Below are positions 1 to 48,610 of a DNA stretch of 48,610 nt, piece by piece (positions within the stretch are counted from its first letter, which is position 1; every line of letters begins with the position of its first letter). Source of the stretch: Promethearchaeota archaeon (lineage in GTDB: Archaea; Asgardarchaeota; Thorarchaeia; Thorarchaeales; Thorarchaeaceae); the NCBI GenBank assembly GCA_048939765.1, contig JBHLPF010000019.1, positions 26,234-74,843 of the forward strand, given 5' to 3'. Below the pieces are notes generated by a model, which saw only the letters and a program-made list of their open reading frames with translations, ran no database searches and had not been told where the DNA came from. Position numbers and translations under genes: made by a program.

Positions 1-272
1 GTTGTATCATATTTGGCATATCGAAGACAGACGCTATCGCCGAACTTCTCTTTGACTTTCTGCAGCATTTCTGTGATTTTGTCAGTCGGATCTTTTGGAG
101 CTAATGAAATGACCACTGTATCATCATCCATAGTTACTTCAGGAGCAGGCACAGGAGGAGTTGAATCTCCGCACGCATCCTCCTCAACAACAGGATCCTC
201 TTCGACGACACCTATCCCTGGAATCCGTGGAAATACCGTTATTATAACTTCGTCAAGGCACTCCTCTTTCAT
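1..272 (-). CDS. Hypothetical protein, 5' part only (runs off the window edge)
   Basis: Reverse strand reads ATG(272) MKEECLDEVIITVFPRIPGIGVVEEDPVVEEDACGDSTPPVPAPEVTMDDDTVVISLAPKDPTDKITEMLQKVKEKFGDSVCLRYAKYDT without a stop to position 1. It is divergent from the 372 gene and explains the + strand 13..369 ORF as a shadow. Confidence 0.7.
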   Translation of the reverse strand, partial: MKEECLDEVIITVFPRIPGIGVVEEDPVVEEDACGDSTPPVPAPEVTMDDDTVVISLAPKDPTDKITEMLQKVKEKFGDSVCLRYAKYDT

Positions 273-371
273 AGCTGGGGCAACATTGGGATTTGATTTA
301 TCTGTATTGATACAACTAGAACAGGTAATCATCGTTGGAATGAGAAGCAGAGGATCTGAGGTGAAATAGCT

Positions 372-3300
372 ATGCTTGAGCGAGACGCCAACCGTCCTAG
401 ATTCACAGACGAGGAGGCGCTAAAGATTGCTGAGAGTAAATTTGGAGTGACAGGAACCATCAGAGAGCTTCCAAGTGAACGTGATCTGAACTTCTATATC
501 AGAACTGATCTTGGCGACGAGTATATCCTAAAGATTGCCGCCAAATCCGAGAAGGAAGAAATCTTGGATATGCAGAATCGGGCAATGCAGCACTTGGCAG
601 ACAAGCTTGTTTCGTTCAATGTGCCTCGTTTTATCTTGTCGAAGGACGGCGAAGAGATTCTTACCGTTAAAGACTCCAAGAAGAATACGCATTTTGTCAG
701 ACTTCTTCGGTATATACCGGGAACGGTCTTGGCTGAGCTAAAGCCTCACTCTCCTGGCCTTCTCACTGAATTTGGGAGATTCGTGGGTGCAATGACATGC
801 GCCTTAGAAGACTTCTCTCATCCCGCTACGAAGCGGATGTTCTATTGGGATCTCAAACTGGCTAGCTCAGTGATAGAGAAATATAAGGAAAATGTCAAGG
901 AATCCGAGAAAGCTAAAGCCATAGAATATGTCATGTCAATCTATGACAAACATGTAGTTCCGCGAATGCCTGACCTAAGGACCAGCGTTATCCACAATGA
1001 TGCAAATGACTACAATGTTCTAGTTTCAAACCCCTATCCGCTTGAGGAGGCTCGGTTTGGCATTCTGGACTTTGGTGACATGGTGTTGACACATACCATC
1101 AACGAGCTCGCCGTGGCAATCACATATGCCATCCTGGGGAAATCTGATCCAATAGGAGCTGCATCCAAGATAGTCGAAGGCTATCATTCCAAGTATCCCC
1201 TAACCGAGGTTGAAATTGATCTTCTCTTTCCGCTGATTCTGGCACGACTGGCTACAAGCATTGCAATTGCTGGCCATCAGTCACAACTGGAGCCAGACAA
1301 TAAGTATCTACTAGTAAGTCAGGAGAAAGTCTGGGATCTCTTGCAGCGTCTCATGGAAGTTCATTATAGATTCGCTGCATATGCATTCCGCCATGCATGT
1401 GGCCTTCCTCCCTGTGCCAAAAGTGAGAAGGTCGTGGAGTGGCTGAGAGAGAATACTAGAGATATTGGACCACTAGTCGAGTTTGATATCCGAAAAGCTC
1501 CCTTCTCCATAATAGACCTCAGCGTCGGTAGCCCTGACTTTGAGACGATTACTGACCTCACTGACATCGACAAGCTTTCAGCCATTATGACGCGGGGGCT
1601 AGGTGAGGGAGGGGCGAAATACGGCATAGCTAGATACAATGAAGCCAGACTGATCTATGCCGGTGAGCAGTATTCGGAGCCTACGGGGGAGTCAAGGACA
1701 ATTCACCTTGCCATTGACCTGGTATTGGAGCCTAGGACACAGGTTCTAGCTCCTCTTGATGGGAAAGTTCATAGTTTCAAGAATAACAATCTGCCTCTAG
1801 ACAACGGGCCTACTATAATTCTAGAGCACTCAGTCGGTTTTACTGACGATAAATTCTACACACTCTATGCACATCTATCCAAAGGTTCTCTCTTTGACCT
1901 CATCATAGGTGATGAGGTAAAGAAGGGTCAAAAGATTGGCGAAGTAGGATCATATCCAGAGAATGGCGGGTGGCCTCCTCATCTACACTTCCAACTCATT
2001 ACGGACATGTTTGAGAGGGAGGGTGACTTCTATGGTGTGGCTCCCGCGAGCATGAGAGATGTATGGCTAAGTATCTGTCCGGACCCGAATGTTATCCTTC
2101 AGCTACCAGAAGACAAGCTATCAGCACCTGTGGATACGGAAGTAGTCTTGGAGGCTCGCAAGAGATACATAGGCAAGTCACTTAGGACGGCTTACGATGA
2201 GCCGCTTCATATTGTCCGCGGCGAGATGCAATACTTGTATGATGCAAATGGAAAGCAATACTTGGATGCCAGAAACAATGTTCCGCATGTAGGACATTCT
2301 AATCCTAGAGTTGTAGATGCACTCACACGCCAAGCAATGGTGCTAAACACAAACACTACATATCTCCATGAGAACTTGGCGAAGTATGCAGAACGGCTGT
2401 GCGAAAAACTGCCTGACCCACTTAGTGTATGTTTCTTTGTCAACAGTGGAAGCGAAGCGAATGAGCTTGCCCTAAGACTGGCATTTGCACACACCAAGCA
2501 GACCGAATTGATTGTAATTGATGGAGCATATCATGGAAACACTGGCACTCTTGTGGGCATCAGTCCCTACAAGTTTGATGGACCGGGAGGTGAGGGTGCG
2601 CCACCACATGTGCATAAGGTGAGTGCTCCGGACACTTACAGAGGTCTCTTCAAGTCTGATAATCCAGAGGCTGGTGAGAAATATGCCATGGACGTTCTCA
2701 AGAAGATTCTTGACTTCGATGAGGGGAAAGGAGTAGCCGCGTTCATCTGTGAGCCAGTGATGGGTTGCGCAGGGCAAATCATATTTCCCGATAATTATCT
2801 CCGAGATGCGTTTGGCTATGTTCGGGATGCCGGAGGAGTATGCATCGTAGATGAAGTGCAGGTGGGATTCGGCAGGGTTGGGAGTCACTTCTGGGGCTTT
2901 GAAACGCAGGGCGTTGTTCCTGACATTGTGACGCTTGGCAAACCAATCGGAAATGGCCATCCAATAGGTGCTGTCATTACAACACCAGAGATCGCAGAGT
3001 CCTTCAATACAGGGATGGAGTTCTTTAGCACCACAGGCGGAAACACGGTTTCATGTGCAGTGGGGATGGCTGTGCTTGATATAATCGAAGAGGAGAATCT
3101 GCAGAAGAACGCCTACGAAGTTGGATATTTCATGATTGATGAACTTTACAAACTGAAGAAGAAACATCAAATCATAGGTGATGTGAGAGGGCTTGGTCTA
3201 TTCATGGGAGTGGAACTGGTGCTCAATCGTGAGATTCTAACTCCTGCAACTGAACAGGCCAGTTACGTGTCCAATCGGATGAAAGATCTTGGTATTCTCA

Positions 3301-3440
3301 TTGGCACGGATGGTCCTTTCAGTAATGTTCTCAAAATCAAACCCCCTCTTGTGTTTACCAGGGATAACGCTGAGCTCTTCATCAAAACACTTGATCGCGT
3401 ACTGGCTGAGGATTTTGTGAAGTATGCAATATCGGGATGA
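372..3440 (+). CDS. Trifunctional fusion: APH/hydroxylysine-kinase-like phosphotransferase + M23-like metallopeptidase domain + class III PLP aminotransferase/phospho-lyase (AGXT2L-like)
   Basis: Kinase motifs HNDANDYN and DFGD. M23 motifs HLAID (HxxxD), LYAHL and HLHFQ. Class III motifs [17 protein letters not shown] and TLGKPIGNG (PLP lysine). SD-like GAGGTG upstream. Confidence 0.88.
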
Positions 3441-3656
3441 ATCTAGACCGAGTCTATGAACGAAGTGACTGCTCAGATTCCAGATGAGTTCCGGTATATC
3501 AACGAACTACGGTCACATATAGGCTTGAAAGGATCTGTATTCTACAATCCACAGGACTGACTACCAGAGTAAATGGAAAGCACTTAAACGGTGCTTGCAC
3601 TACATTCTAAGTTGTTCCCTCCATCACAATTGGCTCCCACCATTGGAGAAATCAGT

Positions 3657-6053
3657 ATGCCCTTCCAGATTCCAGACTGCGCATGGACTATTTCACTGAA
3701 TGAGGGTCCACTGCAACCAGGAAGGCCTAGAAGCTATCCTATGGGTCTTGAGCCAAGCATGGTCTGGCCTAATTTGGCGGAGGTACCGATTGATCTTGAT
3801 GAGCAATTCTGGGAAATGCTTCCATGCCCTCCAACCAAGCCAATTGATGATGGCTTCGATCAAGGAATTCCCATAGGAGGTTTGGGTTGCGGCAGTATTG
3901 GACGAGGGTATAAGGGTGATTTCGCCAGATGGCATCTCCGAACTGGTGCGCATGAATATCATCCTTCGTTACCCAACCAATTTCACCTGAGAGTTGAGGG
4001 AATGGGGCGTCCATTTCTTCAGACATTGAACCCAAGAAATCCAAAAGGAAAGCGGCTATCCTCATGGAGTTGGGGAATGCGAGCCTCACGTGCTACATAT
4101 TATGCGTTGTTCCCGCGAGCATGGACAACCTATAACTTCCGAGACGCTGGAATTGAGGCTACATGCCAGCAGCTTTCTCCTGTCATTGGGCATAATTATC
4201 AGGAGAGTTCCTATCCTGTAGGCGTCTTTTCATGGAGAATAGCAAACGTAGCGGACAAGAGTCTTGATGTTTCATTGATGTTCACCTGGGAAAATGCAGT
4301 ATCCCCCACTCAGCCTAGCATTGATTGCACACACTCCCTCTTTGAATCATCAAATCCCAGCCGCCTTTTCTTGGATCTTCGACAAGAGCGTACTGAGGCT
4401 GCAAGCCCTGTTTCCTTTGGAATGGGAGTCGAGGGCTCTAAGGATACGGAACTCACAAGTCTCACCCGATTTAATACTGAGTCAAGGGGCCGTCAGCCAT
4501 GGAGGAGTTTCAAGTCAAACGGAGTCTTGGTGGAATCAGAGCCGAAACCAACAAGGAAACCTCACAAGGAAGGCGGCGCACTTTGTGCGAAAGCACACCT
4601 GGAGCCTGAAGGATCAACTGAGATCGTCTTTGCACTTAGTTGGGATATCCCGATAATCCAGTTTGGAGAAGGCCGAAGATGGTACAAGTACTACACGCGA
4701 TTCTATGGAACCAATGGAGAATACGCTGTTCCGCTGGTTAAGGAAGCTCTTGACAACTGGAGATCTTGGGAAGATAGTATTGTGCAGTGGCAAAGGGCTA
4801 TTGTGGATTCAGACCGACCTACATGGCTCAAAACTGGCCTTATTAATGAATTATATTTCTTGGTCGACAGCAGTTCTGCATGGGTTGTTGGAGAGGTTGA
4901 TGATAAGGTCGGTGTAAGGGGTTTGGGTCATTTCGGATATCTGGAATGTTTCGAATATCCCTACATGAATACATATGATGTGTTGTACTATGCATCGTTT
5001 GCAACCTTGATGAACTGGCCTGAGCTTGACAACAGCATTCAGAGAGATTTCGCAGATGCAATTGATATTAACGACGATCGACCGCATACCCTACTTGTTG
5101 ATAAGAAGGTAGTTCCCCGAAAACCCAAGGGTGCAGTGCCCCATGACCTGGGGATGCCACAGGAAGACCCCTGGTACTCAACAAATGCTTACGCCTACCT
5201 AGATTGCGGAAGATGGAAGGACCTTAATTCGAAATTTGTACTCCAGGTCTATCGGAATTATGCATTCACGAAGGATGAGGAATTCCTCAAGTATTGTTGG
5301 CCTGCCGTGAAGCATGCTATGGAATATGTTGACACATTCGATAAGGATCTTGATGGCATTCCAGAAAATGAAGGATGTCCTGACCAGACTTATGATAACT
5401 GGATGATGGAAGGCCCCAGCGCTTATTGTGGTAGTCTATATCTAGGTGCAGCTCAGGCAATGATTGCCATATCGAGGTTACTCGATGACGAGAGCACTGA
5501 GCAGAAATACCGCATGATAATGGAATCTGGGCAACGGTCCTTTAATGAGAAGCTCTGGAACGGACGATATTACGACTTCGATAGTAGCAACGCAAGGCAT
5601 CATGACAGTATTATGGCCGATCAGCTGGCTGGGCAATGGTACATGCATGTCTGTGGCTTACCAGACATAGTGCCTAGGGAGAATGCTATCTCGGCATTGC
5701 AGACAATATACAACTTCAATGTGCTTCGGTTTCAGCTTGGCCAGATAGGCGCAGTGAATGGGATGAGGCCTGATGGAACTCCTGACAACACCTGTGCTCA
5801 AAGCTCAGAAGTCTGGACAGGAACGACCTATGCGCTTGCTGCCTTCATGATTCATTTAGGACTTGTTGAGCAGGGACTAAAGACAGCACTTGGCATTTAC
5901 AATATGACATACAAGGAGAGAGGCTACTGGTTCCGGACGCCTGAGGCATGGACTGAACAGGGTAATTTCCGAGCCTCGATGTATATGCGTCCCCTGTCAA
6001 TCTGGGCTATAGAACATGCTCTCCTACGCCGTGAGCAGTCAGATTTTCTATAA
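3657..6053 (+). CDS. GH116 family glycosidase (GBA2 / non-lysosomal glucosylceramidase-like beta-glucosidase)
   Basis: Motifs GIPIGGLGCGSIGR, YYALFPRAW, FGYLECFEY, NTYDV, VPHDLG, DQTYDNW, SSEVWTG, FRTPEAW and YMRPLSIW are typical of GH116. Start chosen at ATG 3657 after GGAG; the ORF is open from 3591. Confidence 0.93.
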   Translation: MPFQIPDCAWTISLNEGPLQPGRPRSYPMGLEPSMVWPNLAEVPIDLDEQFWEMLPCPPTKPIDDGFDQGIPIGGLGCGSIGRGYKGDFARWHLRTGAHEYHPSLPNQFHLRVEGMGRPFLQTLNPRNPKGKRLSSWSWGMRASRATYYALFPRAWTTYNFRDAGIEATCQQLSPVIGHNYQESSYPVGVFSWRIANVADKSLDVSLMFTWENAVSPTQPSIDCTHSLFESSNPSRLFLDLRQERTEAASPVSFGMGVEGSKDTELTSLTRFNTESRGRQPWRSFKSNGVLVESEPKPTRKPHKEGGALCAKAHLEPEGSTEIVFALSWDIPIIQFGEGRRWYKYYTRFYGTNGEYAVPLVKEALDNWRSWEDSIVQWQRAIVDSDRPTWLKTGLINELYFLVDSSSAWVVGEVDDKVGVRGLGHFGYLECFEYPYMNTYDVLYYASFATLMNWPELDNSIQRDFADAIDINDDRPHTLLVDKKVVPRKPKGAVPHDLGMPQEDPWYSTNAYAYLDCGRWKDLNSKFVLQVYRNYAFTKDEEFLKYCWPAVKHAMEYVDTFDKDLDGIPENEGCPDQTYDNWMMEGPSAYCGSLYLGAAQAMIAISRLLDDESTEQKYRMIMESGQRSFNEKLWNGRYYDFDSSNARHHDSIMADQLAGQWYMHVCGLPDIVPRENAISALQTIYNFNVLRFQLGQIGAVNGMRPDGTPDNTCAQSSEVWTGTTYALAAFMIHLGLVEQGLKTALGIYNMTYKERGYWFRTPEAWTEQGNFRASMYMRPLSIWAIEHALLRREQSDFL

Positions 6054-6057
6054 AGAA

Positions 6058-6107
6058 TAGAGGGAGGGTTGCGATTTTCATCAGCAACCTCCTCTCTTGT
6101 TTTTGTT
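6058..6107. terminator. Hairpin between convergent GH116 and SBP genes (probable bidirectional terminator)
   Basis: Imperfect inverted repeat AGAGGGAGGGTTGC ... GCAACCTCCTCTCT followed by TGTTTTTGTTT. Confidence 0.6.
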
Positions 6108-8092
6108 TACTCCGATCTACGCATGTACAGCACAATGACGACAATAACCGCCAGGATTGCAATTCCAGCTCCTATAATGATAAGAGTGTAATCCTCTGGA
6201 GGCGGAGGTGGAGTCGTAGCTCCTGTTGCTTCCAACGCGAAGACGATGGCGAGCAAGTTTGCATTTTGCGTAGTGCCTGCAAAGGGACTGCTTGGTAGCA
6301 TTGGATTAGTAACACTATTCGGCCAATTATCCCAGTAGGTAGTACTATAGACCTGCCAGTCAGCATGTCCTGCCAATGGTATGACCGGCATTACTTCACC
6401 TAGAATCTCTTGCATCTCATTAGCGATGGCCCATTGTTGAGCTGAGCCAGCAGGGAAGGTATCAAGTGCCTCAATGTCGTCAATGAATGTCTGGTTATAC
6501 CAGCCGCCTAGAGGTGCATTCACTCCTCCGCCTGCGCTGGAGCTCTCAGGTGAGAACATCTGGAAGTAGCGCTCATACATGTTCATGTTTATCTGACCAG
6601 ACATGACCATGTCAGCGAGATCAAACTGGAAATTGTTCATTCTCACCTGAACAGTGCCCCATCCGCTAATGAACTCCACTTGAGTATTGATGTGGAGTTC
6701 GCTGGAAAATGCCTGAGCTGCTACTTGGTCCATAGCATTGACGTCTGTCCATCCCATGAAGTCAAGGATTGTATATGGAGCGGTTGTATTGGATTCGTAG
6801 TTCCATTCCTGGAGTGGATAGTGCTGGATGGGGTCACTGGGTGTGACTCCTTGCTTTGTCCACCAGACTCCAGTCACGTCGTCAAACGTACAGTACGTTT
6901 CTAGGATGTCAATTGCAGCGGCTACGTCGTATTCAATCGCGTACTCGTCTTCGATTGTTCCATTCAGTAGTGCTCTTGCAGCTTCATCGTCCGCAGGAAT
7001 CAGCATGGGACTAGGATCCTTCAAGTAACCACTGGAAACAGCGCTCATAGCTGTGTAGTTCAGCACCGAAGCCATAGCCTTGTGGAGCCAAGTCTGATTC
7101 AGCGGATAGTTCTTGTGGTTTGGCACAAGCATTACTGGTGACTTGTCAGGGAAGTATGGCAGGTCATCGAAGTAGGTGACTATGTTCGGATATTCTGCCT
7201 TTACCTCCGTCAGTCCCGCAAGGTAATTGCCGTCCCAGTCAAGATCTCCACCCTCCATTGCGAGAAGCGCGAGGTCGTTGCTAGAGTATGATGTATAGCC
7301 GAAGTAGTTCGGTTCTGGCAGTCTGCCGAAATCCGTGTCATCTACGCCCCACCAGTTGTCATTAACTTCACCAATTGTGCTTGAGGCGTCATGGAAGTAC
7401 GGTAGGTACATGCCAGATGCTACTCTCCACTTGGCTGGAACCATTTCGGTATCTTGCCAGTCATTGGTGTATGTTGACAGGTCACCACTATATGTTGTAT
7501 TGATGTCTTCCCATACCGCCTTGGGGAAGATGAGAAAGCCGTAAGTTAGTTGGCGATAGACCTCACTGCTTCCTTCATATGCTGGTAGAACGTGCACGTT
7601 CAATACTGTATTGCTCACTTTTTCGAAGGCTGTACTGACATCTCCCACTCTCTGGACCAGAGATCCCAGTTGACCAGTTTGCTGAAGTATTTCGAACGAG
7701 AAGATGACATCATCAGTTGTTATAGCTGTAGTATTCGAAACGAGGCTACTTCCTATTGAAGTCCAGTGAAGATTGCTCCTCAATGTAATCTGTAAAGTGT
7801 CATTGCCTTGCCACTCGATGCTATCACCTAGCCAGCTAATGATTTCTCCCGTTGCTACGTTAGTCCCGAACATGGGTTCATACATCAGGTAGGTCGTCCA
7901 TCCTTGATTTGAGCCCATATTCCAGGGTTGGTAGCTTCCAGTGTTCATCCCGAAGCCGGCTCCCCATACCGTTTCGCTTCTCGGTACAGTGGTTTGTGCG
8001 AAGACTGGCTTCATATTGAAACTGGATAAGACCGTTGCAGCCACTATGATACTTATGACCAAAACGGTTGCAGTCTTATTTCCTCTATTCAC
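6107..8092 (-). CDS. ABC transporter substrate-binding protein, family 5 (oligosaccharide-binding, Thermotoga cellobiose-binding-protein-like), C-terminally membrane anchored
   Basis: N-terminal signal peptide, VPRSETVW, YEPMF and DWDGNYL motifs, TTPPPPP linker, TM helix and basic tail. AGGAGGAG upstream of GTG. Same strand as oppBCDF and GH94. Confidence 0.88.
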   Translation of the reverse strand: MNRGNKTATVLVISIIVAATVLSSFNMKPVFAQTTVPRSETVWGAGFGMNTGSYQPWNMGSNQGWTTYLMYEPMFGTNVATGEIISWLGDSIEWQGNDTLQITLRSNLHWTSIGSSLVSNTTAITTDDVIFSFEILQQTGQLGSLVQRVGDVSTAFEKVSNTVLNVHVLPAYEGSSEVYRQLTYGFLIFPKAVWEDINTTYSGDLSTYTNDWQDTEMVPAKWRVASGMYLPYFHDASSTIGEVNDNWWGVDDTDFGRLPEPNYFGYTSYSSNDLALLAMEGGDLDWDGNYLAGLTEVKAEYPNIVTYFDDLPYFPDKSPVMLVPNHKNYPLNQTWLHKAMASVLNYTAMSAVSSGYLKDPSPMLIPADDEAARALLNGTIEDEYAIEYDVAAAIDILETYCTFDDVTGVWWTKQGVTPSDPIQHYPLQEWNYESNTTAPYTILDFMGWTDVNAMDQVAAQAFSSELHINTQVEFISGWGTVQVRMNNFQFDLADMVMSGQINMNMYERYFQMFSPESSSAGGGVNAPLGGWYNQTFIDDIEALDTFPAGSAQQWAIANEMQEILGEVMPVIPLAGHADWQVYSTTYWDNWPNSVTNPMLPSSPFAGTTQNANLLAIVFALEATGATTPPPPPEDYTLIIIGAGIAILAVIVVIVLYMRRSE

Positions 8093-8373
8093 TTAGTATT
8101 CTCCTCCTAAGTATTTACGCGATTAGATAAGCTGTTTGAATGAAATACATAAGCATTTACGTGGGTCTTAGCGAAAAAAAAAGCGGCAGAAGCAGTGAAT
8201 TGCTGTAAAAAAATTTGGAATGGGACTTGAGGCGATTCTAGAATTATATGAGTGAATCCGGAAGGACTAAGAGGCAATTCCCGTCGTGACGTGAAAGAGC
8301 GATGTAGGTTTCAAGGAAATGCTTTCTGTTCAGGGGCGTTTCTATTGAAAAACTTCCCAGTTCTTTGGGAGGT

Positions 8374-9195
8374 TTAGCACACATCCTCCCACTTCTCATA
8401 CAGACTCGGAACTGCTGCAAGAAGTTCCTGTGTGTAGGGGTGCTTCGGCATAGTAAACACGTCGTTGACTGAGCCTTGTTCGACTATTTCTCCTTCCTTC
8501 ATGATAAGAACCCTCTCAGAAACATATTGGGCTTGACCGATATCGTGTGTTATGAATAGCACAGACAACTGCCTTTCCTCTCTCAGCCTAAGGAGCAGGT
8601 TCAAGACTCCAGCTCTAGTTGATGCATCAATCATGCTAGTAGGTTCATCAGCTATCAATAGATGTGAGCCAATGAGAAGAGATCTTCCAATAAGTAGCCT
8701 CTGCATCTGGCCACCGCTTAGCTCGTGTGGGTATCTGCCCAACACTTCGCTGGAGTTTAGTCCGATAGACGCAAAAGTGGTTTCTATAATCTCCCTTCTT
8801 TCGTCATTGTCAAGCTTGCTTTCGCGGAGACCAAAAGCCCGGTCAATCACATGGTCGACTTTGTAGAACGGATTGAATGCAGCGTAGGGGTCCTGAAATA
8901 CTGCTTGCACTTGTCTATAGTACTCTCGCAAGTCGTATGAATAGATGCTTCTGCCGTTGAGGATGATATTTCCAGAAGTTGGCTCAATCAATCTCAGTAT
9001 CATATTGGCTATTGTTGATTTTCCACTGCCACTCTCACCTGCAAGAGAAACGATTTCCCCTCTTTTGATATCAAAAGTTGCGTTCTTTGCGCCCGTGACG
9101 GTCTTTGTTCTAACGAGGCCTGATGTGTACGACTTGGTTAGATTCTCACAGCCTAGGATTATCTCCCTGTTTACGCTTCTCTGCTTGTTTTCCAT
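8374..9195 (-). CDS. oppF: Opp/Dpp-type ABC ATP-binding subunit (OppF-like)
   Basis: Walker A GESGSGKST, signature LSGGQ, Walker B IADEPTS, HPYT. Confidence 0.92.
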   Translation of the reverse strand: MENKQRSVNREIILGCENLTKSYTSGLVRTKTVTGAKNATFDIKRGEIVSLAGESGSGKSTIANMILRLIEPTSGNIILNGRSIYSYDLREYYRQVQAVFQDPYAAFNPFYKVDHVIDRAFGLRESKLDNDERREIIETTFASIGLNSSEVLGRYPHELSGGQMQRLLIGRSLLIGSHLLIADEPTSMIDASTRAGVLNLLLRLREERQLSVLFITHDIGQAQYVSERVLIMKEGEIVEQGSVNDVFTMPKHPYTQELLAAVPSLYEKWEDVC

Positions 9196-9199
9196 TTTG

Positions 9200-10207
9200 C
9201 TATCCCTCCTTTGAATTCAATAACCAACAGGCCGCTCCCTTCTTTCCCTCTTCAATCATCATCATTGGTGGCTCCTTGGTCTTGCAGATGTCCATAACAT
9301 ACGGACATCGTGGGTGGAATCTGCACCCTGAGGGAGGTGATCTTAGGTCAGGTGGCGATCCTGGGATGCTTTTGAGGTCGCCTGTTCTTCGTCCTTTCGA
9401 GTCATAGGACGCTATTGCAGCTGTGAGCAAACGAGAGTATGGATGGAGGGGTTCATTGATTGTTCCATCCATATCCCCTATCTCTGCTATTTTTCCAGCA
9501 TACATGACCATGCATTCGCCGCAGAGCTGTCTTAGACTTGTCAAGTCATGAGAGATGTATAGCATGCTTTCAATAATCCCTTTTTGCTTCAGGTTCAAGA
9601 GAGCTCTTATCATTCGTTTTTGTGAGGTCACATCAAGTGCGGAGGTCGGTTCATCTATTATGAGGAGTTTGGGATTCCACAGAGTTGATATCGCAATCAC
9701 GATTCTTTGTTTCATGCCACCACTAAGCTCGTGCGGGTAGCGATCCAACACTGACTTGTCCAATCCCAGTGCCTTGATGTGGTCTGCTGCCATTTCAAGA
9801 ACTTCTTCTTTGCGTTCCCTTGAGGAGACTCTTCTGCCAGTGCGCTGTCCCACAACATCGAAAATGAAGTCCCTTATCCTTTTGACTGGATTTAGAGACT
9901 CCATGGAGGCTTGAGGCACATAGGACATGCGCTTGCACTTGATTTCTGTTCTGAGTTCTTCGGGATTAATATTGTATATGTCAATCCCTTCAACTAGAAT
10001 TTTCCCTCCTTCATGGTGTAGCAGTGGAGGTGGTGAGCCTGAAACAAGTTGCGCCAGCGTGGATTTTCCACCGCCTGATTCGCCCGCAATACCCATTATC
10101 ACGCCGCGGTCTAAACTAAACGAAACTCCATCAACAGCATGAACAACACCAAATACGCCCCTATAGTAGCCCCTTAGGTCTTCCACTTCGAGAATATGCT
10201 TCGCCAA
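9200..10207 (-). CDS. oppD: Opp/Dpp-type ABC ATP-binding subunit (OppD-like)
   Basis: GESGGGKST, LSGGMKQR, IIDEPTSALD, C-terminal GCRFHPRCP..C..C (oligo_HPY). Confidence 0.92.
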   Translation of the reverse strand: MAKHILEVEDLRGYYRGVFGVVHAVDGVSFSLDRGVIMGIAGESGGGKSTLAQLVSGSPPPLLHHEGGKILVEGIDIYNINPEELRTEIKCKRMSYVPQASMESLNPVKRIRDFIFDVVGQRTGRRVSSRERKEEVLEMAADHIKALGLDKSVLDRYPHELSGGMKQRIVIAISTLWNPKLLIIDEPTSALDVTSQKRMIRALLNLKQKGIIESMLYISHDLTSLRQLCGECMVMYAGKIAEIGDMDGTINEPLHPYSRLLTAAIASYDSKGRRTGDLKSIPGSPPDLRSPPSGCRFHPRCPYVMDICKTKEPPMMMIEEGKKGAACWLLNSKEG

Positions 10208-10213
10208 GAGTAA

Positions 10214-11059
10214 TCAGACCCTCCGTAGCTTTGGGTTAAATACCTCATCCAGGCCCGCGTGGATGACGAAGAATGCTGTCAGTATCACAGTTAACACAAT
10301 GCCCGGAGGGATAAACCACCACCAGATATTCCACCAGAAAGGAACAATCGTTTCATGCTGTGCCCAGTACAGCATATACCCCAAAGTGATTGTGCGGGTC
10401 GTGGAAACGCCTATCATGCTGAGTGCAGATTCAGCCAATATGGCTGTTCCAGTCAATATAACAAAGACCATCATAATATAGGCCAACATATTTGGCAAGA
10501 TCTCTATCACCACTATCCGCACGTTCCTGTCTCCAGACATACGAGCCAGATTCACAAACTCTCTCTCCTTGAGGGTAAGCATCTGTGACCTTATGCTCCT
10601 TGCTGCCCATGGCCAAGACGTCACTGCCAATATCACACCTATCAGGAACAAGTTCAGGCCGCGCACCACCGATGCAATAATGATGAAGAGAGGTATTAGA
10701 GGGAGTACTAGAGCAAGGTTGGTCACCAGGTTGGAAATCCTGTCCGCCAGCCCCCCTCTATACGGACCCACAGCTCCAACAAAGATAGCTATCAATGTTC
10801 CCAGACTGCCAGCCACTAGTCCAACCAAGAGTGAGTTGCCAATAGCACTACATAACTGGGCAAAAACATCTTCTCCGAAACTCGTTGTACCCAGAATATG
10901 TTCGAAGCTTGGAGGCTGACCCATTATACTCAGGTTCATGTTGTATGGGTCGGCAACAAAGAGTGGTCCTAGTGTGCCAATGAGAATGAATATGAGCAAG
11001 ACCGCCAAACCAAACATGGCCTTTCGGCTTTTCAGCAATAGCTCCCACATTTCTATCAC
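10214..11059 (-). CDS. oppC: ABC permease (OppC-like)
   Basis: HILGTTSFGEDV, EAA-like loop KEREFVNLARMSG, WWWFIPPG, ends NPKLR. Confidence 0.9.
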   Translation of the reverse strand: MIEMWELLLKSRKAMFGLAVLLIFILIGTLGPLFVADPYNMNLSIMGQPPSFEHILGTTSFGEDVFAQLCSAIGNSLLVGLVAGSLGTLIAIFVGAVGPYRGGLADRISNLVTNLALVLPLIPLFIIIASVVRGLNLFLIGVILAVTSWPWAARSIRSQMLTLKEREFVNLARMSGDRNVRIVVIEILPNMLAYIMMVFVILTGTAILAESALSMIGVSTTRTITLGYMLYWAQHETIVPFWWNIWWWFIPPGIVLTVILTAFFVIHAGLDEVFNPKLRRV

Positions 11060-12156
11060 CCATGCCCGGTTCTGATTCGCGGATCAATGAATCCGTAGAG
11101 AATGTCAATCAGGAAGTTGCCGACGACAATGATGATTATTATGACCATAAAGCAGCCAAAAATCAGTGGATAGTCATAATTGAAGACGGCATTGTAGAGC
11201 AACAAGCCGATACCCGGCCACCCAAAGACGATTTCGATTACCAATGTCTGTCCTATGATGCCATTGAATACCATGTTTAGGCCAGTCAATTGTGGCAAAA
11301 TGGCGTTTCTTTGAGTATAAGACATCAATTTCCTGTTTTTGAATCCCAGCTGTTCGCCGTAGCGCACGTAGCCAGCGTCCATCTCATGAGTCACCATTGA
11401 CCTCATTCCGGTGGCCCACGCGCCCACATACACTACCAACAACGTTAGAAAGGGCAGAAACCAGTGCGCCAAAAGATCCAAGAAATAGCTGATGCTCAAG
11501 GAGGGTATCACCCCCTGGGTGGCGGCTCCGATTGGCGGAATGCTATGAAAGAGCAATACGTAAAGGAATATGATGACCAATCCAAACCAGAATGGTGGTA
11601 ATTGATTACAAAAGACCAGAGCGAAATAACTCGTTTCGTTTAGCTTACCCTTAAGATACGCTGCTCTGGCTCCGATCCAGTTTCCCACGAAGAAACTCAC
11701 GAATAATACGGGGATTGCTAAAGACAATGTATATGGCAAATAGTATTGGATGATAGTGAAAGCGAATACTGGATAGAAATGATATGACTGTCCCAGATTG
11801 CCAGTAAAGAAATTCCCAAGGAATATGACAAACCGCTCCTGGATTGGTTTGTCAAGACCGAAGTATTCCCTCATTATTTCTGCCAATGCATCGATATCTG
11901 CTCCTGGTGGGGGATTTCCGCTGGCAATCATTACAGCTACGGGATCACCCGGCATGGATTCAATAACGATAAACACCAGCGAAACTGAAAAGAACACAAC
12001 AACCAAGTAGAAGCCAGCCTTCCTAAGCACGAATTTCGCGTAAGAACTGAGGAGTAGCTCCTTCAGTTTCGATAGAAAGTGACCAGATGATGGTTCTTCA
12101 TCGGTAGTGGGGGTCGAGTTCTTCTCATTCACCTGAGAGGTTGTGCGTTTTTTCAT
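11056..12156 (-). CDS. oppB: ABC permease (OppB-like)
   Basis: MPGDP, FGLDKP, GNLGQS, EIVFGWPGIG, DYPLI, IDPRIR. Overlaps oppC by 4 nt (ATGA). Confidence 0.9.
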   Translation of the reverse strand: MKKRTTSQVNEKNSTPTTDEEPSSGHFLSKLKELLLSSYAKFVLRKAGFYLVVVFFSVSLVFIVIESMPGDPVAVMIASGNPPPGADIDALAEIMREYFGLDKPIQERFVIFLGNFFTGNLGQSYHFYPVFAFTIIQYYLPYTLSLAIPVLFVSFFVGNWIGARAAYLKGKLNETSYFALVFCNQLPPFWFGLVIIFLYVLLFHSIPPIGAATQGVIPSLSISYFLDLLAHWFLPFLTLLVVYVGAWATGMRSMVTHEMDAGYVRYGEQLGFKNRKLMSYTQRNAILPQLTGLNMVFNGIIGQTLVIEIVFGWPGIGLLLYNAVFNYDYPLIFGCFMVIIIIIVVGNFLIDILYGFIDPRIRTGHG

Positions 12157-12194
12157 CTCCTGACCTCCTGGCTATCTCCCCTTCTGTCGAATGA

Positions 12195-14561
12195 CTAGCC
12201 CATTGTGATTGATATCTTATGCATCTTGCCATCAGAGAACACTGGGAGTAGATTGGTTTCGAACGGTTTATCATCTACGTGAATAGCTTCAATACCCTTT
12301 GAAACGCCATTGCGATTAGAGAACGTGATGTCATAGGTTGAGTCCCTAAACTGACGAGTCATCTTGAAACTCCTCCATGATGTCGGCACACATGGATCAA
12401 CAAGCAATCCTTGATATTGAGGCCGTACCCCAAGTATCCAGTCAGTCGCCGCCTTCATCATCCAGGATGCAGTACCGGTGAGCCAAGATTGCCTTGCCAT
12501 GCCAAATGCATGGTGATCTTTCCCTGCAATGGTCTGAGCATAGACATATGGTTCAGCCTCGTGAATAGATGCCATTCCATTCTTGGTCGGTGGTGCAAGC
12601 TTTCTATAATACTCATAGGCCTGGTTGCCACGTCCAATCATGCATTCAGCAATGATTGCCCAAGCATTTGCATGACTCCAGATAGACGCATTCTCTTTCA
12701 AGCCTGGCGCATAGCTTGAGAGCGCACCGATTTCCTGATAGAATCTGGAATATGCTGGACTCAATAGGATTAGTCCATATTCAGTATCAAGATGATTCTT
12801 CGCAGAGTCCATAGATCTAATTCCTCTTTCACCAGAAGCTATGCCACTGAGAATAGACCAGGCTTGAGCATTGAGGAATATCTTGCCTTCCTTGCATTTC
12901 TTACTGCCGAGCGGATTTCCAGAATCATCGAATGCACGAATGTACCAATCACCATCCCACGCTATCGTATTCAGATTGTCCTTAGTTCTCCTTGCGAGGT
13001 CGCTGTACATTTTGTCTTCAGCAGACTTGCCTGTCTCTCTGCTTAATTCTGCCAACTCCATCAGTGACTTATGCAACAGCATTGCTGCGAAGATGCTCTC
13101 TGCGGCATTATTCGGACCCGGTATGCTAAGAGGGTCATTCCAATCTGCAGTTCCAAGTAGTGGTAGATCGTGATTCCCCATTTGACTTCCTGCAAAGTCA
13201 ATGGATCTCTGCAAATGTCGATAAAGATTGACTGGAGGCCCATCAACGAACTCAATGTCCTCATCGAGAATGCCAATATCCCCTGTTTCTTTGATATATT
13301 CCACAACAGCAGGTATCAGCCACAAGTGGTCATCACTGAAGAACTGCATGTCCTCCTTGACATAATATGGGAATCCACCTTCGCCTGTTAGAGGGAAGTA
13401 GATGTGATAGACTCTTCCGCTATCAAATTGGGTCTTTGCGAGGTCAATTATCCTCTGTCTAGCCCTCGAAGGAAACGCACGCACCACCCCAAGAATATCC
13501 TGACTGCAATCCCTGAATCCCATTCCTCTCCCGATTCCTGTTTCATAGAATGAGACATATCTCGACCAATCGAAAGTAATTCGGCATTGATACTGATTCC
13601 AGACATTCACAATTCTATCAAAGTCTGGTTCATCGGTTTCAACTCGCAGCTTGTTTAGGTATGAATTCCAGCTATCCCGCAGTTTCTCAAGCGCCTTCTC
13701 CACATTTGCAGCAACTGTGAACCTCTCAATCAACCTTTCTATTTCCGCCTTCCTTGGAGTGACGCCAAGAACATAGATGATAGTCTTTGACTCCATTGGT
13801 TTTAACGTGATAGAACTGCATGTTGCGGCAATGGGGTTCCCTCCGATTGCTTCCGAACCAAAGCAATCTCCCCTTTCTACAGCTTCAGGATTGGACTCGT
13901 CCCGATACATGCCGATGAATGACTTTCTAGAACAGTCAAAGCTATCGTTCTTCAGATTCGAAGCAAAGAATGCATAGCCTGTGCTCTCATCAAAGAAATG
14001 ATACAAGATGGCATTCTTGTTGTAGCGCGAGATCCCGACAAACTGGATAGATTGTAGATCATTTTGGTCCCGAGGCGCTTGCCACAAACAGAACTCAGTA
14101 TATGAGAACACCTTCAGATACCTGTCTTGTGAGGAGGAATTCCTGAGTGTGACAATCCAAATCTCTAGGTTATGGTCAATAGGTACGAAGTATTTTGTTT
14201 CAGAATCTATACCAGAGTAGGAGGAAGAGATTATCGTATACCCAAGCCCATGCCTACACTCATAATTGTCAAGATTAGTCAGAGTTGGCTGCCACGATGG
14301 AGACCAGTATTCTCCAGTCCTGCTGTCTCTGACGTAAATGTATCTCCCTGGTCTGTCTGTTGGCATGCTATTGTATCGATAGCGTGTGATTCTTCTGTCT
14401 CTTGGATCAATATGAAAGCTATATCCTCCAGCCGTGTTCGAGATCATCGCGCAGTATTCGTTGTTGCCGAGGTAGTTGATCCAAGGTGTAGGAGTATCTG
14501 GTCTAGTAATGATATACTCCTTGTTGTCTTCTGAGAAGTGTCCATACTCCAAATCAACCAC
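12195..14561 (-). CDS. GH94 glycoside phosphorylase (cellobiose phosphorylase-like)
   Basis: EYIITRPDTPTPWINYLG, GIGRGMGFRD, FSDDHLW, DWND (catalytic Asp), GLKENA, SWLTGTASW. The GRGMGFRD variant resembles cellobiose rather than chitobiose phosphorylases (from memory). Confidence 0.9.
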   Translation of the reverse strand: MVDLEYGHFSEDNKEYIITRPDTPTPWINYLGNNEYCAMISNTAGGYSFHIDPRDRRITRYRYNSMPTDRPGRYIYVRDSRTGEYWSPSWQPTLTNLDNYECRHGLGYTIISSSYSGIDSETKYFVPIDHNLEIWIVTLRNSSSQDRYLKVFSYTEFCLWQAPRDQNDLQSIQFVGISRYNKNAILYHFFDESTGYAFFASNLKNDSFDCSRKSFIGMYRDESNPEAVERGDCFGSEAIGGNPIAATCSSITLKPMESKTIIYVLGVTPRKAEIERLIERFTVAANVEKALEKLRDSWNSYLNKLRVETDEPDFDRIVNVWNQYQCRITFDWSRYVSFYETGIGRGMGFRDCSQDILGVVRAFPSRARQRIIDLAKTQFDSGRVYHIYFPLTGEGGFPYYVKEDMQFFSDDHLWLIPAVVEYIKETGDIGILDEDIEFVDGPPVNLYRHLQRSIDFAGSQMGNHDLPLLGTADWNDPLSIPGPNNAAESIFAAMLLHKSLMELAELSRETGKSAEDKMYSDLARRTKDNLNTIAWDGDWYIRAFDDSGNPLGSKKCKEGKIFLNAQAWSILSGIASGERGIRSMDSAKNHLDTEYGLILLSPAYSRFYQEIGALSSYAPGLKENASIWSHANAWAIIAECMIGRGNQAYEYYRKLAPPTKNGMASIHEAEPYVYAQTIAGKDHHAFGMARQSWLTGTASWMMKAATDWILGVRPQYQGLLVDPCVPTSWRSFKMTRQFRDSTYDITFSNRNGVSKGIEAIHVDDKPFETNLLPVFSDGKMHKISITMG

Positions 14562-14812
14562 AGAAAAGTTAGACTACTGCGTAGGAGTATTAACTCTTGT
14601 CGGATTCGTCTTGAAATCTTTTCGGCCATTCACCGTTTTAGGCATGATTACTTCCTAACGTCCGGTGCAATTTTCGTAACATACTACGGTCTCTGAAAGG
14701 AAATCGCTATCGATGAGGAACCATTTGTATGTCTATCTTGCTATCCGAAAATACTTATCAATAATTTCGGTGAACCAATCATTGCACCGAATACTTTTCG
14801 GAGATTGATACT

Positions 14813-15319
14813 ATGTCTAGACAGCGTCAATCGCCCATTGATGAAACGGATCTCAAGATACTTGAGCTGTTACAGGAAGACTGTAAGCTTGGTGTACAGA
14901 AGATATCCCAAACGGTGGACAAAGGTATCTCAACGGTTCATGCCAGAATCAAGGCATTGGAACAGAAGTCTATCATTAGGCAGTACAGCGCAATCCTTGA
15001 CCCACTATTACTTGACCGATCAACACTCGCATTGATTTTTGTCACAATAAGATATCGAGTACCAAATCAACCTGATCTTCTCTCCCAAAGGGAATTCTGT
15101 GAGGAGATATCTAAACACCCCTTTGTTCAAGAGGTATTTGTCTTGAGTGGTCAATTTGATGTCTTTCTGAAAGTTCGTACCAGAGACGTCGAAGAGATGA
15201 ATAGCTTCATTGTAGATTTTCTTCGAGAATTGCCTGCAGTGGAGAGAACCTTAACGATGTTCGTCATGGAGAACTTCCTTGAAACTCAGGAGCTGCGCAA
15301 ACTAACAGGTAAAGGCTAG
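14813..15319 (+). CDS. Lrp/AsnC family transcriptional regulator
   Basis: IDETDLKILELLQED HTH start, STVHARIKALE, C-terminal RAM domain (LSGQFDVFLKVRTRD). Confidence 0.92.
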   Translation: MSRQRQSPIDETDLKILELLQEDCKLGVQKISQTVDKGISTVHARIKALEQKSIIRQYSAILDPLLLDRSTLALIFVTIRYRVPNQPDLLSQREFCEEISKHPFVQEVFVLSGQFDVFLKVRTRDVEEMNSFIVDFLRELPAVERTLTMFVMENFLETQELRKLTGKG

Positions 15320-15330
15320 AATCCGCAACC

Positions 15331-15831
15331 CTACGCCTCTCCTTGCACGCCATAATATGTCATCATGTTGACATCTGCACCTGCGAGCTTCAAGTACATC
15401 CATAGCTGCATCTTGTGCATCGAGATATGGGTGGTAAACTCCGCGAAATAGTGTTCCCAGCTCTTCTTCTCCTTCTGTTCATAGAATGGCTGCATGGTTG
15501 CTGCAAGGAATTCGTCATCAGACATGCCTGTGAACTGCTTCTTGACCGATTCCACTCCTTCATCAAAGACAGAAATCATCCCCGCAATGTCATCACGCAA
15601 TAGCTCCTTCTCCCTTGCTTGAATCTGTTCCATACTCTCAAGTTCGCCTCTGTACACTGATGGGTCCATCAATGGTGTCTGGGCAAGGTGGTTTGCGAGT
15701 TCCTTCAGGTTTCTCATTCCTTCTCTAGGCGTGAAACCAAGGTCAATCCCTTTTGCACATTCGAGAACAACCCGTGCTTGCTTACTCTCATGAATAAACA
15801 TCTTCAACATACTGTCGGATATGTTTGGCAT
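15331..15831 (-). CDS. DinB family protein
   Basis: FTPREGMRNLKELANHL and C-terminal HISMHKMQLWMYLK (HxxxH). Confidence 0.8.
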   Translation of the reverse strand: MPNISDSMLKMFIHESKQARVVLECAKGIDLGFTPREGMRNLKELANHLAQTPLMDPSVYRGELESMEQIQAREKELLRDDIAGMISVFDEGVESVKKQFTGMSDDEFLAATMQPFYEQKEKKSWEHYFAEFTTHISMHKMQLWMYLKLAGADVNMMTYYGVQGEA

Positions 15832-15941
15832 TTGATCGCCTCCTTTTCTTCAGAGTAAGCTGTAGGATTAAAGATAATCGCTCAAAGCGACCGAGTTCTT
15901 TATGCCTCAGATTGTCTTCAGATTTGGTTGGCGGTTCAAGC

Positions 15942-16530
15942 ATGTCTGTGGAATGGGACTATCCTGAGCCAAGGGAAGGCCTTGCTGGGCAGTGGGACAC
16001 GTTCATCGGACCTGGTGCAACAAGGGCTGAGAGTGCACTAATGTTGGGTTTTGGCCTGGCAGCTGGAATCCTTTTGCTTGTCTATCAATATATTGATGGG
16101 TTGGGACATCTTGCAGCAAATCGTGGCTGCGTTATTGACCTTCGACCTGGTTGGAGGAGTGGTTTCGAACTCTACATCTGCCACCAAACGCTGGTATCAT
16201 AGAGAGGGACAGGGGTTCAAGGAACACATGGGGTTCATAGCTTTCCATTTCGTCCATCCATTGTTGATTGTTATATTCTTCATGTCATTCGACTGGATCT
16301 ACTTCGCATTTGTCTATGGATACCTCATGGTTTCAGCTGTGGTTGTTCTTCTGTCACCGCTATATATCAGACGTCCAGTTTCAATTGTGATGTTCTTGGG
16401 AGCACTGGTTGCGAACATCTACCTTCTTATTCCTGCTCCTGGATTCGAATGGTTTGTACCTGTCCTATTCCTCAAACTCATCGTTGGTCATGCAGTAAAG
16501 GAGGAACCCTATCGACCTCGAGAGAACTGA
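15942..16530 (+). pseudogene. Conserved-looking membrane protein split by a frameshift near 16095-16108
   Basis: Frame A from ATG 15942 gives MSVEWDYPEPREGLAGQWDTFIGPGATRAE...YIDGLG. Frame B continues WDILQQIVAALLTFDLVGGVVSNSTSATKRWYHR to 16530. Together they read as one ~195-aa polytopic membrane protein. Confidence 0.7.
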
Positions 16531-16546
16531 CTCATGCAGAATAGAA

Positions 16547-17128
16547 TCAAGACTGAATCTTGCCCTTCAACTCTGATAGTTGCTTACGGATATTGAACTC
16601 GTGGAGCATTCTGCCAATTCGTTGTTCACGAGCCGTCCCTTCTAATGGCTCGTATCCATAGAGAAATGCGTCAAGAGAATCAACATCTTTCAGGAGCTCT
16701 GCGTAAGGTAATTCTGTCACACTACTCTTGTCACTGTGGTCCCGAACAGCCTGATAGATAATTGCGACCTCAGCATTTGAGATTTCACCCAGCTGAGCTC
16801 CCCATTTCTTGTTGTATTGTTCTACTATCTCATGAATGTATTCCTTAGCTCGCGGACCATGATCTTCATACTCATTCGTGTGAAGTGTGTAGACATCATG
16901 GAATGCACACACAAGACCCGCAAGCTCGGGATTGAGACCGCGCTGTAATGCTACGACTTTTGCCAGTTGGGTCGTGGAATACATATGGGCGGCTCCCCAT
17001 ACGATCGGGGTCTCTCGTTTCTCTTCTTTGGATAGGTCTTCTATCCTGGATTGTAGAATAGCTAGAACGCGATTAAGTCTCCAGACTGGTAGTCCAGCTT
17101 CAGGGCTCCTCTTGCTAAGAATTGGCAT
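16547..17128 (-). CDS. HD-domain metal-dependent phosphohydrolase
   Basis: AAHM...FHDV...DH...LKDVDSLD pattern. Confidence 0.8.
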   Translation of the reverse strand: MPILSKRSPEAGLPVWRLNRVLAILQSRIEDLSKEEKRETPIVWGAAHMYSTTQLAKVVALQRGLNPELAGLVCAFHDVYTLHTNEYEDHGPRAKEYIHEIVEQYNKKWGAQLGEISNAEVAIIYQAVRDHSDKSSVTELPYAELLKDVDSLDAFLYGYEPLEGTAREQRIGRMLHEFNIRKQLSELKGKIQS

Positions 17129-17169
17129 TAAATCCCCTCAATGAAGTCCAGTCATCATGTCCCTATTCA

Positions 17170-17760
17170 CTACTTATCTCTGCTCTTCTTTCTCTTTGGA
17201 ATGAACATGCCCGTCCTCTCTCTATAGTCAATGTAGTCCTGACCATATCGTATGGCAAGGTCTCTCTCCTCGACAATGCAGAAGTAATAGAATGTCGGAA
17301 AGAAGACCAATGAGAGAACTGCTAGCAATGGGGAGTTGAGATATATCGCGATGATCAGTCCCAGCCAGACTTCTCCTAGGGCTTGAGGATGTCTAATCTT
17401 CTCATATATCCCGCCGTAGAGCGTATGCTCCTTCTTTGGAATCAGGGTTTCCTCGCCTGCATCTCTAGCTCCGATGTACATGAGATACATACTTGGTATG
17501 AGAATTACCGTTGCTATCACTGCAGTTATCCAATAGTCCCAAGGGAAGAAGTCAGGTAATGGCGTGGACAATGGATAGAAGTAGTAGATGGTATAGTTCA
17601 GAAACATGAGATAGTAAGCTGCCGTCGCTATCTTCCTGTTCCTGGCACTCTTCTCGTATGCAATTTCTCCAATCTGTTGTTCCAGGTAAGCTGGACTGAC
17701 GCTCCATATGTAAAACACGCTGGAGATGACAATCATGAAACCTAGTGCTAAGAAGTTCAA
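17170..17760 (-). CDS. Isoprenylcysteine carboxyl methyltransferase / PEMT family membrane methyltransferase
   Basis: Multiple TM segments, GIYEKIRHPQALG, EERDL, YGQDYIDYRERTGMFIP. TTG start. Confidence 0.88.
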   Translation of the reverse strand: MNFLALGFMIVISSVFYIWSVSPAYLEQQIGEIAYEKSARNRKIATAAYYLMFLNYTIYYFYPLSTPLPDFFPWDYWITAVIATVILIPSMYLMYIGARDAGEETLIPKKEHTLYGGIYEKIRHPQALGEVWLGLIIAIYLNSPLLAVLSLVFFPTFYYFCIVEERDLAIRYGQDYIDYRERTGMFIPKRKKSRDK

Positions 17761-17966
17761 GACATCTATCGTAATGATGCACCTATTCTAGTCCAGATGG
17801 CATTCAGGATTTAAACACGAGGGAGCTGTCTCCTGCCTCTTGACCAATGTTAATTAATGCACATGAGAAATAGTTGATGTACGAAACGAAGGCAAAATGA
17901 AACGGGAGGCGGAATCCACCGCTGAGTCATCGAGAAGAAAAAGATACGGATAATTTCGGTTGGTTA

Positions 17967-18734
17967 GTGCATCTAGCTTCAGAGGATGATGATGATTATG
18001 TTCCCATCGTCTTCAATGAGGAACCGAATAGCGACCCGAATCCTAGGGGTAGACAATTGGGGAGGAGGCCCACCTCACCCTTGGCAATCCTCATGTTCGC
18101 CATGATGAGTCTATTCCTCATTCAATCCGCAGGAATTGCTTTCATTCAGATTGGAATTCCAATGTGGCTTGCCATCTTGATAGTGCCTGGTTCTCTTCTG
18201 GGGAGTCTGGTGAATATCCCGCTCTACACTATTAAGGCAGAATCCTCTCAGGTAGTGGGGGCACCTTACATATCTGACTGGGGGTTCAGTTTTCAGGTGT
18301 TTCGGCCCAACACCCCTAGCGAAACCAAGGTAAGCATCAACCTAGGCGGCGCTGTGATACCTATGATAGTTAGTGGATATCTCATCCTCCTGAATCTCCT
18401 ATCTGTTGTTCCAATTCTATTCGCCACGACTGCAGTGACCATTGCCGTTCATCTAATCGCAAGGATTGAGCCAAACATGGGAATTGTCACTCCTGCCCTC
18501 TTGCCACCGCTTGCCGCTGTTATAGCGACTTTGGCTGTAGGATTGATCTTCCCTGGAATCATCAACCTGTACGCAATCGCCTACATATCAGGAACAATGG
18601 GAACTCTCATTGGTGCGGACTTCTTGAATCTTGGAAAGCTGTCACAGCTAAAGACAGACACCGCATCCATTGGTGGAGCAGGAACCTGGGATGGAGTGTT
18701 CCTCACAGGAATACTGGCTGTTGTTCTCTTGTAG
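17967..18734 (+). CDS. DUF1614 family membrane protein
   Basis: LLGSLVNIP, INLGGAVIP, GTLIGAD, SIGGAGTWDGVFLTGILAV. Start uncertain. Confidence 0.88.
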   Translation: MHLASEDDDDYVPIVFNEEPNSDPNPRGRQLGRRPTSPLAILMFAMMSLFLIQSAGIAFIQIGIPMWLAILIVPGSLLGSLVNIPLYTIKAESSQVVGAPYISDWGFSFQVFRPNTPSETKVSINLGGAVIPMIVSGYLILLNLLSVVPILFATTAVTIAVHLIARIEPNMGIVTPALLPPLAAVIATLAVGLIFPGIINLYAIAYISGTMGTLIGADFLNLGKLSQLKTDTASIGGAGTWDGVFLTGILAVVLL

Positions 18735-18741
18735 TCCTGAG

Positions 18742-20043
18742 CTATTGAATGCCACACCACTCGAGCATGGTCTTTGCAATGACTTGAGACGTGTGCACAA
18801 TAGACTCAATGTTCACAAGTTCATCGAAGGAGTGGATTCTCTCGGCCAGGGGTCCACAGGTTATAGCAGGAATTCCATGATGCACAAAGTATCTTGTATC
18901 TAGACCCGATGAACCCCCAATGAAGTCTGGTTCCCGTCCAGCAACATGAATGATATTCCTTCTCACCAGTTGTACAAAGGCATTGTTTGCATCCAATTCG
19001 TGTGGCCGTGCTTTCCACCCAAACCAATCCACGACTGGAGGATTGTCCTTAAGCCACCCGTCTCCCTTTGCAGCTTCACGAATGGCATCCTCAACTTGTT
19101 TCATTACCTCTTCACGCGTTTCTCCAGGTGGAAATCCGATTCTACATTCTATCGTGCAGGAGCCAGGAACAGTGGATGGCCAATCACCAGCCCTGATGAC
19201 TCCAATATTGATCGTAGTGGCTCTTCCTTTCATTCTGGGATCTGTTTCGGCAAAGCTGTACCTTATTCTGGCTTGACGGTCTTCATGGAGTTTCTGTATA
19301 GCTGCTATTACTGGCATCATCTTCTGAACCGCATTCACGCCAAAATGGGCGGTGGCTGCATGCGCTGGCACACCTGGGACCGTCACTCGGAAATACATGA
19401 CTCCGGCACTAGCTAAGGTGATTGTGAGATTGCTTGGCTCTGGGACAAATGCTGCGTCGGTCTTAGGCCGTACCATTCTCATGTAGAGGACTCCTCCAAC
19501 CCCTCCGTCCTCCTCTTCGATGGTGGTTTCAACCTGGACATCGCCCTTCAACTTGATACCCTTCTGCTGAATCGCCTGTACGGCAAAAATCATGGCTGCA
19601 ACTCCCGCTTTCATATCGCCCGCGCCACGGCCATGAACATGGTTGTTAATGACGTCCCCCGACCAAGGATCGCGAGTCCATTTGTCCATCGGCTCTGGTG
19701 ATACGACATCTACGTGTCCGCTAAGGCAGATTGAGCGTCCGCCTCCCGCTCCCTTTAGAACTCCTCCTACATTAGGTCTGTTCTCGTACCCGTGCTTGAC
19801 AAAAGAGGTTGTTTCGAAGAAGTCCTTATGGCCCCGAAGTACTTTCTCATCAGGATTGAAGAAATCTGGATTAAGGGCCATCCGTTCTAGTTCTTTGTGC
19901 ACTCTTTTCTGAACTCCATATTCTTCTCCTGATATGCTGGGAATCCGCACCAAATCCTGTGTTAGATGTACGAGGCTCTCTTGATTCTCACTAATCCACT
20001 CTAGGATTGCGGTGGTCGTTGATTCATTCTGCTCATTTGCCAT
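18742..20043 (-). CDS. M20 family ArgE/DapE-like deacylase/amidohydrolase
   Basis: SGHVDVV, GRGAGDMKAG, IEEE, VPEP, AHAA, IHSFDE. ATG 20043 after AAGGA preferred over the 20181 ORF start. Confidence 0.9.
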   Translation of the reverse strand: MANEQNESTTTAILEWISENQESLVHLTQDLVRIPSISGEEYGVQKRVHKELERMALNPDFFNPDEKVLRGHKDFFETTSFVKHGYENRPNVGGVLKGAGGGRSICLSGHVDVVSPEPMDKWTRDPWSGDVINNHVHGRGAGDMKAGVAAMIFAVQAIQQKGIKLKGDVQVETTIEEEDGGVGGVLYMRMVRPKTDAAFVPEPSNLTITLASAGVMYFRVTVPGVPAHAATAHFGVNAVQKMMPVIAAIQKLHEDRQARIRYSFAETDPRMKGRATTINIGVIRAGDWPSTVPGSCTIECRIGFPPGETREEVMKQVEDAIREAAKGDGWLKDNPPVVDWFGWKARPHELDANNAFVQLVRRNIIHVAGREPDFIGGSSGLDTRYFVHHGIPAITCGPLAERIHSFDELVNIESIVHTSQVIAKTMLEWCGIQ

Positions 20044-20073
20044 TGATTCCTTCAGGCCTCCCTTTTCTCTCTC

Positions 20074-20213
20074 TGTACATACCCTTCGATTAAATCTGCT
20101 GTTCTTCTTCGAGATCTGAAATATGTACATGTTGGAACACAAAATCCCCCTGTATCTGCAGTACGGAGACCTTATGTTCACGCTCTCATGCTGGATACGC
20201 TATTGTGAACATA
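20074..20213. promoter_or_regulatory. Divergent promoter region (M20 gene / putative regulator) with TGWWCA hexamers and an inverted repeat
   Basis: TGTACA at 20074 and 20124. Minus-strand TGTTCC lies 10 bp from the 20124 copy. Inverted repeat TATGTTCAC (20173) ... GTGAACATA (20205). Confidence 0.45.
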
Positions 20214-20225
20214 CTTCTCGGGGCG

Positions 20226-21374
20226 ATGTTCATGGTCAAGGAACGAGGAAGATTATCAGACTCTGAGAGGCGACAGGGCACATCGTCGAGAGTGCATCTC
20301 CACACCACTATCTCTTCTGATGCACGCCAGTTGCTTCAAGATTTGGCTGGCGAAACTGGCCGTATAAATGATGTACTTGAAGATGCGGTCAATTTCTACA
20401 GCACTCGAAGAGAGATTCCAAGTTGTGACGAATGTGAGGCCATGGAAGTGTCAAGCCTTCGTAGGTCACTCATTGATTCTGCTGACATGGGTCTGGTGAG
20501 TTCCCAAGTTCTGTCAGTCCTTGCGCAGCTTGGATGTTCGGGTCAAGGCGCATCTGAACTAATCACTAGGCTGCAAAGAATCGGGCATCAGCATACTAAA
20601 CTGCTTCGCGGACTCGGAACTATCCCTCAGGAGATGTGGGGCAACTCCTTTGATTCATTCGTAAGTAATGTGAAGCTTTTGGAGAGAATGGGCATCTTTG
20701 GATCTGTAGAGATTCATCCTGAACGCAAGACTATCCTTGCAACGGCCAAGCTCATGCGTGAACAGCCAGAGATTCTCTTACTGATGCTCATTGCTGAATG
20801 GGATGAAGCAGGATATACGGTAGATGCCGAGGTTGTCGCCGAGAACAAAATTAGTGTGATGTGGGTTGACCCCCTCCTCTTTGACACAATCAAAGAAGAT
20901 CGCGATAAGCGGGTTATCAGTCTATGGCAGGAACGCAGAGAAGTCATGTTGATGCAAGCAGGCCAAAGCGGTGCTGTCACTTTGAGCCCTTCATTATTGG
21001 AATGGTTGTTGAATCATACAATCAAGGATGCGTTGGATGAAAGAACAGTTGTTAGTATTCGTGATCATATTGAACAAACAGATCCTCATGCGTCTGACAC
21101 TCCAACGAATATAGTTGACAGAGTGAAGCGGGTAGCATTGGGCGTTACTTCTCTTGGGCTCCTTGAGAAATGCGATGTACGATCTGAGAACGAGCTTACT
21201 CGAGTGCAACTTAGATCACGTACATCCTTCATGAAGGACTTGGGACTCAAGCTCCTCCTTGCACTACTACGATTTGAGGGCATTGACGAGTTCGCACGTG
21301 AAGAGGGTGTTTCAACTGCTGTTCTCTACTTTGGAGAGAAGCCTGAGATTGGCAGGAAATACCGTCTGGGTTAG
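20226..21374 (+). CDS. Hypothetical protein, putative transcriptional regulator (RHH-like N-terminus, CxxC, two repeated V4R-like domains)
   Basis: VHLHTTISSDARQLLQDLA...INDVLEDAVNFY fits a strand-helix-helix pattern. CDEC follows. Two similar blocks (LLERMGIFGSVEI / VTSLGLLEKCDV). Function is inferred. Confidence 0.5.
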   Translation: MFMVKERGRLSDSERRQGTSSRVHLHTTISSDARQLLQDLAGETGRINDVLEDAVNFYSTRREIPSCDECEAMEVSSLRRSLIDSADMGLVSSQVLSVLAQLGCSGQGASELITRLQRIGHQHTKLLRGLGTIPQEMWGNSFDSFVSNVKLLERMGIFGSVEIHPERKTILATAKLMREQPEILLLMLIAEWDEAGYTVDAEVVAENKISVMWVDPLLFDTIKEDRDKRVISLWQERREVMLMQAGQSGAVTLSPSLLEWLLNHTIKDALDERTVVSIRDHIEQTDPHASDTPTNIVDRVKRVALGVTSLGLLEKCDVRSENELTRVQLRSRTSFMKDLGLKLLLALLRFEGIDEFAREEGVSTAVLYFGEKPEIGRKYRLG

Positions 21375-21377
21375 TCA

Positions 21378-22757
21378 TCAATAGAGAAACTCGATTCCGA
21401 GATCAGAAACCTCCTTCTTCACCTTATGGTATATGTCAAAACATTCCTCTGAAGGCTCACCAGTCACTAAGTCACAGCAATCCTGGAAGCGTTTTCCTCT
21501 CGGAGGATCAGGGACCTTGTCAATGAACTTTGGCACAATCTTCTTCACAATCTCATTGGCATCAGATCTCTTGATGCCTGCAGATGCGTATGCCACCTCT
21601 GAGGCAAACATGGGTTCAATAGGTGTCAGATAGTCAAAGTACTTCCCCTTTGCCACGCCGCCCGTTTCTATTGAGGCTCCTGATGAAACGGTCGCAATGA
21701 ATTCGGCAGCAAACTCCTGCAACACCATCTCTGTGCAGGGTCCTGCTGCAGTATAGTTGTAGTAGAGTGCTGGTATCTTTGTGTTTCTGCTCACTGCCTG
21801 AGAATAGAGAGCTGCAAGCCAAATCAGTTCGGGTGATGAGCTTGATGTATATTTGATATGAATCGGAAAGAAGAGAGTCCAAGAGGCACCGTAGGTCAGA
21901 ATCCCTTGGATATGAAATGCCGTGCTCGTCACGGCTGTGCCTTCTGCTCCGCCTGCAAACCCTCCATAGATTGGACCATAGATGCCTGCAATTGGGACAT
22001 TCAACGACTGGAGCAAAGCTGCCCTGTTTAGGAGATCTAGGTCTGTTTTGAGTTCAGCCAGCTCTGCTATCATAAATCCATCAGTCTTCCGAAGACCAAA
22101 ATCTGGATGAAGGCCCGAAGCCAAGGCAATTGCTGACTCCGCAGTGCCAATCGCGTTCATAATGGGAAGTCCAGGCCGGCCCGCTCTTCTCAGAGCCTCT
22201 CTCCCCAATACAACTGTGCGAATTGAGCCTTCTATCTCAAGAGGTGATTTAGCCCGGATATTGGTGCCGTCAACAGAAAGCAAGCATGGAGTTGTGATGG
22301 CATTGGCAATAGGAATTCTCTTTGCATAATTCTCCACAAGACGCATGAAGATGCTCTCATCTGAGACAGTTACACCACCGGCTCCAGCGAATATCCATGG
22401 TTTTTCGTCGGAGTCTGGTTTCCTTGGCAGCAACGTTCTCTGTTCCATCCCTTCTCCTAGAACAGCTTGGTCAAAAGAGGTCTTCAGTTCTTGACGAACC
22501 TCCTTCTCTTCGAAGGCAATGATACGCTCGGTGTCTTTACAATATACCCCCACATCGCAGATGAGATCAAAGGCCGCTTTGAATACTGCGTCCGCAAGAC
22601 CATCATCTGATGGAACGAGAACCTCAGGGTCATAGCTGATGTCATACTCCTTCACAAGTTCGCGAACCCTCGGTGAGAAGACCCTCATGTCAAATTCCTT
22701 TTCTATGAGCGGCTTCCCATCATGTGCTCTCTTGGCAATCTCAATAATCGGAATCAT
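21378..22757 (-). CDS. mtmB: Monomethylamine:corrinoid methyltransferase (MtmB) homologue without pyrrolysine
   Basis: Full-length similarity to Methanosarcina MtmB as recalled: GVYCKDTERII, KSPLE, AGRPG, ELKTDLD, PIYGGFAGG, AGPCTEM, GKRFQDC, DLG. No in-frame TAG. AGGAGG upstream of ATG 22757. Confidence 0.9.
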   Translation of the reverse strand: MIPIIEIAKRAHDGKPLIEKEFDMRVFSPRVRELVKEYDISYDPEVLVPSDDGLADAVFKAAFDLICDVGVYCKDTERIIAFEEKEVRQELKTSFDQAVLGEGMEQRTLLPRKPDSDEKPWIFAGAGGVTVSDESIFMRLVENYAKRIPIANAITTPCLLSVDGTNIRAKSPLEIEGSIRTVVLGREALRRAGRPGLPIMNAIGTAESAIALASGLHPDFGLRKTDGFMIAELAELKTDLDLLNRAALLQSLNVPIAGIYGPIYGGFAGGAEGTAVTSTAFHIQGILTYGASWTLFFPIHIKYTSSSSPELIWLAALYSQAVSRNTKIPALYYNYTAAGPCTEMVLQEFAAEFIATVSSGASIETGGVAKGKYFDYLTPIEPMFASEVAYASAGIKRSDANEIVKKIVPKFIDKVPDPPRGKRFQDCCDLVTGEPSEECFDIYHKVKKEVSDLGIEFLY

Positions 22758-22761
22758 GAAT

Positions 22762-23409
22762 TCAGCCCCTCCTTTTCTCAATCAGCTGAGTTGCCACTCT
22801 CACAGCTTCAGGCGCCGTTTCAGCGAAACCGTCTGCCCCTATTTCATCAGCCCATTCTTGGTTAGTTGGACCTCCGCCTACCATGACAATGAATTTGTCT
22901 CGTTTCCCGGATTGCCTAAGATAATCAATAACATCCTTTTGTCCCCCAATTGTTGAGGTCATGAGTGCTGATATGGCAATTATGTCAGCCTTTATCTTCT
23001 CAGCCTCTTCGATAAACTTCGAAGTTGGAGCATCGACTCCTATGTCGCTCACCTCGAATCCATTGGCCACGAGGAGTGACTTGAAGATGTTCTTGCCAAT
23101 CTCGTGGATGTCACCTCGCACAGTGCCTACTACCACCTTGCCCTTTCTTGGGACATCTCCTGCTTCGATATGGGGTAGAACTACTTCTAATCCTGCCATC
23201 ATTGCTTCTCCTGAGAGCATTAGTTCAGTGAGGAATATCTCCATTCGTTCAAACTGCTCACCCACTATTCTTGCACCTTCAGAGATTCCTTGTTCCAATA
23301 TGTCAAGTGGCGCAGCACCAGACTCGATGGCTTCGGCAGAGAACTTCGAAACCGCCTCTGCATCACCTTCTATGACTGCTTGTTTCAGACTCTCAATTGC
23401 TTCGCTCAT
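22762..23409 (-). CDS. Cognate corrinoid (B12-binding) protein, MtmC/MtbC/MttC-like
   Basis: Cap domain (FLTELMLSGEAM), GDIHEIGKN (DxHxxG), SALMT, VMVGGGP, IGADG. Its stop lies 5 nt upstream of the mtmB-like start. Confidence 0.93.
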   Translation of the reverse strand: MSEAIESLKQAVIEGDAEAVSKFSAEAIESGAAPLDILEQGISEGARIVGEQFERMEIFLTELMLSGEAMMAGLEVVLPHIEAGDVPRKGKVVVGTVRGDIHEIGKNIFKSLLVANGFEVSDIGVDAPTSKFIEEAEKIKADIIAISALMTSTIGGQKDVIDYLRQSGKRDKFIVMVGGGPTNQEWADEIGADGFAETAPEAVRVATQLIEKRRG

Positions 23410-23439
23410 GGAACCACACTCAACTAATCCATTGGATTG

Positions 23440-23496
23440 ATTATTAGAATGAACATGATGAAAAGGACTGCCAACATGCGTGTACAATAGTGAACA
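23440..23496 (-). promoter_or_regulatory. Conserved regulon promoter element, copy C (upstream of corrinoid-mtmB)
   Basis: Minus strand TGTTCA-ctat-TGTACA-cgca-TGTTGGCA-N13-TGTTCA-ttc-TAATAA, with the same spacing as the copies at 31532 and 33459. Confidence 0.75.
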
Positions 23497-23526
23497 GATT
23501 ACCTCGCCTTTCTCACTCCTCAAATA

Positions 23527-24516
23527 CTAGTCCTCATGACAAGCAACTTGTCGTCCATCTGGCATTGTCTTCAATTCAGGCTCTTCAACGCTGCATTTCT
23601 CTTTCGCAAATGGGCACCTAGTATGAAATCTGCAACCTGTTGGAATGTCAATTGGACTCGGAATCTCCCCTGTAAGTAGGAGCCTCTCTCTCTGAACTCC
23701 AGTTTCAGGGACAGGAACGACTGAGACTAATGCTTTCGTGTAAGGATGACTTGGATTGTCGATAATATCCTTTGTAACTCCTGTTTCAACAACCCGGCCC
23801 AAGTAGGCAATTGCAATCCTGTCAGACATCTGCTTCGCTACTGCTAGATTGTGGGTTATCAGTACAAGCGTTATTCCTTTCTTCTCTTTCAGTTCTAGCA
23901 GCAACTTGAGAATCTGGCCCCTCATTGAAACATCAAGCATGGAAACCGGTTCGTCAGCGATGAGAAGGATAGGATCCAACACAAGTGCAGCTGCTACTGC
24001 TACACGTTGTCTTTGCCCCCCACTTAGTTCATGTGGAATTCTGCCCGCAAACTCCTTGGCGGGACGAAGCCCCACATCCTCGAGTGCAGTCATGACACGC
24101 TCCTCAACTTCGCTAGCGGATGCATAGACATTGTGAATCTTCAAAGGCTCTGCAATAATCTCCCCTATGGTCATGTTGTTACTCAGGGAGCCGTATGGGT
24201 CTTGAAAGATCATCTGAATCCTTCTTCGATACTCCTTGAACTTCCCCTCTTTCAACGCTGAGATTTTCTCTCCCTCGAACCAGATCTCTCCATCGGTCAA
24301 CGCTTCCAGTCGCATAATCAGTCTTGCAATTGTAGTCTTTCCGCATCCGCTCTCCCCTGCAATGGCAAAGACCTCGCCTTGGTTAACCTCTAGGTCGACT
24401 CCGTCAACGGCTCGAATATACATGTCGGATCTCTTTGAAATGAGGCTTGAGAGGAATCCAGCCCTGACTGTGAACCATTTCTTGAGATTCCTGGTTTCTA
24501 GGATTGCCTTCTGCAT
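23527..24516 (-). CDS. oppF: Opp/Dpp-type ABC ATP-binding subunit (OppF-like)
   Basis: GESGCGKTT, FQDPY, LSGGQRQR, IADEPVS, GCRFHTRCP. Confidence 0.92.
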   Translation of the reverse strand: MQKAILETRNLKKWFTVRAGFLSSLISKRSDMYIRAVDGVDLEVNQGEVFAIAGESGCGKTTIARLIMRLEALTDGEIWFEGEKISALKEGKFKEYRRRIQMIFQDPYGSLSNNMTIGEIIAEPLKIHNVYASASEVEERVMTALEDVGLRPAKEFAGRIPHELSGGQRQRVAVAAALVLDPILLIADEPVSMLDVSMRGQILKLLLELKEKKGITLVLITHNLAVAKQMSDRIAIAYLGRVVETGVTKDIIDNPSHPYTKALVSVVPVPETGVQRERLLLTGEIPSPIDIPTGCRFHTRCPFAKEKCSVEEPELKTMPDGRQVACHED

Positions 24517-25502
24517 CAGATCTCATTCCTCCTGAAGCAGGCAACTCTATGCCCTCCTTCGTCAATAAGAGGCGGGTCTCCAGTTCTGCAAATGTCGGCT
24601 GCATAATCGCATCTTGGATGGAAGTTGCATCCTACTGGAGGATCAATTAGGTCGGGGGGATTCCCAGGGATGAAATCTATCTCCTTGTCAGCGAGAATGC
24701 TTGGGAATGATGAAATGAGCTTTCTGGTATAGGGATGGGCTGGTTCGTTGAAAAGCACCTCCGCCGCAGCCTCTTCTACTATCTTTCCAGCATACATTAT
24801 GATTATCTTGTCACATGTTTCAGCTAGAACTGACAAGTCATGTGTTATAATCAGGAGAGATAGGCTCGTTCTTTGTCTGAGTTGCTTGAAGAGGTCAAGA
24901 ATCTGTGCTTGAATCATCACATCCAGTGCAGTAGTTGGCTCATCCGCAATAACAAGGGGTGGATGCAGCACAAGCGCGAGGGCAATCATAAGACGCTGTT
25001 TCATTCCTCCACTGAGTTCATGTGGATATGCTCTCGCACGCGATCTATCAATTCCCACGGATTCTATCAGTTCAAGTGCTATTTCTCTGGCTTTCTCTTT
25101 TGGCATACGCTGATGGATTTGTATTGCATTGACCATCTGGTCAATTACACGATGCACTGGATTCAGCGAGTTCATAGCTCCCTGGAAAACCATTGAAATT
25201 TCCTGCCAACGAAATGCCTGTATCTCCTTTGTCTTCATAGTGAGAATATCACGGTTGTTGAAGAGAGCCTGCCCCCCTTCAATGACGCCCTCTCTTGGGA
25301 GAATCTTCAACAATGTCATTGCAGTGGTCGTCTTTCCGCAGCCGCTTTCCCCGCTTAGACCTACAAACTCTCCACAATTCACGGCAAAGTCGATATCATC
25401 GACTGCTTTGACAATTCCTTGGGATATGTGATAGTATACCTTCAGGCCAGAAACCTTGAGTAGTGCCTGTCCAGCAGGGACTTGTGAAGATGCTTCAGTC
25501 AT
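24516..25502 (-). CDS. oppD: Opp/Dpp-type ABC ATP-binding subunit (OppD-like)
   Basis: GESGCGKTT, LSGGMKQR, IADEPTTALD, GCNFHPRC. Confidence 0.92.
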   Translation of the reverse strand: MTEASSQVPAGQALLKVSGLKVYYHISQGIVKAVDDIDFAVNCGEFVGLSGESGCGKTTTAMTLLKILPREGVIEGGQALFNNRDILTMKTKEIQAFRWQEISMVFQGAMNSLNPVHRVIDQMVNAIQIHQRMPKEKAREIALELIESVGIDRSRARAYPHELSGGMKQRLMIALALVLHPPLVIADEPTTALDVMIQAQILDLFKQLRQRTSLSLLIITHDLSVLAETCDKIIIMYAGKIVEEAAAEVLFNEPAHPYTRKLISSFPSILADKEIDFIPGNPPDLIDPPVGCNFHPRCDYAADICRTGDPPLIDEGGHRVACFRRNEI

Positions 25503-25510
25503 TTAACTCA

Positions 25511-28231
25511 CTACCTCCTCCTAAGTCTTGGATTGACAATCTCATCCATGGCATATCCTACCATTGACACACCGAGGAGGAGAAGCACGACCATAATCCC
25601 TGGCGGAAACACTAGCCACCAGAGGTTATTAGACATTGAACCAGCATTGAATGCGAGATAGAGCATAGTTCCCCAGCTGATCATTGCCGGGTCTCCCAGG
25701 CCAAAGAAGTCTAGGACGACTTCTGAAAGAATAGCCCATGCAGTGACTAGGATTGTATTGGCAACAACAAGTGGAGCAACTGCTGCCAACACATGTTTGC
25801 CCATGATATAGACGTTACCTCCACCAACCGCTCTTACCCTCTCGATGTAAGTCCGTTCCTTTACCGATAATACCTGCCCTCTTACAATGCGTGCGGTTGA
25901 GGACCATGAGAACAGACCAATCACAATAATTAGGGTCACAATCGATGGACCAAGCACAGCAGCCATGACGATCATCAATAGCAGGCTTGGAATCACAAAG
26001 AAGATGTCTGTGAATCGCATGAGGAATGAGTCTATAATCCCGCCATAGTAGCCTGCTACAAGGCCAATAAGAGTGCCTATTACTACAGACATCGCTGTTG
26101 CAACCATTCCAATTAGAAGTGTTATTCTCACGGCGATGATCAATTCACTATAAACATCTCTACCCAATTGGTCAGTCCCCATTAGGTGGTAGCCTGGAAA
26201 ATCAAGAGGAACTACCCATGGTGCCTGAAGAATGCCCTGGACTACGAGGCCAACACTAATTATTCCTATGAGAGCAATGAGCAACCTCGGGAGATATTCT
26301 TTCAGATTCTCGATGCTGAACTCAGCCCTTGCGCTCAATATGCCCCTTATAATGATGACTCCTGCTATGACACCAACTCCTCCTGAATAGAGCAAGGTAG
26401 CACTACTCTCAACCGTTGCGGATTGTGCTCCAAGACTCCACGCAATGAATAGAATTAGTCCTCCACTCAGAATAGTGAGGACGTATCTTGGAATAGATGC
26501 AATCTTGAATCGGTCAAATATCCACCAGCTAACTGTTGCGATGATGAGCAAAATCGCACCCGCTGATATCATAAACATCTGCAGTTCTGGCATTAAATCA
26601 GGAGGTTGGTAAATATTACCAGTGAAGAATGCCTCAGGGTCATATGGAGCTATTATGTCACCAAAAAGAGTCATTCCTGCAAACATAGCTACTAAGGCTG
26701 CTCCTACCGTGCCCATTCGAGTTCTTATGAATCGGCTTGATGTGGCACCAAGACTTTTCCTCCTACCTAGGAGAAATCCAACCGTTATACCAACGAGTGC
26801 AACATGCATTACGGAAGGATGTGCAATAGATGCTAGAGTCATCGCCCAGTCAGGATATTCAGCGCCAGGCGGTATTGGTGGAAATGGTCTCAGTCCGAAG
26901 AAAGCAGCTCCCCAAAAGAAGCCCCATTCTGGGATGAAGACTCCAGTTACAGCCACGAGACTGAGTGCAATCAGATTCACGAGTAGGAAGATAGTTGAGA
27001 AACGAACTAAGATCTGAGACCGTTTATTCCTCCAAGCATAAATCAAGTTTGAAGGAGTCAGTGCGCTGAGTCGATTCCTTATGAACTGCAGAGCAGCTCT
27101 CCGTTTTACAATTAAGATGAGAATGAATAGGGGAAGAATTGTGTATATCCCAATGACAGCCCATGTGGATAAAAGAGCGACTACGGCTATTACCAGTATA
27201 CCATAATATGAGAGTGGTCTTGACGGTTTCTCATCACCAATCGTGAATTCTGCTCCAACCCTAATTCTTGGATCCAGATAGAAATAGATGAAATCTGCAA
27301 GAAGATTGGCTATCACCACGACTATGGTTATCATGAAGAAAGCAGCTTGGAGAAGTGGATAGTCTCGATAGTAGACCCCTTCCCAAATCAGATTCCCGAT
27401 TCCAGGGTATGAGAATACAACTTCTGTCTGTAATGCCCCTGCTACGGAGAATCCAAGCTGAAGTGCAATGACAGTTGTTATGGGAATCATCGCATTCGGC
27501 ATTGCTTCTCTATTCAACTGAGCTTTCTCAGATCTTCCTTTCGCTTTTGCAGTGAGCATGTAGTCCTCACTCAATACATCCAATAGTGCGTTTCTTGTGA
27601 TTAGTGCAAAAGAGCCCAGGATTGCAACAATGAGCACTGTCCATGGGAGCATCAAGTGAGATATCATGTCGATAACGAGGCCAACAGGATCGCCTGTGAA
27701 ATCCATTCCCGGAGTGGTCAAACCTGGAGTCGCTGGGAACCACCCAAGGCCAAATGCGAAAAACATGATGAAGAACATGGCTAGCCAAAAGGTGGGAATA
27801 GAGTATGTAACTAAGGAGAATAGAAGGCCTACGAGGTCTGCTGCCTTGCCTCGACGCCAGGCTGAGTTCTTGCCTATCCAGATTCCAACCACAATCGCCA
27901 CAATTGATGCAGGAATCATTAGAATCAGAGTGTTTCCGAGATGGTACATCAATACTGATCCTACTTCTTCTCTGAAATGGAATGAAAGTCCAAATCTCCC
28001 GGTAAGGAAATTCCCAAGGAAGAGAATAAACTGTTCCCAAAGCGGTTTATCAAGTCCAAATTGCTGAATCAATATCTGCTGTGCCAAATCGGAGATATTA
28101 GGATTTCTAGCAAGGAAAGTCGTTGGGTCCCCTGGCAGAATATGGAATATCATAAAATCAATTGCAAGTACAATGAAAATTGTTACAATTGCTTGGGCAA
28201 TTCGTTTTAGCAGCACATCTCTTAATGCCAT
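25511..28231 (-). CDS. Fused ABC permease (OppB + extra membrane segments + OppC in one 906-aa chain)
   Basis: The N-terminal third is OppB-like (LPGDP, FGLDKP, TAKAKG, LDPRIR). The C-terminal part is OppC-like (HLMGTDQLGRD, KERTYIERVRAVG, WWLVFPPG, NPRLRRR). Many extra hydrophobic segments lie in between. Confidence 0.88.
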   Translation of the reverse strand: MALRDVLLKRIAQAIVTIFIVLAIDFMIFHILPGDPTTFLARNPNISDLAQQILIQQFGLDKPLWEQFILFLGNFLTGRFGLSFHFREEVGSVLMYHLGNTLILMIPASIVAIVVGIWIGKNSAWRRGKAADLVGLLFSLVTYSIPTFWLAMFFIMFFAFGLGWFPATPGLTTPGMDFTGDPVGLVIDMISHLMLPWTVLIVAILGSFALITRNALLDVLSEDYMLTAKAKGRSEKAQLNREAMPNAMIPITTVIALQLGFSVAGALQTEVVFSYPGIGNLIWEGVYYRDYPLLQAAFFMITIVVVIANLLADFIYFYLDPRIRVGAEFTIGDEKPSRPLSYYGILVIAVVALLSTWAVIGIYTILPLFILILIVKRRAALQFIRNRLSALTPSNLIYAWRNKRSQILVRFSTIFLLVNLIALSLVAVTGVFIPEWGFFWGAAFFGLRPFPPIPPGAEYPDWAMTLASIAHPSVMHVALVGITVGFLLGRRKSLGATSSRFIRTRMGTVGAALVAMFAGMTLFGDIIAPYDPEAFFTGNIYQPPDLMPELQMFMISAGAILLIIATVSWWIFDRFKIASIPRYVLTILSGGLILFIAWSLGAQSATVESSATLLYSGGVGVIAGVIIIRGILSARAEFSIENLKEYLPRLLIALIGIISVGLVVQGILQAPWVVPLDFPGYHLMGTDQLGRDVYSELIIAVRITLLIGMVATAMSVVIGTLIGLVAGYYGGIIDSFLMRFTDIFFVIPSLLLMIVMAAVLGPSIVTLIIVIGLFSWSSTARIVRGQVLSVKERTYIERVRAVGGGNVYIMGKHVLAAVAPLVVANTILVTAWAILSEVVLDFFGLGDPAMISWGTMLYLAFNAGSMSNNLWWLVFPPGIMVVLLLLGVSMVGYAMDEIVNPRLRRR

Positions 28232-28273
28232 TCTAGTCCACTCTGTTCCTCGTGACTTTTGAAAAATGGGGAA

Positions 28274-28300
28274 TGAACAGACAGTAATACTGTCTGTTCA
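28274..28300 (-). terminator. Perfect stem-loop between SBP and permease genes
   Basis: TGAACAGACAGT-AAT-ACTGTCTGTTCA (12-bp perfect stem), followed on the minus strand by TTCCCCATTTTTC. Confidence 0.7.
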
Positions 28301-28325
28301 ATCTCTTATTTGGTTCTGTTTGATG

Positions 28326-30320
28326 TTATCTTCTTCTAGCCACCAAAACCACAACGAGCACCAAAACCACTGCGCCTATGCCAACTACAAGGAGTAATTC
28401 CATGGGCAACGGCGGTGGTGGCGGAGGTGGTGTTGTAGTCCCTGTGGTTGGAGTCGTTGTTGGTGTTGTCGGTACATCAACCTCTAGCCATGAATCAATG
28501 TTCCACATAGACAGAATACCGCTCTGCCAGTCTGTGTGTGTAAAAGTCCAGGCATCATTTCTGTATAGCTCGATATCATTGAACTCTACGAGAACAATGA
28601 TACTGGAGTCGTTGTACATTATCTGCTGGAACTCATCACAGAGCGCCCCTCTAGTCACGTCATTAGTAGTCAGTTGTTGCTCCTTGTATATCTCATCAAC
28701 CCTTGTAATGTTCACAGCGTTTGGATTAATCCAGCTGTCGCTGGTCATATACTGCATCATGCTATTTGGATCTGCAATCTGACTATAGAAGGTCAGAGCT
28801 ATGTCAAAGTTCCACATCTCAGTAGCGGTTTCTGCTGTGAAGGTTGTTTCTTCTAATGGGATTGTAGTGATGTCAAATCCCGCAGCCTCAAGATATGCAC
28901 TAACAAGAGACACGATTGTGAAGTCTGTAGGAACGCCAGTGACGTACTTGATTGTAAAGGACAGCGTTTCCGTAGTCCCTTCTACGTCTTTCTCATAGAC
29001 CCCCGCTAGATTCTCTACCCATCCTGCAGCCTCGAGAGTTGCCCTAGCTTCAGCAATGCCCTTAGGATAGGTAATAAGCTCATCATTGTGCCACTTGAGA
29101 GTAGTATGGATCAACGATTCAGCCGCATTCGCGTGTCCAAGATACGCAACCTCAGCTATCTGTGCCTTGTCTATAGCCTGGTTTATCGCCTTCTTGACCT
29201 CTGGTTGACGAAGGGCGACTTTCCTGGGATTGCTAGTGTAGTCAACTTTACCTTCACCAAAACCACCACCAGTACCATTTGCATAAGTGTAGTTAACAAA
29301 CTGATTCACAAGAAGACCTTCCCAGCCCATCCACGGATTCTCATTTATTGTAACCGTGTTAGGAATGGTTCCCAACTCGATGAATTGTGGTGCTGTTTCA
29401 CAGAAATCAATGTCGCCAGCTTTTACAGCCTCAGTCATGACCTCTACGGTGCTGTAGAATGTAATCAAGATTTCATCAATATTGGGGGCGCCAAGATGAT
29501 AGTCGGGATTCGCATCAAGTCTGATGTACTCTCCCACCTTGTATTCATCTAGCATGAATGCTCCAGTGCCAATCATTGGGGTTGGCCAATCTTGTTCGAG
29601 GTACATGCCCCAGACGATTGCATCCCAATAATATGCCGTATCATACCAATAACTTCCTATCCCATAAGTTTCGTTGTGCCATGTCAGTGGATCCCAGAGA
29701 TGTTCAGGAAGAATCGGGACATAGGTCAGCCCTGTAAGGAACGCCTCTTGGTTGATTTGCACCGAAGTGCCATTGTACCTGTCATACACGCCTAGCTCCC
29801 AAGCAGGATCGCCATACGAACCACCCGGATCCCAATACCAGATGTTTTCATAGCCATTGTCCACAAAATTGAGGACTAGTGTGTAGTCGTCTGGAACTCT
29901 GATGTTTCTATGGTCAATACGAGGTGTCTGAGCTACCCAATATCCAAGCCAAGTCCAAGTGAATAGCGTCCAATTGGCATCATGCGCAGTAAATGGAGTT
30001 CCATCATGCCATGTTGCATCTGGATCGATATGCATTACTAACTGGGAGCCATTTGCAGCCCATTCCCAGCTCTCTGCGAGACAGGGTTGGATGCCCCAGT
30101 TATCATCCCATCTGACCAGTGGGTCATATATCCAATTAATAAACTCCCATGAGCTGATCTCAGCGGCCAGGATTGGATTAAGGCTGTCTGGTTCATCAAA
30201 CATCCCTATCTTCATTATCTTGGGTGTCTGCGCTACAGCCGTAGTTGGTGCGAAAGCAAACACTTGTAAGACCAGGAAGACCGTCAGAGTCAGTGACAGG
30301 AGTGCGTCTTTCCTTTTCAC
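28326..30320 (-). CDS. ABC transporter substrate-binding protein, family 5 (peptide/nickel type), C-terminally anchored
   Basis: Signal peptide, EPDSLNP, IYDPLV, CLAESWE, WHDGTPFTAHD, IGTGAF, Thr/Pro linker, TM helix and RRR tail. GTG at 30320 preferred; the ORF is open from 30371. Confidence 0.9.
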   Translation of the reverse strand: MKRKDALLSLTLTVFLVLQVFAFAPTTAVAQTPKIMKIGMFDEPDSLNPILAAEISSWEFINWIYDPLVRWDDNWGIQPCLAESWEWAANGSQLVMHIDPDATWHDGTPFTAHDANWTLFTWTWLGYWVAQTPRIDHRNIRVPDDYTLVLNFVDNGYENIWYWDPGGSYGDPAWELGVYDRYNGTSVQINQEAFLTGLTYVPILPEHLWDPLTWHNETYGIGSYWYDTAYYWDAIVWGMYLEQDWPTPMIGTGAFMLDEYKVGEYIRLDANPDYHLGAPNIDEILITFYSTVEVMTEAVKAGDIDFCETAPQFIELGTIPNTVTINENPWMGWEGLLVNQFVNYTYANGTGGGFGEGKVDYTSNPRKVALRQPEVKKAINQAIDKAQIAEVAYLGHANAAESLIHTTLKWHNDELITYPKGIAEARATLEAAGWVENLAGVYEKDVEGTTETLSFTIKYVTGVPTDFTIVSLVSAYLEAAGFDITTIPLEETTFTAETATEMWNFDIALTFYSQIADPNSMMQYMTSDSWINPNAVNITRVDEIYKEQQLTTNDVTRGALCDEFQQIMYNDSSIIVLVEFNDIELYRNDAWTFTHTDWQSGILSMWNIDSWLEVDVPTTPTTTPTTGTTTPPPPPPPLPMELLLVVGIGAVVLVLVVVLVARRR

Positions 30321-30361
30321 AGATGTCACATCCTGAAGTAAAGATAGTCGATAGATACTGG

Positions 30362-30418
30362 TGTACACCAATTAAAATCCACCGAACACTCTTGTTCATA
30401 GTGCACTAGTCATGAACA
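30362..30418 (-). promoter_or_regulatory. Variant of the regulon element upstream of the SBP/ABC operon
   Basis: Minus strand TGTTCA(30418), TGAACA(30398), TGTTCG(30388), TGTACA(30367), giving spacings of 20, 10 and 21 nt. The last two spacings match the full copies. Confidence 0.55.
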
Positions 30419-30461
30419 TGCATTTCTATGAATGATTTCGCACATTTCTCGTGCCAAACAA

Positions 30462-31454
30462 TCACTTTCTCAGTCTATCAGCGATGACTGCAATCATAAG
30501 GGTGGCCATAATAGCTGCTAGGCCAAGAGCAGGGTCAATTTCCATCGGAGGCAATGTGGGACTGGGTTCTGCTGTAGTTGTCGAAGAAGATGTAGTCGTA
30601 GAAGATGTCGTTGCAGTTTCAAATCCATTTTCGGAAAGCCAGAGCCCGATTTGTAGCATCATGTTCCATTCTGATCCCTCATCATCATACACATTATCCC
30701 ATGCCACCCCGTCTCGGTCAGCATCCTCTTCCCATTCAACGTGGGGACCCGAAAGAACTATCCGCCCCTGGCCATACTCATAGGATATTATAGCTGGCTC
30801 ATCATTGACATCGTACGTGGCGATAACATTCACTCCGTCTGTTCCGGCGGTTTCAAAATATGGTCCACCGTAGTACATCACAGTGTGAGAGTCTGGCTCT
30901 CCAGATAGATCCATTTCAGTGACCGCCTTGTTCAGGATTATCCTTGTCATGTTATGACCTGGCCAGGCTGCAATTTCTTCTATGGGTCCTATGCCCAGAT
31001 TCGGGTAAAGGTCAAGTGAATATCCAATGTTTCCGCCCTCCCATCTAATGTTGTCACACGCAAAGTAAGCCCCAGCACAGACTCCAAAAAAGGCTCCTCC
31101 ATTCTCAACAAAGTTCCGTATCCTAACGACCCCCGAATTGGTGAGGTCTTGAAAATACGACCACGCCCATCCTCCTGGTATGGCAATGATGTCATAATCA
31201 ACAAGTATGTCATTTCTAATGTCTGCAGCAGTCACGACATCAACTGTAGCGTTCATCCATCTAAACATCCAGAAGAGAGCTGTGCGACTTGAAAGACTAG
31301 ATGATTGTTCATCGGTTACGCCTTCATAGACAGCCACCTTGATTCCAGTCAGGTCGGTTGGTTGAACTTCGTCTGAATACGCGGGATTCGCAACAGCCAA
31401 TGTCACAAAGAGAAGTGTAACTACCATGACAATTGGTCTGCGATTGCGTTTCAT
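30462..31454 (-). CDS. Secreted, membrane-anchored BPL-N / class I glutamine amidotransferase-like hydrolase
   Basis: Signal peptide, IAIPGG, GVCAGAY (nucleophile elbow Cys), YYGGP, SGPHVE (His-x-Glu), Ser/Thr linker and C-terminal TM. Confidence 0.8.
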   Translation of the reverse strand: MKRNRRPIVMVVTLLFVTLAVANPAYSDEVQPTDLTGIKVAVYEGVTDEQSSSLSSRTALFWMFRWMNATVDVVTAADIRNDILVDYDIIAIPGGWAWSYFQDLTNSGVVRIRNFVENGGAFFGVCAGAYFACDNIRWEGGNIGYSLDLYPNLGIGPIEEIAAWPGHNMTRIILNKAVTEMDLSGEPDSHTVMYYGGPYFETAGTDGVNVIATYDVNDEPAIISYEYGQGRIVLSGPHVEWEEDADRDGVAWDNVYDDEGSEWNMMLQIGLWLSENGFETATTSSTTTSSSTTTAEPSPTLPPMEIDPALGLAAIMATLMIAVIADRLRK

Positions 31455-31531
31455 TGATCAACCTCACTATTTCATTGGAATACCACTCAAGGTGCAATAC
31501 TGGTTATGGCTGTTTAGGTGCTGTCTATTCT

Positions 31532-31588
31532 TGTTCAGTGTTGAACATCCATGTTGGCACCTTTCTTTAGATTGTTCACACTCTATAA
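31532..31588 (+). promoter_or_regulatory. Conserved regulon promoter element, copy A (upstream of first M28 gene)
   Basis: TGTTCA-gtgt-TGAACA-tcca-TGTTGGCA-N13-TGTTCA-cact-CTATAA, ending 38 nt before ATG 31626. Confidence 0.75.
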
Positions 31589-31625
31589 CCAGACCTCCGC
31601 AGCAAGAAATAGTGGGGACCTGTAT

Positions 31626-33428
31626 ATGGTTGAGAAGACATCCATCTCAGAGATAAGAAAGACCATCGAGCATCTTTGCGCTTTTGGACAGAAGGTTGCA
31701 GGAACAAAAGCGGAGGTCCAAGCTGCAGACTTCCTATATGACAGTCTTGTGAATTTTGGTTTCACGGATGTTGAGAAGCAGCCATTTGATGTTGTCGGAT
31801 GGGATCCACAAACATGTAAGGTGAAGACATCCAAGCCCGTTGAAAGAGAATTGGAATGTGCCCTGTTTCCACATGGGAAATCTGAGTCAGTCGAAGGATT
31901 GCTAGCCCCTGTTGATCGGGAAACCAATGAAGATGATCCAAATTCATCTTCGGTTGGAAAGGGGCTGATCGGTTTCACTGAATGGGGACCTGATACTTAC
32001 CTCAGCCCGAGATTCACCTACTACCGCGCTGCGAAACTGGGCTATAAGGGCTTGATTGTGGCAGCACCAGATGAAGGCGATATGCTGAAAGTTGTAGTAA
32101 TTCCTGAGAGATTCCTCAAAATCCCAGTTGTTTGTATCACAAAAGAAGAGGGAGATTCTCTCCGCTCAATGATGAATGATGGCGAAGTGATGGTGAGAAT
32201 TGAAACCGAAGTTGAAGCAACAGAACGACTGGACTCTCATAATGTGGTTGCGATTCTTGAGGGCGATGGAACAACTGATGAAGAAGTCGTGGTAGGAGCA
32301 CATTATGACTCATGGTTCCAAGGAGCAGCTGATAATTGCGCTCAGGCAGCAATTGTGCTCGAACTGGCGAGGATATTTCAGGATCAAGCCAAGCTGGGCA
32401 AGGTTCCCAAGAGAACCATACGATTCCTTTTCTATGGTGCTGAGGAGAGTGGATCTGATGATTTCTACTTCTGGCTGAATGGATCAAAAGCCTATGTTAG
32501 AGATAACAGAGAATCAGTAGGCAGGACTGTTGCAGTATTGAGTTTGGACTCTACAGGATATCCTCACCCATCAGCAGACTACATTTTTGCCACTGGAGAA
32601 ATGCTTGGATTCGCCAAATCCTTGACTGTAGAGCATGGAAGAGCCCGTTCCTTGACATTTAAAATCCCACCCAGCTATGGCAGTGACCACTGGTTCTTTG
32701 AATTAGAAGGAGTCCCTACAATATACGGTGTTTCAGGAGTCCCATCAGAACATGGCATAGCTCAACCAAGCCCATTGTATCACACGACAAAGGATGATCC
32801 CGACCATTTGGACTATGATGCTTTGCAGTTCTATGCAGAGTTCATGAAGAACGCGCTTCACTATCTCGCAGACGCAGATGTGTTACCAATAGATATCTCC
32901 GTACCACTTGAAAGATTTGAATCAATTCTCTCAAAATACGACGAAATGGAAGGAAACGAATTTGACCTAAAGCCACTAATTGCCAAGGTGAGGGACTTGA
33001 TGAACTTCCAACCCTCCCTGAAGAAGATAGTCGAAGATTGTGAATATGATTACGCCCCTCTGATAAACGAGTTTCTCTTGAAAGCGACTAGGGGATTCAA
33101 TCGTACTATTGGATGGAACACCCGTCCGATAGAAACATACAGCATTAACTATCTATATCGCCTTGAGATGATTGAAGACTATATCCATCTCACAAATGCC
33201 ATTGCGAGCATACGAAACATCCCAGTAGCTACTTTCGATCGAGATTCTGCAAAGAGAATCGAGTCAAAGCCTGACAATCCCTACAATTGGCTAAGAATTC
33301 ATGACTCTCTTGCAAATATAGAAAAAGAACGCGCCAGAATTGGCAAAGAGATTGAGAAGGAGCTAGAGAATCTATCAACAATGTTAGGTAGCGTATCTGA
33401 GGACCTAAGCAAGTTGATGGGAAACTAG
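31626..33428 (+). CDS. M28 family metallohydrolase with PA-like insertion (paralogue 1, complete metal ligands)
   Basis: GAHYDS, GAADN, GAEESG, LSLDS, SDH, YHTTKDD. ATG 31626 preferred because the 31551 start lies inside the promoter element. Confidence 0.88.
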   Translation: MVEKTSISEIRKTIEHLCAFGQKVAGTKAEVQAADFLYDSLVNFGFTDVEKQPFDVVGWDPQTCKVKTSKPVERELECALFPHGKSESVEGLLAPVDRETNEDDPNSSSVGKGLIGFTEWGPDTYLSPRFTYYRAAKLGYKGLIVAAPDEGDMLKVVVIPERFLKIPVVCITKEEGDSLRSMMNDGEVMVRIETEVEATERLDSHNVVAILEGDGTTDEEVVVGAHYDSWFQGAADNCAQAAIVLELARIFQDQAKLGKVPKRTIRFLFYGAEESGSDDFYFWLNGSKAYVRDNRESVGRTVAVLSLDSTGYPHPSADYIFATGEMLGFAKSLTVEHGRARSLTFKIPPSYGSDHWFFELEGVPTIYGVSGVPSEHGIAQPSPLYHTTKDDPDHLDYDALQFYAEFMKNALHYLADADVLPIDISVPLERFESILSKYDEMEGNEFDLKPLIAKVRDLMNFQPSLKKIVEDCEYDYAPLINEFLLKATRGFNRTIGWNTRPIETYSINYLYRLEMIEDYIHLTNAIASIRNIPVATFDRDSAKRIESKPDNPYNWLRIHDSLANIEKERARIGKEIEKELENLSTMLGSVSEDLSKLMGN

Positions 33429-33458
33429 GGGACCAGGCAGAAAGTCGTCTAGAGATAA

Positions 33459-33515
33459 TGTTCATTGATGTTCAACAGTGTTGGCACTCTTCTTATGGTT
33501 GTTCATTCCTTAAAT
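33459..33515 (+). promoter_or_regulatory. Conserved regulon promoter element, copy B (upstream of aminotransferase operon)
   Basis: TGTTCA-ttga-TGTTCA-acag-TGTTGGCA-N13-TGTTCA-ttc-CTTAAAT. Confidence 0.75.
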
Positions 33516-33586
33516 CAATGGAGCAGAGACGCTCGCATCCACATTGAATTCAAGCTCGACTCGGAGCGTCATGGAGAGATTTTGTA

Positions 33587-34882
33587 ATGGTAGATAGAGC
33601 TGAAATAATAGAGAAAGAGTCCAAGTACATGGTCCCCGCATATGCTCGCAAACCCATAGTCATCTATGAGGGGAAAAACACCATTGTACGCGATCTTGAC
33701 GGAATGGAGTACATTGATTGTATTAGTGGAATCTCGGTTGTGAATGCAGGTCACAGTCCAGAAAGGATTGTAAAAGCAGGAGCGGAGCAACTATCGAAGC
33801 TAATTCACTGTTCTGGGCTCTACCACAATGTTCCTCAAACATTGCTGGCTGAGAAACTGGCTGGGGTCACACCAGACAACCTAACAAAATCATTCTTCTG
33901 CAACAGCGGCGCCGAGGCTGTTGAGGGGGGTGTCAAGATTGCTAAGAAGTATAGCGTGACTCAGGGCCGTACAGGTGCCGGTGTCATTGCATTGGAGGGC
34001 TCCTTCCATGGCCGACTCAGCCTCTCACTAACACTCACTGGGCAATCAAAGTACAAGCATGGCTTTGGGACCTTTGCCAATGCTCCCGGTGTTGTGCATG
34101 CTCCAATGCCGTATTGCTATAGATGCCCGCTTGAATTTCCTGACTGTAACACCGAATGTGCAAGAAGAGTCGAGGACATCATCAAGTATCATACCACAGG
34201 CGATGTTGCAGCCATGATTGTTGAGCCAATCTTAGGTGAGGGCGGCTTGGTGGTGCCGCCAAAGGAGTATCATGATCTGGTGCAAGAGATATGCAAAGAG
34301 CACAATATTGCCTACATTGCTGATGAAGTCCAAACTGGCTTTGGAAGAACAGGAAAGATGTTTGCAATCGAAGAGTTCGGAATCAAGCCTGATATCCTCA
34401 CAATGGCAAAGGGATTGGGTGCAGGGATGCCGATTGGCGGCTATATCACTACAGACGAGATTGCGGACTGTCTAGAGTCAGGTGATCACTTCTCAACCTT
34501 TGGCGGGAATCCTGTTTGCTGCGCTGTGGCTCTAGAGAATCTCAACTATCTTGAGGATGCAGGGCTGGTAAAGAATTCGGAGAAGATTGGCGGCAGTCTG
34601 ATGAGACAATTAGAGGAGGTTCAAGAGCGCAGCAAACACATTGGTGAAGTTCGAGGAAGAGGACTCATGATAGGCATCGAGCTGGTGAAAGACACAGACA
34701 CAAAGGAACCAGCGGTTGATGAAACACAAGCAGTAGCCAAGAATCTCATGAAGAATGGTGTCTTGGTTGGAACAGGCGGAGTAAAGAAGAATGTGATTCG
34801 TCTTCAGCCTCCGCTATGCATGACTGAAGAGGAATCTCAGAAAGTGCTGAGCCTGCTCGAAAAGGAATTCAAGCAGCTGTAG
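33587..34882 (+). CDS. Class III PLP aminotransferase (ornithine/4-aminobutyrate/diamine transaminase-like)
   Basis: NSGAEAVE, SFHGR, EPILGEGG, DEVQTGFGRTG, MAKGLG, STFGGNP. Confidence 0.92.
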   Translation: MVDRAEIIEKESKYMVPAYARKPIVIYEGKNTIVRDLDGMEYIDCISGISVVNAGHSPERIVKAGAEQLSKLIHCSGLYHNVPQTLLAEKLAGVTPDNLTKSFFCNSGAEAVEGGVKIAKKYSVTQGRTGAGVIALEGSFHGRLSLSLTLTGQSKYKHGFGTFANAPGVVHAPMPYCYRCPLEFPDCNTECARRVEDIIKYHTTGDVAAMIVEPILGEGGLVVPPKEYHDLVQEICKEHNIAYIADEVQTGFGRTGKMFAIEEFGIKPDILTMAKGLGAGMPIGGYITTDEIADCLESGDHFSTFGGNPVCCAVALENLNYLEDAGLVKNSEKIGGSLMRQLEEVQERSKHIGEVRGRGLMIGIELVKDTDTKEPAVDETQAVAKNLMKNGVLVGTGGVKKNVIRLQPPLCMTEEESQKVLSLLEKEFKQL

Positions 34883-34884
34883 CG

Positions 34885-36684
34885 ATGCTTGGAGGCTATG
34901 GTGTGGAGAATCCTTCGCTCGATAGGATTAAAGCTACTATGACTGACCTACATTCCATTGGAAATAAGATAGCTGGATCGCCCAATGAGCGTCGTGCCTC
35001 TGAGTACATTATTGAATGTCTTCGTGGATTTGGTTATGAAGAAATAGAAACCATGACTTTCGAGATCCGTGGATGGAATCCCAACTCTTGCAGCATCAAA
35101 ATTCTAAAACCAATTGAGAAGGAAATCGAGGCCGCTCTCTTTCCATACTCTCAGAGCCTAAGAACCATAGGGAAGTTGACACAGATAAGTCAGATAGACG
35201 AATACGAAACCAACAATGATGGTGCCTCAATAGGGCTGTCTGATTGGGGCCCTCACCTCTATTTGTCTCCTTCACGCACCTACTACAGAGCCATACGACG
35301 AGGGCTAGATGCAGTTCTAGTTTCAACTCCTGATGAAGGAGATCTTCGCAAAGTGGTGGTAGTCGAATCCGGTAGACTGCTGAAGATTCCTGTCATAAGC
35401 ATCTCAAAGGAAGATGGCGATTTCCTTCTGAGCCTCCTAGAGAAGAATGAGGTCGAGTTGGAAATTGATGCGGACGTCGATATCCCCAATACTGCAGAGT
35501 CAATGAACATAGAAACCGTGCTAAAAGGGCAAGAGCAAGAGATCTCCGAACATGAAATCTTTGTGGGGACTCATGTTGATAGCTGGTTTACTGGGGCTGC
35601 AGATAATTGCGCTCCTGTAGCTATTTTTCTGGAGATTGCCAGGCTACTCCAGGAACATGTTCAGAATGGCGGTATATTGAAGAGAAGTGTGAGATTCTTC
35701 TTCTTTGGTGCAGAAAATGGTGGAAGTGAGGGGTTCTACAACTGGTGCAATGGTTCCAAGGTGTATTGGGACCAGAATCAAAGCGTATCCAAGACTGTAG
35801 CAGCATTTCTGAGCCTTGATTCAGTCGGATTCCCAGAGCCTGCTGCAAGATTCATAGGCACGACTGCAGACTTGCTTCAATTTGCTAAGGGCATTGAATC
35901 TGCAGACAACGCCATTCGAGGATTCGAGTTTTATGATCCTCCAGGGTATGGTAGTGACCACTGGTTCTTTGAGATTTCAGGGGCGCCGACAATTTACGGA
36001 GTTACATTTCCAAGTCATCTTTACCAAACCCAAAAGGATGACCTTGACCACATTGACTACAGTGCAGTTATGCGCTATGCAAAATTCATGAACGATGCGC
36101 TCATCAAATTAGCAAATGCAAGTCTGCTGCCAATCGACATATTCACTCCGTTGATGAGATTCGAAACTATTCTCTCCAAATACAACAAGATGAGAGGCTG
36201 TCCTTTTGACATGACACAGCAGCTACTTCGGATTAGAGATATCCGAACAAAGAAGAGTCATTTCAACAAGAAGCTGAACTCTATTTCCAAGAAGGGAAAT
36301 CATAAGCAAATCCAGAATGCAAATCGGTTTCTCAGCTCAGTGGCTCATCTCATCAACACCACTGTTGGATGGCTATGGAGGGTGACAGCTCCTGATGATG
36401 TTGACTACTTGTCAAGGTTGGAGCTAATTGAAGACTATGTTGCGCTTAATGCCGCTATAATGGCACTAAGAGGCACTCCTGTGGGCAGTCTTACTCCCGA
36501 GTATATTGACAAATATGAGAGCCAATCTGACTTGGCCTATAACTGGTTACCAATACACAAGCCTCTGGTCAAGCTTGAGAGAGAGCGATCCAATGTCTAC
36601 AGGCTCATCGAAAAGGAGCTTGAACTCATTTCAAAGATTCTGACTATGGTAGAGAAGGGAATTAGCGAATTACTAGTTGAATAA
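34885..36684 (+). CDS. M28 family metallohydrolase-like protein (paralogue 2, two metal ligands substituted)
   Basis: Colinear with 31626..33428 (WGP..YLSP, GAADNCA, LSLDS.G, YGSDHWFFE, RLE.IEDY, YNWL.IH), but GAEE is GAEN and YHT is YQT. Confidence 0.82.
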   Translation: MLGGYGVENPSLDRIKATMTDLHSIGNKIAGSPNERRASEYIIECLRGFGYEEIETMTFEIRGWNPNSCSIKILKPIEKEIEAALFPYSQSLRTIGKLTQISQIDEYETNNDGASIGLSDWGPHLYLSPSRTYYRAIRRGLDAVLVSTPDEGDLRKVVVVESGRLLKIPVISISKEDGDFLLSLLEKNEVELEIDADVDIPNTAESMNIETVLKGQEQEISEHEIFVGTHVDSWFTGAADNCAPVAIFLEIARLLQEHVQNGGILKRSVRFFFFGAENGGSEGFYNWCNGSKVYWDQNQSVSKTVAAFLSLDSVGFPEPAARFIGTTADLLQFAKGIESADNAIRGFEFYDPPGYGSDHWFFEISGAPTIYGVTFPSHLYQTQKDDLDHIDYSAVMRYAKFMNDALIKLANASLLPIDIFTPLMRFETILSKYNKMRGCPFDMTQQLLRIRDIRTKKSHFNKKLNSISKKGNHKQIQNANRFLSSVAHLINTTVGWLWRVTAPDDVDYLSRLELIEDYVALNAAIMALRGTPVGSLTPEYIDKYESQSDLAYNWLPIHKPLVKLERERSNVYRLIEKELELISKILTMVEKGISELLVE

Positions 36685-36686
36685 AG

Positions 36687-37586
36687 GTGATGAAAATGGA
36701 AAGACGTCTAGGAGTTGCCGGACTACAGCTAGAGAAAGATCCATACGATGAAGACAAGAATTTCAGCAATCTTGAACAAACAGCTAAGTGGGTAAGGAAA
36801 ACATATCCTTGGGTTGACCTGGTCTTCACAGGAGAGCTATATCTACAACAGTATGGGATAGATGATTGGAAAGATATGGCTCAACCAATGCCAAATAGCA
36901 TGACGGAAAAGCTTTCAGAAATCGCCAAGGATACTGAATGCTGGTTCGTTCCGGGTTCATTTCTGGAACAGGATGGTAGTAAGATATTCAATACAGCCAT
37001 TGCATTCAATCCAAAAGGTGAGCTTGTGGCAAAATATAGAAAGATCTATCCTTGGATGCCTTTTGAAGATACAAATTTCGGGACGGATTTCGTGACTTTT
37101 GATATTCCAGGAATCGCGAGAGTGGGTCTTGTTATCTGCTATGACTTGTGGTTTCCTGAGATATTCAGAACGCTAGCATGGATGGGTGCTGATGTCATTC
37201 TCCAGCCGTCTGCGACCTATACACCTGACCGACAAGCAGAGTTGATTCTCGTACCTGCTCAAGCAATCATGCACCAATGCTATGTCCTCAACTCGAATGT
37301 TGTTAGTTCCAAAGGCGGAGGACTCTCCATATTCGCAGATCCTGAAGGCAGGGTATTGCAGCAGGTTGGCACGCATGAGGAGATTATGACAGAGGTCATT
37401 GACCTGGATAAGGTCGCTTGGATTCGTCAGAATGGGTCATTTGGTATAACGCCGCTTTGGAAAAGTCTCAGGGATTCTCCTCTCAACATGAAGTTCCCGG
37501 TCTATGAGAGGTTCGAGGAAGGAGAGATTCTCAAAACATTAGGTGAATTGAAGGTTCAGAAGAGCATCCGTGAGTGGAAAGTCTAG
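36687..37586 (+). CDS. Carbon-nitrogen hydrolase (nitrilase/amidase family)
   Basis: Glu-Lys-Cys triad: GELY, YRKIYPW, ICYDLWFPE. Confidence 0.9.
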   Translation: MMKMERRLGVAGLQLEKDPYDEDKNFSNLEQTAKWVRKTYPWVDLVFTGELYLQQYGIDDWKDMAQPMPNSMTEKLSEIAKDTECWFVPGSFLEQDGSKIFNTAIAFNPKGELVAKYRKIYPWMPFEDTNFGTDFVTFDIPGIARVGLVICYDLWFPEIFRTLAWMGADVILQPSATYTPDRQAELILVPAQAIMHQCYVLNSNVVSSKGGGLSIFADPEGRVLQQVGTHEEIMTEVIDLDKVAWIRQNGSFGITPLWKSLRDSPLNMKFPVYERFEEGEILKTLGELKVQKSIREWKV

Positions 37587-37641
37587 GATGACTCAGTAAT
37601 GCGATATGCTTTTCGCTGACCAATGTGATTGAAGAACTTGA

Positions 37642-38484
37642 ATGGAGGAAGAATCGATTATGGAGTGGAAAAATGGAGCGAAATGCGCAGTTTGCTTGAC
37701 CTTTGACCTTGATGCAGATATTTCTTGGCGAAATATCTTGAAACGCAATAAGATTGAACGTGATAATCCAGTAGTTCTCTCACTTGGGCAATACGGTCCA
37801 AGAGCGGCGCTTCCACGCATACTGAGGCTTCTGGACAAACACAATATGAAAGCATGCTTCTATATTCCTGGGGAAGTGGCTGAACGTTATCCTGATAGTG
37901 TGAAGGATATCGCCAGTCAAGGTCATGAGATTGGGCATCATGGCTACTCTCATCGGAATCCAGCTAGCCTTGGCATTAAAGAGGAACGTGAGGAGCTTGA
38001 GAAGGGCTTTGCAGCTTTAGACTCACTGATTCCAGAGAGACCCCAAGGCTATCGTGCACCAGCCACAGACATGAGCGAAAACACATACTCGCTCTTAGCT
38101 GAGCATGGTTTAATGTATGATAGCACAATGATGGGAGATGACCTTCCCTATATCGTAGACGTGGGCGGAAAGAGGATGGTTGAGCTTCCCTTCAAGTGGA
38201 TACTGGACGACTGGGCATTCTTTGGTTTCAATTACTTTCCGCCTCTTGAGTATCAAAGTGGCATCGACAGCCATAGGAAAGTGTACGATATCTGGTATGA
38301 TGAGTTTGAGGCTGTCTATGAGGAGGGTCTCTACATGATGCTCGTGATGCATCCTCAAATCATGGGTGTCCCTTCGAGAGCCAAGATGCTTGAGAATCTG
38401 ATTATCAAGATGAAGACTGATGGAGATGTCTGGATGGCAACTCCCCTAGACGTTGCTAAGTTTTGGCTCCAGCAGGAGGACTGA
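37642..38484 (+). CDS. CE4 polysaccharide-deacetylase-like amidohydrolase (PuuE/HpPgdA-like)
   Basis: TFDLD, YGPRAALPRIL, EIGHHGYSH, GYRAP, YDST, MHPQ. No signal peptide. Confidence 0.88.
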   Translation: MEEESIMEWKNGAKCAVCLTFDLDADISWRNILKRNKIERDNPVVLSLGQYGPRAALPRILRLLDKHNMKACFYIPGEVAERYPDSVKDIASQGHEIGHHGYSHRNPASLGIKEEREELEKGFAALDSLIPERPQGYRAPATDMSENTYSLLAEHGLMYDSTMMGDDLPYIVDVGGKRMVELPFKWILDDWAFFGFNYFPPLEYQSGIDSHRKVYDIWYDEFEAVYEEGLYMMLVMHPQIMGVPSRAKMLENLIIKMKTDGDVWMATPLDVAKFWLQQED

Positions 38485-38489
38485 GAGAA

Positions 38490-39248
38490 GTGGGGCGACT
38501 TGAGAATAGGATAGCAGTCATAACTGGAGTAAGTGCAGGAATTGGTCGCGCGTCTGCCCTATTGTTTGCAGAGGAGGGAGCTACCGTTGTTGGAGCCGAC
38601 ATAGATGAAATTCAAGGCGGTGAAGTCGAAGCTGCGATTCGAGAGGCCGGAGGCATGGCCCACTTCGTAAAAGCTGATGTGTCCAGACAAGAGGATGTCG
38701 TGAAAGTCTTTGCAAAAACAAACGAACTTGGTGGAGTCGATGTCCTCTTCAACAATGCAGGCGTGGAGGTCGTGAAGAGTCTGCAAGATACAACTGAGGA
38801 GGAGTGGGATAGGTCAGTCAGTGTCAATCTGAAGTCAGTCTATCTGTGTATCAAGCATGCTCTTCCACAAATGGAAAAGAAGGGAAAGGGCGTAATAATC
38901 AACAACTCATCGGCAGCTGGCCTAGTTGGTTCATTCTCTCCAAGCTACTCAGCAGCGAAAGGTGGAATTATCTCCCTTACAAAGGCACTCGCTGTGGACC
39001 TGGGTTCCAGTAATGTTAGGGTCAACTGCATTTGCCCAGGAGCAATTGAAACACCGATGTTAGAAAGAGTGATCAAAATGCAGGGGGATCCGAAAGAGGT
39101 TCGATCGCGACGATTGAAGAACTACCCTGTTGGCCGCTTTGGTACCTCTGAGGAAGTCGCATACACTGCACTGTTCTTGGCTTCAGATGAGTCGTCTTTC
39201 ATCACAGGAGCTGTTCTGCCTGTGGATGGCGGTTTTACATCTCGCTAG
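38490..39248 (+). CDS. Short-chain dehydrogenase/reductase
   Basis: TGVSAGIG, NNAG, YSAAK, VNCICPG, VDGG. GTG at 38490 follows GGAGG. Confidence 0.92.
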   Translation: MGRLENRIAVITGVSAGIGRASALLFAEEGATVVGADIDEIQGGEVEAAIREAGGMAHFVKADVSRQEDVVKVFAKTNELGGVDVLFNNAGVEVVKSLQDTTEEEWDRSVSVNLKSVYLCIKHALPQMEKKGKGVIINNSSAAGLVGSFSPSYSAAKGGIISLTKALAVDLGSSNVRVNCICPGAIETPMLERVIKMQGDPKEVRSRRLKNYPVGRFGTSEEVAYTALFLASDESSFITGAVLPVDGGFTSR

Positions 39249-39633
39249 CTCTGATTTGCCAGCTGTAATTGGCAAATGCCTGATTAGCCAGAGATGCCAC
39301 CTTCATATCGAACAAGAGGACGCACCAACCGCAGTCTATGTGATCAACTGTCACACAAGTCCCTTAGAGTCTCTAATTGCCAGTATCTAGCTAGTTCGAT
39401 GGGTTCGTAAAACCATGTCAGAAAGACAGCCACGATGATGACTGCGATATTGCAAGGAAAAAGTGCAGTTCTTTTTCTCCTATCTTCCATCACATTGTCA
39501 ACTCCGTCGTCCACAAAAAAAGTGCCAGTTATGCCATTTGCAGGAATTATATAAGCACTCTTCACTCTATTCCTAGGAAATATCCAACTATTCGAATATC
39601 AAATCGTGTAGGGGATGGGACAAGACGCAGACA

Positions 39634-40566
39634 ATGGTCGTCGAATTCATTATCGTTGCCACATTTGCGACTGTAATTGGATTGACGGCGTCTGTGGGCA
39701 TGAGTGGTGGCGGATATAAGACACCACTATTAATCGTCGTCTTCGGGCTGGGTGCTGAGATGGCTGCGGCTGCTTCCTTATTCTCCGCGCTATTTCTCGC
39801 AATCATGGGTACTGTTGCCTTTGCACGGTATAAGCCAACTCCGATCCTCATTCGTCTAGGACTAATACTCGCCATGGTGACTGTTCCTTGCTCATTGCTC
39901 GGAATTGCCTTGAGAACCTCAATTGGGGATGACCTTGTCCTACGTCTGATATTCGGCATCCTTCTCTTCCCTGCTGCCATAATGATGCTATTCGCTGAAA
40001 GGACAGAGAGAGAAGATCACACCCCTCAAAAGGAATCATATGACATCTATCAGTCGGGCCGAGTTCGTCTGGGCCTTGCATTCTTGGGGATCCTTGTAGG
40101 TGGAGTTGCATCTGGTCTATTGGGAGTGGGTGGTGGTGTCATAATAGTGCCTGTTTTGTGTATCCTGCTAGAGATGCCTATACTTATTGCAGCAGCCACT
40201 TCCATGTTTACTATGATCTTCACTTCTAGTGCTGGCACACTCATGAACTATATGGTGCTCCCTGATTTCGGAGACCTTTCGACTTTCATATTCTATGGAG
40301 TGGCAATGGGAATTGGGATGATTGTTGGGGGCGTGATTGGGCCAAGATATGCATGCAGAATAGATGCAGCAAAACTCAAGAGGCTGTTCGGTGCTCTGCT
40401 TGTTTTCCCGCTTGTCGAAATGATGGGTCTTGGCAGACTATGGCTTGACCCGCTTGGGCTTAGTGTTCCTTTGGACGTTGTCGGCGATCTCATAATCTGC
40501 CTGATAATCATAATTCCCATTGGTATCTTTAGATGGTATCAGATAAGAAAACAACACATTCCCTGA
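39634..40566 (+). CDS. TauE/SafE (TSUP) family membrane transporter
   Basis: Two internal repeats (GMSGGGYKTP / GVGGGVIIVP; AAAASL / AAATSM) and about 9 TM segments. Confidence 0.87.
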   Translation: MVVEFIIVATFATVIGLTASVGMSGGGYKTPLLIVVFGLGAEMAAAASLFSALFLAIMGTVAFARYKPTPILIRLGLILAMVTVPCSLLGIALRTSIGDDLVLRLIFGILLFPAAIMMLFAERTEREDHTPQKESYDIYQSGRVRLGLAFLGILVGGVASGLLGVGGGVIIVPVLCILLEMPILIAAATSMFTMIFTSSAGTLMNYMVLPDFGDLSTFIFYGVAMGIGMIVGGVIGPRYACRIDAAKLKRLFGALLVFPLVEMMGLGRLWLDPLGLSVPLDVVGDLIICLIIIIPIGIFRWYQIRKQHIP

Positions 40567-40678
40567 TTCCGATTATTAGTAAAACTATGCTACTATTATA
40601 GCACATCCACGTTACGCTTAATATTCTAGGTACGAATTGGCTTAGAGCCTAGCAAATAGCTATCATGAGGTTTTTGAA

Positions 40679-41449
40679 TTGGGTAAAGTAGACCTAGAAA
40701 AACTGAGAAGAGAAGTAATGGAAAACATGAACAAGGGCAAATCTGGAGATGTTGGCAAGAAGCTGATGGATGCCTTCAGGAAGATTGATCGTTCAGAATT
40801 CCAAGCGTTCGGTGAGATTATGAAGGATGCTATCCTGGTTGATCCAGCATTGTTCTCCGAGAAGGCTTACATCCTGTTTGACAAGATTATGCGTGCCAGA
40901 GACCCGTCAAAGCTGTCTGATTACGAGATATTCTTTGTCGAGAACTTCTGTAAATTGCCTGGCGAGGAATTTGCAGTCATCGCTGATGGTTGGGTTGAAA
41001 CCGGCAAGTCCGTCATCAAGGGAAATGTCTTTGTATCGAACTATCGTGTCATTGCCACTGGTGTACAGGAAGCGAAGAAAGCAAGGGTGAGCGGAGGAGG
41101 TGTGTTCGCTTTCTTGAGTCTAGTCCAGTTGGGCAGCTACATGTACAACAAGTCCATCATGGAACAGATTACTAAGTCAATAACGGCTGAGTCAGTCCAG
41201 ATGGTAAACTACGGTGTCCTGTACCCCATCAAGGGTGGCTATGAGATTGAGCAAGAGGCCAAGGGATTTAGGGCAAAGCAGAATGACCGAGTCAACTACA
41301 AGGTCGATGTGCCATACGTGGACAAGAAAGGCAACGAACAGGTTGCTGACGTCGACGTGTCAATCGTCGTCAATATCAAGGACCCAGATATACAAGCAAA
41401 GCTCGACAAGGTTGAAGAGATTGTTAGAGCGAATGCGAAAGCAGTCTAG
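40679..41449 (+). CDS. Hypothetical protein with possible PH/GRAM-like domain
   Basis: Clean 256-aa ORF with TTG start after GAGG and a downstream hairpin. Segment LPGEE...KGNVFVSNYRVI resembles PH-GRAM/bacterial PH beginnings. Confidence 0.6.
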   Translation: MGKVDLEKLRREVMENMNKGKSGDVGKKLMDAFRKIDRSEFQAFGEIMKDAILVDPALFSEKAYILFDKIMRARDPSKLSDYEIFFVENFCKLPGEEFAVIADGWVETGKSVIKGNVFVSNYRVIATGVQEAKKARVSGGGVFAFLSLVQLGSYMYNKSIMEQITKSITAESVQMVNYGVLYPIKGGYEIEQEAKGFRAKQNDRVNYKVDVPYVDKKGNEQVADVDVSIVVNIKDPDIQAKLDKVEEIVRANAKAV

Positions 41450-41465
41450 TCAATGATCTTGATTC

Positions 41466-41530
41466 AATCCCTCAAGCATGCGGCTCCTACTGACAGGTGC
41501 TGCATGTTTTGGGGATTTCTATTTTTCATT
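41466..41530 (+). terminator. Stem-loop plus T-rich tail between convergent genes
   Basis: ATCCCTCAAGCATGCGGC...GCTGCATGTTTTGGGGAT (with G-U pairs), then TTCTATTTTT. Confidence 0.6.
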
Positions 41531-41537
41531 AGCACTG

Positions 41538-42044
41538 TCACTTGATTTTGTTATGCTGGCACCAATCGCCCCTGATTGCACTGAGGTGTCCATTGTGGTG
41601 GTTCAGGTGCGTGAAGGTAAAAGCAATCACATCTAAGATTCGCATTCCCCTAAAGAACTGTGGAATTCTTGGTTCCTCAAGCACGCTGTTCAGTTCTCTG
41701 TCGGAGAGCTCTGCTACCCAATCAAGGAAATCTTTCTCTGTTGTGTCGTAATATTCATTGATCTCTTGGAGTGAATGCCCTGTCCAATCTCCCGGGTCCT
41801 GACTATCTCCTCTGTATCTGTAAAAAAGTTCTGGATTTCTAGGAGGATTGTCCTTGATCAGCATATTCAATGTGTAGTCATAGGCCGCTGCCTGATGGGC
41901 GAGAATCCATCCTATGGCTGACATTCCTGATCTAGGTCGATATGAAAGGTCACTGCATCCTTCCTCTTGCAGGTTTCGAAGAGCCCTCTCTCGCCAAGCT
42001 CTAGTGGATGCTGCCACGCTTTGGACAAGGTCTGCGGTATTCAT
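41538..42044 (-). CDS. DinB family protein
   Basis: YRPRSGMSAIGWILAH and HLNHHNGHL. Confidence 0.82.
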   Translation of the reverse strand: MNTADLVQSVAASTRAWRERALRNLQEEGCSDLSYRPRSGMSAIGWILAHQAAAYDYTLNMLIKDNPPRNPELFYRYRGDSQDPGDWTGHSLQEINEYYDTTEKDFLDWVAELSDRELNSVLEEPRIPQFFRGMRILDVIAFTFTHLNHHNGHLSAIRGDWCQHNKIK

Positions 42045-42218
42045 TTCGATTCACATGCCCTGCAGAAACTCTTGATTTATGTATTGGCAACCAAGCAGAC
42101 GGTTTTTCAGCTTCAATCTTACAGTGTCAGCATATGATGACAGGAGTCATCGAAGAACTACTGATTGTGGCATCGACATTATCACTTGGAAAGCAATAGT
42201 TCTTATCTCCACGAGGAT

Positions 42219-43862
42219 ATGATATCATGGATTCGTATGAGGAGGGCGACTATCTATCTCGTAATGCTTGCGACTCTGCTTGCTTCCAGTGCACTTCTTA
42301 TTCTAGACTTCCCGCTTCTTTTTGAGCCCCCACGGAGTGAAAGAGAAGTAATCTTCAGCTCTCAATACAACGATATCGCCCGTGATATGGCTATGGACAG
42401 CAACGGAAGTATCATAGTGGTGGGAGCGCGAATGGCAGAAGACACCACAGCATCTAAGTTCCACATGGTTAAAGCCTCATCTTCAGGGCAATTGGAATGG
42501 GCAAAGACATGGAACATTTCGAGGAATGATATGATTGTCGGAGTCGAAGTTGACTCCATGGATAATATAATCCTTGCAGGAGTCTCCGGCTTTAATCAAG
42601 AAAACACGACGGGACTCGTTATGAAATTTGATTCCCAAGGAGAGCTCATTTGGCAAATGGGGTTTTCAGGAATAAAGTACAATTGGCACTGGTGGCCTCC
42701 ATATTCTGATTATTTCGGGCTCACTGTTGATATCAACACTGACAATATATTCGTGGTTGGTAGTTCTATTGCAGCTGGCCATGAGTCTCTTATCGCGGCC
42801 CTGAATTCCTCAGGAAGTGAGTTGTGGCGAACGCTATGGAGTGGACCTTCAGATTCGAATGGTACTGATGTCACAACAATGTGGCTCAGCTCCAAGGAAG
42901 GAATCATCATAACTGGTGGGATCTACGAAGCAGAGGCCGAGTTAGCCATGTTTGAAGATGAGTACAAGGGTTTCTACACTGCTGCCTTTGCTATCAATGG
43001 TACTCTTCGATGGAACCACACATCGTCCCTCATCTGGACCGGTCTCGAAACGAATGAAGACGAGTTTGTGACTGCGACAGCATCTTGGAGAGGCTATAAT
43101 CAGGTCACTCTCTACACGTATGATGCAGGAGGAATTGGCGGATGTACTCTGGATGTTGGTGAGTATTATAGCATCAGGATTCAGGGATTTTGCATGAACG
43201 GAAGCGAGCACATAATCGGCTTTGGCAGAGTTGAGAGCCTGATAGTCGCCGCGCCAGTTACCAGAATCTTTACTCCCAAATACCAGGCACCTCAAGCTCC
43301 TCAGACGCTTATCCTTAGCTGCGATTCTTCTGGTAATCTAGAATGGTATGATTTTCTTCTCCTGCGCACAATGTCAGAGCCTTGCGGTGTCATATTTGAT
43401 TCTCAAGAGAGAATGATCTTGGCTGGTCACACTAGTGCACTCTCACTCTATCATAATGACTTCTTCATCGTCTTTGGATTTCAGCACACTCCTTTCTTGC
43501 CAGACTACCAGCTCCTTTTGCTGGGATTCTTTCCTCTCTTCAATATAATAATCCCCGGCCTCTTGAGTGAACTAAGAAGACTGCACGAAGAAGGAATCTC
43601 GTTCATGAAAATCCATATTTCTGGAATGGAGTTTCAGAGGGCTATTTGGCGGCTTGCTCAAGTTGAGTTGATCCTTTTCCTCTTCTTGTTTGTCCTTCCT
43701 ATTGCTAGTGCTCCCGGTGGCGGTCCTCCTTCTTTCTTCGCGTATCTACCACGATGGATGCAGATACTATTATTCAGCATTCCACTTGGCCTCATTGTTC
43801 TCTTTTTCCTCTATTTGGTTGTGAGAGTTCAAAGTAGTCGGTCTACGGCAGAAACTGGATAA
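42219..43862 (+). CDS. Membrane-anchored extracellular beta-propeller repeat protein
   Basis: N-terminal TM, repeated D(S)xGxIxxxG...K(F)DSxGxLxW blades, three C-terminal TM segments. Start at 42219 or 42237. Confidence 0.7.
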   Translation: MISWIRMRRATIYLVMLATLLASSALLILDFPLLFEPPRSEREVIFSSQYNDIARDMAMDSNGSIIVVGARMAEDTTASKFHMVKASSSGQLEWAKTWNISRNDMIVGVEVDSMDNIILAGVSGFNQENTTGLVMKFDSQGELIWQMGFSGIKYNWHWWPPYSDYFGLTVDINTDNIFVVGSSIAAGHESLIAALNSSGSELWRTLWSGPSDSNGTDVTTMWLSSKEGIIITGGIYEAEAELAMFEDEYKGFYTAAFAINGTLRWNHTSSLIWTGLETNEDEFVTATASWRGYNQVTLYTYDAGGIGGCTLDVGEYYSIRIQGFCMNGSEHIIGFGRVESLIVAAPVTRIFTPKYQAPQAPQTLILSCDSSGNLEWYDFLLLRTMSEPCGVIFDSQERMILAGHTSALSLYHNDFFIVFGFQHTPFLPDYQLLLLGFFPLFNIIIPGLLSELRRLHEEGISFMKIHISGMEFQRAIWRLAQVELILFLFLFVLPIASAPGGGPPSFFAYLPRWMQILLFSIPLGLIVLFFLYLVVRVQSSRSTAETG

Positions 43863-44155
43863 CTCACACCCACTGTCTTTTTTTTCTGAAAGCCAAGCTG
43901 TCAAATGTTGGCATTCATTGTGTTGGCGCAGAATCGTTTCTCATCTCTGCAACAAAAATCGGACTCGTGATTCGCTCTGAGTTGAGGAGCGCTTCAACAA
44001 TTGGCTGGGCCTCCAGTCCGAGATGAGGGAAGTACTCGACGGCCTCACTGCAGCTTGATTGCTCTCAACCCGGCTGGCCGAAGCTGTTAAGTACCTGTAT
44101 CAGTCGGGTTGCCGCAGGAATCGACCACCAATGTAGGTGGAAGAATGAGGATTTA

Positions 44156-45442
44156 GTGATTCAAATGAGTCGAAAAGTCTGTATCGCAGGTGGCAGTGCG
44201 ACGCCTTTCGACTATCCCATGCATATTACACCAGAGGCAATGGCTGCCAATTGTATTGTGGAAACCCAGCAGGATATTCCTGACTTCACTCTCAGGGACC
44301 TGCAGTTTATGGTATATTCGCATTTCTCAGTACACTTTGGCAAGCAATTATGTCCTGAGTGGATTGTCCATGATCATCTTGGGTTAGTCGGACTGCCCCA
44401 CGTGCGTATTGAGAACGGTGGAAATACAGGAGGCTCAGCCCTCTTTGGTGCCTTCATGGCGGTGAAGTCTGGGCTCTATGATTGTGTTGGAGTCTATGGG
44501 TGGGAAACCATGGACAATGTCACCCAGTCACAGGGTAGCGAGTTCATTGCGCTTGCGTCTGATACACGCTATGAAGCACTCGCTGGTGGCATCTATCCCA
44601 TCTATTATGCTGCCATGGCGTACAAGTTCATGAAAGACAACGACTTGACTGAGGAGGACTTCGCTCTTGCTGCTATGAAGAATAGGAATTATGCAGCTGA
44701 CAACCCGAAGGCGCAGTTCTACAGGAGTGATTTTACAAATCCAAAGTCGCCCTACTACAAGAAGGAGCTCACTGTAGAAGATGTAATGGAGAGTCGTCTT
44801 ATCAGCTACCCATTAAAGAAGCTGGACTGCTGCTTGATGAGTCGCGGCGGAGCCTTCGCACTTGTCACCAGTGAGGAGTGGGCGAAGAAGCATGCTCCAG
44901 ACACCTATGTTGAGATTGCCGGTGCTGGCCTTAGCTCCTGTACCATTCGAGCTGGAGACCGTATTGACTTCCCTGGTTGGAACGAGCTGTACGGTAAGGG
45001 CTATCCTGACATGACAGAGTTCGGTGCATGCCGGAAGTCTGGCGAGGATGCCTATGACATGGCCGGCATCGAGTACAAGAAGGCCGCGAAGGAGGTTGAC
45101 GTCGCTGAGATTCACGATGCCTTCAGTAGCTCGGAGACCCAGATCTACAAGGCTCTGCACTGGTGTGACAGAGAGAACATCAAGGAGTTCGTTCGTGAGA
45201 AGCAGACATTCCTTGATGGTGAAGTCCCCACAAACATCGGTGGCGGTCTCATGGGCTATGGGCACCCAGTTGGGGCGACTGGAATTATGAGTGCTCTGGA
45301 GTGCTCATACCATCTCAATGACACGGCACCTAAGAAGCACTTGAGCTCCAAGACCTATGTGAAGGACGCAAACACTGGTCTTGTCAACAGTCATGCTGGC
45401 ACTGGCACCAGTATCTCGAACTTCATTCTGAGGAGGCCATAG
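44156..45442 (+). CDS. Thiolase-fold protein (archaeal/SCP2-type) lacking the canonical nucleophilic Cys
   Basis: KNRNYAADNPKAQ, YPLKKLDCC, EIHDAF, GGLMGYGHPVGATG. The expected ENACASG motif reads ENGGNTG. Confidence 0.88.
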   Translation: MIQMSRKVCIAGGSATPFDYPMHITPEAMAANCIVETQQDIPDFTLRDLQFMVYSHFSVHFGKQLCPEWIVHDHLGLVGLPHVRIENGGNTGGSALFGAFMAVKSGLYDCVGVYGWETMDNVTQSQGSEFIALASDTRYEALAGGIYPIYYAAMAYKFMKDNDLTEEDFALAAMKNRNYAADNPKAQFYRSDFTNPKSPYYKKELTVEDVMESRLISYPLKKLDCCLMSRGGAFALVTSEEWAKKHAPDTYVEIAGAGLSSCTIRAGDRIDFPGWNELYGKGYPDMTEFGACRKSGEDAYDMAGIEYKKAAKEVDVAEIHDAFSSSETQIYKALHWCDRENIKEFVREKQTFLDGEVPTNIGGGLMGYGHPVGATGIMSALECSYHLNDTAPKKHLSSKTYVKDANTGLVNSHAGTGTSISNFILRRP

Positions 45443-45444
45443 AG

Positions 45445-46110
45445 ATGACCAATGACAAGAGACTACACAAGATTCCAGGTCATACTGATGTTGAGTGGGA
45501 CGACAAGCATTCTGACGAGTTCCGTGGCAATGTCGAGGAAACAGGTATCGGTTTCATGGGCTACGATTGGGACTCGAAAGAGGAGCAGTTCAAGGTCTAC
45601 CTTCACTACGATCAGCTGTATTATTGGAAGTACGCAGAGGTTTCTAGGCTCGGTAAGGGCTTTGTTGACGGTGAGTTCTGGGGAACCAAATGCCCGAAGT
45701 GCGGTGACAAGTTCTTCCCGCCAAGGGTGAATTGCTGGAACCTCGACGATAATCTCGAAAAAACGGTCTGGACTGAACTAGCGCAGGAAGGCATTGTTCA
45801 TACCTTCACGGTTGCTGGGTGGAGTGGAAAGTCTTCACTAAAGCGTCTACCATTCATTCTTGCCTACGTAATCGTTGACGGCTGTAAGACCGCAATTGCC
45901 AATGAGCTTCGAGGTATCGAGCCCTGGGAGGCTGAGTTTGGTATGCCGGTCAAGGTTGCTTGGAAACCGAAAGGTGAACGTCAAGGCACGGTCACTGACT
46001 GGTGGTTTGAACCTGCAGACGGTTGGAAACCCAGTCCAATGAACGAGGAGAAGGAGCGCATCAAGGAGCTCTGCCAACCCGTGATTGAATGGGTCAAGAC
46101 CATGAAGTAA
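45445..46110 (+). CDS. DUF35 (Zn-ribbon + OB-fold) partner of the thiolase-fold protein
   Basis: GTKCPKCGDKFFPPRVNC, GIVHTFTV, PFILAYV, GMPVKVAW. Starts 2 nt after the thiolase stop. Confidence 0.9.
   Translation: MTNDKRLHKIPGHTDVEWDDKHSDEFRGNVEETGIGFMGYDWDSKEEQFKVYLHYDQLYYWKYAEVSRLGKGFVDGEFWGTKCPKCGDKFFPPRVNCWNLDDNLEKTVWTELAQEGIVHTFTVAGWSGKSSLKRLPFILAYVIVDGCKTAIANELRGIEPWEAEFGMPVKVAWKPKGERQGTVTDWWFEPADGWKPSPMNEEKERIKELCQPVIEWVKTMK
46015..46108 (+). repeat. Direct repeat copy 1 (last 31 codons of the DUF35 gene)
   Basis: Aligns without gaps to 48303..48396 with 17 mismatches in 94 nt (hand count). Confidence 0.9.
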
Positions 46111-46123
46111 TACTGTACTGAAC

Positions 46124-46168
46124 GAGTGGGAAGAAGAATCTCTTCCCTCTCTTTCCCTTATTTCTCTT
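46124..46168 (+). terminator. Putative terminator of thiolase-DUF35 operon
   Basis: GGGAAGA-agaatc-TCTTCCC hairpin followed by a long pyrimidine run. Confidence 0.55.
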
Positions 46169-46301
46169 CGAAAGTCCACTCTGTATCTATTCCATGCCAG
46201 AGAAACTCGTGCAATTCTTGACCTGTTGCCTGAGTAAAATGTTCTGACATAATCTTTTTCTGAATGCTTCTCAATAGTAGAAGATTAGGGGTGGTGATTC
46301 T

Positions 46302-48071
46302 GTGACAATTCTGATAACATATTTGACTGCTAAGAATACTCAAGAACAAATTAATGTAGAGAAGGAAATAGAAAAGATTGATCTCTCTAGTCGAGAGATA
46401 ACAAATATTGATCTATCACCTCTAAAGGAGTGCGTTAATCTAGAAGAAATAGACCTCCATAACAATAATCTGCAAACAATAGATTTGTCCCCTCTTTCTG
46501 CGGTATCTAATCTAACGAAACTCAACTTATCCAAGAATCAAATCGAAACAATCGACCTTGGCCCTCTGTCTAAGTGCTCAAAGCTGAAGGAACTGAACCT
46601 TGAGAATAACCAGCTTCGAGCTATTGATTTGTCACCACTCAGAGAATGTCCTCAATTAGAGATACTCTACCTTTGGAGGAATTATCTGCGAAAAGAAACA
46701 GTTGTTCCTATCTTCAGTAGGGTTGATGAAGATCTAATAGCTCAGATCAATTCTACCTATGTAATACCTGCAGATCCAAATGTGCGTAAAATGGTCGTCA
46801 CAACCAACTCAAAAAATATCGATTATTCAGGACTAGCAAGTTGCCAACACCTTGAAGAGATCTATATTCAGCAATGTGAGAATGTCGAATCAATCGACCT
46901 TACATCGCTGAGCAAAAATCAAACGCTTCGAGACATTGAAATATGGGGAAACAGACCATTTAGGGAACTCCTGTTGCCAACAGGATGTGACAATCTTGAG
47001 CGTGTCGTAATAGAGGGAAACACACTTAGACCTACAAAGCCTACTGATGATGAAAAAACAATCAGAATTAGTGAATCGAGAGAAACGTCGAATGCTGGAT
47101 CACGATTAAAGATTGACGGAGCTGAAGTACAGCCTTCAACACCTTATGATGCAACACCTGGCGGGCCCGGATTTTTGATGATTACTATTGATGGAGCTCC
47201 AACTATACAGAGGCTTGAAATAACACGTACTGAGTTGGAAGCACAGCGTTTTAGTTGTCTTGTAGATCTCAGTGTGTTGGATAACAGCCCAAATTTGCGT
47301 GTCATCATTATACAAGAACACAGTGTGTCAGGCTTTATTGGGAAGAGAAACCTGAAAGGAGCTGATCATGAGATTTATTATGCTCATTCTTTCTCTATTA
47401 TCCTTCCTTCAAACTGTCCCAATCTTATGGCTCTTTCTCTTGGTGATACTACCGTAGAAGAGTGGCGATTAGAGAATTGCCCAAATTTACGCTATATCAC
47501 GGTCAGAAATCGGAGAGACGGATTTGATTTTGGTCAATTTCTAGATCAATATCAAACACGAATGACCAGACCAATCATCTACATCGACTATGGATACCTA
47601 GATGAATCAGTTGGGTTTAATGTGCATGGATTTGATCTCTTTCCCCAGGAAATCAAAGAGTGCTTCGTTTCAAAATATGTATACAAGAAAAACTATGAAG
47701 ATGAAATGAGAAGATGTGAAAAAGGGTTATTTCCCATGGATACGGCAGATTGGTTAGAGAAAGGTAGAGAGGCGTTGTACTCAGGGAAGCTTCATTACGC
47801 AATCAATGCATTCAGTCAAGCCGCTAGTCTGACGCCATCATCCTTTGACGCATGGTGGGAGCTTGGACGAGCCTGCAATGCATACGGTAGTGAGATGGGA
47901 CGCACAGGTGACCACTCTCGAGCAAACATGTACAAGATCAAAGCTGCATTCTCTTTTGACAGAGCGGCAAGAGCAGACCCCAATGATCCCAATGCCGAAA
48001 AGGCAAAGACGTACGCTCAGAACATCCGTGAGGCACAGAAGAAGAAGAAAGAGAGGGGTCTGTTCGAATAG
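46302..48071 (+). CDS. Leucine-rich repeat protein with C-terminal TPR-like helices
   Basis: 22-aa LRRs (LEEIDLHNNNLQTIDLSPLSAVSN etc.) and C-terminal TPR-like AINAFSQAASLTPSSFDAWWELGRA and FDRAARADPND. GTG start after GGTGGTGA. Confidence 0.85.
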   Translation: MTILITYLTAKNTQEQINVEKEIEKIDLSSREITNIDLSPLKECVNLEEIDLHNNNLQTIDLSPLSAVSNLTKLNLSKNQIETIDLGPLSKCSKLKELNLENNQLRAIDLSPLRECPQLEILYLWRNYLRKETVVPIFSRVDEDLIAQINSTYVIPADPNVRKMVVTTNSKNIDYSGLASCQHLEEIYIQQCENVESIDLTSLSKNQTLRDIEIWGNRPFRELLLPTGCDNLERVVIEGNTLRPTKPTDDEKTIRISESRETSNAGSRLKIDGAEVQPSTPYDATPGGPGFLMITIDGAPTIQRLEITRTELEAQRFSCLVDLSVLDNSPNLRVIIIQEHSVSGFIGKRNLKGADHEIYYAHSFSIILPSNCPNLMALSLGDTTVEEWRLENCPNLRYITVRNRRDGFDFGQFLDQYQTRMTRPIIYIDYGYLDESVGFNVHGFDLFPQEIKECFVSKYVYKKNYEDEMRRCEKGLFPMDTADWLEKGREALYSGKLHYAINAFSQAASLTPSSFDAWWELGRACNAYGSEMGRTGDHSRANMYKIKAAFSFDRAARADPNDPNAEKAKTYAQNIREAQKKKKERGLFE

Positions 48072-48115
48072 CAGGGGGTTCATCCGAGAAGGAATGCACA
48101 AAATCACTCCAAGGT

Positions 48116-48244
48116 ATGAAAGAAAATGCAGATGTGGATTTTGTAATTTCTGAAGAAGATATGGAATTCCTAAGAAATGTGGACCAAATCAAAGACCATG
48201 GACGTGCCAGCATGATGCCTGTATTTGGAGGAAAACTGAGTTAG
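48116..48244 (+). pseudogene. Probable C-terminal remnant of an aldo/keto reductase gene
   Basis: Translates MKENADVDFVISEEDMEFLRNVDQIKDHGRASMMPVFGGKLS*, resembling (from memory) the C-terminus of 2,5-diketogluconate-reductase-like AKRs. The N-terminal barrel is absent. Confidence 0.5.
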
Positions 48245-48302
48245 ATGACACTACTTTCTGAGACAGAAAAAGCAAATTTGTTCATCATCGAATAGTTTCT
48301 TG

Positions 48303-48396
48303 GCAGATGGATGGAAGCCAAGGCCCATGAATGAAGAGAAAGAGCGCATCAAGGAGCTCTGCACACCAGTCTACGAATGGGTCAAGACAATGAAGT
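48303..48396 (+). repeat. Direct repeat copy 2: orphan, diverged 3' end of the DUF35 gene
   Basis: Encodes ADGWKPRPMNEEKERIKELCTPVYEWVKTMK(WS*) versus ADGWKPSPMNEEKERIKELCQPVIEWVKTMK* in the intact gene. No upstream DUF35 coding sequence. Confidence 0.9.
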
Positions 48397-48411
48397 GGTC
48401 CTGAATGAACA

Positions 48412-48451
48412 TGAGCTGGATGTGTACTACTCCAGCTCACTCTTCTTTTTT
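48412..48451 (+). terminator. Terminator hairpin behind the orphan DUF35 3' fragment
   Basis: TGAGCTGGA-N10-TCCAGCTCA (9-bp perfect stem), then CTCTTCTTTTTT. Confidence 0.7.
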
Positions 48452-48610
48452 GGGGGGCGATTGGTCAGTGAATTTCCTAATGCATAAGCCATTGGAACTT
48501 CTCTTCTACAAGGGACTTTGCATCAGATTCGAAACAGTCACCATGAGCAATAATCAATTTGTCAAAGTCCCACGAGAGGAGTGTTTCTAGTGATTGTCGA
48601 GCCAAATCGC

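Follow-up and report, generated by a model that had tools for sequence, protein, structure and literature searches.

The window, i.e. the whole 48,610-nt stretch of Thorarchaeial DNA that was analysed, holds between positions 18742 and 39248 a cluster in which we identified, by Pfam profile matches, every gene that the first-pass annotation had named there, including the C-N hydrolases that it had counted, six genes belonging to five families; gene coordinates refer to the most likely starts. An MtmB-family methyltransferase (MT1) of 459 aa is encoded at 21378..22757 (-) and matches PF05369 over profile positions 3-450 of 450 (324.5 bits, 1.5e-96) and MtmB of M. barkeri (PDB 1L2Q) over residues 17-465 (1.2e-65). 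The gene is Pyl-free: the ORF contains no in-frame TAG, Pyl202 of the M. barkeri enzyme aligns with Met208 (ATG 22158-22160), and this Met and the next Asn are invariant in 14 homologues at 44-100% identity. Neither PylS nor a second MtmB homologue was found in the genome of this organism (88.5% complete). Judged by the full-length profile match and the TIM-barrel MtmB fold, the protein is an MtmB-family member, and one that lacks the pyrrolysine. The MtmC-like, presumably cognate corrinoid protein (215 aa, 22762..23409 (-), B12-binding and B12-binding_2 domains) carries the DIHEIG (DxHxxG) motif; its gene stops 4 nt short of the MtmB start, and the two are paired in all relatives.

On the opposite strand a putative regulator of 382 aa (REG, 20226..21374 (+)) adjoins MtmB, as it does in every Thorarchaeial locus. 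REG is unannotated, gave no Pfam or NCBIfam match and was analysed through its alignment and an AF2 model, which suggest an RHH-like head (RVHLHTTIS) together with Bet3/V4R/H-NOX-like and ferredoxin-like domains. The alignment shows an invariant strand and an invariant CxxC, with the conserved RVHLHTT(I/V)S strand followed by two helices. The model has a pLDDT of 65, the monomer falling below 50 over residues 1-87, i.e. the RHH-like head region; for residues 85-217 the similarity reaches Z 7.2-7.7 with Bet3/TRAPP and Z 6.9 with H-NOX, and the match to the DmpR sensor is weak.

The genes of an ABC importer are encoded on the minus strand: OppF (23527-24516 (-)) and OppD (24516-25502 (-)), each with ABC_tran and oligo_HPY domains, a fused OppBC permease (25511-28231 (-), 906 aa) with two BPD_transp_1 domains and OppC_N in one polypeptide, and a family-5 solute-binding protein (28326..30320 (-), SBP_bac_5, 6.6e-53). 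The Opp/Dpp-type architecture is therefore complete: as in Opp/Dpp/Gsi-type importers, the binding protein is accompanied by a pair of permease domains and by two ATPases that carry the oligo_HPY tail. The system differs from such importers in the permease fusion, which has about 12 or more membrane spans predicted by hydropathy and is kept in relatives at 906-910 aa, in an archaeal-style binding protein anchored by a C-terminal helix, and in a ligand that need not be a peptide. Besides the C-terminal membrane anchor, the binding protein bears a signal peptide and a Thr/Pro linker, and is thus predicted to be attached to the cell surface.

Localisation prediction assigned only one further protein of the cluster to the cell exterior, the class I glutamine-amidotransferase-like cysteine hydrolase (BPL_N, PF09825, 30462..31454 (-)), with a signal peptide, Ser/Thr linker and C-terminal anchor. 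All of 11 orthologues keep its residues C126 (GVCAGAY, with the nucleophile elbow G-x-C-x-G), H238 and E240 (GPH-x-E), and its AF2 model (pLDDT 78.6) retrieved with Foldseek the glutaminase subunits Pdx2/YaaE, HisH and TrpG as top matches (E 1.6e-9 to 1e-7, TM 0.75-0.80), so that the model points to a class I glutamine amidotransferase-type fold with a Cys-His-Glu triad. The M28 metallopeptidase-like protein M28a (31626..33428 (+), Peptidase_M28, 3.4e-32) is cytoplasmic with a C-terminal coiled coil and has the H, D, EE, D and H ligand motifs; its best PDB match is aminopeptidase 2ek8, and glutamate carboxypeptidase II matches weakly. Its paralogue M28b (34885..36684 (+), Peptidase_M28, 43% identity) has EN in place of the EE motif. 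Both M28 proteins are without signal peptides, so the extracellular trimming proposed in the first-pass annotation can rest on one enzyme only, the surface amidotransferase-like protein.

The M20 deacylase of the ArgE/DapE family (433 aa, 18742..20043 (-), Peptidase_M20 and M20_dimer), whose ORF extends past ATG 20043 to 20181, has no signal peptide. It exceeds the cut-off of TIGR01910 (DapE-ArgE subfamily) and reaches no equivalog, as is true of all enzymes of the cluster in NCBIfam; its nearest PDB relative is the putative acetylornithine deacetylase 3pfo, and in other Thorarchaeia it lies inside the aminotransferase operon. The nitrilase-superfamily amidase (CNh, 36687..37586 (+), CN_hydrolase) has the catalytic Glu, Lys and Cys (CYD) motifs and is closest to Nit2 omega-amidase (2w1v, 8.3e-30), followed by archaeal nitrilase/beta-ureidopropionase-like proteins. 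The closest solved relatives of the class III PLP enzyme (33587..34882 (+), Aminotran_3, 3.8e-119) include, besides the GABA-AT-like 7vno of P. horikoshii and GABA/acetylornithine transaminases, isoleucine 2-epimerase and broad-specificity racemases, and the 'aminotransferase' may be an amino-acid racemase or epimerase. The CE4 amidohydrolase (37642-38484 (+), Polysacc_deac_1) and the SDR (38463-39248 (+), adh_short_C2) form a pair that adjoins the cluster in five arrangements and is a looser associate of the regulon; in the closed genome CP070658, CE4 lies at a third site without the promoter element described below.

The premise that Opp-type importers carry peptide-sized solutes proved unsafe here. 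The same window contains a second family-5/Opp system flanked by GH94 and GH116 sugar enzymes, so the family-5 importers of this organism are not confined to peptides, and archaeal family-5 systems often carry sugars. The binding protein of the cluster has distant peptide-, nickel- and opine-binder matches only in NCBIfam and PDB (the best NCBIfam matches being NikA, Opp4A and CntA types), all far under the cut-offs, and the CE4 family, in which the best match of our protein is the polysaccharide deacetylase 3rxz, includes chitin and peptidoglycan deacetylases. The importer could then carry a chitin- or peptidoglycan-derived oligosaccharide, with CE4 as the deacetylase, or a metal or metallophore complex, and be linked to MtmB indirectly. 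We regard this as quite improbable, since no glycoside hydrolase, sugar kinase or phosphorylase occurs in the regulon in any arrangement seen, the partner enzymes are all of peptidase or amidase types, CE4 has no signal peptide and after 3rxz and H. pylori PgdA also matches PuuE allantoinase-type proteins, and the importer retains the element or adjoins the hydrolases in every genome examined. An amide-bonded solute is the reading that we prefer.

The promoters of the cluster share a 47-nt element, TGTTCA-N14-TGTTGGCA-N13-TGTTCA, with exactly three copies in the 3.37-Mb genome, all of them in the cluster, and no further match at up to 3 mismatches in the 20 specified positions. Copy 1 (23450..23496 (-)) precedes MtmC-MtmB and ends 40 nt before ATG 23409, copy 2 (31532..31578 (+)) precedes M28a, and copy 3 (33459..33505 (+)) precedes the aminotransferase operon; the first two hexamers of copy 2 form a palindrome facing the divergent amidotransferase-like gene. 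A degenerate fourth copy at the binding-protein promoter (30362..30408 (-), ending 41 nt before GTG 30320) keeps TGAACA-N4-TGTTCG-N15-TGTACA. Each of copies 1, 2 and 3 is conserved, the orthologous promoters bearing the element in all Thorarchaeial relatives despite shuffled gene order. The element in full (at most 2 mismatches) stands, with its position checked, at the binding-protein promoter of the closed sister genome CP070761 (G012), and copies of the same type lie close to the binding-protein gene in G031 and G074, probably also in G057 and G084. In CP070761 all 5 copies lie inside one 17-kb cluster, heading the operon of the class III enzyme (AT3), M28a, CNh-BPLN, the SBP-Opp genes and MtmC-MtmB-MtrH-RACo. 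CP070658 has only 3 copies, before MtmC (0.71 Mb) and before the AT3-M28b-CNh-M20 operon and M28a (2.09 Mb); the methyltransferase pair is thus 1.38 Mb away from the hydrolase/transporter block, and the two sites hold the only copies of that genome. The reversed-pattern control gave 0 matches in both closed genomes and 0 throughout 87 genomes. The cis element is shared by the member promoters and specific to them, as a regulon requires, and the proposal of a regulon with a shared promoter element thereby gains strong in silico support. We found no publication describing this regulon.

We surveyed 87 Thorarchaeia genomes, whose mutual relatedness means that the counts do not represent independent events. 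MtmB was found in 17 genomes, all of which also have REG and the element; one further genome has REG and four further genomes have the element, whereas the 66 genomes without the element contain neither MtmB nor REG. REG is present only in element-bearing genomes (18 of 18), and it is by this co-occurrence that the two may be linked. The same gene set recurs in relatives in differing order, which argues for a grouping beyond chance. Corrinoid methyl transfers are reversible in principle, and close relatives share the flanking genes DUF1614, PEMT and HD simply by descent; the corrinoid pair could accordingly be synthetic, methylating an amine with methyl-H4MPT, or the neighbourhood could reflect common ancestry without common function. 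Either is very unlikely in our view: binding-protein-dependent ABC systems import, the remaining regulon is hydrolytic, and the element and the membership outlast at least five gene orders and the 1.38-Mb split, while the flanking genes are not retained beyond the closest relatives. The private element, a gene membership that survives rearrangement and splitting, and the joint phyletic distribution of MtmB, REG and element speak for one co-regulated catabolic unit, as had been proposed.

The further components of a methyl relay are encoded outside the window, where no MtrH, URO-D-type or RACo gene was found; all such matches of the genome are on other contigs. As the first-pass annotation had anticipated, the second methyltransferase (MT2) and the activase lie elsewhere, but the candidates are of MtrH type, not MtbA/MtaA type, and RACo. 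In CP070761, MtmC-MtmB-MtrH-RACo is one operon, and in Bathyarchaeial relatives MtrH and RACo stand beside the MtmC-MtmB pair. An orthologous MtrH-RACo-corrinoid operon is present in our genome; it has no neighbouring MT1, is unlinked to MtmB and lacks the element. The genome also has unlinked URO-D paralogues and CdhC/ACS. All components of a four-component system (MT1, corrinoid protein, MT2, activase) are therefore encoded, with MT1 adjacent to the corrinoid protein and the DxHxxG motif present. To judge from the CP070761 operon, its likely partner is MtrH with RACo and not an MtbA/MtqA-type methylcobamide:CoM methyltransferase.

Two Thorarchaeial genomes (G048 and G081) have islands with an orthologous-grade importer, amidotransferase-like protein, AT3, CNh, M20, CE4 and SDR in similar operons (35-76% identity), but these contain an Ntn (AAT/CBAH) hydrolase, Amidohydro_3 and only one M28, and no MtmC-MtmB, REG or element. 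The hydrolases thus do not need the demethylase, and demethylation is, by this comparison of gene content, an add-on to a self-standing amide-catabolic island and does not form its core. G027 (85% complete) has REG with an in-frame TGA, the importer, the hydrolases and one element, and no MtmB was found in it. Two functions might therefore be under one switch, with the island self-sufficient for N-acylated or D-amino-acid peptides (e.g. of necromass or cell wall) and MtmB/MtmC acting not on the imported backbone but on some other compound, either a separate small amine with a methyl group or free methylamine that an amidase has split off an N-methyl amide (e.g. gamma-glutamylmethylamide). The low activity of MtqB, a Pyl-free MtmB-family enzyme, with monomethylamine (PMC13044021) would be in keeping with this. 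So would the closeness of CNh to Nit2 omega-amidase and the glutaminase-like surface enzyme, which fit amine release from a glutamyl amide, and the racemases among the AT3 relatives and Amidohydro_3 of the variant islands, which may be of D-aminoacylase type, to judge from known members of its family. Nevertheless, the pair has both the private promoter design and REG in common with the hydrolases even at a distance of 1.38 Mb, which argues for one inducer and one pathway; the regulon has no separate small-methylamine transporter, and methylamine activation without pyrrolysine is chemically hard. We consider the division into two functions unlikely, albeit the most serious of the alternatives.

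From gene content, localisation, catalytic motifs, the common element and co-inheritance, all established in silico, we infer the biochemical steps throughout, which way the flux runs and what kind of substrate is used. The single-pathway reading, which we favour as fairly probable, is that in a subset of Thorarchaeia the regulon serves to import and break down a small organic nitrogen compound that contains amide bonds and a methyl group, and to recover the methyl group via a corrinoid relay; methyl-lysine, ornithine or polyamine derivatives as the substrate are a guess. The private REG, with its RHH-like head and small-molecule-sensor-like domain, would bind TGTTCA-type hexamers bracketing a TATA-like box at four promoters. 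Outside the cell, the membrane-anchored glutaminase-type cysteine hydrolase would open one amide bond, and the anchored family-5 binding protein would pass the solute to the fused OppBC/OppDF importer. Inside, the two M28 proteins, the M20 deacylase, the Nit2-like amidase and CE4 could cut the remaining C-N bonds, while the class III PLP enzyme and the SDR would process the amino-acid skeleton. The Pyl-free MtmB homologue would methylate Co(I) of its corrinoid partner, probably with an N-methyl group. The MtrH-type methyltransferase would feed this methyl group into the Wood-Ljungdahl pathway by transfer to tetrahydromethanopterin or folate, and oxidised corrinoid would be re-reduced by RACo. 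One private promoter design and regulator would hence unite demethylase, importer and amidases in some Thorarchaeota (Asgard archaea), and the co-switching of a B12-dependent, Pyl-free MtmB relative with an importer and amide-cutting enzymes offers a concrete handle on the substrate of a large family in which almost no function is known.

Compared with M. barkeri MtmB/MtmC (1L2Q/1NTH), the Thorarchaeial pair belongs to the same Pfam family over the full length and has an adjacent His-on corrinoid protein, but an invariant Met takes the place of the UAG-encoded pyrrolysine and the downstream acceptor differs. The only Pyl-free family member with demonstrated function is MtqB, which with MtqC forms the tetramethylammonium/choline:corrinoid methyltransferase of Methanococcoides methylutens Q3c; its branch has an active-site signature of conserved Met/Cys and aromatic residues, and Pyl-free homologues were noted in Asgard archaea, the rest being called 'of unknown function' (PMC13044021, 2026). 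By the published description of MtqB, both are Pyl-free MtmB-family members with a dedicated corrinoid protein. MtqB, however, belongs to a methanogen, where its partner is an MtbA-type methylcobamide:CoM methyltransferase, whereas the Thorarchaeial host is a non-methanogen that has the acetyl-CoA pathway, and the partner would be MtrH/RACo. The MtqB substrates tetramethylammonium and choline need no amidases or other hydrolases, which counts against an amidase-linked explanation, while the Thorarchaeial gene appears to be under common control with an Opp-type importer and six amidohydrolases. The MT1-corrinoid-MtrH-RACo operon of CP070761 resembles four-component corrinoid demethylases (such as glycine-betaine MtgB systems and bacterial O-demethylases), in which, as presumably here, a pterin carrier receives the methyl group for use in the Wood-Ljungdahl pathway. 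It differs from them in that its MT1 is of the MtmB family, not MttB or MtvB, and that the module lies inside a hydrolase/importer regulon with its own regulator.

A Pfam search recovered, in its place, every gene that the first-pass annotation had listed for the cluster (window 18742-39248). At the left end an M20 deacylase gene and the gene of an unannotated 382-aa putative regulator (REG, 20226-21374, plus strand) diverge. The minus strand carries genes for an MtmB-family protein (21378-22757), its corrinoid protein MtmC (22762-23409), a family-5 binding protein (SBP), a fused OppBC permease of 906 aa, OppD and OppF; after the importer genes comes a gene for a BPL_N/class I amidotransferase-like protein (BPLN), and the plus strand holds M28a (31626-33428), followed by a class III PLP enzyme (AT3), the paralogous M28b (34885-36684), a nitrilase-superfamily amidase (CNh), CE4 and SDR. 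In the curated-model search no cluster enzyme scored above the cut-off of any NCBIfam equivalog; for the MtmB homologue, REG, BPLN and M28b, NCBIfam gave zero matches. TauE, DUF1614, PEMT and HD genes were rejected as members of the regulon, being kept in the closest relatives only or nowhere.

The transcription units had been proposed to share a promoter element, and this was confirmed by genome-wide search. The 47-nt element, TGTTCA-N14-TGTTGGCA-N13-TGTTCA, is built of hexamers that begin at positions 1, 11, 21 and 42, with a T-rich TATA-like stretch between hexamers 3 and 4. Its three copies all lie in the cluster, at 23496-23450 (minus strand, its end 40 nt upstream of the MtmC ATG), at 31532-31578 (plus strand, preceding M28a) and at 33459-33505 (plus strand, preceding the PLP-enzyme operon), and no further site was found in the whole 3.37-Mb genome even at three mismatches in the 20 specified bases, where our own estimate puts the chance expectation below 0.3 sites. 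A degenerate copy that keeps hexamers 2-4 ends 41 nt before the GTG (30320) of the SBP gene; the closed Thorarchaeial relative CP070761 has the full element at this promoter, and copies of the same type occur near the SBP gene in several other genomes. Since the hexamers bracket the TATA-like box, the arrangement fits a putative operator governing access of basal factors. The REG/M20 intergenic region contains further TGTTCA/TGAACA hexamers: within 20170-20235 the start region of REG is overlapped by TGTTCAC...GTGAACA (20176-20212), an inverted pair, and by another TGTTCA, which suggests possible autoregulation; on the M20 side, TGTTCC-N4-TGTACA (minus strand, around 20125-20140) resembles the first two hexamers only. 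REG itself has no Pfam match. In its alignment the strand RVHLHTTIS is conserved, two helices come after it and a CxxC is invariant; the predicted model is weak (pLDDT 65), and Foldseek ranked de novo designs first, at poor TM scores. The stretch 85-217 is similar to Bet3/TRAPP and H-NOX domains (Z about 7), both small-ligand-binding folds, and this gives a lead only towards a putative sensor-like domain for a small ligand. A 339-aa ORF at the end of an MtmB-less island was rejected as a REG relative (hhalign probability 0.1).

Subsequently, gene order was compared among relatives. Where MtmB is 95% identical the order is that of the window; at 88% identity CoA-transferase genes are inserted and CE4-SDR is relocated, and at 73% the same gene set is present in thoroughly shuffled order. 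The two inserted CoA-transferase subunit genes (PF01144; loci L006/L007, 12604-14330) lie between REG and CE4-SDR, which hints at an organic-acid product activated through CoA transfer. The closed 3.2-Mb genome CP070761 has the order SDR-CE4, M20-M28b-AT3, M28a, CNh-BPLN, SBP-OppBC-OppD-OppF, REG, RACo-MtrH-MtmB-MtmC, with all five of its element copies at cluster promoters. The closed genome CP070658 has MtmC-MtmB-REG at 0.71 Mb and M28a, AT3-M28b-CNh-M20, BPLN and SBP-OppBC at 2.09 Mb; its sole three element copies precede MtmC, AT3 and M28a and so stand at both parts, 1.38 Mb apart, which is how a split regulon would look. A reversed-pattern control gave no match in the closed-genome scan.

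We then surveyed 87 species-level Thorarchaeia genomes, which are mutually related and so not 87 independent trials. The MtmB homologue was found in 17 of them, in four of 17 genera; REG occurs in these 17 and in G027, and the element in the 17 plus G027, G031, G072 and G074 (the contigs of G031 and G074 end inside the cluster). Neither MtmB nor REG was found in the 66 element-free genomes of the 87, and control patterns of the element scored 0 in all 87. The patchy spread within four to six genera would imply repeated gain or loss as a unit. That the neighbourhood stems from shared ancestry alone, or that the corrinoid pair works in the synthetic direction, appears very improbable; the private promoter design, the private regulator, co-inheritance across the 87 genomes and persistence across the split are the basis on which we regard the genes as a regulon.

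Two genomes, G048 (L121, C15:8000-27900) and G081 (L122, C12:93000-112900), have a related island with the importer, BPLN, AT3 and CNh, together with an Ntn AAT/CBAH hydrolase, Amidohydro_3, one M28, M20, CE4 and SDR, amounting to up to eight different C-N hydrolases per cluster; MtmB, REG and the 47-nt element were not found in these islands. In G027 (L109, C12:18000-37900) a REG gene with an in-frame TGA directly abuts OppF, and the importer and hydrolases are present; MtmC-MtmB is absent beside REG and OppF and was not found in this genome (85% complete), so that the locus may be a decaying or MtmB-free regulon. Because G048 and G081 have the island without MtmB, REG and element, and G027 has it without detectable MtmB, the amide-catabolic island would be older and able to stand by itself; MtmC-MtmB, REG, the promoter design and the second M28 would mark a derived variant, plausibly adapted to a methylated form of the substrate. 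The chief alternative, in which the MtmB/MtmC pair acts either on a small amine (possibly methylamine) that an N-methyl amide has released or on another, co-induced compound, seems unlikely to us.

The synteny search proposed earlier succeeded within Thorarchaeia, where the gene set recurs despite reordering, and the full cluster was found in no genome outside them. Bathyarchaeial relatives (about 62% identity) retain only MtmC-MtmB, with or without adjoining MtrH (second methyltransferase) and RACo (reductive activase). Thermoplasmata relatives keep MtmC-MtmB, with a different family-5 SBP at about 7 of about 52 loci, an MttB homologue and a pterin-binding methyltransferase near some, and none of the cluster hydrolases at any of these loci. 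One of them (L095, OY970070: 257153-278535) has a 44%-identical MtmC-MtmB beside an unrelated family-5 SBP, OppB and a PKD-domain OppC. The locus also codes for a histidine kinase with PAS/GAF domains, a pterin-binding methyltransferase, a further corrinoid protein and an MttB homologue without Pyl. Such loci would be an independent link of Pyl-free MtmB to family-5 importers.

The MtmB homologue is full length (324.5 bits) and free of in-frame TAG, its best matches are Thorarchaeota MAG proteins, and it is the only one in the window's genome (3.37 Mb, 88.5% complete), in which PylS was not found. In the alignment a Met stands opposite pyrrolysine 202 of M. barkeri MtmB, and 14 homologues, with identities as low as 44%, all keep this Met and the Asn after it; MtmC carries the motif DIHEIG. 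In CP070761, MtmC-MtmB, an MtrH-type methyltransferase and the RACo activase form one operon. As the first-pass annotation had expected of a second methyltransferase and activase, the window's genome encodes MtrH and RACo orthologues (61% and 55% identity) elsewhere: both sit on another contig, in an MtrH-RACo-corrinoid operon that lacks an adjacent substrate-specific methyltransferase. This operon (L123, C21:39400-43000) has genes for a PAS histidine kinase and a 4Fe-4S protein on its flanks and could be a common back end for several corrinoid systems of the genome, which also holds an MttB homologue, likewise Pyl-free, together with a corrinoid protein of its own, eight URO-D paralogues and an acetyl-CoA synthase subunit. 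The MtrH type of second methyltransferase points to putative transfer to tetrahydromethanopterin or folate and the Wood-Ljungdahl pathway, not to coenzyme M.

Among the cluster proteins, SBP and BPLN carry a signal peptide, and both have a Thr/Ser/Pro linker and a membrane helix at the C terminus. Trimming outside the cell, as suggested earlier, is therefore left to one extracellular hydrolase, the only one in the cluster; both M28 proteins, M20, the amidase and CE4 lack a signal peptide, as does the PLP enzyme. BPLN had no PDB match by sequence, and its fold came from prediction (pLDDT 78.6), the model matching Pdx2/YaaE, HisH and TrpG, all of them glutaminase subunits, at E about 1e-9 and TM up to 0.80. 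Because of these matches and the invariant Cys in GVCAGAY and GPH-x-E, BPLN is most likely an active glutaminase-type cysteine hydrolase at the cell surface. The H-D-EE-D-H set is complete in M28a, and in M28b EN takes the place of EE. The amidase keeps its Glu/Lys/Cys motifs and is nearest to Nit2 omega-amidase among solved structures, for CE4 the top match is 3rxz (a polysaccharide deacetylase whose function is not stated), ahead of H. pylori PgdA and proteins of the PuuE allantoinase type, and M20 belongs to the ArgE/DapE deacylase group; these relatives point to putative small N-acyl, N-carbamoyl or glutamyl-amide substrates, with no single one named. For the proposed transamination step, the nearest solved relatives of the PLP enzyme include GABA and acetylornithine transaminases, and also isoleucine 2-epimerase and broad-specificity racemases.

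Peptide-sized cargo had been deduced from the Opp type of the importer, a step that is not safe. The window holds a second family-5/Opp system (6107-12156; SBP 6107-8092, ATPases 8374-10207, permeases 10214-12156), with a GH94 phosphorylase (12195-14561) on one side and a GH116 beta-glucosidase (3591-6053) on the other, so that in this organism "Opp-type" does not imply peptides; window 3591-14561 is likely an uptake locus for beta-glucan, cellodextrin or chitobiose. A non-peptide cargo for the cluster importer we judge quite improbable. An AsnC/Lrp regulator gene lies at 14813-15319, and 372-3440 encodes a 1022-aa fusion of APH-type kinase, M23 peptidase and class III aminotransferase domains (NCBIfam PRK06148-like architecture), presumably akin to the pairs of a kinase and a phospho-lyase acting on hydroxylysine or ethanolamine.

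Taken together, the cluster probably encodes one inducible pathway, in which an amide-bonded, methyl-bearing small nitrogen compound would be imported and then hydrolysed, its methyl group passing from Pyl-free MtmB to MtmC, to MtrH and to a C1 carrier. Creatinine/N-methylhydantoin, anserine, N-methyl-lysine, gamma-glutamylmethylamide, methylated pyrimidines and NAGGN were not adopted as substrate, as each accounts for some cluster genes and none for all. More tentatively, the Thorarchaeial Pyl-free MtmB might be an N-methyl-amino-acid (or N-methyl-peptide/amide) corrinoid methyltransferase, forming with importer and amidases a new O2-free methyl-harvesting route into the Asgard Wood-Ljungdahl pathway. 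The methyl source would then be N-methylated peptide-like necromass or osmolyte compounds, with sarcosine-/N-methyl-aminoacyl compounds, N-epsilon-methyl-lysine, methyl-histidine dipeptides and gamma-glutamyl-methylamide as candidate substrates. In Asgard archaea of anoxic sediments, methyl groups of organic nitrogen would feed the acetyl-CoA pathway without methanogenesis. Furthermore, element and REG offer a rare ready-made candidate regulator/operator pair for studies of Asgard transcription control.

The sole non-Pyl MtmB with a known substrate, and the first Pyl-free one given a function, is MtqB of Methanococcoides methylutens Q3c, reported in 2026 to act on tetramethylammonium and choline; that study, with a set of 1,061 Pyl and non-Pyl MtmB sequences, describes the remaining Pyl-free MtmBs, Asgard ones included, as "of unknown function" (PMC13044021). 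The Pyl-free homologues are put at more than a thousand. If true, the N-methyl-amino-acid function would be the second assigned to a Pyl-free MtmB and the first beyond quaternary amines. The in silico regulon ties such an MtmB to a defined importer, an amide hydrolase set and a private regulator, and narrows the question of its function to the SBP ligand, the REG effector and the methyltransferase substrates. Papers on Asgard and Thorarchaeial metabolism give MtmB or MtrAH no more than a brief mention (PMC9723677, PMC9635834). Since the literature searched on MtmB and Thorarchaeota yielded no description of the cluster, its regulator or its promoter element, and MtqB is the closest characterised enzyme to the Thorarchaeial MtmB homologue, the architecture of this corrinoid methyltransferase system is known and its regulatory and catabolic setting is new.

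Follow-up and report, generated by a model that had tools for sequence, protein, structure and literature searches.

Among the closest described systems, NikR (E. coli, Helicobacter and Pyrococcus) resembles the system proposed for the locus considered here in joining an N-terminal RHH head to a C-terminal sensing/oligomerisation domain, in placing its half-sites on one DNA face at a distance of about two helical turns, and in repressing an ABC importer operon. Omega, CopG, Arc/Mnt and MetJ offer a second parallel: their sites of 6-8 bp take one dimer each and are tolerated in both orientations, adjacent dimers bind cooperatively on one DNA face, and autoregulation is found. Omega occupies heptad arrays in direct or inverted orientation, while MetJ occupies tandem met-boxes. 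TrpY of Methanothermobacter acts on arrays of TGTACA-type hexamers over overlapping archaeal promoters, combining autorepression with ligand-dependent repression of a metabolic operon, and the Msr proteins combine an HTH with a V4R-type domain. As dedicated regulators of methyltransferase/corrinoid-protein operons, which they switch by substrate, MsrA-MsrF of Methanosarcina acetivorans provide a functional likeness (PMC3419521), and aCcr1/CdrS are archaeal cellular RHH transcription factors (PMC9976878, PMC7439475).

The window analysed here, a 48,610-nucleotide stretch of a Thorarchaeota genome, carries a four-box signal at five promoters of a gene cluster for nutrient uptake and demethylation (Table 1), and this signal is real and conserved across Thorarchaeota. 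Asgard archaea are mostly uncultured and, to our knowledge, little is known about how their transcription is regulated; a limited, unsystematic literature search found nothing on the element or on the regulator protein. We consider that the 57-bp element is probably the operator of a Thorarchaeota-specific, ligand-controlled and autoregulated RHH repressor that clamps the TATA.

Table 1. Promoters, operons and candidate regulator in the window (regulator domains in residues, 389-aa ORF numbering).
Feature	Position	Strand	Remarks
Regulator-gene promoter/putative operator (fifth array)	20171..20234	+	box offsets 0/+31/+52 (spacing 31, 21 bp)
Regulator-promoter box TGTTCA	20175-80	+	overlapped by TATA-like CTTATG 20171-76
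Regulator-promoter box TGAACA	20206-11	+	
Regulator-promoter box TGTTCA	20227-32	+	overlaps ATG at 20232
Candidate regulator, P0001 family, ~380 aa	20232..21374	+	adjoins regulon genes
Regulator, RHH-like head	residues 29-68		
Regulator, invariant PxCxxC	residues 72-77		
Regulator, H-NOX/Bet3-like middle	residues ~89-228		
Regulator, ferredoxin-like C-terminal	residues ~300-378		
Corrinoid (B12-binding) protein + MtmB-family methyltransferase operon	21378..23409	-	predicted regulon member
Element C	23440..23496	-	promoter of corrinoid protein (23409..22762) + MtmB-like methyltransferase (22781..21378)
Element C boxes	23496-91, 23486-81, 23476-69, 23455-50	-	TATA-like 9-mer ~23466-23458
Opp-type ABC transporter operon	23527..30320	-	SBP, fused permease, two ATPases; predicted regulon member
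Element D (fourth class)	30362..30418	-	Opp-type ABC operon promoter, at SBP gene
Element D SBP start	30320	-	probable GTG, preceded by GGATGTGA
Element D boxes	30418-13, 30398-93, 30388-83, 30367-62	-	TGTTCA, TGAACA, TGTTCG, TGTACA
Element D TATA	30378-30371	-	ATTTTAAT, clear, between last two boxes
Element A	31532..31588	+	promoter of M28 peptidase gene (ATG 31626)
Element A boxes	31532-37, 31542-47, 31552-59, 31573-78	+	TATA-like 9-mer ~31562-31570
Hydrolase/aminotransferase genes	31626..39248	+	M28a; then AT3, M28b, CN hydrolase, polysaccharide-deacetylase-family protein, SDR; predicted regulon members
Element B	33459..33515	+	promoter of operon aminotransferase (33587) - M28 - CN hydrolase - deacetylase - SDR
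Element B boxes	33459-64, 33469-74, 33479-86, 33500-05	+	TATA-like 9-mer ~33489-33497

The element follows the consensus TGTTCA-N4-TGWWCA-N4-TGTTGGSA-N13-TGTTCA, with boxes at 0/10/20/41, and full elements stand at 31532(+), 33459(+) and 23496(-). All three 57-bp sequences quoted in the initial annotation are present where it had placed them, with box offsets alike and spacers unlike; its argument against a recent duplication holds, since the boxes are kept while the spacers differ between copies, and we likewise read the helical phasing as pointing to a multimeric factor on one DNA face. A search pattern that leaves out box 4 (TGTTCA-N4-TGTTCA-N4-TGTTGGCA, <=3 mismatches) matched the window exactly 3 times versus 0.01 expected from shuffles; lone TGTTCA hexamers were at chance level (44 versus 37). 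Beyond the three window copies, the 3.37-Mb assembly (88.5% complete) contained no other full composite site. Clusters of at least 3 boxes within 60 bp numbered 14 genome-wide versus 1 in the reversed-sequence control; six of the 14 were helically phased, five of them inside the locus (at 20175, 23450, 30362, 31532 and 33459).

Across 38 distinct elements, box 4 is TGTTCA in 35 and TGTACA in 3, and box 3 lies 21 bp from box 4 in 37. Box 2 takes the forms TGTTCA, TGAACA and TGTACA (18, 11 and 9, respectively), as expected for a two-fold symmetric reader. Box 3 is always TGTTGG or TGTTCG, not TGWWCA (TGTTGGGA in most species), a feature for which the RHH operator model does not account. It is very improbable that the element is instead a mobile or duplicated promoter cassette, a sigma-54-type promoter (TGGCA-N...) or a leader RNA structure, and such non-operator readings are already contradicted on several counts. 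Although TGTTGGCAC looks like the -24 half of a bacterial sigma-54 promoter, we rejected that identity: the -12 GC (TTGC) is missing, box 3 is mostly TGTTGGGA, and the host genome is archaeal, with TBP present and no Sigma54_DBD. In element A, TGTTCA could pair with its complement TGAACA, but class B repeats box 1 directly as box 2, which leaves no hairpin common to the classes, and any plausible start site would lie downstream of most of the element. A cassette, for its part, sits poorly with the differing spacers and with boxes kept at orthologous sites over deep divergence.

In ~20 further Thorarchaeota genomes or contigs the element precedes the same operons, including where the encoded proteins share only 45-55% identity; these operons encode a corrinoid protein with an MtmB-like methyltransferase, an M28 peptidase, or an aminotransferase, M28 and nitrilase series. 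In the comparative set (38 distinct elements and 15 regulator promoters, from ~20 genomes/contigs), orthologous promoters have retained the boxes and their spacing against a background of diverged flanks (1.37 bits per position in the element versus 0.22 in the flanks), the pattern of an archaeal operator. Of 16 congeneric genomes, 9 contained the pattern, as did one other genus, against 0 matches for a backwards control, and it extends to loci whose regulator is only 46-48% identical. In one genome (G004) the operons lie 1.4 Mb apart, and the element is still upstream of the same ones. The initial annotation had placed the methyltransferase, transporter and hydrolase operons in a single regulon and had proposed a motif scan of the genome and its relatives; the copies in relatives are always upstream of the same operons, and comparative genomics extends the regulon across Thorarchaeota. 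Its variant at the SBP promoter (30418..30362, minus strand) is real and conserved in relatives. The variant it had delimited at 20074-20213, in the M20/regulator region, stands in part: the boxes are conserved, with the same 0/+31/+52 layout in 15 distinct orthologous regulator promoters, but, lying at 20175, 20206 and 20227-20232, they extend slightly past the end coordinate, and 20074-20140 is kept in the closest relatives only.

A TATA-only matrix built from the genome's own tRNA promoters gave a profile with a single fixed peak at element position 30-38, between boxes 3 and 4, where 37 of the 38 elements score above the 95th percentile. At the same place the SBP promoters have an unmistakable ATTTTAAT. 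The TATA-like stretch is otherwise weak and drops to a background score when BRE columns are included; the A/T-rich stretch that follows box 4 has no fixed position, and several species lack it. A start site predicted near position 62 would agree with the conserved Shine-Dalgarno-like motifs found 25-35 nt downstream of box 4. These positions revise the earlier proposal that the last box occupies the BRE upstream of the TATA: a TATA-like 9-mer between boxes 3 and 4 leaves box 3 at the BRE side and box 4 between the TATA and the start site, an arrangement that, judged from sequence, would favour repression over TFB recruitment. Boxes flanking the TATA ahead of predicted start sites are what a repressor-type operator would show, and at the regulator promoter they lie over both the TATA-like CTTATG and the ATG.

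The same operator and RHH protein could alternatively act as an activator or a ligand-dependent dual switch, which we regard as possible though doubtful. Boxes 1-3 would then form an upstream activating site that recruits TBP/TFB to a weak core promoter, with the real TATA possibly the A/T-rich word after box 4 and box 4 at the BRE position, as in the initial annotation. Weak core promoters with upstream sites are typical of activated promoters too, which counts against repression, and, of the four boxes, three precede the core promoter. The BRE+TATA matrix is also near background at both candidate TATA positions, BRE-like purine runs are absent, and good TATA-like words follow box 4 in the window (CCTTAAATC after element B, matching the tRNA-Cys TATA exactly, and, after element A, CTATAA, which resembles a tRNA-Arg TATA), with class B keeping ATAAATC/ATAAGTC at position 50-58 in many species. 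However, the post-box-4 word has no fixed position in class C, and class B of G004 and G006 and several class A copies lack it, whereas the TATA between boxes 3 and 4 is unambiguous in the SBP promoters and position 30 is where the TATA-only profile shows its sole fixed peak. Furthermore, transcripts starting ~24 nt after a post-box-4 TATA would lack the SD-like motifs conserved in classes A, C and D, and the boxes in the regulator's own promoter, covering TATA, start region and ATG, can only repress.

The element is most likely the docking site of the neighbouring RHH-like protein. Our analysis agrees with the initial annotation in making the 20226..21374 protein the best candidate binder, given its RHH-like fold, its matching genome distribution and the boxes in its own promoter. 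The protein, to which no Pfam family is assigned, was found in Thorarchaeota only. Within the family it occurs in 9 of 24 relatives, all nine of which also carry the element; a single 62%-complete genome shows the element without the protein, and the 14 remaining relatives have neither. Since the MtmB-like gene is present in the same nine genomes, and the cluster has apparently been gained or lost together, this co-distribution is not independent evidence. At the loci compared, the regulator gene is always inside the cluster.

The N-terminus of the regulator models as an RHH-like fold. R29, H31, H33, T34 and T35 are invariant in a strand-like stretch (RVHLHTTIS) followed by two helices (38-51 and 54-68); R29, H31, H33 and T35 alternate as in an RHH strand, a conserved turn (G49-E-T/S-G52-R53-x-N55) lies between the helices, and the strand-helix-helix topology spans the ~45 residues of an RHH. 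When a 56-aa N-terminal model was searched with VIA-align against 48,161 chains, nearly all of the ~37 top rows were RHH proteins aligned near full-length, at modest Z values (~5): one example was PutA52-DNA (2rbf, Z 5.1, rmsd 2.3, 43/44 residues aligned), and TacA, NikR, Arc, omega, ORF56 and SvtR were among the others. The monomer model (pLDDT 68) does not draw the strand. Against the genome's own RHH_1 proteins, hhalign gave the expected register (P = 0.003, probability 11%). Profile searches gave no significant match to a curated RHH family: residues 20-80 had no Pfam RHH match even at E <= 10, PF01402 (RHH_1) matched 9 other genes over the whole genome and not the regulator gene, and a PDB profile search was empty. 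The middle domain aligned with Bet3/TRAPP chains (Z 7.0-7.2, 114-127 of ~150-165 residues) and H-NOX chains (Z 6.4-6.6, 122-127 of ~181-185), Z ranges that are common for the tool.

Could the boxes be read by another transcription factor encoded elsewhere, either a TGTACA-type HTH protein or the Lrp/AsnC protein at 14813..15319, with the 380-aa protein merely co-regulated? The RHH assignment depends on a modest fold match, whole-cluster gain or loss confounds the protein/element distribution, and the TGTACA-box arrays of Methanothermobacter are recognised by an HTH protein, TrpY. We nonetheless consider this improbable: over ~20 loci, no further regulator-like gene keeps synteny with the cluster, the Lrp gene lies outside the conserved neighbourhood, the invariant alternating R-H-H-T strand and RHH-dominated fold matches point to a DNA-reading head, and the fixed one-turn spacing of boxes in either orientation is consistent with RHH arrays.

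For the RHH repressor, we infer the binding of the boxes, the sign of regulation, the stoichiometry and the ligand control as follows. In this one-component transcription factor, each N-terminal RHH dimer would read one pseudo-palindromic hexamer, TGWWCA; three dimers would lie next to one another, one turn apart (boxes at 0, 10 and 20), and a fourth two turns on (box at 41), all on one helix face, with boxes 3 and 4 bracketing the weak TATA at positions 30-38. The bound oligomer would most likely repress, by blocking assembly of TBP, TFB and RNA polymerase. A ligand or a redox/metal signal at the C-terminal domains or the invariant CxxC may cause release, which would switch on four transcription units: the peptide-type ABC importer, two hydrolase/aminotransferase units, and the corrinoid-dependent MtmB-like methyltransferase. 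Three boxes over the TATA, start-site region and start codon of the regulator gene would provide autorepression.

The locus offers a compact and complete hypothesis, comprising an operator with single-base rules, an unannotated candidate regulator, five target promoters and a TATA-clamping geometry, that is testable in vitro with recombinant protein and synthetic DNA, without culturing the organism. It also ties a non-pyrrolysine MtmB-like methyltransferase, whose gene has no in-frame stop, to a peptide-type importer, amidohydrolases and aminotransferases, narrowing the search for a substrate. More speculatively, and in our estimate rather unlikely, the protein may represent a new Asgard class of one-component regulator, with an RHH head, an inter-subunit CxxC and an H-NOX/V4R-like sensor, which would form an octamer-like TATA clamp between boxes exactly two helical turns apart and switch a methylated-substrate/peptide catabolic regulon between repression and activation on sensing a methylated amine, corrinoid or redox state. 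If so, the locus would count among the earliest Asgard regulons for which operator, regulator and target genes are all defined.

The known systems differ from this locus in several respects. NikR chains are among the fold matches of the regulator N-terminus (1q5v, Z 4.7; 2ca9; 2bj1), but the regulator has no sequence similarity to NikR, there are four boxes here versus two, and a putative ~300-aa sensor part, H-NOX/Bet3-like plus ferredoxin-like, takes the place of the ACT-like tetramerisation domain. Omega and Arc are also among the matches (1irq, 2bnw, 1arq); however, omega, CopG, Arc/Mnt and MetJ are small proteins of bacteria, plasmids or phages that have no sensor domain, and their sites overlap sigma-70 -35/-10 rather than a TATA. 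TrpY is an HTH protein with other spacing rules, and homology of the Msr proteins to the regulator is unsupported, the Pfam V4R model having no match to the Thorarchaeota protein. At ~58 aa, aCcr1 controls cell division through a 9-bp box in 1-2 copies (PMC9976878, PMC7439475), and it has neither a ligand-sensing domain nor a phased four-box array. What sets the Thorarchaeota element apart is its 10/10/21 spacing with a TATA lying within the gap. The mechanism class, RHH proteins on phased short repeats, is well known, and our result extends it rather than overturning it.

The three element sequences quoted in the initial annotation, which described the four-box array from sequence alone, are present exactly as quoted (elements A–C in the table below). 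They are also the only matches in the window to the composite pattern TGTTCA-N4-TGTTCA-N4-TGTTGGCA at up to three mismatches, against a chance expectation of 0.01 in dinucleotide shuffles; the bare hexamer TGTTCA is at chance frequency in the window (44 versus 37). Nowhere in the 3.37-Mb assembly (108 contigs, 88.5% complete) did a further site come close to the composite pattern. Clusters of at least three TGTTCA, TGAACA or TGTACA boxes inside 60 bp number 14 genome-wide versus one in the reversed sequence; six are helically phased (multiples of ~10.4 bp), five of them in the window's locus. The sixth phased cluster, the sole one outside this locus (G000:C94:5156-5205, in the genome holding the window; ~3157-3206 of locus L075), reads TGTTCG-N6-TGTACA-N14-TGTACA-N6-TGAACA and lies between divergently transcribed genes of the ThiF and polysaccharide-deacetylase families. 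Given its 12/20/12 spacing, it may or may not be a member of the regulon.

Coordinates (in the window) of the elements and associated features
Feature	Position	Strand	Description
Element A	31532-31588	+	Upstream of M28 peptidase
Element B	33459-33515	+	Upstream of class-III aminotransferase, second M28 protein, CN hydrolase, polysaccharide-deacetylase-family protein and SDR
Element C	23440-23496	-	Upstream of B12-binding corrinoid protein and MtmB-family methyltransferase
MtmB-family methyltransferase	21378-22781	-	Full-length, without in-frame stop; non-pyrrolysine type
Opp-type ABC importer		-	Between the element-bearing operons; preceded by a BPL_N/GATase-like gene
Permease of the importer	25511-28231	-	One 906-aa ORF with OppB-like and OppC-like halves; two BPD_transp_1 stretches and OppC_N
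Intercistronic pair	28274-28300	-	From SBP stop to permease start
SBP promoter array	30362-30418	-	Upstream of the Opp-type binding-protein (SBP) gene
Conserved stretch	31455-31531		Adjoins element A on its upstream side, toward the divergent BPL_N gene
M20 peptidase	18742-20043	-	Start probably ATG 20043, after GGAGG, rather than GTG 20181
Candidate-regulator ORF	20205-21374	+	Likely start 20232
P-x-C-x-x-C motif of candidate regulator	20418-20435	+	Residues 72-77 of the 389-aa ORF

The genome encodes TBP, a genome search found no sigma-54 DNA-binding domain, and the locus proteins have close homologues from Thorarchaeota MAGs, so the promoters are of the archaeal BRE/TATA type; a sigma-54 promoter reading of TGGCAC was rejected for an archaeal genome without sigma-54. 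The MtmB-family methyltransferase is 73-96% identical among cluster-carrying Thorarchaeota. One relative (G015) has a second MtmB paralogue, 68% identical and without the operator, and no box clusters were found at this paralogue or at distant MtmB homologues of other families. The fused OppB/OppC-like permease is kept in relatives.

Allowing two mismatches, nine of the 16 genomes from the same genus contain the core pattern, as does one from a different genus of the family, at one to three copies each; read backwards, the pattern had no matches in these genomes. When the window's proteins were mapped onto the relatives' loci, the element always lay upstream of the same three operons. Its position is kept in G018, although the proteins there are only 45-55% identical, and at both sites in G004, where the methyltransferase operon is 1.4 Mb from the peptidase operons. 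Scanning an alignment of the regulator against species-representative genomes added seven more distant Thorarchaeota loci that carry the same arrays, with regulators 46-48% identical. Among 38 distinct elements, box 1 reads TGTTCA (33) or TGTACA (5), box 2 is TGTTCA (18), TGAACA (11) or TGTACA (9), and box 3 is of the TGTTGG type. Box 4, which lay outside the first search pattern, is TGTTCA (35) or TGTACA (3), and its distance from box 3 is 21 bp in all but one of the 38. The claim that the element is no recent duplication holds: boxes and spacing are kept at orthologous promoters and the flanks have diverged (1.37 bits per position inside 27 elements versus 0.22 in the 40-60 nt flank). On this comparative evidence the element is a phylogenetic footprint and not a duplicated cassette; readings of it as a mobile cassette or an RNA structure are contradicted.

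Regions upstream of the genome's own tRNA genes gave a promoter consensus, (purine-rich BRE)-CTTTAAATC, ending 27-31 nt 5' of the mature 5' end. As a BRE+TATA 14-mer matrix, it scored both candidate TATA positions in the elements at or under background and did not discriminate between them. The TATA-only 9-mer matrix gave a single fixed mean peak over the 38 elements at element position 30 (+0.9 versus a background of -7.8, sd 4.9), and 37 of the 38 scored above the genomic 95th percentile between positions 28 and 33; TATA-like enrichment after box 4 was diffuse and unfixed (30/38 within 15 positions). Because of the fixed peak, the explicit TATA that the SBP promoters have there, and SD-like motifs that classes A, C and D (the M28 peptidase, corrinoid-MtmB-like and SBP promoters) conserve 25-35 nt beyond box 4, we favor a TATA box at positions 30-38 with a predicted start site near position 62. 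Such starts would fall 23-25 nt or so past position 38, around window 31594, 33521, 23434 and 30347. This would put box 3 on the BRE side and box 4 between TATA and start site. The initial annotation had taken box 4 as the BRE, with TATA following it, which seems less likely; CCTTAAATC and CTATAA after box 4 are indeed good TATA matches in this window, but their place is not fixed across species.

Variant arrays had also been noted upstream of the SBP gene and between the M20 and regulator genes. The former holds up: the SBP promoter reads TGTTCA-N14-TGAACA-N4-TGTTCG, then ATTTTAAT, then TGTACA, and in more distant species its boxes stand at the canonical 0/10/20/41 offsets, boxes 3 and 4 enclosing ATTTTAAT or ATTTATTAAT. 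The latter stands in part, since the boxes at the regulator promoter are conserved but the upstream half of the spacer (20074-20140) is kept in close relatives only. The regulator promoter comprises cTTA-TGTTCA, TGAACA after 31-32 bp, and TGTTCATG after a further 20-21 bp, ending in the start codon. Fifteen distinct orthologous promoters with unrelated spacers share this layout, and a GGTGA-type Shine-Dalgarno sequence just 5' of the last box indicates that the mRNA has a leader.

Three neighboring features deserve separate mention. The intercistronic pair in the importer operon, TGAACAGACAG-N5-CTGTCTGTTCA followed by a T-tract, contains TGAACA...TGTTCA (28300..28274) and was rejected as a sixth operator. 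The hairpin is conserved in all relatives by compensatory changes (GGAACAG...CTGTTCC; GACAC...GTGTC) and outer box bases are lost, so it looks like an intra-operon RNA hairpin or terminator-attenuator 3' of the binding-protein gene. The stretch GGTTATGGCTGTTTAGGTGCT beside element A is possibly the core promoter of the BPL_N gene, in which case boxes 1 and 2 of element A, which make up a perfect TGTTCA-N4-TGAACA palindrome, may operate bidirectionally. In G004, G018 and loci L043/L044, the M20 gene is found 3' of the CN hydrolase as part of the aminotransferase operon, and is therefore a functional regulon member, relocated beside the regulator here.

The candidate regulator was found in nine of 24 family relatives, always together with the element; in one 62%-complete genome the element occurs alone, and the remaining 14 have neither. 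A genome of another family gave a weak match (22% identical). Within the family, the MtmB-like gene occurs in the same nine genomes, so co-distribution is not independent evidence of pairing, and the cluster appears to have been gained or lost together. A different, unlinked transcription factor might read the boxes instead, but synteny with the cluster was seen for no other regulator.

The linked candidate regulator has 40 database relatives, those named by source being hypothetical proteins of Thorarchaeota-type MAGs. Pfam gave no match to the whole protein, to its N-terminal 61 residues (E <= 10) or to any of 23 family members (E <= 1). Conservation peaks at its N-terminus, RVHLHTTIS-x2-TR-x-LL-x2-LAGETGRINDVLEEAV, with R29, H31, H33, T34 and T35 invariant and two helices following. 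Curated ribbon-helix-helix (RHH) profiles did not score, and sequence-profile searches of the PDB with full and N-terminal alignments returned nothing meaningful; hhalign against the genome's own RHH_1 proteins found the expected register weakly (P 0.003, probability 11%), and the ESM Atlas returned RHH_1 clusters at a score of 0.75, under the tool's meaningful level. A 56-residue AlphaFold model (pLDDT 68), searched against 48,161 representative chains, matched almost exclusively RHH proteins, over nearly the full length of those proteins (TacA, PutA52, CdbA, ORF56, CopA, ArtA, AmrZ, NikR, SvtR, Arc, omega, ParD, FitA and ParG), including PutA52 on operator DNA (Z 5.1, rmsd 2.3, 43/44). The N-terminus thus likely adopts an RHH fold. 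Directly after RHH helix B is a P-x-C-x-x-C motif, invariant in 23/23 aligned family members; in a dimer, the four cysteines could together form a metal, Fe-S or redox-sensing site. For the full model, Foldseek and VIA returned mainly helical hairpin and designed proteins, with weak H-NOX/Bet3 and ferredoxin-like resemblances: residues 89-228 may resemble Bet3/TRAPP and H-NOX chains (Z 6.4-7.2) and residues 300-378 a ferredoxin-like fold, both as leads only, and the V4R Pfam model did not match.

An RHH regulator would fit the boxes well. A two-fold symmetric dimer would read TG-WW-CA, which would account for the two orientations of box 2. Box centers are 10, 10 and 21 bp apart at the targets, and 31 and 21 bp apart at the regulator's own promoter, which places all boxes within ~35 degrees on one B-DNA face. 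Because the boxes flank TATA at the targets and cover the TATA, start region and start codon of the regulator gene, the protein probably represses by occlusion and autoregulates; like our other functional statements on the element and regulator, this draws on sequence, conservation and models. A weak BRE/TATA together with three boxes upstream would also suit an activator or a dual switch, a less likely reading. The inducer may be an N-methylated amine or peptide that is imported, or its product, as suggested by the cluster's contents: alongside the importer and the corrinoid methyltransferase, it encodes M20/M28/CN-hydrolase/deacetylase enzymes and an aminotransferase.

Our literature search found no description of the element or the regulator protein. 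Systems in which RHH proteins bind short, helically phased repeats are well known; Arc, CopG, omega, MetJ and NikR show the same assembly on one DNA face. What is new here is the regulator's family and domain make-up, the 10/10/21 array bracketing an archaeal TATA box, and, for Asgard archaea, a defined, if predicted, regulon. The archaeal RHH factor aCcr1 acts in the mode proposed here, repression by occlusion with autoregulation (PMC9976878).
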